NCBI GenBank assembly: GCA_048772705.1
Contig: JBLWGC010000121.1
Span: forward strand, 124,001 to 188,000
Source of the DNA: Leidyana gryllorum EB-2025a
Lineage: Eukaryota > Protista > Apicomplexa
DNA: 64,000 bases
Direction of reading: 5' to 3'
Shown: piece by piece, positions 1 through 64,000 of the stretch
Layout of the letters: each line of letters begins with the position of its first letter
How positions within the stretch are numbered: position 1 is the stretch's first letter
Program-made: the position numbers and the translations under genes
Notes under the pieces: generated by a model
Databases searched by the model: none
What the model saw: the letters and a program-made list of their open reading frames with translations, nothing else
Told to the model about the DNA's origin: nothing

Positions 1-1083
1 AGCTGGAGAGGAGACCGAGGGGAAGAGTAAGCCAAAAAAGAAGAAGAGAAAGATTGAGGAGCACAAGCGGGATGCGGATCGTTCGATCAAGCGACGATTG
101 AATGAAGACGTGCAGTTCATAAAGAAAGAGTGTCTCAATTGTCGGACGTTCGGCCACGTTTTGGCTAATTGCCCAGAGTTACATCAGAAGGGGCAGTCGT
201 TGCATAGGGCTGCGGCCACATGTTGGCGGTGTGGATCGACCGATCACAGTTTGACAAACTGTCCAACACCAGCGGACGCCGAGGTAAGGCCCGGAGTGGT
301 TTGTGTGTCTTAGGTACCGGTTATTGTGCAGAATTCGTTACCGTTTGCGGTGTGTTTCGTTTGCAATGAGAAGGGTCACCTGGCGGCAAAGTGTTCGATG
401 AATCCGAATGGTAAGTGTTGGTGTGGTGCTGAGGAGACTTAAGTGATACGGCCCACTTAGGTATCTATCCCAAGGGTGGATCGTGTTTCCGGTGCGGGTC
501 AATCTATCATTTGGCGGTTGATTGTACGATGAGGAATGAGAAGATTGCTGAAAAGCGCCAGAATCGTCAGGATAAAAGACATCGGGAATCAGCGGATAAG
601 AAAAAGGACAATCCTTCTTCGGGTAACACTCAAGCGCCCCGGCCGAAGCCTCAGGGGAGCAAAGACACTACTGAGGGAGGTGCTGCTGGTGAGAACAAAG
701 AATGGAAGCGTCCCCGCGGTACTCGCGGCGGGAAGCGCGTCCAGGAGCAGAGAGCCATGGCTGCAACTGGGGCCAACTCCGTGGGAGTTGGAGTCGCCAA
801 GTTCAACGCTGCATCCGAACACCGTCAAGCTCGTCGTGATAACAAGAGTGACCGCTTCAACAAGGGTGATCGCTCAAGCGGACCCTTCAAGAGCAGACAC
901 GGAGACGGCGATGGTAAACAGTTCTCTGGTCGTCGACGCTTTGGCGGGGGCGACGGCAAAGAGTCTTCTGGGCGTCGGAAATTTGGCGCCGGAGACAGGA
1001 AAGGAGGACCTCCGACGAATGGTCGTCGGGGCGGAGACAGCCGAAAGCCTTCCGGGAACAAACGGTTCTTTGGTCAATCATAA
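1..1083 (+). CDS. ZCCHC9: Zinc-knuckle (CCHC x4) protein, ZCCHC9-like, 5' partial; introns 284-331 and 411-460
   Basis: Spliced reading gives CLNCRTFGHVLANC, CWRCGSTDHSLTNC, FAVCFVCNEKGHLAAKCSMNPNGIYPKGGSCFRCGSIYHLAVDC. The FA-C-F-V-C...NP.G.YP.GG.C pattern is typical of ZCCHC9. The C-terminus is basic and R/G-rich. Both GT..AG introns restore the frame. Confidence 0.8.
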
Positions 1084-3826
1084 ACAGAGCTTCCCATTGA
1101 AGAAGAACGCAAGGAACTGCGGTTTGATCGAGAGACGATAGAGGAAGAGACATCGCAGCAGAAACAGGAACGACACAAAGGCCCCTGGGGCAAAGACGAA
1201 CCAGAAGAGCCGAACAAAGTCGCGCGGGAACACCAGAATGAACTCTTCTCTCATCGAATTGGTCAAACCGGACAACGAGGAGACCCCAAACGGTATCAGG
1301 AAGAATCTCAATATCATTCTGCAAACACAAAAGCGGAAGATATATACACACACACTTTGGCGCAGCACACTTACCCATAGTCAATGATCGTCTCGTTCTC
1401 ATTCCAGTACAGCGGCAGAGAGAGGTCGGGGTGCAACAGTCTCCCGGGCCCGTGAGAAGATATCATGACGGGCTCTGTCGGCGGAGGCGATGAAGAACGC
1501 TGTTCAGTCTGAATGTCGAAGCTTTGACCCGGCTCGGTAGAGGCTACCGGCGCACAGAAGACTGACTCAATGGTGACGTTACTGTTCTCATCCAGTACGG
1601 TGGGTTGTGGTGGCAGCGGGGCGGCCATTGGAGGGGATAATTGCGGCTGAAGATACTGTGACTGGGAAGTGTCTTGACGAGGACTGGGAGTGAACTCCAT
1701 CGATTGGGTTTGACGCAATACGTCGCGAACAGAGTCTATGAATCGATCCCAGGCGCTTTGGTACGTCGACTTTTGTCTGCGAGCGGCGCGTCGCTCGAGC
1801 TGTTTCTTGCGTGTGCGGCTTAGGGGCCGTCGGAGTGCCCGATAGGCATTGGCATTGAGCCCGATACCCACCAGAGCTCCTGCTATGGCTGCACTGTACC
1901 ACACATTCATTGATGCTTGACTTCCAACCATTATGCAAATCTCGACCCAATATGTGGCGTAGGCCCACAGAATCAAACTCGGCAATTCTGTAATGACCAG
2001 AATGAGGCGCGGGAACGGTTTCAGCGGCCGCAAGGGCACTGAATCCATGTCATAACGCCATTTGTTTGCCGCGACTTTCTCATCGTTGGATGAACACACG
2101 TTCAAAATGGTCGCCGGCCCGCCGGAATCACCAAACGTTGCCGTTCCACCGAAAGCTCCATTCATTACTCTCTGTACATACACAGCAATCAGAAGAAAAT
2201 CAAACAAGCCCGTGCAAATCGAAGTCAACTTCGTCCACTCCGTGTCCGGCGTGTTCACACGTCACTGGACAATGCAAGCTTGGCAGCTCCATCTTGACCT
2301 TCTTCTTCCCAGTGTAACGATTCCGATCGCAATGGGGACAATAAAAGACATCTCGGCCATAGTAACCAGGCCACCACCGCTCGCCTAATTTCTCTCTGTA
2401 TGGTGGTTCAGCGGTACCCGACACTAATCGACTGAGCCAACTCTGCTCGGGCGGGGTAACTTCAGGGCCTTCCAGGACTGCATGCTGGAATCTCAGCCCA
2501 GCACAGTCCCAGCGATCGTATCCGCAGACATCGCGGCAGTGTATCAAACATTGGAACCGCTCTTTCATGGTGGACCGTGGACGTCTGGCGTGTTCAGCCG
2601 CTTTCGCAGCCGTTTTGGTTGGGGGCGGCGCCAGGACGCCATCCAAAAACGAATTGATCTTATCGATGCAGTAATTCCCAGTTTCCTGAGTCCCCTCCTC
2701 ACCCTCTGGAACCAAGTCTATAAATTCGGGGTGTTCGGGTTCGTCTACTAATAGGCCATCCAACACTCGGTTGATCCGATCCATCACCCGGTTCCCGGTG
2801 GGTTTCGTCGCAGGAATTGGGCGCTCCGGATACTGACCATCTCTTGGGTCGGGATAGATCGGATCAGGCACACACTCGGGCTCTGAGGCCGGTAGTGGAC
2901 CGCAGGTAGCGGCTACACAGTTGCCGAATGCCTCGACAGCTTCTCCGGTGGCCAGAAATCCCAGGCCAACGGTATCCTTGATCATCTCGAGCCACCCACC
3001 GCCGGTCCTGGGTGGTGGACGCCGCCGAGTGGGTCGCTTTCTCTCGCAGCACGAATTTGAGCGATGTGTGGCGCGGCCATCCAAACAGGTCGCTGTACCC
3101 AGGGGGGTCTGTGGTACGGGCCAGGGCGGCTGTACAGTCTTTGGTTTTGCAGAAAGGCAATTTGGGATAGTGAGCCCACAATTTGGTACATTTTTGAGCC
3201 CTCCGCCTGAGAGTGGCGGCCGACAACCGACCACATATCCGGGATCACGAGTTGCCACGTGTTTCACTATCAGCTCTGGCGGAGCGCGGGGTCGAGCTCG
3301 CCGTTGAGGCTGCAGGCTGCAGAGCGCAGGCGTTTGTGGGGTGAAGGGCGACGATCGAGACTCACTTGCATTTCTGGGTGATCAGACAGGGGCGGCTGGG
3401 ATGAGTGGAGTCGCAGGGAGGACATTCATAGGGTTCCACATTCTCGATTCCCATTTGCGGATCCTTCTGACAACACTGTAAGGCTGGAGGCAGAACGATG
3501 CGACGATTCGGATGACGTTTCATTTTGAGGTGACGATGATGGTGTGTGGGTGGTGGCGCCGGGGGTACAATGTGACTTGGTGGGCCTTCGGGCCATAGCG
3601 AGTGATGCAGTTCTAAGCGATCTCTCTCGAGGGGGGGTGGTAAAACTCCGATACGAGTTTCTGTGTGGTGATAAACTGAAGGTGTATGAAAACGATGATG
3701 CTGGTGCGGCAGTTGACACGGCCGACGGGTGTTCACATCCCTTGGGTGACCTTCCCGGACTATAACATTCTCTGCGACGGTATGAGCGTAGGCAGGGGAG
3801 GTCTGACTCGGTGTATGTGACTTCAT
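1078..3826 (-). CDS. Multi-exon hypothetical membrane protein (Pro-rich N-terminus, several hydrophobic segments at the C-terminus)
   Basis: ORFs 3362-3826 and 2200-3267 are joined in frame by intron 3317-3365. ORFs 1371-2258 and 1078-1368 are joined by intron 1319-1374. The junction near 2200-2300 is unresolved, so this could be two genes. Confidence 0.5.
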
Positions 3827-3883
3827 GCTACTTCGAGAGAATTCGACATATAATGAGAGATGTGTGCGTACACATGCATCATG

Positions 3884-5495
3884 TCAACATATCCGTTTGG
3901 CCACAGGCAGAACGCACGAAGCAAATGCATAGCCCAATTTGTAGAGGACATCGTCTACTTTGTCGAGTATCCGTCCGTGTCCTGCTCGGCTCCGTTGAGC
4001 AGTGGTACGGGGCGAGAAACCTTCGAGTGTACTGCCCGGGGCCTCAATTGTAGTCATATTTGGAGGACAACCCAAACTTTGGGATAACGCGTATACAGCC
4101 TTGTTGAACTCAAACAACACGGGCTCTGGCAATTCATGTTCCCCATCAAACTCTATCATTCGCACAGCGAGTCCTTGTCTCCGTAGAAAGCGTCGCAACC
4201 AACGCCCAACCCAAATGGGAATCACCCAATCCGATGTCCCATGGGCCATCAAGACAGGCACGTGACTGCAGAGAGTGATGAATAATATATTTCGGTCGAA
4301 ATTGAGCACTATCTCACCTCAGTTTGCTGCGGTTTGACGAGACGAGCTGTTTCCATCGATGCACACACATGGGCGCCCCACTGAAGACCCCAGTGAGAGC
4401 AGGCTGATCTTTCATTGTCAGAAATACATCGAGGGCCAACATGGCTCCCTGACTGAACCCAGCGACAACAACTTGGCGCGGAGGTATTTTATATGTTGAC
4501 TTGAGGGTATTTATGAGTCCGATGACCAGATTGGTTGCCACTTCTCGATCTTTCGGATTTTCGAGCCCGATCGTGGCACTCGCGGTACCGTCAACTGATT
4601 CACTCCGCCGGGCGTGACCCTTTTCGGGTACGCTCCTACGACCGCACAGACAGATCCCGTGTGATGGAGTCCCACCCGGCTCGGGAGTGAACTCGGGAGA
4701 CAAAGGGCACGAGAATAGGTGCATAATCTTCGATCCCGGGGTGCCAATTCGTGAAGCACTGCCGCTGTGCAACAAATTCATGTTTGGTCCCTGATGGATC
4801 AGTGGTGTTCGCACAGCTCCGTGAATCACACTCGGCTGAGGACTCCGCCATTCTTCGGTCCCAGTGTACCCGGGTATATTGGCACTCGCTGTGCGGTGAA
4901 TATTGTTGACTGGTTTGGGTGTCGCCAGATCTGTCGGACCGTTAAAGATGTCCCACCACTTGAAACTCCCATAACAAGAGTTCTCTATGGCCCCGAATTC
5001 CCCATTGGCCATTGCCACTGGAGCGAAAGGGAATATAAAAGCTACTCTAGGCAGTATTGGCCCTGGACCGCCTCCCGTGCTGGCCCCGTCAACCTGACTA
5101 CAGTCTTGGAAGAACAGCGGAGCGACTTTCAAGAAGTGCCAAGGTGACGCTCCCAACCCGTGGAGAAAGATAACGACCACTTGTGCTGCGTCGAAAGTTG
5201 TATTTGTATATACCACACATTCCAAATTCCCGAGACGCCTCTCGAACCGATGAGGCTCGTGTTCCAGTTCACGCGAATACAACCAATATAAATGGTCATT
5301 CTTCGTCACCACCACACCGCCCCTCTCCTCAAAGATAGACGCTCGGCTGGTGCTTCCCTCTGGTGATAAAGAGGCAACATCGATATGTCTTCTCTTCTGC
5401 AGCTGCGATACCGCTCTCGACAACTCTCGTTGCTGACTCGGAAGACCTATATATCTATCCCGCAGATAGTCATATATCTGCTGCACTGTAGCCAT
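3884..5495 (-). CDS. Phospholipase/carboxylesterase (acyl-protein thioesterase APT/LYPLA-like alpha/beta hydrolase); intron 4266-4317
   Basis: Motifs VIFLHGLG, FIFPFAP, WWDI, nucleophile GFSQGA, then HGTSDWVIP (Asp) and GEHEL (His) in the last exon. Confidence 0.85.
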
Positions 5496-5530
5496 TCAAC
5501 TCTCTCTATCGCTACTCAATTTTATATCCC

Positions 5531-8026
5531 TCAGTCATCCCCAAAAATCGCTTCATACAGCGGTTGGAAGTCCTTCATTTCGACCTCTTTCGCTGTCTTC
5601 ACCACCGCAACAGGACGTTGGGCCACAGGACTCGCCGCCCGTTCCACTGATCTCTCACCGGATACAAAGCTCGCCGCCACACCTGCCTCGCTCGCAGGTC
5701 TCCGAACCGCGCTGCTCGATGGAACTTTCGGCAATCTGAACGAATTCGTATATCCAACACAATTCTGCAGCATTCGCAGATACTCTGACATCTCCCTCCA
5801 CATCGTCTCTGTATCCTCATATGCGTTTGGACGACCTCCATACACCACTCCCATGGCTCGACACACCACGCGGTTCGGAACCCAGTTCCGTCTGAACCTT
5901 TGCGGCCGATACAGTCCGGTCACTTCATCAATCAGTGACGGGTCATCCGACTGATCTCTTCCACTGGTGTCCTGCGTGGCCCCGCCCGAGGTGAACCGGG
6001 TCTTCAGCGAGTCCCCTATCGAACAAGACACATCCACATTGTCCGCCCCACCCATCAAAGACAGCTTACGGAAATTGACCTGAGTATGAACCCCACCACC
6101 CGGAGGGACCCATAGTCCATCAGCCCGTGGCTTGTTGTCCACAGCCTCCAGTTTCCCGATGCCACTCGCTTCATCTGTCTTGGCTTTCTCAAGACTTCGA
6201 GCTGGGATGTGACGGGCTAGCGGGGGACGAGACTCATAGCTCTCTTGGTCGCGACGCCCGCTGCCACGAACCGGACGTGGACGATAGTTGGCCGGAGCCC
6301 TCACACTAACAGCCTGTCTCAACGCAACCCAATTAAACCCATTCGTCAGCAAATCACTGCTGGGCGAGATGAAACCCGGCAGACAATTCCGTTGAGCCAC
6401 CAGCTGTTTCATCTTCCGTTCAATCACATCCATAATGCCGTCCGGCTTCTCGCCTCCATCCGCATCTTCAGACTGACGACGCCTTCCCGACTTTGACCCC
6501 CGAACCTCGTCATCATCCGCTATCTCCAAATCATACTGCCCGGCATCGTCTTCGACATCCCCTTCTTCATCGTCATACCCCAACTTTTGCCGTCCGAGCC
6601 CCATTCCTCGTAACCCACGACGAGTGTCTCGCTCGTTTGCACCTCCGCGAGAGCGGCGGTCATCTCGCTGACTCAGAATTTGGCTTTTGACAGCCCGCAC
6701 GCCGCCTTGTTCATGACGTAACATCGTAGCCGCGCTCATACGAATTATATTGCTGGACCTATCTGCTGTCATCCGGTCCAACTGCTCGCCAGGAAGCTGC
6801 TCTGACACCTCAGGAACATAATTAGCCCCCCCTGCATACGCCACCAATGGACCAATACCGGCGGCTGACTCAGCGAGCGCAGTCTGTAAATCTGTACAGC
6901 CTAGTGAAAGGTTACAAAGTGGGAATCTCACCTGCTATGGGTAGTAAACTTGCACCAGAGCAATCCAGATCGAGCAGCGCCAATCTCTGCAGAGGGCCCT
7001 GCTCCAGCGCTAATGCTCGGGATATACCAGCCTCCCGACTTCCAACGCCTCCATAGTCCATATGAGGATTCCTCAATAGGTGGAGCAAACTTCTGACACT
7101 CGCTCCTGTCACTACGTTACGATTCCGCAGGTTCCGCGTCTCTTCAACGACTACGTCTCCGGATGGGCTAAACGCATCATTTGACCGAAGTGCAGCGAAC
7201 TCAGTCGGAAGTTGGGGGCCTATTCGTCGTCTTTTACCGTCAGATTCCCCGCAGACCGCATCAGTTTCACTTTTATATCCTGCCGTCTCAGTTCTAAGCA
7301 GAGCCGCGCTTCCACTCGCCCGCCTCTTCCTCCTAGCGAGCAAACGTTGAAAAGCCGTATCGTTCGGCAGCATTCGAATATCTCCTCGCACAATGTTCAA
7401 CGCGTCGAGCAACTTTGCTCCGATACCGGCACCCGTCACCGCCTGGGAAACGGAGACCTCCAGCAGTTCTGCCAGCGCACTCGTCGCGGATTTCTCAGGA
7501 GCCGGTAAGGCTCGTGAACGCGTACTATCCGCTTCCCAGGGTAGTGCACTCGGTTCAATGGCTTGATGTGCGGGAGCTGCTCCGCGAGCAGCTGATTCAC
7601 GCAGTGCTAACAAGTCTTCCTCATCAGCATAGTCGCTGATTCGCTGACGTGCTTGCAGACCTGAGAGAACAGCCATTATCCCTGTCCCACACACCAAATC
7701 GTACCTCGGGTATGACGGCTGGACTGGAAGTGCGAAGGGGCCCAGCCCTGCTCCGATCCCACACTATTGAAGTATCCTGCCGAGAAACCTCCGGTGAAAG
7801 CGCCGTGAAAGCGTTTACGACCTCTCTCATCGGTAACTGTGCCAAACGCAGCATCTCGAACGCCTGCCGCCTCGATAGCGCCTCTTTGTCTTCCACTAAC
7901 GTTTTCAAAGCGACGTAAGTCCCCTATTGTCCTGGGTCGCCTTCCTGCTTCATCCAAGCCTATTTCATCGATATCGAAGTCATGAAGCACTTGACCAAGA
8001 GGCTTGAGCCGGGCTACCTCCTTCAT
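5531..8026 (-). CDS. GPATCH1: G-patch domain protein 1 / TOUGH-like splicing-associated factor, multi-exon
   Basis: [39 protein letters not shown] (DUF1604-type signature), [27 protein letters not shown] and C-terminal PLYEAIF. Internal intron boundaries were only partly resolved. Confidence 0.85.
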
Positions 8027-8090
8027 ATTGATTATTTGTCGCGTTTTCGGGTAGGAGGCTGAGAAAGCATGTTCAGAAGGGGGCTGCAAC

Positions 8091-8629
8091 TCACAAATTC
8101 ACCAAGTTAGTGTAGTCTACAGCTGTTCCATTGTCCACGAGGAAGTCACTGAGGGCGTGCATGTTAGGAATATGGGGGTTCCACCCACCCAATCAATGCA
8201 TTGAATTCAGCTGGTGTCAGACGTTCCCCACATGACGTGAAGACGTTGTATGCAACCTTGAGTGGTATATGTCCCGAGCGCTGGGCGGAAGAATTGTTGA
8301 CCAGGGGATGATTGCAGGTGGCCTACCCCTACATCAAGATAATGGAAGATTTTGATCAAGTTGCCATATGTATCCTCTGGATGCACTAGAGTGGTGGTAA
8401 CCCATCTTTCGAAGTCCTCAAAAGTGACTCTATCGCCACAGTTTATACGGAGCAAGTCCGCATCACCACGGGAGGGTGCGGCATATGCCAGCCTGGCAAC
8501 TTTCAATGCCTCGTCTATGCTGAGGATACCATGTTGACCCTGAAAGTACACATCGAGGGGTTATGTAGCGGGCGAATCACTAACTGCAGCACGTGAAAAC
8601 AGGATTCGCAGTGCTTGACCTCTTATCAT
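8091..8629 (-). CDS. Myosin light chain, MLC1/MTIP (myosin A tail-interacting protein) family, short form; about 4 exons
   Basis: Spliced: [15 protein letters not shown]|[23 protein letters not shown]...[12 protein letters not shown]...[20 protein letters not shown]|[30 protein letters not shown]|[17 protein letters not shown]. From recall this parallels PfMTIP ARKLGLAPS and TgMLC1 HPED...GEPLTTEEFNAL. The 3' end could splice further. Confidence 0.75.
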
Positions 8630-8718
8630 TTTTGAACTCCTTTTTGCCACACACGTGTGCTGATTAGAGACTCCACTGATCTGACAGCAGGCGATCTTGG
8701 GTGATTCCCTGGGTCATC

Positions 8719-10419
8719 ATGGTGATGCAGAAAGTACGCGCGTCTTCGTATCTGCGCCGGACGATCTCCGAGCCGTTCCCAGGTCGACGATTATCTACCG
8801 TAATATCGCAAGTTCCCGAGACGGTGATGCCTGGGATGGGGGCTCATAACAATTTGATCCCAAGGGCTCCGTCAATTGGGCCGATTATCGAAAATGAGAA
8901 GCCGCAATATACCTGGAGGACCGATATGATTGGTTTACAATCGATGTTATACTCATAGTAGGCATTTTGGCTGTGTGTGTCGATGGCTAACTCGTCCGCA
9001 GTTATAATGTCCTACTTGTCTTCTGTCCGCTTGGATTAATATCAGCACGCCATGGATGGGGAGACTTATGGACTTTTTGGTTCAACTTCTTCGCTCTCAT
9101 CCCACTGGCTGGTATATTGGGGTCTTGCACGGAAGAATTGGCGCTTCACGCCGGAGGTAATGATGATACAGATCTATGGCTCAGACGTGAAATGATGAGT
9201 TCAGATACCGTGGGCGGACTCATAAATGCGACTTTCGGGAATGCCGTGGAAATGATTTTGACTGTCCAATCGCTGCGACTGGTAGGTCAATGAAAGTCCT
9301 GATTTGGATCGAACGAGCACTGTTTCGGTGCGCAGGGCCTTCTGGCTGTTGTTCAGGGAACTCTGTTGGGGAGTATCCTCTCCAATCTGCTTTTGGTGTT
9401 GGGAATGGCGTTTTTTGCTGGAGGGTTGTTCCATCATGTGCAGAAATTCAATGCACAGGGCGCAGCTTGCTCGACGTCTTTGCTGATGTTGGCGTGCTTA
9501 GCCTTCATCACTCCAACTGTAACGGCCTCCGACGAAGATTCCAAGTCGGGCGTTGTTTTGACGGTTTCGCGATTTACTGCAGTGCTCATTGCCATCACAT
9601 ATTTCCTCTACCTATGTTTCCAACTTTACACCCATCTGTCCCTATTCAAGGACGACAGCTGTGGCGATCTGGGTGAGCTTATCAAGAGTCCTATGATTTC
9701 TGAGCGTTGTGCACGTCCTCTGGTCTGTTGTTGTGACATTGGGCTGGTGCCCCTTCCTCCCCCTCCTCCCCCTTCATGATGTCGGGAACCTTCTATTGAC
9801 AGAGTATGAAGATTGCGAGGATTGGCCATCGCTCTCTTTTGGCACGAGTATGATGGCGCTGTTCGCTATCACACTGATCATTAGTATGCAATCGGGTGAG
9901 TGTCGCGATTGGTTGTGATCACATACATGGCGTCACGTACCGTGCAGAATGTTTGGTCAGTTCAATTGAAGGTGTCTCGCAAAACAGTGGCATCCCCGAA
10001 GCGTTTATCGGTGTCATCCTTCTGCCGATAGTGGGGAACGCTGCCGAGCACGCCACGGCCGTGACCGTTGCCATAAAGAACAAACCCGACCTGACTATGG
10101 GGGTGGCAGTGGGTTCCTCAACACAGGTTAGTGATATTTGTGGACCGGTGTGGGTTTAAGATCCCATCAGATCGCCATGTTCATGGTACCCTTCGCCGTG
10201 TTGGCCGGCTGGGCGATGGACATTCCTATGACGTTGGCGTTCAGTAAGGTGGCCGTGGTGGTCCTGACCTTCTCTATCCTGATCGTCATCGGGGTGGTAC
10301 AAGATGGAGAATCCAACTGGTTGGAGGGTGTGATGCTGATGGTAGCCTATTGTATCATAGCGGGGGTTTTCTGGTTTGATGGGAGTGTGAGCATGAGCGC
10401 CCCCACGGATTTACATTAA
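8719..10419 (+). CDS. CAX: Ca2+/H+ exchanger (CAX/VCX1 family), multi-exon
   Basis: TEELALH, GGLINATFGNAVEMI, LLGSILSNLLLVLGMAFFAGG, GVILLPIVGNAAEHATAV, GVAVGSSTQ and SNWLEGVML (alpha-1/alpha-2 repeats of CAX). Confidence 0.92.
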
Positions 10420-10475
10420 GGAGTAAGTTTAGTCCACATACAGCGCTACTGTTCATGGCATAGAATAGATAAAAA

Positions 10476-10798
10476 TCACCGCCAAGATACGCCTCTGTGC
10501 ACAGTCGACAAATATCTCCTTCCGTGCTTGTCCAAGAACTGATCCTGACAGAAAGGCGGCTTCTCCTGGTGGTGTCCGCGATGTTCGCAGATCTCCCTCA
10601 TCAGGTGCCACCGGGCGTCTTTCTGCAGACACACACACGCATATATCTAATGAGCCGCAGGAACAAGACGAGGCAACAAACGAATAGCTCGTGGACTCAC
10701 AGAGCACGCACACACACAGATACGCGCATATCGGCTGGATGATGGAATGCTCTCATATACGCACAACTCAAACAAGACAACGACCACGCACACACACA

Positions 10799-10831
<33 letters not shown>

Positions 10832-12302
10832 ACACCCGGGCGCCGAACACACCAAGTTAGGGAGATTGCGGACGCACAGTGCGGATGGACCACTTTCCGC
10901 CAGTCGACACACGCAGGCACGGCACACACATATATATACACACGTCCACACATATACACACTTCGCCCAAGGTCTCCACCACGACACACTCAAACAAATC
11001 CATATACACACACATGGACGCGAAGACGGACGAGCAGACGAGCAGAGGGGGCAAGGATGTTGTTCAGTGTGGGATATAGATTTGTGAGCCCTCCTTTCCA
11101 CCCCCCGTCCCCCAAGTTGCCCATTTGTTTGAGTGAGTGAATGTATCCACTTACTATATACTGTCCATTGACTTCGACCCACGGTACTGATGAGGAGGGA
11201 AAGTGGTTTAAATTGGTAATCTCAATCAAAGTGCCTCTCTTACCGAACTCATGCTTGGATTTGGCGACTCGTTCGGTCACTTCGTCAACGATGGCATCCT
11301 CCTGAGATAACAGAAACGCAAGGTTTGGCAATAGGTCGGTTTCTGACCTTGAGACATGGAGCGATTTTAACCTGGTCCGCGTCAGAAATGCACTTGTCGT
11401 TCATTTGTTCGATAGATTCGTTCTGTACGCGGGTGTGCTTTTGTCGATCCCACTACTCACGCTGTGATATATGGTGCAGACTGTGGCGTTGAAAGAGCGC
11501 TTGCCACCGACATCACGAAGAAGACATGCCTGAGAGAGCTCAGTGTTGATCCTCGATTGGCGGGTGGCCCTCCTTACGTGCAAGTGGTTGAGTTCACACT
11601 CCTTTGGACCATGCTGCGCGAAAACAGGAATCTTCTTTGTCCTTCCCCTGATGACTCTCCGCTCACCTGACACTCCACCTCCCCCTTATCATTCCACCTG
11701 AAGTTTCCGAAGGGAAGGAATTCGAAGATCATATTGAAGATGCTGAAAGGTCTCCATAGACCGTAGGGTGTACCATCGATTGCTTTGTCTGTGAAATTAT
11801 CGGGAATCCACTTAACGACGTTCCACAAAGTGGTGACCATGAAGAGACGACTGAAAGGACAGAGTGCATCATAGACTACGCTGACTCGCACTGGACCAGA
11901 GTCTTCCGACTCAGTCGTTGAGGTAGTACCCGGCTCCTCCACCTCCTCCAGATTCTTCTCTCCGTCTGATCCGGCGGCAGCCGGCTGGGTCTGCCGATCG
12001 CCGTCATCCTCCTTGTAGGCCATCGGGAGGTCCTCGTCGCTCTCCCCTTCAGTAGTGGTGGTGCCAGACGCTGACGACGGCTTGTCGTCCTCGGACTCTT
12101 CATTAACTTCCGTCTCAACTGTGTTTCCCTCCTGGTCAACCACCACAGTGCTCCAGTGACGTGTCCTTGGGGGGCTGGAAGTGGGCTCTTCAGGCGGAAA
12201 GCAGCTGCAGCTGCAGGTGAACCCGGAAGTTTCGTCAGTAAACGTGCCTGAACCCCCAAAGGCCTCCAAAGCAGCGAGCCCGACTAGCAATAGACTGCGC
12301 AT
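10476..12302 (-). CDS. GILT (gamma-interferon-inducible lysosomal thiol reductase)-like secreted protein, multi-exon
   Basis: Signal peptide, VSVVYDALCPFS (CxxS), LPFGN, ECQHGPKECELNHLHACL (GILT signature CQHGxxECxxNxxxxC), VPWVEVNG, and last exon LMREICEHRGHHQEKPPFC after intron 10623-11154. Confidence 0.85.
10628..11012. repeat. (CA)n/(CT)n/(TA)n microsatellite-rich low-complexity tract in the large GILT intron
   Basis: Runs of acacac, ctctct and tatata are visible, e.g. 10787-10835. Confidence 0.8.
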
Positions 12303-12376
12303 ATATGTGTGAGTCCCACGCCTGACCGGCCGACCGACTCACTACCGCCTCTTCCTTCCAATGCTTCCCTAAACTA

Positions 12377-14003
12377 ATGCTTGGCCAACGATGGAATACT
12401 GCCACCAAGCTGACACCTCTCTACAGATTACATGAAAAGTACCAAGCCAAGTTTGGAGACTATGCGGGATGGAGGGTGCCAATGTCCTATGCAAACCATA
12501 CGCCCACGGCTTCCCACCTGCACACCCGACAACAAGCTTCTCTGTTCGATGTCTCCCATATGGGTATATTAGAGTAAACCACAGCACTCTGAGGCCCTCA
12601 GCTCCATAGCTCTCCACAGACTACGGGGAAAAGCTCACTTTCTGGATTCACTTGTGCCCAGCGATACATACAAGTGGAAGGAGAATCGGTGTTACCTCAG
12701 TCTCTTCACCAACGAGCGAGGTGGCATTGAGGACGACTTTATCGCCACCAAACTGGTAAGCAGCGAGAAGAGTTGTCCGCAGCCGGGCCCGCAAGTAAAT
12801 ACCTCTTGATTGGTATAGAGGGATGGATCGGTCAACCTCATCGTCAATGCCGCCAACACAAACAAGGATCTGGCCCTCATTCGCAAACACCTCGACTCTA
12901 TACCCGTGGGTAAGTAAGCTGACCGAGACATAATCTCCCAGTCAAGTTTCTCGACCGCTTCCAAATCTCCCCCCCTCTCCAATTCCAGCACAACTTCCCT
13001 GTACAATCGACAGACCAACGCCGAGGCATTGAAGTCGAGTCTCGCGGCGACAAGGGAGCGTTTGCCATCCAAGGCCCTCGCGCTGCCTCCGTAGTGGAGG
13101 ACATGCTGGAATATCTGCGTGGGACCCCAGTCTTCAATCTGAAAGAGATGGGGTTCATGCGAGGTAATAACGAACAAGTCTCGCCCGTACGCGGTTATAC
13201 CTCCTCAGCGGCTCTCATACATCTCAAAGCTTTCAAGGCGGAAATATTGCTAAGTCGCAGTGGTTACACTGGTGAAGACGGATTCGAGATTCAGATTGAC
13301 AACACCAAAATTGCCGACTTGGCACAGCTACTCCTGGATCGCAACCCTAAAGTATTGAGGTTGGCAGGATTTGCTGCGCGGTGAGTTACTCCATTATCTC
13401 AACTCAACCCACCAGTGGAAGCCGATCATCTTCTCCCCCCGCCTCCCCGTACACCGAATCACTGTCCCTCCGATTGTCTCCCTCAGCAACACCTTACGGA
13501 TCGAAGCTGGTTACGGACTGTATGGACACGAGTTGGATCCCACCACCACCCCGTGGATCGCTGGGCTGGATTGGGTCGTCAGCAAGGCTAAACTGAAAGA
13601 CGCTCAGCGCATCTTCCCTGGACGGGAAGCTTTGCTGCAAGAACAAAGAGAACTGCGTGAGTCATTGCCAGCGCACGAGCGGAGCGCATACTGCTACTTT
13701 TCATTTGCCTCAGTGGATGGCGAGGGCGCCCCGAAACGACGGAAGTGCGGACTGGTGGCGGCCAAGAAGGGGTTAAGTCCTCGAGAAGGAGACCCTGTCA
13801 TGATGGACAGAACTCTTGTTGGCACGGTTACAAGCAGTTGTATATCTCCATGTTTGGGAGTACCTATCGCTCTCGCATCGCTAAAGGCCCCCGTTCTCCG
13901 CGAAACGAAAAAATCACCCGAATTGTTGATTAATATTCGAAGCACTGAGAAACCATTCTCCATTGTTCCGACACCATTCGTTGCTCTGAAACGGTATACC
14001 TGA
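12377..14003 (+). CDS. GCVT: Glycine cleavage system T protein (aminomethyltransferase), multi-exon
   Basis: TPLYRLH, YAGWRVPMSY, SLFDVSHMG, GGIEDDFI, LIVNAAN, AIQGP, SRSGYTGEDGFEI, LRIEAGYGLYGHEL and VGTVTSSCISPCLG. Confidence 0.93.
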
Positions 14004-14371
14004 TAGCCTGTTTTGATGTTCTCTTTTTGACTTTTGCTGTTTGAACTCGTGTTAGAGAAAGTTGGTGACACGTCGCGCAGAGTGAGATCGATCCAATCTA
14101 CTAAACTCCAGACCAGGAGCGAGCGAACCGTTCCAAGGACCATCGGGAATAATCCACCGCGGCCAGTCCAACGCACTGTAGCCTACCCAAAAATGCGCCG
14201 GAAGTCAGGGAGACACGTCTCCGCAGCAACGTGTGCGATGTCCCAAGAGGTGGAAACAGTTGAAAGCCAAAGTATCACAGACTCACACTTAGCTTCTTAC
14301 TACTCCTACTACTACAACACTGAAGTGTCCATCTCTACAGCACTACATCAAGTATCTATTTAACACACAAG

Positions 14372-14761
14372 ATGAAGTTCAGCGCTGTTCTCCTTGCTCT
14401 CGTTGCCGTCGTTGTTGCTGTGTCGGCTGACGAGGAAGCCCACGTCACTGTCACAATGGATGTTGCCGAAGTGTCTACTGCTCATATTGAGCCGTCTGAA
14501 GGCCACATCAGCACCACCGGCGCCGCCGAAGAGGGCGTGAGCACTACTGGAGCACAGGAAGCCGCGAGCAGTAGCTCTGAGGCCACTGTCAACCCAAGTG
14601 CGACCGCTCACAATGAACAAGATGGCAGCAGCACCACTTCTACTTCTGCTGCTACCGCGTCTGGAGAAACCGAAGTCGCTGACACCGAAGTTGAGGGTGT
14701 TGTTTCGCGCATTGTAATGTTGAACACTTTGGCGCTGGGAGCTTTCGTCTACGCCTTTTGA
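14372..14761 (+). CDS. Small secreted Ser/Thr/Glu-rich mucin-like protein, predicted GPI-anchored (129 aa)
   Basis: MKFSAVLLALVAVVVAVSA signal peptide, S/T/E/A-rich body, hydrophobic C-terminus (IVMLNTLALGAFVYAF). Confidence 0.8.
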   Translation: MKFSAVLLALVAVVVAVSADEEAHVTVTMDVAEVSTAHIEPSEGHISTTGAAEEGVSTTGAQEAASSSSEATVNPSATAHNEQDGSSTTSTSAATASGETEVADTEVEGVVSRIVMLNTLALGAFVYAF

Positions 14762-15031
14762 ATGAGTGATAGATTGTTTATGCTCGACTTGTGAACTCTC
14801 AGCTATTTAAGAACTGCTCAAAGTAATTGTCTCGCTTCAGCTAGCGGTACCTATGAAAGTATTAGTCTTGCCTGAGAGCTGACTGAGTGGTTGCGAGTGT
14901 CTGTCTCCCGTCTCTTGTCTCCCGCCCATAAAGTGTTCCGTCCTGTTTAAGTATTGCTGCTTTCACTTCCTCCTCCACTCATCACTGTTCACAGTCACAG
15001 TCCAAGGCATCTTTTCAAGTCTTATTTTACA

Positions 15032-15415
15032 ATGAAGTTCTCTGCTGTCGCTGCCGTTGTACTCCTCGCCATTGTTGGCCGCGCCCAAGAAGCATCCTCT
15101 GAAGACATTGTCGCCACCTCACCTGTCCAGTTGGTTGATGTTTCTAGCACTGTGGAGCCGATCCACATCAGCACTGCAGCTCCAGTCGACACGGCAGAGG
15201 TCCATGTCTCCAGCGAGGAAGTCCAGGGAAGTCATTCTACATCTTCTCTGGATCCCGCCGAAGCTGCAGCCAGTGGTACCGTTGTTGTGGGAACAGACGA
15301 CAACAAGGTTTCGGCGTCCGCCTCCTCAACTCAGGCGGCCAGCGGAGTCTCAGCCAACTTGGCTCTGTGGAGCACTGCCTCTATCGCGGTTGGCCTCCTT
15401 GGACTCTCTCAATAG
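15032..15415 (+). CDS. Small secreted Ser/Thr-rich mucin-like protein, predicted GPI-anchored (127 aa), related to the 14372 gene
   Basis: MKFSAVAAVVLLAIVGRA signal peptide; C-terminal SGVSANLALWSTASIAVGLLGLSQ. Confidence 0.8.
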   Translation: MKFSAVAAVVLLAIVGRAQEASSEDIVATSPVQLVDVSSTVEPIHISTAAPVDTAEVHVSSEEVQGSHSTSSLDPAEAAASGTVVVGTDDNKVSASASSTQAASGVSANLALWSTASIAVGLLGLSQ

Positions 15416-15919
15416 TGTGTCTGTGTGATTTCAAGCATTAGTTGTGTATTTTCTAACCCCCTCTAATATCAAACATATTGCACCCGCCGAATCACTCCAT
15501 TCAAGTACCGTCCCGTATGCGTAACCGATCGATTTATTTGAGTACTGTGCTGTATAGCTTGGCTGGATCTACTGCTTTGTACCGAACCGTGCTTGTGAAT
15601 CAATCTGCGACACCCGTTTCTCTCGTTCACGAGTGTGAATTGTTCGAACTAATTGACCCTCTCCCAGGGAGGTATCACTCTCAGTTGAGAGACTAATTCT
15701 GTACCATATATCCCCGACGCGTAGAAGGGAACAGAGCTGCTTTGGCAGATATTTGGGCGACTGAACTGCTTGTTACCGCCGAAATTCAATTCTTCAAAAG
15801 AATCATTGCAGTTTGCCTTCGACGATCGAGGGCTAAATTTGTGGCATTGGCCGTCCAGGTGACTTTTGGTGTGCTCCACACAATTCGTCGATAGACTGAT
15901 CCGACGCCATCGACCACCG

Positions 15920-18900
15920 ATGAGGCTCGTGCTCTTTTTCGCTCTTGCGCTCCCTTTAGCGCTGAGTGAGACTAGCAGATCCGCGATTTTCAAGGAATGG
16001 AGGGAAAGGAGTCATGTAGATGCAACATCGCCCGGGAAGACTACAGTCATCCGACCTTGGAATGGAATCCACAATGAATATGGATCATCGGCAGAGGACC
16101 CTTTTTTCAGGTGAGTGAATCTCGACTTCGGCACGAACTGTCTGCTCAGTGCTAATGGCGTCCCGGTTTATGATGACCAGACTCAATTCGAGCATCTCAT
16201 CTCCTCCTCATCACATGGATCCAACCCGCAATTAAACCAGAAGGTTCTTTACTCCGATTCGGAGGGCAGTACATTGACAGTTTCCAATGTCGCCGAAACC
16301 CAATTAGCATCGCGCGCACAGACTGTGATGCGCATACGGTCCCTTACAACGCCTAACGCTGAGAGTGCGGATAGGCGAAATCTAGGTTTATTGCACATCG
16401 TGGAAGATGAGGAATCCGAAAGCTCAACCTTCCCTGTATCTACAGAGTCGACTGTAAGCTTTACACCCACCGGAAGCACCGACTCATCAACATCATCTGA
16501 GCTCACCGTTCCGACTGAGACTACGGGAACTGAAGAAAGCTCATCCCTCCCGAAAATAGCCACTGTGTCGAGCGACAGCTCCACTTTCACCGACACTACG
16601 GATCAGATCACAAGCACTACGGACCCTGAAACAGCCACTTTCTCTCAGAGTTCCGCATACTTAGAAAGCAATGAATCCGCCACCACCTCATCTGGGTTCG
16701 AAGCCACAGATTCGACCGAAATGTCCATAAATACCGTGTGGACGAGTGACACGCCCGCCCCCACAGAACCCGAAACATTCACCGAAACCGAGACATTGAC
16801 AGAAACTAAACCCTCATTCGAAGGATCGACATCAACAGAGACTTCAGTTGAAGCTTCGGATGTCACTGATGAATCGAATTTAACACATACACTGACTGAA
16901 GCTACAAGCTCGCCAGGGAACTCGACTGACTCATCGACTTCTACTGAAGGATTGACTCCAACCGAGACATCGACTTCCACTGAGAGTCCGACTACGACTG
17001 AGACATCGACTTCCACTGAGAGTGCGACTACCACTGAGACATCGACTTCTACTGAAGGATTGACTCCAACCGAGACATCGACTTCCACTGAGAGTCCGAC
17101 TACGACTGAGACATCGACTTCCACTGAGAGTGCGACTACCACTGAGACATCGACTTCCACTGAGAGTCCGACTACGACTGAGACATCGACTTCCACTGAG
17201 AGTCCGACTACCACTGAGACATCGACTTCCACTGAGAGTCCGACTACAACTGAGACATCGACTTCCACTGAGAGTCCGACTACGACTGAGACATCGACTT
17301 CCACTGAGAGTCCGACTACAACTGAGACATCGACTTCCACTGAGAGTCCGACTACCACTGAGACATCGACTTCCACTGAGAGTCCGACTACAACTGAGAC
17401 ATCGACTTCCACTGAGAGTCCGACTACGACTGAGACATCGACTTCCACTGAGAGTCCGACTACAACTGAGACATCGACTTCCACTGAGAGTCCAACTACG
17501 ACTGAGACATCGACTTCCACTGAGAGTCCGACTACGACTGAGACATCGACTTCCACTGAGAGTCCGACTACCACTGAGACATCGACTTCCACTGAGACAT
17601 CGACTTCCACTGAGAGTCCGACTACAACTGAGACATCGACTTCCACTGAGAGTCCAACTACGACTGAGACATCGACTTCCACTGAGAGTCCGACTACGAC
17701 TGAGACATCGACTTCCACTGAGAGTCCGACTACGACTGAGACATCGACTTCCACTGAGAGTCCGACTACAACTGAGACATCGACTTCCACTGAGAGTCCG
17801 ACTACGACTGAGACATCGACTTCCACTGAGAGTCCGACTACGACTGAGACATCGACTTCCACTGAGAGTCCGACTACAACTGAGACATCGACTTCCACTG
17901 AGAGTCCGACTACAACTGAGACATCGACTTCCACTGAGAGTCCGACTACAACTGAGACATCGACTTCCACTGAGAGTCCAACTACGACTGAGACATCGAC
18001 TTCCACTGAGAGTCCGACTACGACTGAGACATCGACTTCCACTGAGACATCGACTTCCACTGAGACATCGACTTCCACTGAGAGTCCGACTACCACTGAG
18101 ACATCGACTTCCACTGAGAGTCCGACTACCACTGAGACATCGACTTCCACTGAGAGTCCGACTACGACTGAGACATCGACTTCCACTGAGACATCGACTT
18201 CCACTGAGAGTCCGACTACAACTGAGACATCGACTTCCACTGAGAGTCCAACTACGACTGAGACATCGACTTCCACTGAGAGTCCGACTACGACTGAGAC
18301 ATCGAGTTCTACTGAAGGATTGACTCCAACTGAGACATCGACTTCCACTGAGAGTCCGATTACAACTGAGACATCGAGTTCTACTGAAGGATTGACTCCA
18401 ACTGAGACATCGACTTCCACTGAGAGTCCGACTACCACTGAGACATCGACTTCTACTGAAGGATTGACTCCAACTGACAAATCGACTTCCACTGAGAGTC
18501 CGACTACGACTGAGACATCGACTTCTACTGAAGGATTGACTCCAACTGACAAATCGACTTCCACTGAGAGTCCGACTACCACTGAGACATCGACTTCTAC
18601 TGAAGGATTGACTCCAACTGACAAATCGACTTCCACTGAGAGTCCGACTACGACTGAGACATCGACTTCTACTGAAGGATTGACTCCAACTGACACATCG
18701 ACTTCTACTGAGAGTCCGACTACCACTGACACATCGACTTCCACTGAGAGTCCGACTACCACTGAGACATCGACTTCCACTGAGAGTCCGACTACGACTG
18801 AGACATCGACTTCTACTGAAGGATTGACTCCAACTGACAAATCGACTTCCACTGAGAGTCCGACTACGACTGAGACATCGACTTCTACTGAAGGATTGAC

Positions 18901-21900
18901 TCCAACTGACACATCGACTTCCACTGAGAGTCCGACTACGACTGAGACATCGACTTCCACTGAGAGTCCGACTACCACTGAGACATCGACTTCCACTGAG
19001 AGTCCGACTACAACTGAGACATCGACTTCTACTGAAGGATTGACTCCAACTGAGACATCGACTTCCACTGAGAGTCCGACTACCACTGAGACATCGACTT
19101 CCACTGAGAGTCCGACTACGACTGAGACATCGACTTCCACTGAGAGTCCGACTACGACTGAGACATCGACTTCTACTGAAGGATTGACTCCAACTGACAA
19201 ATCGACTTCCACTGAGAGTCCGACTACGACTGAGACATCGACTTCTACTGAAGGATTGACTCCAACTGACACATCGACTTCCACTGAGAGTCCGACTACC
19301 ACTGAGAGTCCGACTCTGACTGAAACCTCCACTGAGGCGTCGACCTCCGATGAGAGTCCGACTCTGACGTCGACTTCCACTGAGACGTCCACTGAGACTG
19401 AGAGTTCCACTGAGGCGTCGACCTCCACTGAGACGTCCACTGAGAGCCCGACTCTGACTGAAACCTCCACTGAGGCGTCGACCTCCGATGAGAGTCCGAC
19501 TCTGACGTCGACTTCCACTGAGACGTCCACTGAGACTGAGAGTTCCACTGAGGCGTCGACCTCCACTGAGAGTCCGACTCTGACGTCGACTTCCACTGAG
19601 ACGTCCACCTCCACTGAGAGTCCGACTCTGACGTCGACTTCCACTGAGACGTCCACCTCCACTGAGAGTCCGACTCTGACGTCGACTTCCACTGAGACTG
19701 AGAGTTCCACTGAGACGTCGACCTCCACTGAGAGTCCGACTCTGACGTCGACTTCCACTGAGACTGAGAGTTCCACTGAGGCGTCGACCTCCACTGAGAG
19801 TCCGACTCTGACGTCGACTTCCACTGAGACGTCCACTGAGACTGAGAGTTCCACTGAGGCGTCCACTGAGAGTCCGACTCTGACTGAGACGTCGACTTCC
19901 ACTGAGACGTCCACTGAGACCTCCACGGAGAGCCCGACTCTGACTGAAACTTCCACTGAGGCGTCGACCTCCGATGAGAGTCCGACTCTGACGTCGACTT
20001 CCACTGAGACTGAGAGTTCCACTGAGGCGTCGACCTCCACTGAGAGTCCGACTCTGACGTCGACTTCCACTGAGACGTCCACTGAGACTGAGAGTTCCAC
20101 TGAGGCGTCCACTGAGAGTCCGACTCTGACTGAGACGTCGACTTCCACTGAGACGTCCACTGAGACCTCCACGGAGAGCCCGACTCTGACTGAAACTTCC
20201 ACTGAGGCGTCGACCTCCGATGAGAGTCCGACTCTGACGTCGACTTCCACTGAGACTGAGAGTTCCACTGAGGCGTCGACCTCCACTGAGAGTCCGACTC
20301 TGACGTCGACTTCCACTGAGACGTCCACTGAGACTGAGAGTTCCACTGAGGCGTCCACTGAGAGTCCGACTCTGACTGAGACGTCGACTTCCACTGAGAC
20401 GTCCACTGAGACCTCCACGGAGAGCCCGACTCTGACTGAAACTTCCACTGAGGCGTCGACCTCCGATGAGAGTCCGACTCTGACGTCGACTTCCACTGAG
20501 ACTGAGAGTTCCACTGAGACGTCGACCTCCACTGAGAGTCCGACTCTGACGTCGACTTCCACTGAGACTGAGAGTTCCACTGAGACGTCGACCTCCACTG
20601 AGAGTCCGACTCTGACGTCGACTTCCACTGAGACTGAGAGTTCCACTGAGGCGTCGACCTCCACTGAGAGTCCGACTCTGACGTCGACTTCCACTGAGAC
20701 GTCCACTGAGACTGAGAGTTCCACTGAGGCGTCGACCTCCACTGAGAGTCCGACTCTGACGTCGACTTCCACTGAGACTGAGAGTTCCACTGAGGCGTCG
20801 ACCTCCACTGAGAGTCCGACTCTGACGTCGACTTCCACTGAGACGTCCACTGAGACTGAGCGTTCCACTGAGGCGTCGACCTCCACTGAGAGTCCGACTC
20901 TGACGTCGACTTCCACTGAGACGTCCACTGAGACTGAGAGTTCCACTGAGGCGTCGACCTCCACTGAGACCGAGAGTTCCACTGAGGCGTCGACCTCCAC
21001 TGAGACGTCCACTGAGAGCCCGACTCTGACTGAAACCTCCACTGAGGCGTCGACCTCCGATGAGAGTCCGACTCTGACGTCGACTTCCACTGAGACGTCC
21101 ACTGAGACTGAGAGTTCCACTGAGGCGTCGACCTCCACTGAGAGTCCGACTCTGACGTCGACTTCCACTGAGACGTCCACCTCCACTGAGAGTCCGACTC
21201 TGACGTCGACTTCCACTGAGACGTCCACCTCCACTGAGAGTCCGACTCTGACGTCGACTTCCACTGAGACGTCCACCTCCACTGAGAGTCCGACTCTGAC
21301 GTCGACTTCCACTGAGACTGAGAGTTCCACTGAGACGTCGACCTCCACTGAGAGTCCGACTCTGACGTCGACTTCCACTGAGACTGAGAGTTCCACTGAG
21401 ACGTCGACCTCCACTGAGAGTCCGACTCTGACGTCGACTTCCACTGAGACGTCCACTGAGACTGAGCGTTCCACTGAGGCGTCGACCTCCACTGAGAGTC
21501 CGACTCTGACGTCGACTTCCACTGAGACGTCCACTGAGACTGAGAGTTCCACTGAGGCGTCGACCTCCACTGAGACCGAGAGTTCCACTGAGGCGTCGAC
21601 CTCCACTGAGACGTCCACTGAGAGCCCGACTCTGACTGAAACCTCCACTGAGGCGTCGACCTCCGATGAGAGTCCGACTCTGACGTCGACTTCCACTGAG
21701 ACTGAGAGTTCCACTGAGGCGTCGACCTCCACTGAGAGTCCGACTCTGACGTCGACTTCCACTGAGACGTCCACTGAGACTGAGAGTTCCACTGAGGCGT
21801 CCACTGAGAGTCCGACTCTGACTGAGACGTCGACTTCCACTGAGACGTCCACTGAGACCTCCACGGAGAGCCCGACTCTGACTGAAACTTCCACTGAGGC

Positions 21901-24900
21901 GTCGACCTCCGATGAGAGTCCGACTCTGACGTCGACTTCCACTGAGACTGAGAGTTCCACTGAGGCGTCGACCTCCACTGAGAGTCCGACTCTGACGTCG
22001 ACTTCCACTGAGACGTCCACTGAGACTGAGAGTTCCACTGAGGCGTCCACTGAGAGTCCGACTCTGACTGAGACGTCGACTTCCACTGAGACGTCCACTG
22101 AGACCTCCACGGAGAGCCCGACTCTGACTGAAACTTCCACTGAGGCGTCGACCTCCGATGAGAGTCCGACTCTGACGTCGACTTCCACTGAGACGTCCAC
22201 TGAGACTGAGAGTTCCACTGAGGCGTCGACCTCCACTGAGAGTCCGACTCTGACGTCGACTTCCACTGAGACGTCCACTGAGACTGAGAGTTCCACTGAG
22301 GCGTCGACCTCCACTGAGACGTCCACTGAGAGCCCGACTCTGACTGAAACCTCCACTGAGGCGTCGACCTCCGATGAGAGTCCGACTCTGACGTCGACTT
22401 CCACTGAGGCGTCGACCTCCGATGAGAGCCCGACTCCGACTGAAACTTCCACTTTGACGGACGAGTCATCAACAGAGACATCGACTGAGTCGTCCACTTC
22501 CAGTGAGAGCTCAGGTTCACCAGAGACATCGACTGAGACGTCTACTTCGTCTGACAACTCCACTTCGACGGACGAGTCATCAACAGAGACATCGACGGAG
22601 TCTTCCACTTCCAGTGAGGGCTCAAGTTCACCAGAGACATCGACGGAGTCTTCCACTTCCAGTGAGAGCTCAAGTTCACCAGAGACATCGACTGAGACGT
22701 CTACTCCGTCTGACAACTCCACTTCGACGGACGAGTCATCAACAGAGACATCGACGGAGTCTTCCACTTCCAGTGAGAGCTCAAGTTCACCAGAGACATC
22801 GACTGAGACGTCTACTCCGTCTGACAACTCCACTTCGACGGACGAGTCATCAACAGAGACATCGACCGAGTCGTCCACTTCCAGTGAGAGCTCAGGTTCA
22901 CCAGAGACATCGACTGAGGCGTCTACTTCGTCTGACAACTCCACTTCGACGGACGAGTCATCAACAGAGACATCGACGGAGTCTTCCACTTCCAGTGAGA
23001 GCTCGACTTCTACTGCCGAGAGCACCGCTGAGGTCACTCAATCCACTGACGAGAGCACCGCTGAGGTCACTCAATCCACTGACGAGAGCACCTCTGAGGT
23101 CACTCAGTCTACTGACGAGGGCACCTCTGAGGTCACTCAATCCACTGACGACAGCACCTCTGAGGTCACTCAATCCACTGACGAGAGCACCGCTGAGGTC
23201 ACTCCATCCACTGACGACAGCACCGCTGATCTCACTCAGTCTACTGTCGAGAGCACCTCTGAGGTCACTCAATCCACTGACGACAGCACCGTTGAGGTCA
23301 CTCAATCGACTGACGACAGCACCGCTGATCTCACTCAGTCTACTGACGAGAGCACCGCTGAGGTCACTCAATCCACTGACGACAGCACCGCTGATCTCAC
23401 TCAGTCTACTGACGACAGCACCGTTGAGGTCACTCAATCCACGGACGACAGCACCTCTGAGGTCACTCAATCCACTGACGACAGCACCGTTGAGGTCACT
23501 CAATCCACTGACGACAGCACCGCTGAGGTCACTCAATCCACTGACGACAGCACCTCTGAGGTCACTCAATCCACTGACGAGAGCACCGTTGAGGTCACTC
23601 CATCCACTGACGAGAGCACCGTTGAGGTCACTCCATCCACTGACGAGAGCACCGCTGAGGTCACTCAGTCTACTGTCGAGAGCACCGCTGAGGTCACTCA
23701 ATCCACTGACGACAGCACCGCTGATCTCACTCAGTCTATTGTCGAGAGCACCGTTGAGGTCACTCAATCCACTGACGAGAGCACCTCTGAGGTCACTCAA
23801 TCCACTGACGAGAGCACCGTTGAGGTCACTCAATCCACTGACGACAGCACCGCTGAGGTCACTCAATCCACTGACGACAGCACCTCTGAGGTCACTCAAT
23901 CCACTGACGACAGCACCGCTGAGGTCACTCAATCCACTGACGAGAGCACCGTTGAGGTCACTCAATCCACGGACGACAGCACCTCTGAGGTCACTCAATC
24001 CACTGACGACAGCACCGTTGAGGTCACTCAATCCACTGACGACAGCACCGCTGAGGTCACTCAATCCACTGACGAGAGCACCGTTGAGGTCACTCAATCC
24101 ACTGACGAGAGCACCTCTGAGGTCACTCAATCCACTGACGAGAGCACCGCTGAGGTCACTCAATCCACTGACGAGAGCACCGCTGAGGTCACTCAATCCA
24201 CTGAGGAGAGCACCGCTGAGGTCACTCAATCCACTGACGACAGCACCGTTGAGGTCACTCAATCCACTGACGACAGCACCGTTGAGGTCACTCAATCCAC
24301 TGACGACAGCACCGCTGATCTCACTCAGTCTACTGTCGAGAGCACCGTTGAGGTCACTCAATCCACTGACGAGAGCACCGCTGAGGTCACTCAATCCACT
24401 GACGACAGCACCGTTGAGGTCACTCAATCCACTGACGACAGCACCGCTGAGGTCACTCAATCCACTGACGACAGCACCGTTGAGGTCACTCAATCCACTG
24501 ACGAGAGCACCTCTGAGGTCACTCAATCCACTGACGACAGCACCGTTGAGGTCACTCAATCCACTGACGACAGCACCGTTGAGGTCACTCAATCCACTGA
24601 CGAGAGCACCGCTGAGGTCACTCAATCCACTGACGAGAGCACCGCTGAGGTCACTCAATCCACTGACGAGAGCACCGCTGAGGTCACTCAATCCACTGAC
24701 GAGAGCACCGCTGAGGTCACTCAATCCACTGACGACAGCACCGTTGAGGTCACTCAATCCACTGACGAGAGCACCTCTGAGGTCACTCAATCCACTGACG
24801 AGAGCACCGCTGAGGTCACTCAATCCACTGACGAGAGCACCGTTGAGGTCACTCAATCCACTGACGAGAGCACCGTTGAGGTCACTCCATCCACTGACGA

Positions 24901-27900
24901 GAGCACCGTTGAGGTCACTCAATCCACTGACGAGAGCACCTCTGAGGTCACTCAATCCACTGACGACAGCACCGTTGAGGTCACTCAATCCACTGACGAC
25001 AGCACCGCTGAGGTCACTCAATCCACTGACGACAGCACCGCTGAGGTCACTCAATCCACTGACGACAGCACCGTTGAGGTCACTCAATCCACTGACGAGA
25101 GCACCGCTGAGGTCACTCAATCCACTGACGAGAGCACCGTTGAGGTCACTCAATCCACTGACGAGAGCACCGCTGAGGTCACTCAATCCACTGACGAGAG
25201 CACCGTTGAGGTCACTCAATCCACTGACGACAGCACCGTTGAGGTCACTCAATCCACTGACGACAGCACCGTTGAGGTCACTCAATCCACTGACGAGAGC
25301 ACCGCTGAGGTCACTCAATCCACTGACGAGAGCACCGTTGAGGTCACTCAGTCTACTGACGACAGCACCGTTGAGGTCACTCAATCCACTGACGACAGCA
25401 CCGCTGAGGTCACTCAGTCTACTGTCGACAGCACCGCTGAGGTCACTCAATCCACTGACGAGAGCACCGCTGAGGTCACTCAATCCACTGACGACAGCAC
25501 CGCTGAGGTCACTCAATCCACTGACGACAGCACCGCTGAGGTCACTCAATCCACTGACGACAGCACCGCTGAGGTCACTCAATCCACTGACGAGAGCACC
25601 GTTGAGGTCACTCAATCCACTGACGAGAGCACCGTTGAGGTCACTCAATCCACTGACGAGAGCACCGTTGAGGTCACTCAATCCACTGACGAGAGCACCG
25701 TTGAGGTCACTCAATCCACTGACGAGAGCACCGCTGAGGTCACTCAATCCACTGACGACAGCACCGTTGAGGTCACTCAATCCACTGACGAGAGCACCGC
25801 TGAGGTCACTCAATCCACTGACGAGAGCACCGCTGAGGTCACTCAATCCACTGACGAGAGCACCGCTGAGGTCACTCAATCCACTGACGAGAGCACCGCT
25901 GAGGTCACTCAATCCACTGACGACAGCACCGTTGAGGTCACTCAATCCACTGTCGAGAGCACCGTTGAGGTCACTCAATCCACTGACGACAGCACCGTTG
26001 AGGTCACTCAATCCACTGACGAGAGCACCGTTGAGGTCACTCAATCCACTGACGAGAGCACCGTTGAGGTCACTCCATCCACTGAGGAGAGCACCTCTGA
26101 GGTCACTCCATCCACTGACGACAGCACCGTTGAGGTCACTCAATCCACTGTCGAGAGCACCTCTGAGGTCACTCAATCCACTGTCGAGAGCACCGTTGAG
26201 GTCACTCAATCCACTGACGACAGCACCGCTGAGGTCACTCCATCCACTGACGACAGCACCGTTGAGGTCACTCAGTCTACTGACGAGAGCACCGCTGAGG
26301 TCACTCAATCCACTGACGACAGCACCGCTGAGGTCACTCAATCCACTGACGACAGCACCGCTGAGGTCACTCAATCCACTGACGAGAGCACCGTTGAGGT
26401 CACTCAATCCACTGACGACAGCACCGCTGAGGTCACTCAGTCTACTGTCGAGAGCACCGTTGAGGTCACTCAGTCTACTGACGACAGCACCGTTGAGGTC
26501 ACTCAATCCATTGACGACAGCACCGTTGAGGTCACTCAATCCACTGACGAGAGCACCGCTGAGGTCACTCAATCCACTGACGACAGCACCGCTGAGGTCA
26601 CTCAATCCACTGACGACAGCACCGCTGAGGTCACTCAATCCACTGACGACAGCACCGCTGAGGTCACTCAATCCACTGACGACAGCACCGCTGAGGTCAC
26701 TCAATCCACTGAGGAGAGCACCGTTGAGGTCACTCAGTCTACTGACGACAGCACCGTTGAGGTCACTCAATCCATTGACGACAGCACCGTTGAGGTCACT
26801 CAATCCACTGACGAGAGCACCGTTGAGGTCACTCAATCCACTGACGAGAGCACCTCTGAGGTCACTCAATCCACTGACGACAGCACCGTTGAGGTCACTC
26901 AATCCACTGACGAGAGCACCGTTGAGGTCACTCAATCCACTGACGAGAGCACCGTTGAGGTCACTCAATCCACTGACGAGAGCACCGCTGAGGTCACTCA
27001 ATCCACTGACGAGAGCACCGTTGAGGTCACTCAATCCACTGACGAGAGCACCGTTGAGGTCACTCAATCCACTGACGACAGCACCGTTGAGGTAACTCAA
27101 TCCACTGACGAGAGCACCGTTGAGGTAACTCAATCCACTGACGAGAGCACCGTTGAGGTAACTCAATCCACTGACGACAGCACCGCTGAGGTCACTCAGT
27201 CTACTGTCGAGAGCACCGTTGAGGTCACTCAGTCTACTGACGAGAGCACCGTTGAGGTCACTCAATCCACTGACGAGAGCACCGCTGAGGTCACTCATCC
27301 ACTGAGAGAGCACCGTGAGGTCACTCAATCCACTGACGACAGCACCGCTGAGGTCACTCAATCCACTGACGAGAGCACCGTTGAGGTCACTCAATCCACT
27401 GACGAGAGCACCGTTGAGGTCACTCAATCCACTGACGAGAGCACCGCTGAGGTCACTCAATCCACTGACGAGAGCACCGCTGAGGTCACTCAATCCACTG
27501 ACGAGAGCACCGCTGAGGTCACTCAATCCACTGACGACAGCACCGCTGAGGTCACTCAATCCACTGACGAGAGCACCGTTGAGGTCACTCAATCCACTGA
27601 CGAGAGCACCGTTGAGGTCACTCAATCCACTGACGAGAGCACCGTTGAGGTCACTCAATCCACTGACGAGAGCACCGTTGAGGTCACTCAATCCACTGAC
27701 GAGAGCACCGCTGAGGTCACTCAATCCACTGAGGAGAGCACCGTTGAGGTCACTCCATCCACTGACGACAGCACCGCTGAGGTCACTCAATCCACTGAGG
27801 AGAGCACCGTTGAGGTCACTCAATCCACTGAGGAGAGCACCGTTGAGGTCACTCAATCCACTGAGGAGAGCACCGTTGAGGTCACTCCATCCACTGACGA

Positions 27901-30900
27901 CAGCACCGCTGAGGTCACTCAATCCACTGAGGAGAGCACCGTTGAGGTCACTCCATCCACTGACGACAGCACCGTTGAGGTCACTCCATCCACTGACGAC
28001 AGCACCGCTGAGGTCACTCAATCCACTGACGAGAGCACCGTTGAGGTCACTCCATCCACTGAGGAGAGCACCGCTGAGGTCACTCCATCCACTGACGAGA
28101 GCACCGCTGAGGTCACTCAATCCACTGAGGAGAGCACCGTTGAGGTCACTCCATCCACTGACGACAGCACCGCTGAGGTCACTCAATCCACTGAGGAGAG
28201 CACCGCTGAGGTCACTCAATCCACTGACGACAGCACCGCTGAGGTCACTCAATCCACTGAGGAGAGCACCGTTGAGGTCACTCAATCCACTGAGGAGAGC
28301 ACCGTTGAGGTCACTCAATCCACTGACGACAGCACCGCTGAGGTCACTCAATCCACTGACGACAGCACCGTTGAGGTCACTCAATCCACTGAGGAGAGCA
28401 CCGCTGAGGTCACTCAATCCACTGAGGAGAGCACCGTTGAGGTCACTCAATCCACTGAGGAGAGCACCGTTGAGGTCACTCAGTCTACTGACGACAGCAC
28501 CGCTGAGGTCACTCAATCCACTGAGGAGAGCACCGTTGAGGTCACTCCATCCACTGACGACAGCACCGCTGAGGTCACTCAATCCACTGACGACAGCACC
28601 GCTGAGGTCACTCAGTCTACTGACGACAGCACCGCTGAGGTCACTCAGTCTACTGACGAGAGCACCGTTGAGGTCACTCAATCCACTGAGGAGAGCACCG
28701 TTGAGGTCACTCAATCCACTGACGACAGCACCGTTGAGGTCACTCAATCCACTGAGGAGAGCACCGCTGAGGTCACTCAATCCACTGAGGAGAGCACCGT
28801 TGAGGTCACTCCATCCACTGAGGAGAGCACCGTTGAGGTCACTCCATCCACTGACGACAGCACCGCTGAGGTCACTCAGTCTACTGACGAGAGCACCGTT
28901 GAGGTCACTCAATCCACTGAGGAGAGCACCGTTGAGGTCACTCCATCCACTGACGACAGCACCGCTGAGGTCACTCAATCCACTGACGAGAGCACCGTTG
29001 AGGTCACTCAATCCACTGAGGAGAGCACCGTTGAGGTCACTCAATCCACTGACGACAGCACCGCTGAGGTCACTCAATCCACTGACGACAGCACCGTTGA
29101 GGTCACTCAATCCACTGAGGAGAGCACCGCTGAGGTCACTCAATCCACTGAGGAGAGCACCGTTGAGGTCACTCAATCCACTGACGACAGCACCGCTGAG
29201 GTCACTCAATCCACTGACGACAGCACCGTTGAGGTCACTCCATCCACTGACGAGAGCACCGTTGAGGTCACTCAATCCACTGAGGAGAGCACCGTTGAGG
29301 TCACTCAATCCACTGAGGAGAGCACCGTTGAGGTCACTCAATCCACTGACGACAGCACCGCTGAGGTCACTCAATCCACTGACGACAGCACCGTTGAGGT
29401 CACTCAATCCACTGAGGAGAGCACCGCTGAGGTCACTCAATCCACTGAGGAGAGCACCGTTGAGGTCACTCAATCCACTGACGAGAGCACCGTTGAGGTC
29501 ACTCAATCCACTGACGACAGCACCGTTGAGGTCACTCAATCCACTGACGAGAGCACCGCTGAGGTCACTCAATCCACTGAGGAGAGCACCGTTGAGGTCA
29601 CTCAATCCACTGACGACAGCACCGTTGAGGTCACTCAATCCACTGACGACAGCACCGCTGAGGTCACTCCATCCACTGACGACAGCACCGTTGAGGTCAC
29701 TCAATCCACTGACGAGAGCACCGCTGAGGTCACTCAATCCACTGACGAGAGCACCGTTGAGGTCACTCAATCCACTGACGACAGCACCGCTGAGGTCACT
29801 CAATCCACTGACGACAGCACCGTTGAGGTCACTCAATCCACTGAGGAGAGCACCGCTGAGGTCACTCAATCCACTGAGGAGAGCACCGTTGAGGTCACTC
29901 AATCCACTGAGGAGAGCACCGTTGAGGTCACTCAATCCACTGACGACAGCACCGCTGAGGTCACTCAATCCACTGACGACAGCACCGTTGAGGTCACTCA
30001 ATCCACTGACGACAGCACCGTTGAGGTCACTCAGTCTACTGACGAGAGCACCGTTGAGGTCACTCAGTCTACTGACGAGAGCACCGTTGAGGTCACTCAA
30101 TCCACTGAGGAGAGCACCGTTGAGGTCACTCAATCCACTGACGACAGCACCGCTGAGGTCACTCAATCCACTGAGGAGAGCACCGTTGAGGTCACTCAAT
30201 CCACTGAGGAGAGCACCGCTGAGGTCACTCAATCCACTGAGGAGAGCACCGTTGAGGTCACTCAATCCACTGACGACAGCACCGTTGAGGTCACTCAGTC
30301 TACTGACGACAGCACCGTTGAGGTCACTCAATCCACTGAGGAGAGCACCGTTGAGGTCACTCAATCCACTGACGAGAGCACCGTTGAGGTCACTCAATCC
30401 ACTGACGAGAGCACCGTTGAGGTCACTCAGTCTACTGACGAGAGCACCGTTGAGGTCACTCAGTCTACTGACGAGAGCACCGTTGAGGTCACTCAATCTA
30501 CTGACGAGAGCACCGTTGAGGTCACTCAATCCACTGAGGAGAGCACCGTTGAGGTCACTCAGTCTACTGACGACAGCACCGCTGAGATCACTCAATCCAC
30601 TGACGAGAGCACCGTTGAGGTCACTCAGTCTACTGACGAGAGCACCGTTGAGGTCACTCAGTCTACTGACGAGAGCACCGTTGAGGTCACTCAATCCACT
30701 GACGAGAGCACCGTTGAGGTCACTCAATCCACTGAGGAGAGCACCGTTGAGGTCACTCAGTCTACTGACGACAGCACCGCTGAGATCACTCAATCCACTG
30801 AGGAGAGCACCGTTGAGGTCACTCAGTCTACTGACGACAGCACCGCTGAGATCACTCAATCCACTGACGAGAGCACCGTTGAGGTCACTCAATCCACTGA

Positions 30901-33900
30901 CGAGAGCACCGTTGAGGTCACTCAGTCTACTGACGACAGCACCGCTGAGGTCACTCAATCCACTGAGGAGAGCACCGTTGAGGTCACTCAATCCACTGAG
31001 GAGAGCACCGCTGAGGTCACTCAATCCACTGAGGAGAGCACCGTTGAGGTCACTCAATCCACTGACGACAGCACCGTTGAGGTCACTCAGTCTACTGACG
31101 ACAGCACCGTTGAGGTCACTCAATCCACTGACGACAGCACCGTTGAGGTCACTCAATCCACTGACGAGAGCACCGTTGAGGTCACTCAATCCACTGACGA
31201 GAGCACCGTTGAGGTCACTCAGTCTACTGACGAGAGCACCGTTGAGGTCACTCAGTCTACTGACGACAGCACCGTTGAGGTCACTCAATCCATTGACGAC
31301 AGCACCGCTGAGGTCACTCAATCCACTGAGGAGAGCACCGTTGAGGTCACTCAGTCTACTGACGACAGCACCGCTGAGATCACTCAATCCACTGACGAGA
31401 GCACCGTTGAGGTCACTCAGTCTACTGACGAGAGCACCGTTGAGGTCACTCAGTCTACTGACGAGAGCACCGTTGAGGTCACTCAATCTACTGACGAGAG
31501 CACCGTTGAGGTCACTCAGTCTACTGACGACAGCACCGTTGAGGTCACTCCATCCACTGAGGAGAGCACCGCTGAGATCACTCAATCCACTGAGGAGAGC
31601 ACCGTTGAGGTCACTCAGTCTACTGACGACAGCACCGCTGAGATCACTCAATCCACTGACGAGAGCACCGTTGAGGTCACTCAATCCACTGACGAGAGCA
31701 CCGTTGAGGTCACTCAGTCTACTGACGACAGCACCGCTGAGGTCACTCAATCCACTGAGGAGAGCACCGTTGAGGTCACTCAGTCTACTGACGAGAGCAC
31801 CGCTGAGATCACTCAATCCATTGACGACAGCACCGCTGAGGTCACTCCATCCACTGACGACAGCACCGCTGAGGTCACTCCATCCACTGACGACAGCACC
31901 GCTGAGGTCACTCCATCCACTGACGACAGCACCGTTGAGGTCACTCAATCCACTGACGAGAGCACCGTTGAGGTCACTCAATCCACTGACGACAGCACCG
32001 CTGAGGTCACTCAATCCACTGACGAGAGCACCGTTGAGGTCACTCAATCCACTGACGACAGCACCGCTGAGGTCACTCAGTCTACTGACGAGAGCACCGT
32101 TGAGGTCACTCAATCCACTGACGACAGCACCGCTGAGGTCACTCAGTCTACTGTCGACAGCACCGTTGAGGTCACTCAATCCACTGACGAGAGCACCGCT
32201 GAGGTCACTCAATCCACTGACGACAGCACCGCTGAGGTCACTCAATCCACTGACGAGAGCACCGTTGAGGTCACTCAATCCACTGACGACAGCACCGCTG
32301 AGGTCACTCAATCCACTGACGACAGCACCGCTGAGGTCACTCAATCCACTGACGACAGCACCGCTGAGGTCACTCAGTCTACTGTCGAGAGCACCGTTGA
32401 GGTCACTCAATCCACTGACGAGAGCACCGTTGAGGTCACTCAATCCACTGACGAGAGCACCGTTGAGGTCACTCCATCCACTGAGGAGAGCACCGTTGAG
32501 GTCACTCAATCCACTGACGACAGCACCGCTGAGGTCACTCAATCCACTGACGACAGCACCGTTGAGGTCACTCAATCCACTGACGACAGCACCGCTGAGG
32601 TCACTCAATCCACTGACGACAGCACCGTTGAGGTCACTCAATCCACTGACGACAGCACCGCTGAGGTCACTCAATCCACTGACGACAGCACCGTTGAGGT
32701 CACTCCATCCACTGAGGAGAGCACCGTTGAGGTCACTCAATCCACTGACGACAGCACCGTTGAGGTCACTCCATCCACTGAGGAGAGCACCGTTGAGGTC
32801 ACTCCATCCACTGAGGAGAGCACCGTTGAGGTCACTCCATCCACTGAGGAGAGCACCGTTGAGGTCACTCAGTCTACTGACGAGAGCACCGTTGAGGTCA
32901 CTCAGTCTACTGACGACAGCACCGTTGAGGTCACTCCATCCACTGACGAGAGCACCGTTGAGGTCACTCAATCCACTGACGACAGCACCGTTGAGGTCAC
33001 TCCATCCACTGAGGAGAGCACCGTTGAGGTCACTCAATCCACTGACGACAGCACCGTTGAGGTCACTCCATCCACTGAGGAGAGCACCGTTGAGGTCACT
33101 CCATCCACTGAGGAGAGCACCGTTGAGGTCACTCCATCCACTGAGGAGAGCACCGTTGAGGTCACTCAGTCTACTGACGAGAGCACCGTTGAGGTCACTC
33201 AGTCTACTGACGACAGCACCGTTGAGGTCACTCAGTCTACTGACGACAGCACCGCTGAGGTCACTCAGTCTACTGACGACAGCACCGTTGAGGTCACTCA
33301 ATCCACTGACGACAGCACCGTTGAGGTCACTCCATCCACTGAGGAGAGCACCGTTGAGGTCACTCAGTCTACTGACGAGAGCACCGTTGAGGTCACTCCA
33401 TCCACTGACGACAGCACCGCTGAGATCACTCAATCCACTGACGAGAGCACCGCTGAGGTCACTCAATCCACTGACGACAGCACCGCTGAGGTCACTCAGT
33501 CTACTGACGAGAGCACCGTTGAGGTCACTCAATCCACTGACGAGAGCACCGTTGAGGTCACTCCATCCACTGAGGAGAGCACCGCTGAGATCACTCAATC
33601 CACTGACGAGAGCACCGTTGAGGTCACTCAGTCTACTGACGAGAGCACCGTTGAGGTCACTCAATCTACTGACGACAGCACCGCTGAGGTCACTCAATCC
33701 ACTGACGACAGCACCGTTGAGGTCACTCCATCCACTGACGACAGCACCGCTGAGGTCACTCAATCCACTGACGAGAGCACCGCTGAGGTCACTCAATCCA
33801 CTGACGAGAGCACCGTTGAGGTCACTCCATCCACTGAGGAGAGCACCGCTGAGATCACTCAATCCACTGACGAGAGCACCGTTGAGGTCACTCAGTCTAC

Positions 33901-36900
33901 TGACGAGAGCACCGTTGAGGTCACTCAATCTACTGACGACAGCACCGCTGAGGTCACTCAATCCACTGACGACAGCACCGTTGAGGTCACTCCATCCACT
34001 GAGGAGAGCACCGCTGAGATCACTCAATCCACTGACGAGAGCACCGTTGAGGTCACTCAGTCTACTGACGAGAGCACCGTTGAGGTCACTCAATCCACTG
34101 ACGAGAGCACCGTTGAGGTCACTCCATCCACTGAGGAGAGCACCGTTGAGGTCACTCCATCCACTGAGGAGAGCACCGTTGAGGTCACTCCATCCACTGA
34201 GGAGAGCACCGTTGAGGTCACTCCATCCACTGAGGAGAGCACCGTTGAGGTCACTCAGTCTACTGACGAGAGCACCGTTGAGGTCACTCAGTCTACTGAC
34301 GACAGCACCGTTGAGGTCACTCAGTCTACTGACGACAGCACCGCTGAGGTCACTCAGTCTACTGACGACAGCACCGTTGAGGTCACTCCATCCACTGAGG
34401 AGAGCACCGTTGAGGTCACTCAGTCTACTGACGAGAGCACCGTTGAGGTCACTCCATCCACTGACGACAGCACCGCTGAGATCACTCAATCCACTGACGA
34501 GAGCACCGTTGAGGTCACTCAGTCTACTGACGACAGCACCGTTGAGGTCACTCCATCCACTGAGGAGAGCACCGTTGAGGTCACTCCATCCACTGACGAC
34601 AGCACCGCTGAGGTCACTCCATCCACTGAGGAGAGCACCGTTGAGGTCACTCAGTCTACTGACGACAGCACCGTTGAGGTCACTCCATCCACTGAGGAGA
34701 GCACCGTTGAGGTCACTCCATCCACTGACGACAGCACCGCTGAGATCACTCAATCCACTGACGAGAGCACCGTTGAGGTCACTCCATCCACTGAGGAGAG
34801 CACCGTTGAGGTCACTCCATCCACTGAGGAGAGCACCGTTGAGGTCACTCCATCCACTGACGAGAGCACCGCTGAGGTCACTCAGTCCACTGACGACAGC
34901 ACCGTTGAGGTCACTCAGTCTACTGACGACAGCACCGTTGAGGTCACTCAGTCTACTGACGACAGCACCGTTGAGGTCACTCAGTCTACTGTCGAGAGCA
35001 CCGTTGAGGTCACTCAATCCACTGACGACAGCACCGTTGAGGTCACTGAGTCTACTGACGACGTCACTGAAGTCACTCAATTCACCGATGACATCACTGA
35101 AGTCACTCAGTCCACCGATGAGGTGACTAAGATTACTCAATCCACCGATGACCTCACCGAAGTCACTCAGTCCACCGATGACGTGACTGAGATCACCGAA
35201 ACTACTGATGACGTAACTGAAGGGACCCAATCCACCAATGAAGTGACTGAAATCACTCAGTCCACCGGAGACGTGACTGAGATCACCGAAACTACAGATG
35301 ACGTGACTGAAGTGACTCAATCCACCAATGAAGTGACTGAAATCACTCAGTCCACCGGAGACGTGACTGAGATCACCGAAACTACAGATGACGTGACTGA
35401 AGTGACTCAATCCACCAATGAAGTGACTGAAATCACTCAGCCCACCGGAGACGTGACTGAGATCACCGAAACTACAGATGACGTAACTGAAGTGACTCAA
35501 TCCACCAATGAAGTGACTGAAATCACTCAGTCCACCGGCGACGTGACTGAGATCACCGAGACTACAGATGACGTGACTGAAGTGACTCAGTCCACCGGAG
35601 ACGTGACTGAGATCACCGAAACTACTGATGACGTGACTCAATCCACCAATGAAGTGACTGAAATCAATCAGTCCACCGGAGACGTGACTGAGATCACCGA
35701 AACTACAGATGACGTAACTGAAGTGACTCAATCCACCAATGAAGTGACTGAAATCACTCAGCCCACCGGAGACGTGACTGGGATCACCGAGACTACAGAT
35801 GACGTGACTGAAATCACTCAGTCCACCGGAGACGTGACTGAGATCACCGAAACTACAGATGACGTGACTGAAGTGACTCAATCCACCAATGAAGTGACTG
35901 AAATCACTCAGCCCACCGGAGACGTGACTGAGATCACCGAAACTACAGATGACGTAACTGAAGTGACTCAATCCACCAATGAAGTGACTGAAATCACTCA
36001 GCCCACCGGAGACGTGACTGGGATCACCGAGACTACAGATGACGTGACTGAAGTCACTCAGTCCACCGGAGACGTGACTGAGATCACCGAAACTACTGAT
36101 GACGTAACTGAAGTGACTCAATCCACCAATGAAGTGACTGAAATCACTCAGCCCACCGGAGACGTGACTGAGATCACCGAAACTACAGATGACGTGACTG
36201 AAGTGACTCAATCCACCAATGAAGTGACTGAAATCACTCAGCCCACCGGAGACGTGACTGGGATCACCGAGACTACAGATGACGTGACTGAAGTCACTCA
36301 GTCCACCGGAGACGTGACTGGGATCACCGAGACTACAGATGACGTGACTGAAGTCACTCAGTCCACCGGAGACGTGACTGAGATCACCGAAACTACAGAT
36401 GACGTGACTGAAATCACTCAGTCCACCGGAGACGTGACTGAGATCACCGAAACTACAGATGACGTAACTGAAGTGACCCAATCCACCAATGAAGTGACTG
36501 AAATCACTCAGTCCACCGGAGACGTGACTGAGATCACCGAAACTACAGATGACGTGACTGAAGTCACTCAGTCCACCGGAGACGTGACTGAGATCACCGA
36601 AACTACAGATGACGTGACTGAAGTGACTCAATCCACCAATGAAGTGACTGAAATCACTCAGTCCACCGGAGACGTGACTGAGATCACCGAAACTACTGAT
36701 GACGTAACTGAAGTGACCCAATCCACCAATGAAGTGACTGAAATCACTCAGTCCACCGGAGACGTGACTGAGATCACCGAAACTACAGATGACGTGACTG
36801 AAGTGACTCAATCCACCAATGAAGTGACTGAAATCACTCAGTCCACCGGAGACGTGACTGAGATCACCGAAACTACAGATGACGTGACTGAAGTGACTCA

Positions 36901-39900
36901 GTCCACCGGAGACGTGACTGAGATCACCGAAACTACTGATGACGTGACTCAATCCACCAATGAAGTGACTGAAATCAATCAGTCCACCGGAGACGTGACT
37001 GAGATCACCGAAACTACAGAAGACGTAACTGAAATCACTCAGCCCACTGGAGACGTGACTGAGATCACCGAGACTACAGATGACGTGACTGGAGTCACTC
37101 AGTCCACGGGAGACGTGACTGAGATCACCGAAACTACTGATGACGTAACTGAAGTCACTCAATCCACCAATGAAGTGACTGAAATCACTCAGTCCACCGG
37201 AGACGTGACTGAGATCACCGAAACTACAGATGGCGTGACTGAAATCACTCAGTCCACCGGAGACGTGACTGAGATCACCGAAACTACAGAAGACGTAACT
37301 GAAGTGACTCAATCCACCGGAGACGTGACTGAGATCACCGAAACTACAGATGACGTGACTGAAATCACTCAATCCACGGGAGACGTGACTGAGATCACCG
37401 AAACTACAGAAGACGTAACTGAAGTGACTCAATCCACCGGAGACGTGACTGAAATCACTCAGTCCACCAATGAAGTGACTGAAATCACTCAATCCACCAA
37501 TGAAGTGACTGAAATCACTCAGTCCACCGGAGACGTGACTGAGATCACCGAAACTACAGAAGACGTAACTGAAGTGACTCAATCCACCGGAGACGTGACT
37601 GAGATCACCGAAACTACAGATGACGTGACTGAAATCACTCAATCCACGGGAGACGTGACTGAGATCACCGAAACTACTGATGACGTAACTGAAGTGACTC
37701 AATCCACCGGAGACGTGACTGAAATCACTCAGTCCACCGGAGACGTGACTGAGATCACCGAAACTACAGATGACGTAACTGAAGTGACTCAATCCACCGG
37801 AGACGTGACTGAGATCACCGAAACTACTGATGACGTGACTGAAATCACTCAATCCACGGGAGACGTGACTGAGATCACCGAAACTACTGATGACGTAACT
37901 GAAGTCACTCAATCCACCAATGAAGTGACTGAAATCACTCAGTCCACCGGAGACGTGACTGAGATCACCGAAACTACTGATGACGTAACTGAAGTGACTC
38001 AATCCACCAATGAAGTGACTGAAATCACTCAGTCCACCGGAGACGTGACTGAGATCACCGAAACTACCGGTGCCGTAACTGAAGTGACTCAATCCACCAA
38101 TGAAGTGACTGAAATCACTCAGTCCACCGGAGACGTGACTGAGATCACCGAGACTACCGGTGCCGTAACTGAAGTGACTCAATCCACCGGAGACGTGACT
38201 GAGATCACCGAAACTACAGATGGCGTGACTGAAGTGACTCAATCCACCGGAGACGTGACTGAGATCACCGAAACTACAGATGACGTGACTGAAATCACTC
38301 AATCCACGGGAGACGTGACTGAGATCACCGAAACTACAGAAGACGTAACTGAAGTGACTCAATCCACCGGAGACGTGACTGAAATCACTCAGTCCACCAA
38401 TGAAGTGACTGAAATCACTCAATCCACCAATGAAGTGACTGAAATCACTCAGTCCACCGGAGACGTGACTGAGATCACCGAAACTACAGAAGACGTAACT
38501 GAAGTGACTCAATCCACCGGAGACGTGACTGAGATCACCGAAACTACAGATGACGTGACTGAAATCACTCAATCCACGGGAGACGTGACTGAGATCACCG
38601 AAACTACTGATGACGTAACTGAAGTGACTCAATCCACCGGAGACGTGACTGAAATCACTCAGTCCACCGGAGACGTGACTGAGATCACCGAAACTACAGA
38701 TGACGTAACTGAAGTGACTCAATCCACCGGAGACGTGACTGAGATCACCGAAACTACTGATGACGTGACTGAAATCACTCAATCCACGGGAGACGTGACT
38801 GAGATCACCGAAACTACTGATGACGTAACTGAAGTCACTCAATCCACCAATGAAGTGACTGAAATCACTCAGTCCACCGGAGACGTGACTGAGATCACCG
38901 AAACTACTGATGACGTAACTGAAGTGACTCAATCCACCAATGAAGTGACTGAAATCACTCAGTCCACCGGAGACGTGACTGAGATCACCGAAACTACCGG
39001 TGCCGTAACTGAAGTGACTCAATCCACCAATGAAGTGACTGAAATCACTCAGTCCACCGGAGACGTGACTGAGATCACCGAGACTACCGGTGCCGTAACT
39101 GAAGTGACTCAATCCACCGGAGACGTGACTGAGATCACCGAAACTACAGATGGCGTGACTGAAGTGACTCAATCCACCGGAGACGTGACTGAGATCACCG
39201 AAACTACAGATGACGTGACTGAAGTGACTCAATCCACCAATGAAGTGACTGAAGTCACTCAGTCCACCGGAGACGTGACTGAGATCACCGAAACTACAGA
39301 TGACGTAACTGAAGTGACCCAATCCACCAATGAAGTGACTGAAATCACTCAGTCCACCGGAGACGTGACTGAGATCACCGAAACTACAGATGACGTGACT
39401 GAAGTCACTCAGTCCACCGGAGACGTGACTGAGATCACCGAAACTACTGATGACGTAACTGAAGTGACTCAATCCACCAATGAAGTGACTGAAATCACTC
39501 AGTCCACCGGAGACGTGACTGAGATCACCGAAACTACAGATGACGTGACTGAAGTCACTCAGTCCACCGGAGACGTGACTGAGATCACCGAAACTACTGA
39601 TGACGTAACTGAAGTGACCCAATCCACCAATGAAGTGACTGAAATCACTCAGTCCACCGGAGACGTGACTGAGATCACCGAAACTACAGATGACGTAACT
39701 GAAGTGACTCAATCCACCGGAGACGTGACTGAGATCACCGAAACTACAGATGACGTGACTGAAGTGACTCAATCCACCAATGAAGTGACTGAAGTCACTC
39801 AGTCCACCGGAGACGTGACTGAGATCACCGAAACTACAGATGACGTGACTGAAGTGACTCAATCCACCAATGAAGTGACTGAAATCACTCAGTCCACCGG

Positions 39901-42900
39901 AGACGTGACTGAGATCACCGAAACTACTGATGACGTAACTGAAGTGACCCAATCCACCAATGAAGTGACTGAAATCACTCAGTCCACCGGAGACGTGACT
40001 GAGATCACCGAAACTACAGATGACGTAACTGAAGTGACCCAATCCACCAATGAAGTGACTGAAATCACTCAGTCCACCGGAGACGTGACTGAGATCACCG
40101 AAACTACAGATGACGTGACTGAAGTCACTCAGTCCACCGGAGACGTGACTGAGATCACCGAAACTACAGATGACGTGACTGAAGTGACTCAATCCACCAA
40201 TGAAGTGACTGAAATCACTCAGTCCACCGGAGACGTGACTGAGATCACCGAAACTACTGATGACGTAACTGAAGTGACCCAATCCACCAATGAAGTGACT
40301 GAAATCACTCAGTCCACCGGAGACGTGACTGAGATCACCGAAACTACAGATGACGTGACTGAAGTGACTCAATCCACCAATGAAGTGACTGAAATCACTC
40401 AGTCCACGGGAGACGTGACTGAGATCACCGAAACTACAGAAGACGTAACTGAAGTGACTCAATCCACCGGAGACGTGACTGAGATCACCGAAACTACAGA
40501 TGACGTGACTGAAATCACTCAATCCACGGGAGACGTGACTGAGATCACCGAAACTACTGATGACGTAACTGAAGTCACTCAATCCACCAATGAAGTGACT
40601 GAAATCACTCAGTCCACCAGAGACGTGACTGAGATCACCGAAACTACAGAAGACGTAACTGAAGTGACTCAATCCACCGGAGACGTGACTGAGATCACCG
40701 AAACTACAGATGACGTGACTGAAATCACTCAATCCACGGGAGACGTGACTGAGATCACCGAAACTACTGATGACGTAACTGAAGTCACTCAATCCACCAA
40801 TGAAGTGACTGAAATCACTCAGTCCACCGGAGACGTGACTGAGATCACCGAAACTACAGATGACGTAACTGAAGTGACTCAATCCACCAATGAAGTGACT
40901 GAAATCACTCAGTCCACCGGAGACGTGACTGAGATCACCGAGACTACGGATGACGTGACTGAAATGACTCAATCCACCAATGAAGTGACTGAAATCACTC
41001 AGTCCACCGGAGACGTGACTGAGATCACCGAGACTACGGATGACGTGACTGAAATGACTCAATCCACCGGAGACGTGACTGAGATTACCGAAACTACATT
41101 TGACGTAACTGAAGTGACTCAATCCACCAATGAAGTGACTGAAATCACTCAGTCCACCGGAGACGTGACTGAGATCACCGAAACTACAGATGGCGTGACT
41201 GAAATCACTCAGTCCACCAATGAAGTGACTGAAATGACTCAATCCACCGGAGACGTGACTGAGATTACCGAAACTACATTTGACGTAACTGAAGTGACTC
41301 AATCCACCAATGAAGTGACTGAAATCACTCAGTCCACCGGAGACGTGACTGAGATCACCGAAACTACAGATGACGTAACTGAAGTCACTCAATCCACCAA
41401 TGAAGTGACTGAAATGACTCAGTCCACCGGAGACGTGACTGAGATCACCGAAACTACAGATGACGTGACTGAAGTGACTCAATCCACCAATGAAGTGACT
41501 GAAATCACTCAGTCCACCGGAAACGTGACTGAGATCACCGAAACTACAGATGGCGTGACTGAAATCACTCAGTCCACCGGAGACGTGACTGAGATCACCG
41601 AAACTACAGATGACGTGACTGAAGTGACTCAATCCACCAATGAAGTGACTGAAGTCACTCAGTCCACCGGAGACGTGACTGAGATCACCGAAACTACGGA
41701 TGCCGTAACTGAAGTGACTCAATCCACCAATGAAGTGACTGAAGTCACTCAGTCCACCGGAGACGTGACTGAGATCACCGAGACTACGGATGGCGTAACT
41801 GAAGTGACTCAATCCACCAATGAAGTGACTGAAGTCACTCAGTCCACCGGAGACGTGACTGAGATCACCGAAACTACTGATGACGTAACTGAAGTGACTC
41901 AATCCACCAATGAAGTGACTGAAGTCACTCAGTCCACCGGAGACGTGACTGAGATCACCGAAACTACGGATGCCGTAACTGAAGTGACTCAATCCACCAA
42001 TGAAGTGACTGAAATCACTCAGTCCACCGGAGACGTGACTGAGATCACCGAGACTACGGATGACGTGACTGAAATGACTCAATCCACCGGAGACGTGACT
42101 GAGATTACCGAAACTACATTTGACGTGACTGAAGTGACTCAATCCACCAATGAAGTGACTGAAATCACTCAGTCCACCGGAGACGTGACTGAGATCACCG
42201 AAACTACAGATGGCGTGACTGAAATGACTCAGTCCACCGGAGACGTGACTGAGATCACCGAAACTACAGATGACGTGACTGAAGTGACTCAATCCACCAA
42301 TGAAGTGACTGAAGTCACTCAGTCCACCGGAGACGTGACTGAGATCACCGAAACTACGGATGCCGTAACTGAAGTGACTCAATCCACCAATGAAGTGACT
42401 GAAGTCACTCAGTCCACCGGAGACGTGACTGAGATCACCGAGACTACGGATGACGTAACTGAAGTGACTCAATCCACCAATGAAGTGACTGAAGTCACTC
42501 AGTCCACCGGAGACGTGACTGAGATCACCGAAACTACTGATGACGTAACTGAAGTGACTCAATCCACCAATGAAGTGACTGAAGTCACTCAGTCCACCGG
42601 AGACGTGACTGAGATCACCGAAACTACGGATGCCGTAACTGAAGTGACTCAATCCACCAATGAAGTGACTGAAATCACTCAGTCCACCGGAGACGTGACT
42701 GAGATCACCGAGACTACGGATGACGTGACTGAAATGACTCAATCCACCGGAGACGTGACTGAGATTACCGAAACTACATTTGACGTAACTGAAGTGACTC
42801 AATCCACCAATGAAGTGACTGAAATCACTCAGTCCACCGGAGACGTGACTGAGATCACCGAAACTACAGATGGCGTGACTGAAATGACTCAGTCCACCGG

Positions 42901-45900
42901 AGACGTGACTGAGATCACCGAAACTACATTTGACGTAACTGAAGTGACTCAATCCACCAATGAAGTGACTGAAATCACTCAGTCCACCGGAGACGTGACT
43001 GAGATCACCGAAACTACAGATGACGTGACTGAAGTGACTCAATCCACCAATGAAGTGACTGAAATCACTCAGTCCACCGGAGACGTGACTGAGATCACCG
43101 AAACTACAGATGACGTGACTGAAGTGACTCAATCCACCGGAGACGTGACTGAGATCACCGAAACTACTGATGACGTAACTGAAGTGACTCAATCCACCAA
43201 TGAAGTGACTGAAATCACTCAGTCCACCGGAGACGTGACTGAGATCACCGAAACTACAGATGACGTGACTGAAGTGACTCAATCCACCAATGAAGTGACT
43301 GAAATCACTCAGTCCACCGGAGACGTGACTGAGATCACCGAAACTACAGATGGCGTGACTGAAATGACTCAATCCACCGGAGACGTGACTGAGATCACCG
43401 AAACTACGGATGCCGTAACTGAAGTGACTCAATCCACCAATGAAGTGACTGAAGTCACTCAGTCCACCGGAGACGTGACTGAGATCACCGAGACTACGGA
43501 TGACGTAACTGAAGTGACTCAATCCACCAATGAAGTGACTGAAATCACTCAGTCCACCGGAGACGTGACTGAGATCACCGAAACTACAGATGGCGTGACT
43601 GAAATCACTCAGTCCACCGGAGACGTGACTGAGATCACCGAAACTACAGATGACGTGACTGAAGTGACTCAATCCACCAATGAAGTGACTGAAATCACTC
43701 AGTCCACCGGAAACGTGACTGAGATCACCGAAACTACTGATGACGTAACTGAAGTGACTCAATCCACCAATGAAGTGACTGAAGTCACTCAGTCCACCGG
43801 AGACGTAACTGAGATCACCGAAACTACGGATGCCGTAACTGAAGTGACTCAATCCACCGGAGACGTGACTGAGATCACCGAGACTACGGATGACGTAACT
43901 GAAGTGACTCAATCCACCAATGAAGTGACTGAAATCACTCAGTCCACCGGAGACGTGACTGAGATCACCGAAACTACAGATGGCGTGACTGAAGTCACTC
44001 AGTCCACCGGAGACGTGACTGAGATCACCGAAACTACGGATGCCGTAACTGAAGTGACTCAATCCACCAATGAAGTGACTGAAGTCACTCAGTCCACCGG
44101 AGACGTGACTGAGATCACCGAAACTACTGATGACGTAACTGAAGTGACTCAATCCACCAATGAAGTGACTGAAGTCACTCAGTCCACCGGAGACGTGACT
44201 GAGATCACCGAAACTACGGATGCCGTAACTGAAGTGACTCAATCCACCAATGAAGTGACTGAAGTCACTCAGTCCACCGGAGACGTGACTGAGATCACCG
44301 AAACTACTGATGACGTAACTGAAGTGACTCAATCCACCAATGAAGTGACTGAAGTCACTCAGTCCACCGGAGACGTGACTGAGATCACCGAAACTACGGA
44401 TGCCGTAACTGAAGTGACTCAATCCACCAATGAAGTGACTGAGATCACCGAAACTACAGGTGACGTAACTGGAGTCACTCAGTCCACCGGAGACGTGACT
44501 GAGATCACCGAGACTACGGATGACGTGACTGAAATGACTCAATCCACCGGAGACGTGACTGAGATCACCGAAACTACAGATGACGTAACTGAAGTGACTC
44601 AATCCACCAATGAAGTGACTGAGATCACCGAAACTACAGGTGACGTAACTGGAGTCACTCAGTCCACCGGAGACGTGACTGAGATCACCGAGACTACGGA
44701 TGACGTGACTGAAATGACTCAATCCACCGGAGACGTGACTGAGATTACCGAAACTACATTTGACGTAACTGAAGTGACTCAATCCACCAATGAAGTGACT
44801 GAAGTCACTCAGTCCACCGGAGACGTGACTGAGATCACCGAGACTACGGATGACGTGACTGAAATGACTCAATCCACCAATGAAGTGACTGAAGTCACTC
44901 AGTCCACCGGAGACGTGACTGAGATCACCGAAACTACTGATGACGTAACTGAAGTGACTCAATCCACCAATGAAGTGACTGAAGTCACTCAGTCCACCGG
45001 AGACGTGACTGAGATCACCGAGACTACGGATGACGTGACTGAAATGACTCAATCCACCAATGAAGTGACTGAAGTCACTCAGTCCACCGGAGACGTGACT
45101 GAGATCACCGAGACTACGGATGCCGTAACTGAAGTGACTCAATCCACCAATGAAGTGACTGAAATTACTCAGTCCACCGGAGACGTGACTGAGATCACCG
45201 AGACTACGGATGACGTGACTGAAATGACTCAATCCACCGGAGACGTGACTGAGATCACCGAAACTACAGATGACGTAACTGAAGTGACTCAATCCACCAA
45301 TGAAGTGACTGAAATCACTCAGTCCACCGGAGACGTGACTGAGATCACCGAGACTACGGATGACGTGACTGAACTGACTCAATCCACCAATGAAGTGACT
45401 GAAATCACTCAGTCCACCGGAGACGTGACTGAGATCACCGAGACTACGGATGACGTAACTGAAATGACTCAATCCACCGGAGACGTGACTGAGATCACCG
45501 AAACTACAGATGACGTAACTGAAGTGACTCAATCCACCAATGAAGTGACTGAGATCACCGAAACTACAGATGACGTGACTGAAGTGACTCAATCCACCGG
45601 AGACGTGACTGAGATCACTCAATCCACCGGAGACATGACTGAGATCACCGAAACTACAGATGACGTGACTGAACTGACTCAATCCACCAATGAAGTGACT
45701 GAAATCACTCAGTCCACCGGAGACGTGACTGAGATCACCGAAACTACAGATGACGTAACTGAAATGACTCAATCCACCGGAGACGTGACTGAGATCACCG
45801 AAACTACAGATGACGTGACTGAAGTGACTCAATCCACCAATGAAGTGACTGAGATCACCGAAACTACAGATGACGTGACTGAAATCACTCAATCCACCGG

Positions 45901-48778
45901 AGACGTGACTGAGATCACCGAGACTACGGATGACGTAACTGAAATGACTCAATCCACCGGAGACGTGACTGAGATCACCGAAACTACAGATGACGTAACT
46001 GAAGTAACTCAATCCACCAATGAAGTGACTGAGATCACCGAAACTACAGATGACGTGACTGAAGTGACTCAATCCACCGGAGACGTGACTGAGATCACTC
46101 AATCCACCGGAGACGTGACTGAGATCACCGAAACTACAGATGACGTGACTGAAATGACTCAATCCACCAATGAAGTGACTGAAGTCACTCAGTCCACCGG
46201 AGACGTGACTGAGATCACCGAGACTACGGATGCCGTAACTGAAGTGACTCAATCCACCAATGAAGTGACTGAAATTACTCAGTCCACCGGAGACGTGACT
46301 GAGATCACCGAGACTACGGATGACGTGACTGAAATGACTCAATCCACCGGAGACGTGACTGAGATCACCGAAACTACAGATGACGTGACTGAACTGACTC
46401 AATCCACCAATGAAGTGACTGAAATCACTCAGTCCACCGGAGACGTGACTGAGATTACCGAAACTACAGATGACGTAACTGAAATGACTCAATCCACCGG
46501 AGACGTGACTGAGATCACCGAAACTACAGATGACGTAACTGAAGTGACTCAATCCACCAATGAAGTGACTGAAATCACTCAGTCCACCGGAGACGTGACT
46601 GAGATCACCGAGACTACGGATGACGTAACTGAAATGACTCAATCCACCGGAGACGTGACTGAGATCACTCAATCCACCGGAGACGTGACTGAGATCACCG
46701 AAACTACAGATGACGTGACTGAACTGACTCAATCCACCAATGAAGTGACTGAAATCACTCAGTCCACCGGAGACGTGACTGAGATCACCGAAACTACAGA
46801 TGACGTAACTGAAATGACTCAATCCACCGGAGACGTGACTGAGATCACCGAAACTACAGATGACGTAACTGAAGTGACTCAATCCACCAGTGAAGTGACT
46901 GAAATCACTCAGTCCACCGGAGACGTGACTGAGATCACCGAGACTACGGATGCCGTAACTGAAGTGACTCGATCCACCGGAGACGTGACTGAGATCACCG
47001 AAACTACAGATGACGTAACTGAAGTGACTCAATCCACCAATGAAGTGACTGAAATCACTCAATCCACCGGAGACGTGACTGAGATCACCGAAACTACAGA
47101 TGACGTGACTGAAATCACTCAATCCACCGGAGACGTGACTGAGATCACCGAAACTACAGATGACGTAACTGAAGTGACTCAATCCACCAATGAAGTGACT
47201 GAAATCACTCAGTCCACCGGAGACGTGACTGAGATCACCGAGACTACGGATGCCGTAACTGAAGTGACTCAATCCACCGGAGACGTGACTGAGATCACCG
47301 AAACTACTGATGACGTAACTGAAGTGACTCAATCCACCAATGAAGTGACTGAAATCACTCAGTCCACCGGAGACGTGACTGAGATCACCGAGACTACGGA
47401 TGCCCTAACTGAAGTGACTCAATCCACCGGAGACGTGACTGAGATCACCGAAACTACAGATGACGTAACTGAAGTGACTCAATCCACCAATGAAGTGACT
47501 GAAATCACTCAGTCCACCGGAGACGTGACTGAGATCACCGAGACTACGGATGCCGTAACTGAAGTGACTCAATCCACCGGAGACGTGACTGAGATCACCG
47601 AAACTACAGATGACGTGACTGAAATCACTCAATCCACCGGAGACGTGACTGAGATCACCGAAACTACAGATGACGTAACTGAAGTGACTCAATCCACCAA
47701 TGAAGTGACTGAAATCACTCAGTCCACCGGAGACGTGACTGAGATCACCGAGACTACGGATGCCGTAACTGAAGTGACTCAATCCACCGGAGACGTGACT
47801 GAGATCACCGAAACTACAGATGACGTGACTGAAATCACTCAATCCACCGGAGACGTGACTGAGATCACCGAAACTACTGATGACGTAACTGAAGTGACTC
47901 AATCCACCAATGAAGTGACTGAAATCACTCAGTCCACCGGAGACGTGACTGAGATCACCGAGACTACGGATGCCGTAACTGAAGTGACTCAATCCACCGG
48001 AGACGTGACTGAGATCACCGAGACTACGGATGCCCTAACTGAAGTGACTCAATCCACCGGAGACGTGACTGAGATCACCGAAACTACAGATGACGTAACT
48101 GAAGTGACTCAATCCACCAATGAAGTGACTGAAATCACTCAGTCCACCGGAGACGTGACTGAGATCACCGAGACTACGGATGCCGTAACTGAAGTGACTC
48201 AATCCACCGGAGACGTGACTGAGATCACCGAAACTACTGATGACGTAACTGAAGTGACTCAATCCACCAATGAAGTGACTGAGATCACCGAAACTACAGA
48301 TGACGTAACTGAAGTGACTCAATCCACCAATGAAGTGACTGAAATCACTCAGTCCACCGGAGACGTGACTGAGATCACCGAGACTACGGATGCCGTAACT
48401 GAAGTGACTCAATCCACCGGAGAGGTGACTGAGATCACCGAAACTACAGATGACGTAACTGAAGTGACTCAATCCACCAATGAAGTGACTGAAATCACTC
48501 AGTCCACCGGAGACGTGACTGAGATCACCGAAACTACAGATGAGTTCACTAAGACCACGGATGGTGACAGCACCGAGGAGGGAGGGGAAACAGACTCCGA
48601 GACAAGTGATGGCGCCACCAGCACACCAGAGGAGACTACTAAGCCCACTGAAGAGCAGAGCACGACGAGCTCAATTTGGCTGGATGTAGATCAGACTTGG
48701 CCAGGAGATGGAATTAGAATGGAAATGCTGGGGGTTTCGGCCTCCGCAGCAGCAATGATGTTTTTGATGTTAGCATAG
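15920..48778 (+). CDS. Giant acidic Thr/Ser-rich mucin-like surface protein, ~10,939 aa; exon 1 15920-16110, intron 16111-16149, exon 2 16150-48778
   Basis: MRLVLFFALALPLALS signal peptide. A 39-bp GTGAGT..CAG intron joins it in frame to the 32.6-kb open frame. About 31.6 kb is tandem repeats. The C-terminus GDGIRMEMLGVSASAAAMMFLMLA is GPI-signal-like. Confidence 0.88.
16930..19298 (+). repeat. Coding tandem repeat A: 36-bp / 12-aa unit (TETSTSTESPTT; variant TEGLTPT)
   Basis: Unit act gag aca tcg act tcc act gag agt ccg act acN; about 65 copies with occasional half-unit deletions. Confidence 0.95.
19299..22450 (+). repeat. Coding repeat B: modular ESPTLTSTSTET / TESSTEAST units with 246-bp higher-order blocks
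   Basis: Identical blocks recur at a 246-bp offset around 19800-20480 and again near 21700-22200. Confidence 0.9.
22451..23010 (+). repeat. Coding repeat C: ~120-bp unit (TDESSTETSTESSTSSESSSSPETSTETSTPSDNSTS)
   Basis: About 4-5 copies are visible, with NST sequons. Confidence 0.85.
23011..35055 (+). repeat. Coding tandem repeat D: 33-bp / 11-aa unit (TD[DE]ST[AVS]EVT[QP]S)
   Basis: Unit act gac gag agc acc gct gag gtc act caa tcc; about 365 copies by length. Confidence 0.95.
35056..48545 (+). repeat. Coding tandem repeat E: 30-bp / 10-aa units cycling DVTEITETTD - DVTEVTQSTN - EVTEITQSTG
   Basis: The 30-bp period is visible as column alignment in the listing; about 450 units by length, in 60/90-bp higher-order groups. 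Confidence 0.95.
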
Positions 48779-48982
48779 TTCGTTCATGTCACAATGTTCT
48801 GACCTATATGAAACACTGACTCTACAATTTCTCCATTGATTGTCGTCAGCGTACTGGGGTTTGGGATACTGGGACGAGACATGTGTGCGCCAGAGGCCGC
48901 CTGCAAGATATCAATTTAGTCCGCTTCTGGTGTGATTGATTTAGTGTGTATCAGCAAATCTGTTTATACCTAAATCAGTATC

Positions 48983-49264
48983 ATGAAGGTTGCCACTATT
49001 GTTTTCGCTCTTATCTCTATTGTGTCTGCCGAGAAGCCAGCACTCCAGTTGAACCCTCTTGAGGGGGACGTGGAGGTGGATTCAGCGGGAGACGCGGATG
49101 TCGGTACTGCATCGGAGGATTCAAGTTCGACCGAGTTCACCAGTACGTCTATTGAAGAAACAACTACCAGTACAACTACAAAGAAGAGCGGAGCTGGTCC
49201 GAACACTCACTTGGCTGCGTTGGCTCCAGTGGTGGCAATCTTGGGGCTTAAGTATTTGGCTTGA
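48983..49264 (+). CDS. Small secreted Thr/Ser/acidic GPI-type surface protein (93 aa); paralog of 61806-62075
   Basis: Signal peptide, NPLEGD, TTTSTTTKKSGAGPNTHLAALAPVVAILGLKYLA. Confidence 0.85.
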   Translation: MKVATIVFALISIVSAEKPALQLNPLEGDVEVDSAGDADVGTASEDSSSTEFTSTSIEETTTSTTTKKSGAGPNTHLAALAPVVAILGLKYLA

Positions 49265-49514
49265 GTATTTTACTTCCAGGTTACCAATGCAACAATGGCG
49301 CGATACCAGTACAAAGACGAATGTATTGCGGGATACTTCTGCCGTCCGAGGAGGGGAGGGTGATCCCGTGGTGTTCCTGGCCCCCGATGAGAGGGTGTAG
49401 GAGTACCGAGTCTTGTCAGTCAATCCTGTCTATCTTTTTCGATGTTTGTGACTCGATCTGTGGATCTGGAACAAGTAGATCCAGAGAATCAACAAGTCTT
49501 GAGAACAGCTACTC

Positions 49515-49658
49515 CAGTGCTAACGTCTGAGCACAAGGCTCCCGACTTACCACAGCTCGGCCCAGTCTGAGATGTACATGCCCTTAAATGGGATCGTACA
49601 TCTCAAACTGGGCCGAGCTGTGGTAAGTCGGGAACCTTGTGCTAAGACGTTAGCACTG
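49515..49658. repeat. Near-perfect inverted repeat: 63-bp arms (49515-49577 / 49596-49658), 18-nt loop, 3 mismatches
   Basis: cagtgctaacgtct...ccagtctgagatgtac pairs with gtacatctcaaactgg...agacgttagcactg. Confidence 0.97.
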
Positions 49659-49768
49659 AAAAAAACGGTGCTATTCAGTCCAGCTATATCGTTTATGGAC
49701 TATGGTCTACGAGAAAGGATTACGCACGGTAGGGCCCTCTGTGCTCGTCATGTCGCCTGGACGGCTCA
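49568..49768 (-). mobile_element. LTR copy 1 (rearranged by the foldback)
   Basis: Begins tgagatgta and ends ggacggctca, like 61539-61670. It shares aacggtgctatt.agtccagctatatcgtttatgg and aaaggattacgcacggt. Confidence 0.85.
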
Positions 49769-51548
49769 ATGTGGACTGATCTGCGACAGAAGATGTCCCA
49801 ATGGGGACTGCCGAGACTGACGGAAGCAATCATAGGCACCATTTTCGAAAGTGGGGGTTCGTGGCAGACCCACACTTTCAGTTTTCCCAACCTGAAGTTG
49901 TTGGACATCTCCTGGTCAGAGTTGTCTGAAGGGTCGCTGCTTATCGATGCTCCGATATTGGAATGTTTAGTCGTCAAAAGGCACCAGCTCCCTTTCATTC
50001 GCCACGATCTAGCGGTGGAGCTCCATAGGGCTGTGGGTGACGGCCACGGTGGCCGCGACGACCGGATTGTGTCGGTGACAAAGCCACACTTCAGGTATTG
50101 GATCTTCAAAACTCAGGATACCGCCGCCTCTGTGACAAACGGGGGATGGCAGACATCCCCGTGTCTGGTGCGATATCTATCCGAGGCGCACGATTGGGCG
50201 AGCGATCCACTGGAGTTCCAAAACGGAATCACATACACGTGGCCAAAGTGCGCGAGGTGAGGGTTTCTGGAAGCATTGCGTTACATTTCGTTCAGAGGGT
50301 CACAGAGGCTCTGGGAATACCTCAAACGAGAATGGAGCGATCGGGAGCGCCATATGCATCCGCTCTGTCGCACTTACCTGCGAAATGTGCCGTTTGTGGC
50401 ATTTATATATGCCCAACGACTTGTGAATGGGACTCAAGAAGATGGCACTGTGCTGCGGCGCGTCGCCTCGAGTTTCGGATGGTTCCGGTTGGCCCGAACG
50501 AAGGATTTGGATTCACCGCCTCTCTGCTGGAAGGCTCTCCCACTGACCGAACCTCCCGCTGTATACCCTCCCCCATACTTTGGATTGATGAGTGACAACA
50601 CACTTTATTTGAGCGCCTCCGGCATCAATCATCCAGTGGAATGGTCAGAGGTGACACGGGTTCTCTATGTCAACGACAAATCCACTCCGACTCTGACTGA
50701 AAATTTACTCAGAACTCTGCCCTTTCAGAATCTGAAGCGCATTGAGTTACCTCTGGAGGGATGGGCGCTGGTTGAAGGACTGTGTGAGAGCGCGACCCCC
50801 CCCTCTTTGCCCTCCGACTGTGTCCGGGTGCTATGCCTTCACACCAAACGGGATGCCTCACCGGAAGCGATGCGACGTTTGATTGAAAGGTGTCAAATTC
50901 AATATGTCGGTGTCACCGGAGTGCCTTCCCAGATCGCGAAGTTGACTGACTGGTTTTTGGTTGGGCACTCCATTTGGCGACGGAGAGGCATTCGGGTCCG
51001 TTTCACGCTACCCGTGGCCTAAGGTCCAATTGGAACTCGTCTCGGGACTGTATACCGATGCCACTCTCCGAGCTGTGCTGAAATACATTGGGTGTTCGGC
51101 GGAAGACATCAGTCTGTGTCTGATGACGCAGACTGCCGACGATCCGGAACAATGGACAAAGCTGCGAGAAAGAAGTGTCCACGCTGCGTCCACTCTCCTT
51201 TCAGGCACTGGTTACTGCAGCGTTCCAAAGGCCCTCGTCAGTCAGTGGTACGCGCACATGTTGGAAGGGACATTGCGAGAGGCTCAGATCTCCGTCGGCG
51301 GACTGTTCGACGTCATCGCCCACACTTGCAAAGACGATTGGTGGTTGGGTCGTGCGCTGCTGAACCAACGCTTCAGAGAGTTGGAGTATTCGGGCCGTCC
51401 GGTGACGTTACCGGCTGTTTGTCCCGCGTCGATCTACGAAGAAGTCTTCCCCCAGAGAGAGAAGAAGTCCAGGGCTTCCAGAATGGTGCCTTCAGGGCTT
51501 TTACATTGTGCGAGTCATTTGTGGTCAAAATGGAAACCGCCTTTTTGA
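49769..51548 (+). pseudogene. F-box/LRR-like gene copy 1: 5'-truncated at the LTR (F-box lost) and frameshifted
   Basis: Starts at about codon 87 (WTDL) immediately after the LTR end. A net 23-bp deletion at ~51005 (cgtttcacgctac vs cgtttcggcctccaagctgcagcccttctgcgctac) shifts the frame. Confidence 0.85.
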
Positions 51549-52182
51549 GGTTTCTAATTCGACGCCTTTCTACGCTCATCACTTCAAACAGAGTGAAAGT
51601 CAGTCTCTGTGAGCTCTACGATCAGATAAAAGTAGGACAAAGACTGCAAGTGTAGTCAAATGCCGTGAAAATGAACACCGCATAAGACTTCCGGACTGAG
51701 AGCTTCAAGCAGTCGAAGGTGAGGCCGTGACATCTGTTGAATTCATCCACCCACACAACAGTGATGGAAGTGGTCGCTGAAGGGCTCCGAACTGCCTTTT
51801 GATATATCGTTGACAGGACTCACAATCTAAAGGCCTCGAGTAAGGCACTTCAAGGCTCTACTCAGTCTTTGTGGGTATCCTCAAGACTACAGACGGGCTG
51901 TCAGTATCGTCTGCTATACACTGTGTGGCACATGGCGTTGAAATCTAAGTTGAAAAGCCATTCGCTGAGCAGAGGTGTTTGTATCGTTGCATATATCAAG
52001 CAAGACGCGTCATCACCTCTGTGACCCCCATGTTTCGCTTCGTAAAGTGCTCGTTTCCAAGTTTACATCGGGATATTTTGACAACAACCCGTCCGGCATC
52101 AGTGCACAACATTGCCCGGGCAGGTGCTCCAGGTCGCACACGAGTGTGTGCATACACGCTTTCCCCTCTCAGGTGCTGATCA

Positions 52183-54249
52183 ATGCTGAATGACGACATC
52201 TGGACCCAAATTCTGGGGTTCCTATCGCTATGTGAGCTGACAAAAGCGGCAGGAATCTCCAAACAGCTACACAATCTTCTTCACTCTGAAAAGTCATTAC
52301 TGTTTTCTGGACGCTTATCTCTTAAACCGCAACAGTGGGCCTGGCTACAGCGCGCCTCTTGGTTTGAAGCATGGCTTCGCCGATCGTGCCCCTACCTAGA
52401 GTCCTTGACCTGGACAGGATCCACATTCAGACAGCTGATATGGACTGATCTGCTACAGAAGATGTCCCAATGGGGACTGCCGAGACTGACGGAAGCAATC
52501 ATAGGCACCGTTTTCGAAAGTGGGGGTTCGTGGCAGACCCACACTTTCAGTTTTCCCAACCTGAAGTTGTTGGACATCTCCTGGTCAGAGTTGTCTGAAG
52601 GGTCGCTGCTTATCGATGCTCCGACATTGGAATGTTTAGTCGTCAAAAGGCACCAGCTCCCTTTCATTCGCCACGATCTAGCGGTGGAGCTCCATAGGAC
52701 TGTGGGTGACGGCGACGGTGGCCGCGACGACCGGATTGTGTCGGTAACAAAGCCACAATTCAGGTATTGGATCTTCAAAACTCAGGACACCGCCGCCTCC
52801 GTGACAAACGGGGGATGGCAGACATCCCCGTGTCTGGTGCGATATCTATCCGAGGCGCACGATTGGGCGAGCGATCCACTGGAGTTCCGAATCGGAATCA
52901 CAAACCCGTGGCCAAAGTGCGCGAGGTGAGGGTTTCTGGAAGCATTGCGTTACATTTCGTTCAGAGGGTCACAGAGGCTCTGGGAATACCTCAAACGAGA
53001 ATGGAGCGATCGGGAGCGCCATATGCATCCGCTCTGTCGCACTTACCTGCGAAATGTGCCGTTTGTGACATATATATATGCTCAACGACTTGTGAATGGG
53101 ACTCAAGAAGATGGCACTGTGCTGCGGCGCGTCGACTCAAGTTTCGGATGGTTCCGGTTGGCCCGAACGAAGGATTTGGATTCACCGCCTCTCTGCTGGA
53201 AGGCTCTCCCACTGACCGAACCTCCCGCTGTATACCCTCCCCCATACTTTGGATTGATGAGTGACAACACACTTTATTTGAGCGCCTCCGGCATCAATCA
53301 TCCAGTGGAATGGTCAGAGGTGACACGGGTTCTCTATGTCAACGACAAATCCACTCCGACTCTGACTGAAAATTTACTCAGAACTCTGCCCTTTCAGAAT
53401 CTGAAGCGCATTGAGTTACCTCTGGAGGGATGGGCGCTGGTTGAAGGACTGTGTGAGAGCGCGACCCCCGCCTGTTGGCCCTCCGACTGTGTCCGGGTGC
53501 TATGCCTTCACACCAAACGGGATGCCTCACCGGAAGCGATGCGACGTTTGATTGAAAGGTGTCAAATTCAATATGTCGGTGTCACCGGAGTGCCTCTCCA
53601 GATCGCGAAGTTGACTGACTGGTTTTTGGTTGGGCACTCCATTTGGCGACGTAGAGGCATTCGGGTCCGTTTCGGCCTCCAAGCTGCAGCCCTTCTGCGC
53701 TACCCGTGGCCTAAGGTCCAATTGGAACTCGTCTCGGGACTGTATACCGATGCCACTCTCCGAGCTGTGCTGAAATACATTGGGTGTTCGGCGGAAGACA
53801 TCAGTCTGTGTCTGATGACGCAGACTGCCGATGATCCGGAGCAATGGACAACGCTGCGAGAAAGAAGTGTCCACGCTGCGTCCACTCTCCTTTCAATCAC
53901 TTGTTACTGCGCCGTTCCAAAGGCCCTCGTCAGTCAGTGGTACGCTGAAATGTTGGAAGGGACATTGCGAGAGGCTCAGACCTCCGTCGGCGGACTGTTG
54001 GACCTCATCGCCGAGACGTGCTCGGACGATTGGTGGTTGGGTCGTGCGTTGCTGAGCCAACGCTTCAGAGAGTTGGAGTATTTGGGCCTTCCGGTGACGT
54101 TACCGGCTGTCTGTCCCGCGTCGATCTACGAGGAGGTCTTCCCGCAAAGGGAGAAGAAGTCCAGGGCTTCCAGAATACTGCCTTCAGGGCTTTTACATTG
54201 TGCGAGTCATTTGTGGTCAAAATGGAAACCGCCTTTTGGAGGTTTCTAA
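52183..54249 (+). CDS. F-box protein with LRR-like segments, copy 2 (~675 aa); intron 52926-52964
   Basis: N-terminal MLNDDIWTQILGFLSLCELTKAAGISKQLHNLL fits the F-box consensus. CPYLESL, FPNLKLLDIS and FQNLKRIEL are LRR-like. A 39-bp GTGAGG..TTCAG intron joins the two ORFs in frame. Confidence 0.75.
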
Positions 54250-54875
54250 TTCGACGCCTTTCTACGCTCATCACTTCAAACAGAGTGAAAGTCAGTCTCT
54301 GTGAGCTCTACGATCAGATAAAAGTAGGACAAAGACTGCAAGTGTAGTCAAATGCCGTGAAAATGAACACCGCATAAGACTTCCGGACTGAGAGCATCAA
54401 GCAGTTGAAGGTGAGGCCGTGACATCTGTTGAATTCATCCACCCAAACAACAGTGATGGAAGTGGTCGCTGAAGGGCTCCGAACTGCCTTTGTGATATAT
54501 CGTTGATAGGACTCACAATCTGAAGGCGTCGAGTAAGGCACTTCAAAGCTCTGCTCAGTCTTTGTGGGTATCCTCAAGACTACAGGCGAACTGTCAGTGT
54601 CGTCTGCTATATACTGTGTGGCACATGGCGTTGCAATCTGAGTTGAAAATCCATTCGCTGAGCAGAGGTGTTTGCATCGTTGCATATATCAAGCAAGACG
54701 CGTCATCACCTCTGTGACCCCCTTGTTTCGCTTCGTAAAGTGCTCCTTTCCAAGTTTACATCGGGATATCCCGACAACAACCCGTCCGGCATCACTTTAC
54801 AACATTGCCCGGGCAGGTGCTCCAAGTCGCACACGAATGTGTGCATACAAGCCTTCCCCTCTCACGTGCTGATTA

Positions 54876-56933
54876 ATGCTGAGCGACGACATCTGGACCC
54901 AAATTCTGGGGTTCCTTCCGCTATGTGAGCTGACAAAAGCGGCAGGAATCTCCAAACAGCTACACAATCTTCTTCACTCTGAAAAGTCATTACTGTTTTC
55001 TGACCGCTTAGATCTTAACCCGTCACAGTGGGCCTGGCTACAGCGCGCCTCTTGGTTTGAGGCATGGCTTTGCCGATCGTGCCCCCACCTAGAGTCCTTG
55101 ACCTGGCTAGGATCCATATCCAGACAGCTGATATGGACTGATCTGCTACAGAAGATGTCCCAATGGGGACTGCCGAGACTGACGGAAGCAATCATAGGCA
55201 CCATTTTCGAAAGTGGGGAGTCGTGGCAGACCCACACTTTCAGTTTTCCCAACCTGAAGTTGTTGGACATCTCCTGGTCAGAGTTGTCTGAAGGTTCGCT
55301 GCTTATCGATGCTCCGATGTTGGAATGTATAGTCGTCAAAAGGCACCAGCTCCCTTTCATTCGCCACGATCTAGCGGTGGAGCTCCATAGGGCTGTGGGT
55401 GACGGCCACGGTGGCCGCGACGACCGGATTGTGTCGGTGACAAAGCCACACTTCAGGTATTGGATCTTCAAAACTCAGGATACCGCCGCCTCTGTGACAA
55501 ACGGGGGATGGCAGACATCCCCGTGTCTGGTGCGATATCTACCCGAGGCGCACGATTGGGCGAGCGATCCACTGGAGTTCCAAAACGGAATCACATACAC
55601 GTGGCCAAAGTGCGCGAGGTGAGGCTTTCTGGAAGCATTGCGTTACATTTCGTTCAGAGGGTCACAGAGGCTCTGGGAATACCTCAAACGAGAATGGAGC
55701 GATCGGGAGCGCCATATGCATCCGCTCTGTCGCACTTACCTGCGAAATGTGCCGTTTGTGGCATTTATATATGCCCAACGACTTGTGAATGGGACTCAAG
55801 AAGATGGCACTGTGCTGCGGCGCGTCGCCTCGAGTTTCGGATGGTTCCGGTTGGCCCGAACGAAGGATTTGGATTCACCGCCTCTCTGCTGGAAGGCTCT
55901 CCCACTGACCGAACCTCCCGCTGTATACCCTCCCCCATACTTTGGATTGATGAGTGACAACACACTTTATTTGAGCGCCTCCGGCATCAATCATCCAGTG
56001 GAATGGTCAGAGGTGACACGGGTTCTCTATGTCAACGACAAATCCACTCCGACTCTGACTGAAAATTTACTCAGAACTCTGCCCTTTCAGAATCTGAAGC
56101 GCATTGAGTTACCTCTGGAGGGATGGGCGCTGGTTGAAGGACTGTGTGAGAGCGCGACCCCCCCCTCTTTGCCCTCCGACTGTGTCCGGGTCCTATGCCT
56201 TCACACCAAACGGGATGCCTCACCGGAAGCGATGCGACGTTTGATTGAAAGGTGTCAAATTCAATATGTCGGTGTCACCGGAGTGCCTTCCCAGATCGCG
56301 AAGTTGACTGACTGGTTTTTGGTTGGGCACTCCATTTGGCGACGGAGAGGCATTCGGGTCCGTTTCGGGCTCCAAGCTGCAGCCCTTCTGCGCTACCCGT
56401 GGCCTAAGGTCCAATTGGAACTCGTCTCGGGACTGTATACCGATGCCACTCTCCGAGCTGTGCTGAAATACATTGGGTGTTCGGCGGAAGACATCAGTCT
56501 GTGTCTGATGACTCAGACTGCCGATGATCCGGAGCAATGGACAAAGTTGCGAGAAAGAAGTGTCCACGCTGCGTCCACTCTCTTCTCACGCACTTATCAT
56601 TACAGCGTTCCAAAGGCCCTCGTCAGTCAGTGGTACGCTGAAATGTTGGAAGGAACATTGCGAGAGGCTCAGACCTCCGTCGGCGGACTGTTCGACCTCA
56701 TCGCCGAGACGTGCCCGGACGATTGGTGGTTGGGTCGTGCGTTGCTGAACCAACGTTTCAAAGAGTTGGAATATTTGGGCCTTCCGGTGACGTTACCGGC
56801 TGTTTGTCCCGCGTCGATCTACGAAGAAGTCTACCCGCAGAGGGAGAAGAAGTCCAGGGCTTCCAGAATACTGCCCTCGGGGCTTTTACATTGTGCGAGT
56901 CGTTTGTGGTCAACATGGAAACAGCCTTTTTGA
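54876..56933 (+). CDS. F-box protein with LRR-like segments, copy 3 (~672 aa); intron 55619-55657
   Basis: Same structure as copy 2, with intact frames. Confidence 0.75.
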
Positions 56934-57869
56934 GGTTTCTAATTCGACGGCTTTCGACGTTTATCACTTCAAACAGAGTGAAAGTCAGTCTCTGTGAGCT
57001 CTACGGTCAGATAAAAGTAGGACAACGACTGCAAGTGTAGTCAAATGCCGTGAAAATGAACACCGCATAAGAGTTCCGGACTGGGAGCTTCAATCAGTTC
57101 GATGATGGTTCGGAAAAAGATGAGAGAGAGACGTGTCGGCGTGTATCAACGCCGTCTGAACGGCATAACGGTGTCTGGTTGTCTCCACTGCCACAGGTTG
57201 TAGGTATTGTAATCTTCATTAAAGTCCCCTCGACCCCCGATGGATTGCTCCTTCCGAGCTAAGCTGCAGGACACCGTCGACCCGCACACAAAAAGCTTCA
57301 GTAAAGGGCTGGAGTCACTCGGCCAACGAGGGATCGAGATTAAGGCCTGGTGTAAGGAGCAGACCCCGCCGGCCAGCGTCTCCCCGATGCAAAAAGGAAG
57401 AAGCTCGGCGAGGGAGTTTGCCAAAGATGGCCGGTCACCTACTTTCGCCGATACCCCGAAGTGAGAAGGAAGTGGCCAGTCGGGACTGATAGCATTAATA
57501 GTCGTGTGCCTGATGGTTGGGTATGCGGAAGGCTTCGAGTTACAGTGCTTTGGGGCAGCGCCTTTACAGCGAGCGGTGTTTCGGGATTGTTTCTTTTTGT
57601 ACTCTAACTCCGTTCGCAGAAACAACGATATTCTCTCGTCTTGGACCAAGTCCAGGCTGGTGGGGTCTTCACTAACAGAATTTGGAACATTAAAAGGCTC
57701 ACATTTTGCGGGTCAGGGCGGGTCAGGCGGTGGGACCGAACATTGTTGGTGATCTGAATGAGGGTACCTAGTTGTTCAGGTTTACCCCTTCACATTCAGT
57801 TCGATTATCACTCCAATTTTGGGAGGGATGTCTCGCCATTACGAACGACTGGGTTTGCAGTCGTACGCT

Positions 57870-58336
57870 TCATTGTGAGGGATCGGTCGCATTAACAACG
57901 GGTGACCCGAATTTGCCCGCTCTCTCACTAGGGGCAGAATCGAGCTGCTGCTCTGTGGTTGGCTCGTCGTCATTCGATGCTTCTAATGCGGGCTCCCTCT
58001 GGTTTGCCGCCATATATTCCCCACAGGCCTCCAATTGTCGCAGCAAAGATCGCCACTGGTCGTGTCTTGCGTCTCTTTTCGTCAAACACTTCTTCAAATC
58101 CTTCAGCACCCACTTGAAGGCTGCAGAGACGCAGGAACGTAGGCTGTTAGGGCCATTATCAACTTTAGATCAACCCGAACTTACAGTTGACCCAGCGCCA
58201 CGCTTACTGCAGTCTCGGGGACGCCTTCCCACCAAGAAGTGTCGGGCTCGGCTGTTCTGGACTGCCTCGAACGTGGGTGAAGGATTATCCAGAGAACGCC
58301 CAGGTACACGGCCGCTTCCACGGCAATTGCGAGCAT
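57870..58336 (-). CDS. Hypothetical spliced gene with hydrophobic N-terminus; intron 58144-58184; may continue toward 57146
   Basis: MLAIAVEAAVYLGVLWIILHPRSRQ...VALGQL|LRSCVSAAFKWVLKDLKKCL... is joined in frame by a 41-bp GTAAGT..CTAACAG intron. The 3' end is uncertain. Confidence 0.5.
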
Positions 58337-58458
58337 CGTCGCCTAGTGTTCTTTCAATTGATTCTTGATTCTGTCACAGCACATTTCTTTGCAACGGATG
58401 GTCGTTGGTTATGAGACGGTCTCGCGCCCACAGCTTCAATCAGATTTTATTGGCCCTG

Positions 58459-58493
58459 GCTGTCTCGCTGTCTCGCTGTCTCGCTGTCCCGCT
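58459..58493. repeat. 8-bp tandem repeat (GCTGTCTC) x ~4 abutting LTR copy 2
   Basis: gctgtctcgctgtctcgctgtctcgctgtcccgct. Confidence 0.85.
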
Positions 58494-58608
58494 TAAGATG
58501 TAAGATCTCATTGAGGGAGTGAGGTGAAACGGTGCTATTGAGTCCAGCTATATCGTTTATGGTCTATGGGGTACGGAAAAAGGATTACGCACGGTTGGGG
58601 CCCTGTGT
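58494..58608 (-). mobile_element. LTR copy 2 (3' LTR of the gag-pol unit; lacks the ggacggctca terminus)
   Basis: taagatgtaagatctcattgagggagtgaggtgaaacggtgctattgagtccagctatatcg...aggattacgcacggt aligns with 61539-61655. Confidence 0.88.
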
Positions 58609-59279
58609 GGCCCCCAGCCAGTGGGTGGCCTACCGTAGCGGTAAAGGTGCCTGGATACAGAGACAGTTGCAGAGGCTGCTGCATTTCATTGTCAACGGTG
58701 AAGGCGACGTCTGGCCTGGCCCGCTTACGGGTCTCAATGGTCGTCGGCTTTCGTCGTTCGCGCTGGAGTCGGTCCCGGAGGACTTCACTTGGCGAAAGTG
58801 TCTCGAACCCTTTTAGTTCTTCTGTGGTCAGATATTAATTTCAAAGCCTCGTCAGACGGCTCTTCAATCTCAATCAAGTTGGAATAGTGCACTGTAGACG
58901 CAATGTCGGTAACCCTTAAGCGGCTTAACCTTCGTACCGCCTCCAGGCAGGCCAGTCTCCAGAACAACACCAGGACTGCTGTAGGGTGGTCGGAACCGAT
59001 TGGCTACGGACGCTTGCTGCTTTCCAGTCGTTAGACCTTCGTGTCGTAGGCAGACCACGATGTCACCGACTTCCGGGATATACCATACATCGCGCATTCT
59101 TGCCTTCGCCTTGTCCCGTGACGAGCGGTTTGCATCAGCGCGCAGATTCTCGATGTGCCTTAAGCGTTCTGGCAGTGGGTGGTTAGCCCGACTGAACTCT
59201 TGGCTTCCAGGTATCGACATCTCCAATCCGGTGAGTAGCGTGAACGGTGCAACTCCAGTCGTTGGGTGAGGTGTAGCCC

Positions 59280-60166
59280 GACGCATCGACCACAAATCCT
59301 AGGTACAGGAACTGTCGGTGCTTCACCTCGCCAAGGCGTTTCAGTACTTCGGCTAACAGGTCGTTATGCTTTTGTATCGTGTCGGCGTAGATTACGATAT
59401 CGTCCAGGTACACTAACACTCCTTGACCTACCAGCGATCCTAGGGTAGTATGCATGACTCTTTGGAAGGTCGCGGGTGCGTTACGGAGACCGAATGGCAT
59501 TGCTACGAACGCGTACAGCCCTCGGGTGGTTATCACTGTCGTCTTCAGTACATCTTCCGCCCCCATGCGGATTTGATAATAACCAGCTTTCAAATCCAAA
59601 GAGCTGAAGACGCACGCACCGCTCAGGCTCGACACCAGCGTCTGAATGCTGGGCAGTGGATACACGTCCGGGACTGTAACCTCATTCAGTCGGCGATAGT
59701 CGACGCAGACGCGCACCTCACCGGTCTTCTTAGGGACGCATACTACGGGGGACGCCCAGGGGGAGCTCTCTACTTTCCTCATGTACCCCTTCTTTGTAAG
59801 TTCGTCGGACTGGCGATGGACCTCGTTCTCCATGTCTGGGTGTATACGCTTGGGTTTATCGGCCACTGGTTTCGCCCCCGGCTTCAACTCAATCCGGTGA
59901 TGCTCGACAGTACATTCGGCGGCTGCTGTTCGAACCCAACACTGCGGATGTGCTTTCATCACTCCCAAGACACTCTCTTTGGCCTCGGCGCCCCAGTCGT
60001 CTCGGATGACCGTCCCCTCTGTCGCCTTTTGTAGGACTCTGGCATGCCGTAACCGCGGATCGTTAGCCCTCATCTTCGCCATAGGGGCCATTCCTTCGGT
60101 ACCTCTGATGATGTCTGACGTCACTTCTACATTCAACCCGTGTCGTTGGAGGTAATCGATGCCCAA
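59280..60166 (-). pseudogene. Gypsy-type reverse transcriptase region
   Basis: Canonical RT motifs including YLDD. It ends at FLYLGFVVDASG, where it is fused to the integrase tail. Confidence 0.93.
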
Positions 60167-61466
60167 TAAGCTATGGGTGGCTCCTTAAAGTACCAATACG
60201 TCCTCCACGGTGGTGATTGGCCCAACGGAGATCGTGACCGTAGCGATCCCTCCTTGCGCCTGCTCGCCATTTGCCGTGGTCATCACCAACTTTGTCTTCC
60301 ACAGAGGTATTGGGTCCATCGAATTGGACTTCCGCACCAATTAGAGGTCGAGTGGGCTTAGTACTGTGACATCAGCTCCCGTGTCTACAACGAATACAAC
60401 AGGCTGCCCGTTGACAGTCCCAATCACATTATTCACGGCGTGCTCGGCTCTGTGCGTGGCACATCTCGTCACCTTTGGTGGTACCTCCGCGATCTCGCCT
60501 TCCTCGGGCGTGACCTCTGGTGGGGTTGGCCTCTTTTTCCTCTTCGGGATTTTTGGAGGGCACTGTCGCTCACTTCTGTGTCCGGCACGGACGGTTCCGC
60601 CATTTGTTCTGCCTCGCACTTCTGCTTCTGTTCCTCTTGGTTCGCCTTCCGTTGCTGAATCCTCTTACGCACCGTACTTTCGACCCGACCTTCTGCAGAG
60701 TTGCGACTGTGGAGTGGTCACGTCGACATCCGTCAAAGACGAGTTTGTTCCCAATCCACTGGAGTCGGATGCCCCCTTGGCCACCGTCATCGGCTCCGAT
60801 CTGGACGCATTGGGCTCCGCCATGCCCCTTCGCCTTGCAGTGTGGGCACGCTTCTTGGGCACAGTATCGCTGAATGTGTCCCTTCTCGCCACATCTTGGG
60901 CATCGGCTCATCCGTGTAGTCCTTGGCGGTGCGTTTGACAGCAGCGATACGCCCGCCCGACTCGAGACTTCCCAATGTGGGCTTTCCTCCGACTGGTAAC
61001 TCCATGTAGAGCTCCTTACTGATGATGGCTTGTACGAAGCTTCGGACCCATGTCACATTCAAGTCGCCCACAGCTCTTCGTTCGGTCGTCGCTGACGCAG
61101 TCGTGTGTAGTAGGCGTAGCGTTTCCTGACGTATGAAATCGGTTCGCGGTCTCCAGACCCTGGGAACCGCCTCGTTTCCAACACGATGTAGTGCCTCCGG
61201 CCTTGGGAAGAGACAACAAGCCAAGGCGTCTCGGTACTGAGCCCAGTCAGTATCCCGTCCCGAGATGGCCTGTGCCTTGTCGGCATCGTCTGGGGAGAGT
61301 GCGCTGCGGACTATATGGCCGTCGAAACTCCCGGATCTCTCGCCTTGATCTCCCACTGATCCAGTTGGGCATCGAACTCCTCTTCGGTGCTCCACTGTAG
61401 CACGACCGATACAACCTCTTCGCTTTACTGAGGTCCGAAACGGTGTAGGGCGCTCTTCTGGCTACC

Positions 61467-61469
<3 letters not shown>

Positions 61470-61500
<31 letters not shown>
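61470..61500. repeat. (CT)15 microsatellite in the retroelement leader
   Basis: Direct reading. Confidence 0.95.
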
Positions 61501-61504
<4 letters not shown>

Positions 61505-61517
61505 TGGACTGGTTCTC

Positions 61518-61536
61518 ATTCCCGGCAGATCCACCA
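61518..61536 (-). promoter_or_regulatory. Primer-binding site, probably tRNA-Ala
   Basis: Minus strand reads LTR end ...ACATCTCA-cg-TGGTGGATCTGCCGGGAAT. The complement ATTCCCGGCAGATCCACCA looks like a tRNA 3' end with A73 and U70 (G3:U70 is the Ala identity element). Confidence 0.75.
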
Positions 61537-61538
61537 CG

Positions 61539-61670
61539 TGAGATGTAAGATCCCATTGAGGGGAATGAGGTGGAACGGTGTTATTGAGTCCAGCTATATC
61601 GTTTATCGTTTATGGGGTACGGAAAAAGGATTACGCACGGTAGGGGGGCCCTTCTGTGTTGGACGGCTCA
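61539..61670 (-). mobile_element. LTR copy 3 (5' LTR, 132 bp, TGAG...CTCA termini)
   Basis: TG...CA ends with a 4-bp terminal inverted repeat; directly upstream of the PBS in element orientation. Confidence 0.9.
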
Positions 61671-61805
61671 CACTCCACAGCTATTGGGACAATCCTGTGT
61701 GCGACAGCCTCGAACAGTGCATTTGACAGTAATCAGAAAGCTTCTTTCGGTTCACATCTTTCACCGCTTACCCCTTCACGAGCTTCTTTGCCCTTCAACA
61801 AAAAG

Positions 61806-62075
61806 ATGAAGTTCACTACTGTATTCATGGTCTTCTTCGGCGTTGCCCTCGGTCAGGACTCAGCCTATTTCAACCCATTGGTCGGCGACAGCGAAGGTGA
61901 TGTTGGTGCCGACGGAGATGACACTTCCTCAACGGAGATGACCACCACCTCCAGTTACGGTGACGACGAAGTAACCACTACTTCTACTACAAAGAAGAGC
62001 GGTGTGTCCGCTAACACCCACCTGGCTGCTCTGGCGCCAGTTGCAGCCATCCTCGGAATGAAGTATCTCGCTTAG
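61806..62075 (+). CDS. Small secreted Thr/Ser/Asp-rich GPI-type surface protein (89 aa); paralog of 48983-49264
   Basis: MKFTTVFMVFFGVALG signal peptide, NPLVGD, TTTSTTKKSGVSANTHLAALAPVAAILGMKYLA. Confidence 0.85.
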   Translation: MKFTTVFMVFFGVALGQDSAYFNPLVGDSEGDVGADGDDTSSTEMTTTSSYGDDEVTTTSTTKKSGVSANTHLAALAPVAAILGMKYLA

Positions 62076-63046
62076 GTCTCACTAAACCTCACCGTATTTG
62101 GTTTGGTGAATGCTGCCCATCAAGATGATCGGCGTCTTCATTGTATGAGTGCATCCGTTTGCAACAGCGAGCTCACTTATACCTCGGTTCATCCCACTTG
62201 TCTGCGAGAGTCCTCTCGCACTTTTGGCCCAATTTTCCTACCAACCTATCAATCCACACTTTGTGGTGGCTGCTAAATACTCTTGTGAATATCTGACTCA
62301 TCGAGATTGTGCCCTTGGGATCTGCAGCGACAGCTATCTTCGGCAGCGCGCTGACTGGTGCTGCCTGCAATCGTGATGAGCTTAATTTGGGGTCGCCATC
62401 AAACTTTGAATGAGTCGTTGATCAGAGAACTAGTTGGCACCGACTGACCCAAATTCGTTATCAGTGAACACTGGGACTCCAATTCGCACTCAACTCCTCG
62501 GGATAATGGTGTGGGGGGACAGTTTCGTCGGCGGGCGGGGATATATTCACCAGAAAATTCCAACTGCTAACGCACACACTGCCTAAATTATTACTTTTTG
62601 TCACCCGACTATGACCGGCTGCTCGCTGTGTTGACTTTGATTGTCGCAGTCGTGGATCTATTGCTGTTCTCACCATTCGACGAGTGTACTGACATTCTGA
62701 TCGACATGCATGTGCTGCTAGGGTGGTCAAATGTATGAGAGATCACCATGAGATTGCCGTCTCCCTGGATTTGCCTGTAATATCGAGGTCTCCCGGGTAG
62801 TCAGAGGGTAAGAGACACTGGGAGAAAGTATGTAGATCTCCGATGCTTTCCGAGTCGGAGGCCCTTTTTCGCCTATGATGAAATATCGTGTCAGGAAGAC
62901 TCGCTGCGATAAACACCTTTAGGGAGCCTTTCTTGTGCCCATTGTGTGTTCGATCTGTCTCCACTGGGACTAACGAGTGTGACGGTTGAGATAATTGTAA
63001 GCTTTGAGCGATCGTTCCTTCTTTGTTGGTGCTGTATCACGTCTAC

Positions 63047-63286
63047 ATGAAATTCATCACTCTTTTCTCCGTTGCCCTCACCCTCGTCGCACTTGCCGAC
63101 GTTTCGGAAGTGGCACCCTCTGGACCTCCTTCTGCTGGATCGGAACCCACAGTCACGTCCCCGACACCGACTCCCACCACTCCTACGCCGACAACAACCT
63201 CCACCAACAAGTCTGGAGCTGAACAGTATATCACAGGAGTCACCCCATTGGCCGCATTGGTAGCGGTGAAGTATTGGGCATTTTGA
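63047..63286 (+). CDS. Small secreted Pro/Thr-rich GPI-type surface protein (79 aa)
   Basis: MKFITLFSVALTLVALA signal peptide, PTPTPTTPTPTTT, NKSG...PLAALVAVKYWAF. Confidence 0.82.
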   Translation: MKFITLFSVALTLVALADVSEVAPSGPPSAGSEPTVTSPTPTPTTPTPTTTSTNKSGAEQYITGVTPLAALVAVKYWAF

Positions 63287-63294
63287 TTAGGTCG

Positions 63295-63486
63295 GCCTGA
63301 AGTGTAGACAGTGTGTCTGCCTGAAGTGTAGACAGTGTGTCTGCCTGAAGTGTAGACAGTGTGTCTGCCTGAAGTGTAGACAGTGTGTCTGCCTGAAGCG
63401 TAGACAGTGTGTCTGCCTGAAGTGTAGACAGTGTGTCTGCCTGAAGCGTAGACAGTGTGTCTGCCTGAAGTGTAGACAGTGTGTCT
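63295..63486. repeat. Minisatellite: 8 x 24 bp (GCCTGAAG[T/C]GTAGACAGTGTGTCT)
   Basis: Exactly 192 bp; two units carry T>C. Confidence 0.97.
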
Positions 63487-63691
63487 GTCTACTGCATTGT
63501 ATTTTGTTGTGTTAGCAATATCGTCTGAGCGTGGCCGGTGGGTGGGGAACTTCGTGCAACACGGGCAGCAAGGCGAGTTGGGGAAGATCATCGAATTTGG
63601 GATTCACTGTGTGCGAAAAGGGTGACCCGCCATTTATTGTTGAGTTTTCTGACTGTTGTTCTAGAATTATTAGCCATCCGCTAGGCATACA

Positions 63692-64000
63692 ATGAGATTA
63701 CTCACATTTGCTACAATTACCTACACGGCTCTGGCCTCCGAGCTGTTTGGAGACCGCTTCCCTGCCATTCGGGAAGATGTCGCAATTGCAGAGGCCGACG
63801 CCTCCACTTATCCTATCGAATTTACTTCCTCAGAGGAGCTGACCGAGGAATCGTCGTCGGAGATAGTTGAAGACACTATCACGGAATCGCTTGACGATCC
63901 CTCCACACAACCGACACCTGAACCCACAGCGGCAACATTCCCAAGAGATACCGAGACCACCGTGGAGATTAGTACGGCATCACACTCCGATGTTGGGACA
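63692..64000 (+). CDS. Secreted acidic Ser/Thr-rich mucin-like protein, 3' partial
   Basis: MRLLTFATITYTALASELFGDRFP...FTSSEELTEESSSEIVEDTITES...PTPEPT; open to the window end. Confidence 0.7.
   Translation, partial: MRLLTFATITYTALASELFGDRFPAIREDVAIAEADASTYPIEFTSSEELTEESSSEIVEDTITESLDDPSTQPTPEPTAATFPRDTETTVEISTASHSDVGT

Follow-up and report, generated by a model that had tools for sequence, protein, structure and literature searches.

The window analysed here, a stretch of 64,000 nucleotides, comes from the terrestrial eugregarine Leidyana gryllorum EB-2025a, a gregarine parasite of the insect gut, and contains an uninterrupted open reading frame (ORF) of 10,887 codons (positions 16115-48778, plus strand). 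Judging from its sequence features, this ORF most likely belongs to a genuine two-exon gene, whose product would be secreted and, at the assembled length, about 10,900 residues long. The predicted spliced precursor comprises 63+1+10,875 = 10,939 amino acids and, as assembled, has a mass of approximately 1.15 MDa, in line with an earlier estimate of more than 1 MDa, and a net charge of approximately -2,690. The layout of the gene is as follows:

15920-16110, plus strand: exon 1, with the start codon, the putative signal peptide (residues 1-16) and the 47 residues with which the mature head begins
16111-16149, plus strand: predicted intron of 39 nt, GTGAGT...CTCAG, phase 2
16150-16924, plus strand: repeat-free head portion of exon 2 (about 258 aa), with about 100 residues of mixed composition followed by S/T/E-rich low complexity
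16925-19307, plus strand: block A, 66 units of 36 nt (12 aa), consensus T-E-T-S-T-S-T-E-S-P-T-T; T 47 %, S 24 %, P 8 %
19308-23011, plus strand: blocks B/C, irregular S/T/E/P repeats with periods of 48/78/246 nt and 111/159 nt; P 4.7 %
23012-35061, plus strand: block D, 365 units of 33 nt (11 aa), T-Q-S-T-D-E-S-T-V-E-V; net charge -1,081; P 1.4 %
27291-27320, plus strand: aberrant block D unit of 10 aa, which has lost single nucleotides at three separate sites of the 33-nt unit
35062-48528, plus strand: block E, about 449 units of 30 nt (10 aa), V-T-E-[IV]-T-[QE]-[ST]-T-[GDN]-[DE]
48529-48778, plus strand: tail, with a 55-aa acidic S/T/G linker, a candidate omega region P-G-D-G, a short polar spacer, a hydrophobic C-terminus of 16-17 aa and the stop codon

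A first-pass annotation had proposed that a short signal exon is spliced across a short intron to a 32.6-kb exon, and that an ORF start at 16115 misses the signal peptide; both proposals are supported by the sequence features of exon 1 and its predicted junction. Exon 1 starts at the first ATG downstream of an upstream stop and encodes an n-region (M-R), a 13-residue hydrophobic core (Kyte-Doolittle 11-mer means of 2.0-2.8) and a cleavage-type site between A-L-S and E; no Pfam family matched this exon. Exon 1 and the long ORF share one frame, the sole separator being a TGA within the donor GTGAGT, and removal of the 39-nt GTGAGT...CAG interval preserves that frame. In size and consensus, the predicted intron matches the homology-anchored introns of this genome, which in the polypeptide GalNAc-transferase (ppGalNAc-T) genes are 41-74 nt long, with GTGAGT/GTAAGT donors and YAG acceptors. 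In Gregarina niphandrodes, introns of 37 bp are the most frequent (PMC9250747). The sole Cys of the ORF (ORF residue 9) falls inside the proposed intron, and the spliced precursor contains none.

The ORF is dominated by a few residues (T 32.1, E 16.1, S 15.2, V 10.9, D 8.8 and Q 5.5 %), with Asp and Glu together making up 25 %, Ser and Thr numbering about 5,100, and Lys and Arg amounting to 23 in total, so that the description of the protein as Cys-free and almost devoid of basic residues stands. Tandem repeats, delineated with Tandem Repeats Finder and unit counts, span ORF residues 271-10805, or 96.8 % of the ORF, close to the 96 % given previously. Exon 1, the exon 2 head and the tail are each single copy in the genome, and the block E repeats are confined to this gene. 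The unique head sequence runs for 270 codons without a stop. Searches with the exon 2 head yielded no Pfam family, no match in a word search, one compositional match only among 1.84 billion representatives and no look-alike in the Atlas, in agreement with the earlier statement that no folded adhesion domain is recognisable. No relatives were found for the head or for the block E repeats, and neither an orthologue nor a paralogue of the giant gene was detected. The tail likewise conforms to its description as GPI-like: the hydrophobic stretch follows small residues and the polar spacer and forms the very C-terminus. Because no cytoplasmic residues lie behind it, the layout suggests a GPI signal and not a type-I anchor.

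The claim that the protein is a mucin holds for one part of the array and less well for the other. Blocks A-C (about 2,000 aa) contain 5-8 % Pro and lack Val, Ile and Gln, and block A is, by its composition, a classical mucin-type domain. In contrast, blocks D and E, which with about 8,500 aa make up four fifths of the protein, contain at most 1.4 % Pro and 15-19 % Val plus Ile in strict alternation, and for these blocks 'mucin' is therefore a functional guess. Block E, whose units are arranged in 3-, 5- and 8-unit higher-order patterns, derives from block D via a gradual transition at approximately 35,020-35,260.

An open frame across such repeats is not special by itself: other long ORFs lie within them, one of 8,123 codons antisense and two of 1,530 and 2,603 codons in the +1 frame. 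These frames, along with the lack of detectable homologues for head or repeats, are what one would expect if the array were a non-coding satellite or a dead gene whose long frame is a by-product of stop-free units. We nevertheless regard this explanation as highly improbable, because frame 0 is the only frame open through the unique head, all five repeat blocks with their unrelated unit types and the tail, and is bracketed by an in-frame putative signal peptide and the terminal hydrophobic segment. Moreover, the third codon position of frame 0 shows the greatest variation among units (diversity by codon position of 0.017/0.076/0.133 in block D and 0.18/0.07/0.41 in block E); the antisense reading would put the variable site at its own codon position 1. 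The Thr positions of the repeats are invariant while using 2-4 synonymous codons (unit position 8 of block E is Thr in 445 of 445 units, via four codons), replacements are conservative (D/E, V/A/I, Q/E, S/T), and every period length is divisible by three. The lone frameshift, in the aberrant block D unit, is compensated within 25 nt: alignment to the neighbouring units shows seven out-of-frame residues (H-P-L-R-E-H-R), after which frame 0 resumes, and the alternative +1 frame breaks at this unit too. Judged from this pattern of variation, the array is under selection at the protein level and hence coding. The cluster of three deletions could equally be local assembly noise, and it resembles a locally noisy consensus, which bears on whether the gene is real but its 31.6-kb array over-expanded, collapsed or mis-joined, such that the figure of 10,900 residues would lie far from the true value. 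Assemblers have difficulty with arrays of 30-36-nt units, and 33-75 % of the 101-mers in the blocks are non-unique within the array. However, the longest exact repeat inside the array is 996 nt, with no multi-kb exact duplications; the 43 distinct nucleotide units of block D and 57 of block E are regionally distributed, with graded transitions between blocks; head and tail occur once each in the 15.5-Mb assembly (237 contigs), without a second haplotig; and 32.6 kb of intact frame would be rare under random assembly noise. A grossly wrong length thus appears unlikely.

A different question is whether blocks D and E form a folded cross-beta solenoid of the curli or antifreeze type, in which each coil comprises two strand-turn units of 10-11 residues. 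In such a rigid acidic rod, S/V/V/Q (block D) or T/I/Q (block E) would fill the core, and ladders of Glu and Thr, perhaps with Ca2+ as a stabiliser, would line the surface. With 4.8 A for each coil, the rod would extend for about 200 nm and, by analogy with the extender region of giant bacterial adhesins, could keep the unique head and the Pro-containing mucin segment at a distance from the membrane. Block D has the S-x5-Q pattern with a period of 11 and an S-x-V-x-V-x-Q alternation, as in a curli half-coil, and matches Pfam Curlin_rpt over 42 stretches (284.8 bits, E 1.1e-86); its best PDB sequence match, in register and of marginal significance (E 0.012), is Escherichia coli CsgA 8enq. AlphaFold2 (AF2) models block D as all-beta, with 8-residue strands every 11 residues (pLDDT 66, pTM 0.65), and the best block E model has 7-residue strands every 10 residues (pLDDT 95.9, pTM 0.89). 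A structure search with the latter retrieved Pontibacter CsgA 8c50 (Z 24.4), and the model also resembles the Ca2+-dependent beta-helical antifreeze protein 3p4g (Z 21.1, rmsd 2.7 A, 228 of 240 residues). Pro is almost missing, one position of the alternating unit accepts I/V/M/L only, and the turns are rich in G/N/D. Yet the five block E models scatter in pLDDT from 29 to 96, the input 'alignment' consisted of other parts of the same array only, and AF2 is documented to give spurious beta-solenoids for repeats (PMC11795689). Because block D matches Apolipoprotein A1/A4/E as well, which like Curlin_rpt is a family with an 11/22-residue period, periodicity and composition can explain the Curlin match. 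Furthermore, the curli G-x-G-N turn is missing; the charge-hydropathy boundary classes all repeat blocks as disordered, with low hydropathy and a per-residue charge of -0.27 in blocks D and E; acidic residues occupy both faces of the block E strand in at least 38 % of units; and both blocks arise by gradual change from mucin-type blocks. A solenoid in these blocks therefore seems doubtful, if marginally less so than a gross error in array length.

The genome encodes what its gene sequences identify as polypeptide GalNAc-transferases, the enzymes of mucin-type O-glycosylation. Among seven Glyco_transf_7C loci, whose nearest named relatives are polypeptide GalNAc-transferases of Gregarina, Blabericola, Porospora and Cryptosporidium, three are followed within a few hundred bases by a Ricin-B match (one pair in a single 480-aa open frame, another broken by two stops), and a GT2 domain was confirmed at two others. 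Solely from its composition and this enzyme repertoire, we infer that the giant protein may be O-glycosylated. PIG-A and PIG-M genes are present, but a six-frame search of the genome detected no GPI8 (Peptidase_C13), PIG-T or GAA1, which leaves GPI attachment a tentative proposal. Three small genes flanking the giant gene encode proteins in which an S/T-rich body lies between a signal peptide and a hydrophobic tail, and this local clustering of the same layout suggests a surface-coat locus.

On balance, we think it likely, though far from certain, that this acidic Thr-rich repeat protein is a giant sugar-coated surface or slime protein, a polyanionic brush tethered by GPI or otherwise and possibly shed. 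The signal peptide would bring the chain into the endoplasmic reticulum, the hydrophobic tail would be swapped for a GPI anchor or otherwise keep the chain in the membrane, and Golgi GalNAc-transferases would decorate its Ser/Thr residues. Owing to charge repulsion and glycans, the chain could then stay stretched out from the parasite surface like a brush, forming a protective, lubricating coat in the insect gut. Since Cys is lacking, polymerisation as in gel-forming mucins is not expected, and the protein would instead be a monomeric tethered or shed filament. A tether in the cyst wall, another role suggested earlier, is conceivable as well. Gamonts of Gregarina deposit Alcian-blue-positive mucus of unknown composition (PMC3849649), and shedding into the acidic 'mucus' behind gliding gregarines is conceivable by analogy with Cryptosporidium GP900, a mucin shed into the gliding trails of sporozoites, for which a lubricating role has been proposed (PMC9111948, PMC9713705).

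Several known systems share parts of this architecture. The layout of signal peptide, Thr-rich body and GPI(-like) signal, and the setting among small genes of the same layout, recall the TcMUC/TcSMUG mucins of Trypanosoma cruzi. These are GPI-anchored proteins of 100-200 aa, with a signal peptide, a Thr-rich O-glycosylated body carrying O-GlcNAc-initiated glycans and a GPI signal, that form a dense protective, adhesive coat; the giant protein is about 50-100 times longer, and we know of no homology between them. Fungal Als/Flo adhesins, GPI-anchored proteins of 1-2 thousand aa, combine a signal peptide and a folded ligand-binding head (Ig-like or PA14) with O-glycosylated, Thr/Val/Ile-rich repeats that serve as a stalk; the giant protein has a comparable order of signal peptide, unique N-terminal head, long Thr/beta-branched repeats and GPI(-like) signal, but is far more acidic and lacks a recognisable folded head. 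The repeats of animal tethered mucins such as MUC16 are rich in Pro and lack a strongly acidic character; these mucins also possess SEA domains, a TM helix and a cytoplasmic tail. The likeness here is that of a megadalton single chain, tethered, mostly tandem repeat, that could serve as a long sheddable glycocalyx element; by Pfam search and composition, the giant protein differs in lacking SEA, vWD and CK domains and Cys, and in its high Asp/Glu content. With CsgA (Curlin_rpt, PF07012), block D shares the periodicity and alternating hydrophobic core, and the AF2 models superpose on CsgA solenoids. However, CsgA is a near-neutral protein with five imperfect repeats of 19-23 aa, the turns of which are G-x-G-N, and leaves the cell through the Csg machinery, whereas block D, found in a eukaryote, has 365 near-identical, highly acidic units that lack a Gly/Asn turn. 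Periodicity and composition probably account for the resemblance, the fold evidence being prone to artefact (PMC11795689).

The closest parallel in lineage is GP900, a mucin-like micronemal/surface glycoprotein of Cryptosporidium parvum, since both organisms belong to the Cryptosporidium/gregarine branch of Apicomplexa. Neither the head nor the repeats show detectable sequence similarity to GP900. [quoted passage not shown] Both proteins have a signal peptide (a putative one in the giant protein) and long mucin-like regions that are acidic and rich in Thr, and the GalNAc-transferase family that supplies the O-linked HexNAc of GP900 would serve the giant protein as well. In this reading, the giant protein would belong to a known kind, the surface or slime mucins, and stand out by its unusual size.

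The ORF scan of the window returned a single unbroken frame of 10,887 codons on the plus strand (16115-48778), composed largely of Thr (32 %), Glu (16 %), Ser (15 %), Val (11 %), Asp (9 %) and Gln (5.5 %), with 23 Lys and Arg residues combined and one Cys. The start of this ORF misses the signal peptide, as the first-pass annotation had pointed out: an ATG at 15920, 195 nt 5' of the giant ORF, opens a reading in the same frame that begins with M-R, runs through a 13-residue hydrophobic core and reaches an A-L-S/E site, the layout of a textbook signal peptide by prediction. The sole separator between this first exon (15920-16110) and the giant ORF is a TGA located within a perfect GTGAGT donor, and removal of the 39-nt candidate intron at 16111-16149 (GTGAGT...CTCAG) deletes the TGA and keeps the frame. 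Reference introns, anchored at four loci of the L. gryllorum assembly by aligning GalNAc-transferases from gregarines and Cryptosporidium, are 41-74 nt long, with GTGAGT or GTAAGT donors and YAG acceptors, and the mode of intron length in Gregarina niphandrodes is 37 bp (PMC9250747); the predicted 39-nt intron is therefore ordinary for the lineage and fits its intron type.

The predicted spliced precursor consists of 10,939 aa (63+1+10,875), or about 1.15 MDa, in line with the original estimate of more than 1 MDa. Asp and Glu exceed Lys and Arg by about 2,690 residues in this precursor, and since the sole Cys codon is intronic, the spliced product would contain no Cys; these counts bear out the scarcity of basic residues and the Cys-free repeats described previously. 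At the C-terminus, small residues (P-G-D-G) are followed by a five-residue polar spacer (I-R-M-E-M) and by 16 hydrophobic residues that extend to the protein end, with Kyte-Doolittle means of up to 2.05. By inspection, this layout is that of a predicted GPI signal, as had been proposed, and differs from that of a type-I anchor, in which a cytoplasmic tail follows.

Tandem Repeats Finder together with unit counting assigned 96.8 % of the giant ORF to repeats, close to the 96 % first put forward, and resolved five blocks between the non-repeat head (to 16924) and the tail (48529-48778):

Tandem-repeat blocks of the giant ORF
16925-19307, plus strand: block A, 66 units of 12 aa
19308-23011, plus strand: blocks B/C, irregular S/T/E/P repeats
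23012-35061, plus strand: block D, 365 units of 11 aa
35062-48528, plus strand: block E, about 449 units of 10 aa

Adjacent blocks grade into each other: D arises from an S-T-x-E-S motif of block C, and E descends from D via a brief transition where the unit becomes one residue shorter. The Met- and Phe-containing variants of the E unit are confined to the distal half of its block. Neighbouring E units are never identical, inter-unit identity being maximal between units that lie 3 or 5 positions apart, and block E harbors two higher-order duplications, at 37298-39224 (period 930 nt, 996 nt exact, 37298/38228) and at 41794-42787 (period 660 nt, 333 nt exact). Self-comparison of the complete array identified 996 nt as the longest exact internal repeat and none of multi-kb size; the distinct nucleotide units (43 in D and 57 in E) are regionally distributed; and exon 1, head and tail are each present in a single copy in the 15.5-Mb, 237-contig assembly. 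This internal evidence is reassuring, though not decisive, as to the length of the array as assembled.

Open frames come cheaply inside repeats. Other long frames exist here, namely +1 frames of 1,530 and 2,603 codons and an antisense ORF of 8,123 codons (22961-47332, minus strand) that crosses D and E and reads the D unit approximately as G-L-S-D-L-N-G-A-L-V-S. Frame 0 of the plus strand is the only one that is open across the 270 unique head codons, all five unit families and the tail. Once the units of D and E had been put in register by anchors, the inter-unit nucleotide diversity at codon positions 1, 2 and 3 was 0.017, 0.076 and 0.133 in D and 0.18, 0.07 and 0.41 in E. The variable site is codon position 3 in frame 0 but codon position 1 in the antisense ORF, which for this reason most likely exists only because the units happen to lack stops. 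Amino-acid replacements are conservative (D/E, V/A/I/M, Q/E and S/T), and several Thr positions are constant despite synonymous change, position 8 of the E unit being Thr in 445 of 445 units through the use of ACC, ACA, ACG and ACT. We favor frame 0 on the plus strand as the coding frame, and the retention of Thr through four synonymous codons in so many units shows that selection at the protein level maintains such arrays. Frame 0 is disturbed only once, in a 33-nt unit of block D (27291-27320) that carries three separate 1-nt deletions (at AA, CG and TT); these yield seven out-of-frame residues before frame 0 is restored, and they break the +1 ORF. They may reflect either selection for a compensated frame or local noise in the consensus.

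Exon 1 and exon 2 were used as separate queries in the search for relatives. Pfam recognized no family in exon 1, head or tail, in agreement with the earlier remark that the protein has no recognizable folded adhesion domain. A word search with the head returned no relatives, HMMER run exhaustively against 1.84 billion cluster representatives produced one match, which was compositional, and the ESM Atlas contained no look-alike of the head. The word search seeded with a profile of block E found no relatives in the 132-420-aa size range, a length filter that can miss longer or shorter kin and that was not part of the HMMER search; comparison of the repeats with the ESM Atlas gave scores of at most 0.87 with low recognition and nothing usable. 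Within the L. gryllorum genome, a protein search confined the E repeats to the giant gene, with weak matches (20-30 % identity) elsewhere on three contigs, and a DNA search with block D, which skipped the array itself, detected no other locus.

The composition of the protein changes along its length. Ser and Thr account for 71 % of block A, 68 % of B/C, 46 % of D and 40 % of E, and Pro for 7.8, 4.7, 1.4 and 0.2 %, respectively. Val, Ile and Gln are absent from blocks A-C (about 2,000 aa), and Val and Ile make up 15-19 % of D and E, which together constitute 78 % of the protein (about 8,500 aa) and consist of strictly patterned units, each made up of a stretch of 7-8 residues with an alternating pattern and a 3-residue G/N/D/S/T turn. 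Judged by composition (S+T about 70 %, Pro 5-8 %), blocks A-C are classical mucin sequence, and the designation as a mucin suits this part of the protein; for D and E, with their high Val and Ile content and at most 1.4 % Pro, it is a guess at function. Of the first-pass interpretation, the signal/repeat/GPI-type layout stands, whereas classical Pro-containing mucin sequence has to be limited to A-C. Our main reading is that the giant protein is an extended, glycosylated polyanion, as predicted from its sequence.

The alternative that blocks D and E are a folded beta-solenoid, instead of a disordered glycosylated mucin, is a minority reading that we consider unlikely. The Pfam Curlin_rpt family (PF07012) matches block D with 284.8 bits (cut-off 20.7, E-value 1e-86), but this score is the sum of 42 stretches of about 7 bits each in a biased periodic sequence, and block D also matches Apolipoprotein, a family with an 11/22-residue period, so that the Curlin_rpt match is explicable by periodicity and composition. 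The top PDB sequence match of block D is CsgA of E. coli, with the register kept on S/N-x5-Q and an E-value of just 0.012; the period-11 S-x5-Q is indeed present in the D unit, but S-T-D-E takes the place of the curli G-x-G-N turn. Membership in the curli family, which is characterized by the strand-turn-strand motif S-x5-Q-x-G-x-G-N-x-A-x3-Q, was accordingly rejected. AF2 models, computed from alignments in which 14 or 17 stretches of the giant gene's own array were combined, are all-beta for block D (pLDDT 66) and reach a pLDDT of 95.9 for block E. The E model superposes on CsgA of Pontibacter (Z 24.4) and on 3p4g, a Ca2+-dependent beta-helical antifreeze protein (Z 21.1, 228 residues at an rmsd of 2.7 A). 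However, the five models of block E range in pLDDT from 29 to 96, and we discount the beta-solenoid models because over-prediction of this fold in repeat sequences is a documented behavior of AF2 (Pratt et al., PMC11795689). Furthermore, a charge-hydropathy comparison puts every block on the side of disorder, the mean net charge being 0.26-0.27 per residue. In the fully developed form of this alternative, which likewise appears unlikely, the ~8,500 aa of D and E would form a single uninterrupted and highly acidic beta-solenoid with Thr/Glu faces, a rigid rod of ~200 nm with a GPI-tethered base and a flexible mucin cap, and the fold would be convergent with those of bacterial curli and Ca2+-dependent antifreeze/adhesin solenoids. 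If true, such a rod would far exceed every known single-chain beta-solenoid in length and would introduce a new structural principle to the cell coat or gliding interface of gregarines.

With respect to the glycosylated polyanion that we prefer, the L. gryllorum genome contains seven matches to Glyco_transf_7C, three of which are followed by a Ricin-B lectin match within a few hundred bases:

Glyco_transf_7C matches in the L. gryllorum genome
Contig C133, 194044-194223: Glyco_transf_7C
Contig C133, 159045-159227: Glyco_transf_7C
Contig C186, 41135-41317: Glyco_transf_7C, then Ricin-B
Contig C208, 310262-310402: Glyco_transf_7C
Contig C82, 178811-178990: Glyco_transf_7C, then Ricin-B
Contig C202, 12959-13144: Glyco_transf_7C, then Ricin-B
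Contig C182, 22504-22650: Glyco_transf_7C

The two loci on C133 lie ~35 kb apart. On C202, Glyco_transf_7C and Ricin-B share one 480-aa open frame, and the match on C186 is broken by two stops; GT2 together with Glyco_transf_7C was confirmed by Pfam at two other loci, distinct from the three with Ricin-B. The combination of GT2, 7C and Ricin-B is the architecture of a polypeptide GalNAc-transferase. A GalNAc-transferase ORF of this genome shows 59-60 % identity to proteins of Gregarina spp. and Blabericola migrator and 49 % to that of G. niphandrodes, with Porospora and Cryptosporidium next among the named relatives, which are polypeptide GalNAc-transferases. These identities place the host among the terrestrial eugregarines and distinguish it from G. 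niphandrodes. The domain architecture and these relatives indicate that mucin-type O-glycosylation is available to the organism, a statement that concerns capacity and not the glycosylation of the repeats themselves. The loci suggest a polypeptide GalNAc-transferase family no smaller than that of Cryptosporidium, for which five candidates have been reported. Among the enzymes of GPI synthesis, PIG-A (C230, 78 bits) and PIG-M (C33, 39.8 bits) were identified; six-frame searches of the genome gave no match for GPI8/Peptidase_C13, PIG-T/Gpi16 or GAA1, which does not equate to absence, and Cryptosporidium has PIG-K, PIG-T and PIG-U (PMC9713705). GPI-signal-like tails are carried by many proteins of L. 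gryllorum.

Upstream of the giant gene are genes for Na/Ca-exchanger-like and GILT-like proteins and an aminomethyltransferase, and downstream are F-box genes and a reverse-transcriptase fragment. Adjacent minus-strand ORFs at 4314-8089, the most downstream of which ends in an Abhydrolase_2 match, would be joined by candidate GT...AG introns of 31 and 44 nt (6860-7000 and 7620-7760), in keeping with how short introns are in L. gryllorum. Three small ORFs of about 93-129 aa lie directly beside the giant gene, two upstream and one downstream:

Small ORFs flanking the giant gene
14372-14761, plus strand: signal peptide, S/T/E/A-rich body, hydrophobic C-terminus
15032-15415, plus strand: signal peptide, S/T/E/A-rich body, hydrophobic C-terminus
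48983-49265, plus strand: signal peptide, S/T/E/A-rich body, hydrophobic C-terminus

Both upstream ORFs begin with M-K-F-S-A-V and look like paralogues, and all three look like GPI-type mini-mucins. Because they share the signal/S-T-rich/hydrophobic-tail layout, the giant gene appears to be part of a candidate surface-coat locus.

Alongside what is observed, that is, the frame, the repeats and the selection on them, the termini of signal and GPI type and the set of enzymes in the genome, we propose the following route for the product. The chain would enter the ER via its signal peptide, its C-terminus would be exchanged for GPI or retained in the membrane, and O-GalNAc would be added to many of the roughly 5,100 Ser and Thr residues. 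This would yield an extended polyanionic filament, its unique head at the distal end, that forms part of the coat covering the epicytic folds and is possibly shed into the trail. Gregarines glide on an acidic mucus that they secrete, and Gregarina gamonts leave Alcian-blue-positive mucus of unknown composition (PMC3849649); a giant gene present in one copy, whose unique head and tail can be targeted with antibodies, provides a concrete candidate for gregarine coat or trail material.

Among known systems, gel-forming mucins are ruled out as a model: a giant protein devoid of Cys cannot form a disulfide-linked gel, and Pfam detected no domain, vWD or cystine-knot included, in head or tail. The closest functional analogy is with GP900 of Cryptosporidium, a mucin-like protein that moves to the surface and is shed in gliding trails, and for which a lubricating role has been proposed (PMC9111948). 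However, the GP900 family possesses a type-I transmembrane helix with a cytoplasmic tail, whereas the giant protein ends inside its hydrophobic stretch, and homology to this family was detected neither by HMMER and word searches with the head nor by the database word search with the block E profile. The genome study of the marine gregarine Porospora found counterparts of neither Cryptosporidium GP900 nor mucins (PMC9250747). Collectively, the sequence observation of a giant repeat ORF with a signal exon and a GPI-like tail is confirmed, and its product, among the largest predicted proteins in Apicomplexa, is a predicted surface glycoprotein of the familiar signal/S-T-rich repeat/tether kind, exceptional in size and, unless the beta-solenoid reading is true, an extreme example of a known principle and not a new kind of system.

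What the first reader, a model, noticed from the sequence alone, without database searches (positions are those of the whole stretch)
49563..61675. Candidate composite three-LTR gypsy element carrying host-type F-box gene cargo, inserted in a surface-mucin cluster
Seen: three same-orientation LTR copies (49568, 58494, 61539) enclose first three F-box/LRR-like genes plus a spliced hypothetical gene, then gag-pol. The 5 bp outside the outermost LTRs are CAGTC (49563-67) and CACTC (61671-75), a 4/5 match. The inner pairings do not match (CCGCT/CACTC; CAGTC/ATGTG). The block sits between two paralogous small mucin genes. Known: gypsy integrases make 4-5-bp target duplications, and LTR elements can transduce host genes. 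Inference: the whole 12.1 kb, or a smaller precursor before the triplication, arrived as one unit carrying ubiquitin-ligase adaptors. The F-box genes lie antisense to the element, which would explain retained introns. Caveats: the LTRs are visibly diverged, the TSD is imperfect, and the 58336 gene keeps a sense-orientation intron.
Basis: partly seen in the sequence, partly recalled or inferred. Interest (0 to 1): 0.85.

Follow-up and report, generated by a model that had tools for sequence, protein, structure and literature searches.

The report
LTR-bounded F-box gene block, not cargo
Three short retrotransposon end-repeats really do bracket a 12-kb block of F-box genes, but the block was most likely cut and pasted by ordinary recombination between repeat copies, and not carried as cargo by a jumping element.

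Summary
Three same-orientation copies of a roughly 140-bp LTR lie at 49568, 58494 and 61539. The outer flanks are CAGTC and CACTC, a 4/5 match. The block sits between two paralogous mini-mucin genes.

The composite-element reading does not hold:
- LTR2 and LTR3 are mates: 68/72 identical and sharing a tail deletion. They flank a dead minus-strand Ty3/gypsy copy.
- LTR1 is of another subtype, with 63/71 identity to LTR3 and a different tail. It has no purine tract beside it.
- A paralogous locus on contig C173 has the same F-box array and both flanks of the element, but no element. The genes were therefore there first.
- A second copy on C133 is 98-99.5% identical up to LTR position ~40 and then switches subtype. 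That is a homologous-recombination breakpoint inside the LTR.
- The family has 65 or more DNA matches genome-wide, mostly without LTRs.

The first F-box copy is a pseudogene cut exactly at the end of LTR1.

Best reading: independent LTR insertions into or beside a resident array, then LTR-homology recombination that set both block ends. The block may have been placed into an element already sitting in the mini-mucin spacer. This is a known kind of event, here in a gregarine genome. Assembly could not be checked with reads.

The parts
48983..49264 (+). Mini-mucin gene A (93 aa; signal peptide, Ser/Thr-rich, GPI-type tail); left neighbour of the block
   Evidence: ORF and translation. Its tail is paralogous to 61965-62073 (repeat D17).
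49515..49658 (.). Foldback at the left edge of LTR1. It consists of 53 nt of flank plus LTR bases 1-10, an 18-nt loop that is LTR 11-28 inverted, and then the inverted copy of the arm.
   Evidence: repeat I1: 63-nt arms, 95% complementary. Sequence read. The order of the pieces fits a two-step template switch (inference).
49563..49567 (.). Left outer flank CAGTC; candidate half of a target-site duplication
49568..49768 (-). LTR1: complete at both termini, of a different subtype from LTR2/LTR3, with no target-site duplication of its own
49769..51554 (+). F-box gene copy 1, a pseudogene. It starts at codon 86, directly at the end of LTR1, and has a frameshift near 51000.
52183..54249 (+). F-box gene copy 2, intact. 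Exon 1 is 52183-52925, a 39-nt GT..AG intron is 52926-52964, and exon 2 is 52965-54249.
   Evidence: (Pfam F-box, 20.6 bits).
54876..56933 (+). F-box gene copy 3, intact, with the same two-exon structure
57094..58493 (.). 'A' region that follows this array type. It is conserved next to the paralogous arrays on C133 (98%) and C173 (59-69%), with patchy minus-strand coding signal.
58494..58630 (-). LTR2, the 3' LTR of the dead element. Its inner end has diverged, and its left flank is an 8-mer microsatellite.
58631..61538 (-). Internal region of a deleted Ty3/gypsy element: gag-like ORF 60787-61395, CCHC knuckle ORF 60570-60911, RT ORF 59183-60166, integrase-tail ORF 58870-59295, and a tRNA-3'-end-like primer site at 61519-61536
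   Evidence: (RVT_1, 87 bits).
61539..61670 (-). LTR3, the 5' LTR and mate of LTR2
61671..61675 (.). Right outer flank CACTC
61806..62075 (+). Mini-mucin gene B; right neighbour of the block

Best explanation
The block is a mosaic built by homologous recombination at LTR copies. It is not a retrotransposon with cargo.

Shown:
- A lineage-specific two-exon F-box gene family forms tandem arrays at many loci.
- A short-LTR Ty3/gypsy family inserted repeatedly in or beside these arrays.
- One now-dead copy (LTR2, internal region, LTR3, on the minus strand) sits just downstream of this array type.
- Another LTR (LTR1) sits inside an F-box gene at codon 85/86.
- Both ends of the 12.1-kb block coincide with exact LTR termini.
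- The sister copy on C133 changes LTR subtype at LTR position ~40.

Inferred:
- Ectopic recombination or gene conversion between LTR copies set the block's ends.
- The most likely version is that an element of this family already sat in the roughly 435-bp spacer between two adjacent mini-mucin genes, which gives the CAGTC/CACTC duplication. The F-box array, with its downstream region and dead element, was then brought in through LTR or element homology, either by double crossover or by integration of an LTR-LTR excision circle.

The two intact F-box genes are ordinary resident genes that keep their sense intron.
For: LTR relationships:
- At LTR positions 36-107, LTR2-LTR3 is 68/72 identical and LTR1-LTR3 is 63/71.
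- In the tail, LTR2 and LTR3 share a deletion of about 14 nt, whereas LTR1 matches the generic solo type at 33/34 (alignments).

Paralogous empty site:
- C173:5483-6783 aligns with the left flank of the element as it stands on C133, and C173:6920-8114 aligns with its right flank. No element lies between them.
- The same downstream sequence also accompanies F-box copies on C202, C36 and C43.

Breakpoints:
- C121 and C133 are 95-96% identical in the F-box units, but 98-99.5% identical from 57200 to 59330 and 98% from 61014 to 61487. They are then only 53/65 identical from LTR position ~40 onward, and beyond the LTR they share no homology.
- Copy 1 of the F-box gene begins exactly at the terminal CA of LTR1. 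Units 2 and 3 and the C133 units are uninterrupted at that site.

Family distribution:
- There are 65 or more DNA matches on more than a dozen contigs, and most have no LTR nearby.
- The LTRs beside the C173 and C47 arrays are in the opposite orientation. The C47 copy is a local insertion in an array spacer.
- A diverged member of the family lies 4 kb further along this same contig among the mini-mucins.

For import into a resident element:
- The outer flanks match at 4/5.
- Removing the block leaves 303 + 135 bp of spacer, against 445 and 371 bp for neighbouring mini-mucin spacers.

Precedent: three-LTR complexes with or without duplications are a described product of inter-element recombination (PMC4079214). 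LTR gene conversion and ectopic recombination are treated in PMC7251063, of which only the title and abstract were seen.
Against: - LTR3 is of the LTR2 type almost to its last base. A crossover with a resident LTR must therefore have involved a sister copy of the same subtype, or have lain in the internal region. This cannot be seen in the sequence.
- LTR1 is a patchwork of subtype markers and not a clean two-part hybrid.
- No empty or solo-LTR version of the mini-mucin spacer exists in the assembly, and no related genome was available.
- The 4/5 flank match could be chance (about 5%).
- The left end of the C133 array is beyond the contig end, so the donor structure is not known.
Confidence: 0.5

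Rival explanations
1. The array is native to this position. The F-box array always lay between the mini-mucins. Three or four independent LTR insertions were followed by two LTR-LTR deletions. One removed the 5' end of gene copy 1 and everything upstream of it. The other removed the usual downstream flank. Under this reading the 4/5 flank match is chance.
For:
- LTRs without duplications are the classic scar of inter-element deletion (PMC4079214).
- LTR1 and the LTR2-LTR3 pair both lack duplications of their own.
Against: - It needs more insertions and two deletions that happen to leave a spacer of normal length (438 bp) and flanks matching at 4/5.
- LTR3 shows no sign of being a hybrid.
- No remnant of the downstream flank is found on this contig.
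Confidence: 0.27
2. A read-through transcript running from LTR3 to LTR1 on the minus strand was reverse-transcribed and integrated as one 12-kb composite element. It carried the F-box genes antisense, so their introns were kept.
For: - Both block ends are exact LTR termini, and the outer flanks match at 4/5.
- The F-box genes are antisense to the element and keep a 39-nt intron.
- A primer-binding site lies beside LTR3.
Against: - Reverse transcription makes the two outer LTRs identical. Here the outer pair is the least alike, and LTR3 carries the tail (U3 side) of LTR2 and not that of LTR1.
- There is no purine-rich tract next to the inner end of LTR1 (sequence read).
- The array plus its downstream region exists without the element at a paralogous locus.
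- The only other copy ends at a homologous-recombination breakpoint inside the LTR.
- The family's internal region occurs only in these two deleted copies.
Confidence: 0.07
3. Assembly chimera. The contig was mis-joined inside the near-identical F-box units or the C121/C133 duplicate, so the two LTR junctions do not belong to one locus.
For: - C133 ends inside the array.
- The units are 95-98% alike, and the tract around LTR2 is 98-99.5% alike between the contigs.
Against: - The units cluster by contig. The C133 units group with 95/97 support, and u1 groups with u3 at 81/95.
- The block lies in the middle of a 293-kb contig.
Confidence: 0.08

Closest known systems
Multi-LTR ('three-LTR') complexes and solo LTRs without duplications, produced by inter-element unequal recombination. 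Described in plants, for example Cassandra elements in pear (PMC4079214).
   Same: - Three direct LTRs.
- Individual LTR pairs lack target-site duplications.
- The outer flanks may keep one.
- Subtype switches occur inside an LTR.
   Different: One of the two 'internal' segments here is 8.7 kb of host genes (an F-box array plus its downstream region) and not retroelement sequence. The host is a gregarine with a 15.5-Mb genome.
Segmental duplications and translocations bounded by LTR elements, as with yeast Ty and delta elements (from general knowledge; not checked in a paper here)
   Same: Dispersed LTR copies act as homology for ectopic recombination. Duplicated blocks end exactly in an LTR.
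   Different: The LTRs here are only about 140 bp long. The moved unit is a fast-evolving tandem gene array.
Gene capture or transduction by LTR retrotransposons, such as maize Bs1 and rice and maize gene-fragment-bearing elements (from general knowledge)
   Same: Host sequence lies between LTRs.
   Different: - Captured sequence normally lies inside a single element between matching LTRs and moves with it.
- Here the outer LTRs do not match.
- The genes are complete, with promoters, spacers and introns.
- They pre-exist at paralogous loci without the element.
Ty3/gypsy LTR retrotransposons (RT nearest to metagenomic and gregarine copies)
   Same: - RVT_1 reverse transcriptase.
- Nearest relatives carry Ty3-type RNase H domains.
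- TG..CA LTRs and a 5-bp duplication.
- A tRNA-like primer site 2 nt from the LTR.
   Different: - This copy lacks RNase H and most of the integrase.
- The LTRs are unusually short (132-142 nt).
- The nearest intact family in this genome is only 60% identical in RT.

Membership tests
Ty3/gypsy LTR retrotransposon (the unit 58494-61670) | Reverse transcriptase of the Ty3/gypsy type | tested here: met
   Pfam RVT_1 scores 87 bits. The best database relatives are 43-51% identical, and many carry PF17919 or PF17917. One is named as a Gregarina niphandrodes retrotransposon protein.
Ty3/gypsy LTR retrotransposon (the unit 58494-61670) | Direct LTRs with TG..CA ends | tested here: met
   LTR3 and the solo copies run from TGAGATG to GGCTCA. 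LTR2 starts with TA and its inner end has diverged.
Ty3/gypsy LTR retrotransposon (the unit 58494-61670) | Primer-binding site complementary to a tRNA 3' end next to the 5' LTR | tested here: inconclusive
   Positions 61519-61536 read like a tRNA 3' end including the CCA, 2 nt from LTR3. Two other exact 15-mer matches exist in the genome, but they could not be fetched to confirm that they are tRNA genes.
Ty3/gypsy LTR retrotransposon (the unit 58494-61670) | Gene order gag - protease - RT - RNase H - integrase | tested here: not met
   The RT ORF runs straight into a 141-aa ORF that looks like an integrase tail. RNase H and the integrase core are absent. This is a deleted, non-autonomous copy.
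Ty3/gypsy LTR retrotransposon (the unit 58494-61670) | 5-bp target-site duplication flanking the element | tested here: not met
   The flanks are CCGCT and CACTC, a 1/5 match. Solo copies of the family elsewhere do have perfect duplications.
Composite or transducing LTR element (49568-61670 as one mobile unit) | Outer LTRs are mates, that is identical at insertion and the closest pair now | tested here: not met
   LTR1-LTR3 is 63/71 with different tails. LTR2-LTR3 is 68/72 with a shared tail deletion.
Composite or transducing LTR element (49568-61670 as one mobile unit) | Target-site duplication outside the outer LTRs | tested here: inconclusive
   CAGTC and CACTC match at 4/5. The chance probability is about 1.6% per pairing, or about 5% for three pairings.
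Composite or transducing LTR element (49568-61670 as one mobile unit) | Polypurine tract inside the 3' LTR (LTR1) for plus-strand priming | tested here: not met
   The sequence beside the inner end of LTR1 is F-box coding sequence with no purine run.
Composite or transducing LTR element (49568-61670 as one mobile unit) | Further copies of the whole unit at other sites with new duplications | tested here: not met
   The only other copy is on C133. It shares the inner part, but its homology ends at a subtype switch inside the LTR, and its far flank is colinear with an element-free paralogue. Its left end is not assembled.
F-box protein (the genes in the block) | N-terminal F-box motif | tested here: met
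   Pfam PF00646 matches residues 2-38 at 20.6 bits against a cut-off of 20.5, E = 4e-4. This is marginal but in the right place. The motif is conserved in 20 or more paralogues.
F-box protein (the genes in the block) | Leucine-rich-repeat substrate domain (FBXL type) | tested here: inconclusive
   - There is no Pfam LRR hit.
- The AlphaFold model is poor (pLDDT 50.8), with an alternating strand/helix core at residues 95-305.
- Foldseek gives only weak matches to generic beta/alpha proteins.

The most novel reading that the evidence does not exclude
In this gregarine, remnants of one short-LTR gypsy family may serve as portable homology 'handles'. Through them, whole arrays of a fast-evolving, lineage-specific F-box family would be copied or moved between loci by LTR-LTR recombination or circle re-integration. 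The 12.1-kb block would then be one such transfer into a surface-mucin cluster.

Observations that prompt this reading:
- Four of about 11 independent LTR sites lie in or within 3 kb of F-box arrays, which cover roughly 1% of the genome.
- Block or homology boundaries fall at or near LTRs on C121 (both ends), inside the C133 LTR, and 130 bp from the C173 LTR.
Probability: 0.3. Interest if true: 0.55.

Novelty: new member of a known kind. Interest (0 to 1): 0.33.

Why it matters
The claim of a retrotransposon that transduces complete, intron-bearing host genes would have been unusual, and it is not supported. What remains is a clear, datable example of dead LTR copies acting as recombination substrates that reshape a parasite's expanded gene families, here F-box adaptors next to surface mucins. 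Little has been described about transposable-element-driven genome change in gregarines. It also warns annotators that one of the three F-box copies is a pseudogene and that the 'gag-pol' is a deleted relic.

Tried and rejected
- Empty site for the whole block. The left flank (48780-49600) and right flank (61660-62500) are unique in the genome. Neighbouring mini-mucin spacers are too diverged to serve as a paralogous empty site.
- Related genomes. The tool states that this genome has no relatives in the collection, so the synteny test in sister species could not be run.
- F-box homologues outside this genome. None were found.
- Fold of the F-box C-terminal domain. The model has low confidence and only weak, generic beta/alpha matches, so neither LRR nor any other fold is claimed.
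- Telomere repeats at contig ends that carry F-box arrays. None were seen, so 'subtelomeric' is not claimed.
- Mini-mucin genes next to the C133, C173 and C47 arrays. None were found.
- Join of the C173 and C92 LTR flanks, which share the 5-mer GATAC. No open reading frame crosses the join, so the link stays a coincidence-level lead.
- A clean two-part hybrid origin for LTR1. Its subtype markers are interleaved, so this simple version was dropped.
- A consensus or repaired version of the element was neither built nor needed.


Full report
SETTING

The window is C121:124001-188000 of a 15.5-Mb, 237-contig eukaryotic assembly. Earlier follow-ups in this scan call the organism a gregarine. I did not test that, but one RT relative is named as a Gregarina niphandrodes retrotransposon protein.

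THE OBSERVATION

Repeat finding and alignment show three direct copies of one short LTR. An alignment of all 14 genomic hits fixes the ends. The LTR begins TGAGATG and ends GGCTCA, and the generic length is 142 nt.
- LTR1 is 49568-49768. It is lengthened by a foldback.
- LTR2 begins at 58494.
- LTR3 is 61539-61670.

The family does make 5-bp duplications. Solo copies on C152 (CTTTT), C109 (GGCGG) and C36 (TACAC) have perfect ones, the C102 copy has a perfect 6-base match (GGGGTG), and C230 has 4/5. A match of 4/5 or better has a chance probability of 16/1024, about 5% for three possible pairings.

Both neighbours are paralogous mini-mucins.

THE RETROELEMENT

All retroelement ORFs lie on the minus strand:
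- a gag-like ORF at 60787-61395;
- a CX2CX4HX4C knuckle in 60570-60911, which Pfam scores below its threshold;
- an RT ORF at 59183-60166 (RVT_1, 87 bits);
- a 141-aa ORF at 58870-59295 that reads like the end of an integrase (my reading; no Pfam hit).

RNase H and the integrase core are missing. The plus strand at 61519-61536 reads like a tRNA 3' end with CCA, 2 nt from LTR3. LTR3 is therefore the 5' LTR and LTR2 the 3' LTR.

The nearest RT relatives are Ty3/gypsy-type. The internal DNA occurs only here and in a further-deleted copy on C133. The genome holds 122 or more other gypsy RT matches, but the nearest is only 60% identical in protein.

THE GENES

The 2.69-kb unit is repeated three times. 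Each gene has two exons and a 39-nt GT..AG intron, at 52926-52964 in copy 2. A 70%-identical paralogue has the same two open exons in different frames, which confirms the intron.

Copies 2 and 3 are intact. Copy 1 lacks codons 1-85, and so lacks the F-box. It starts directly after the terminal CA of LTR1 and has a frameshift near 51000.

The F-box call is marginal but correctly placed (20.6 bits). There are no homologues outside this genome. The C-terminal fold is unresolved.

IS THE FAMILY LTR-ASSOCIATED?

The unit has 65 or more DNA matches on more than a dozen contigs, mostly in tandem arrays without this LTR. At least 14 paralogues keep exon 2 open and at least 20 keep exon 1 open. A diverged member lies 4 kb beyond mini-mucin B on the same contig.

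Four of about 11 independent LTR sites are in or within 3 kb of arrays: LTR1, the LTR2/3 element, C173 and C47. That is far above the roughly 1% expected from the arrays' share of the genome. The C173 and C47 copies are in the opposite orientation. The C47 copy is a simple local insertion into an array spacer with a small target deletion. This pattern points to a preference for, or tolerance of, insertion in the arrays. It does not show that the genes ride on the element.

THE PARALOGOUS LOCI

C133:203772-213530 carries the same arrangement: three units, the 1.4-kb 'A' region, LTR2, the internal region with an extra 1.7-kb deletion, and an LTR. The contig then ends inside the array.

C173:1-8114 is an older paralogue at 85% identity. 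It is colinear with both flanks of the element as it stands on C133. C173 5483-6783 matches the left flank, and 6920-8114 matches the right flank. No element lies between them. Sequence like that right flank also accompanies F-box copies on C202, C36 and C43.

The array, the A region and the downstream flank are therefore the older architecture, and the element is a later insertion beside resident genes. In the window that downstream flank is absent. After LTR3 comes mini-mucin B.

BREAKPOINTS INSIDE LTRs

Identity between C121 and C133 changes along the block:
- The F-box units are 95-96% identical, including the non-coding spacer. Differences are spread over all three codon positions.
- Positions 57200-59330 are 98-99.5% identical, and 61014-61487 are 98% identical.
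- From LTR position ~40 onward the C133 copy is of another subtype, 53/65 against LTR3 and 61/65 against the C173 LTR. Beyond the LTR there is no homology.

A sharp change of relatedness inside a repeat is the mark of homologous recombination or gene conversion, not of integration.

WHICH LTRs ARE MATES?

At positions 36-107, LTR2-LTR3 is 68/72, LTR1-LTR2 is 65/71 and LTR1-LTR3 is 63/71. In the tail, LTR2 and LTR3 share a deletion of about 14 nt. LTR1 instead matches the generic solo type at 33/34 and shares markers with the C47 copy.

Reverse transcription of a composite RNA would have made LTR1 and LTR3 identical, with the tail (U3) of LTR1 on both. The opposite is seen. There is also no purine tract beside the inner end of LTR1.

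WHAT STILL SPEAKS FOR ARRIVAL AS A BLOCK

- Both ends of the block are exact LTR termini.
- The outer flanks match at 4/5.
- Taking out 49568-61670 leaves 303 + 135 bp between the stop of mini-mucin A and the start of mini-mucin B. Neighbouring mini-mucin spacers are 445 and 371 bp.

I therefore favour, at about even odds, that an element of this family already sat in that spacer. The array with its dead element would then have been brought in through LTR or element homology, by double crossover or by re-integration of an LTR-LTR excision circle.

The main rival is that the array is native here and was trimmed on both sides by LTR-LTR deletions. Both are forms of inter-element recombination, a described process that yields three-LTR complexes with or without duplications (PMC4079214). 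PMC7251063 deals with LTR gene conversion and ectopic recombination, but I saw only its title and abstract.

Composite retrotransposition keeps about 7%.

THE FOLDBACK AT THE LEFT EDGE OF LTR1

The region 49515-49658 has 63-nt arms that are 95% complementary. It reads as: flank plus LTR 1-10, then the inverse of flank plus LTR 1-28, then LTR from about position 33 onward. A two-step template switch on an originally intact flank-LTR junction gives exactly this order (inference). CAGTC is therefore probably the original flank.

LIMITS

- The flanks are unique in the assembly, so there is no empty allele.
- No related genome was available.
- The units cluster by contig, which argues against a mis-join inside the array but does not prove it.

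Exons were searched separately by reference.

Noticed in passing
window 16115-48778 (+): One open reading frame of 10,887 codons built from 30-nt repeats, presumably a giant mucin. The opposite strand also stays open for 8,123 codons, most likely a by-product of the repeat.
   Followed up: no
window 49596-49668: All three mismatches between the foldback arms are G in the left-arm complement against A in the right arm. The LTR bases just after the right arm read as a run of A where other copies have G-rich sequence. This is a one-sided G-to-A pattern around the rearrangement.
   Followed up: partly
window 57200-61575 versus C133:203850-206590: This tract is 98-99.5% identical between the two contigs, although the adjoining F-box units are only 95-96% identical even in non-coding spacer. 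That suggests a recent gene-conversion tract bounded on the left by the array end and on the right by LTR position ~40.
   Followed up: partly
window 58452-58493; C133 about 205261-205295: An 8-mer microsatellite (CGCTGTCT-like) directly abuts LTR2. It has one repeat more in the window than on C133.
   Followed up: no
L010 (C173:8245-8379) and L005 (C92:189371-189512): Neither solo LTR has its own duplication. However, the left flank of the C173 copy and the right flank of the C92 copy are both GATAC, as if they descend from one insertion split by LTR-LTR exchange. The chance of one such match among the unpaired flanks is about 3%. No ORF spans the join.
   Followed up: partly
Genome-wide (and tables): Four of about 11 independent sites of this LTR family lie in or within 3 kb of F-box arrays, which make up roughly 1% of the genome. 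A fifth, on C102, is about 700 bp from a weak F-box-like ORF (25% identity, E = 7.5e-4).
   Followed up: partly
Genome-wide: A 15-mer differing by one base from the primer-site sequence (TTCCCGGCAGATGCA) occurs about 350 times. It is probably the tRNA-derived module of another LTR family noted elsewhere in this scan.
   Followed up: no
window 57146-58237 (-): The region between the array and LTR2 shows patchy protein-level conservation with C173 on the minus strand in several frames. This is compatible with a small multi-exon gene that accompanies this array type.
   Followed up: partly
window 63243-63530: A tandem array of nine 24-nt units inside or next to another small mucin-type gene.
   Followed up: no
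Contig ends C173:1, C133:213530, C47:215242, and the starts of C9, C213, C186 and C204: Many contigs begin or end inside F-box arrays. No telomere repeats were seen at the ends inspected, so these are assembly breaks in repeats and not shown to be chromosome ends.
   Followed up: partly
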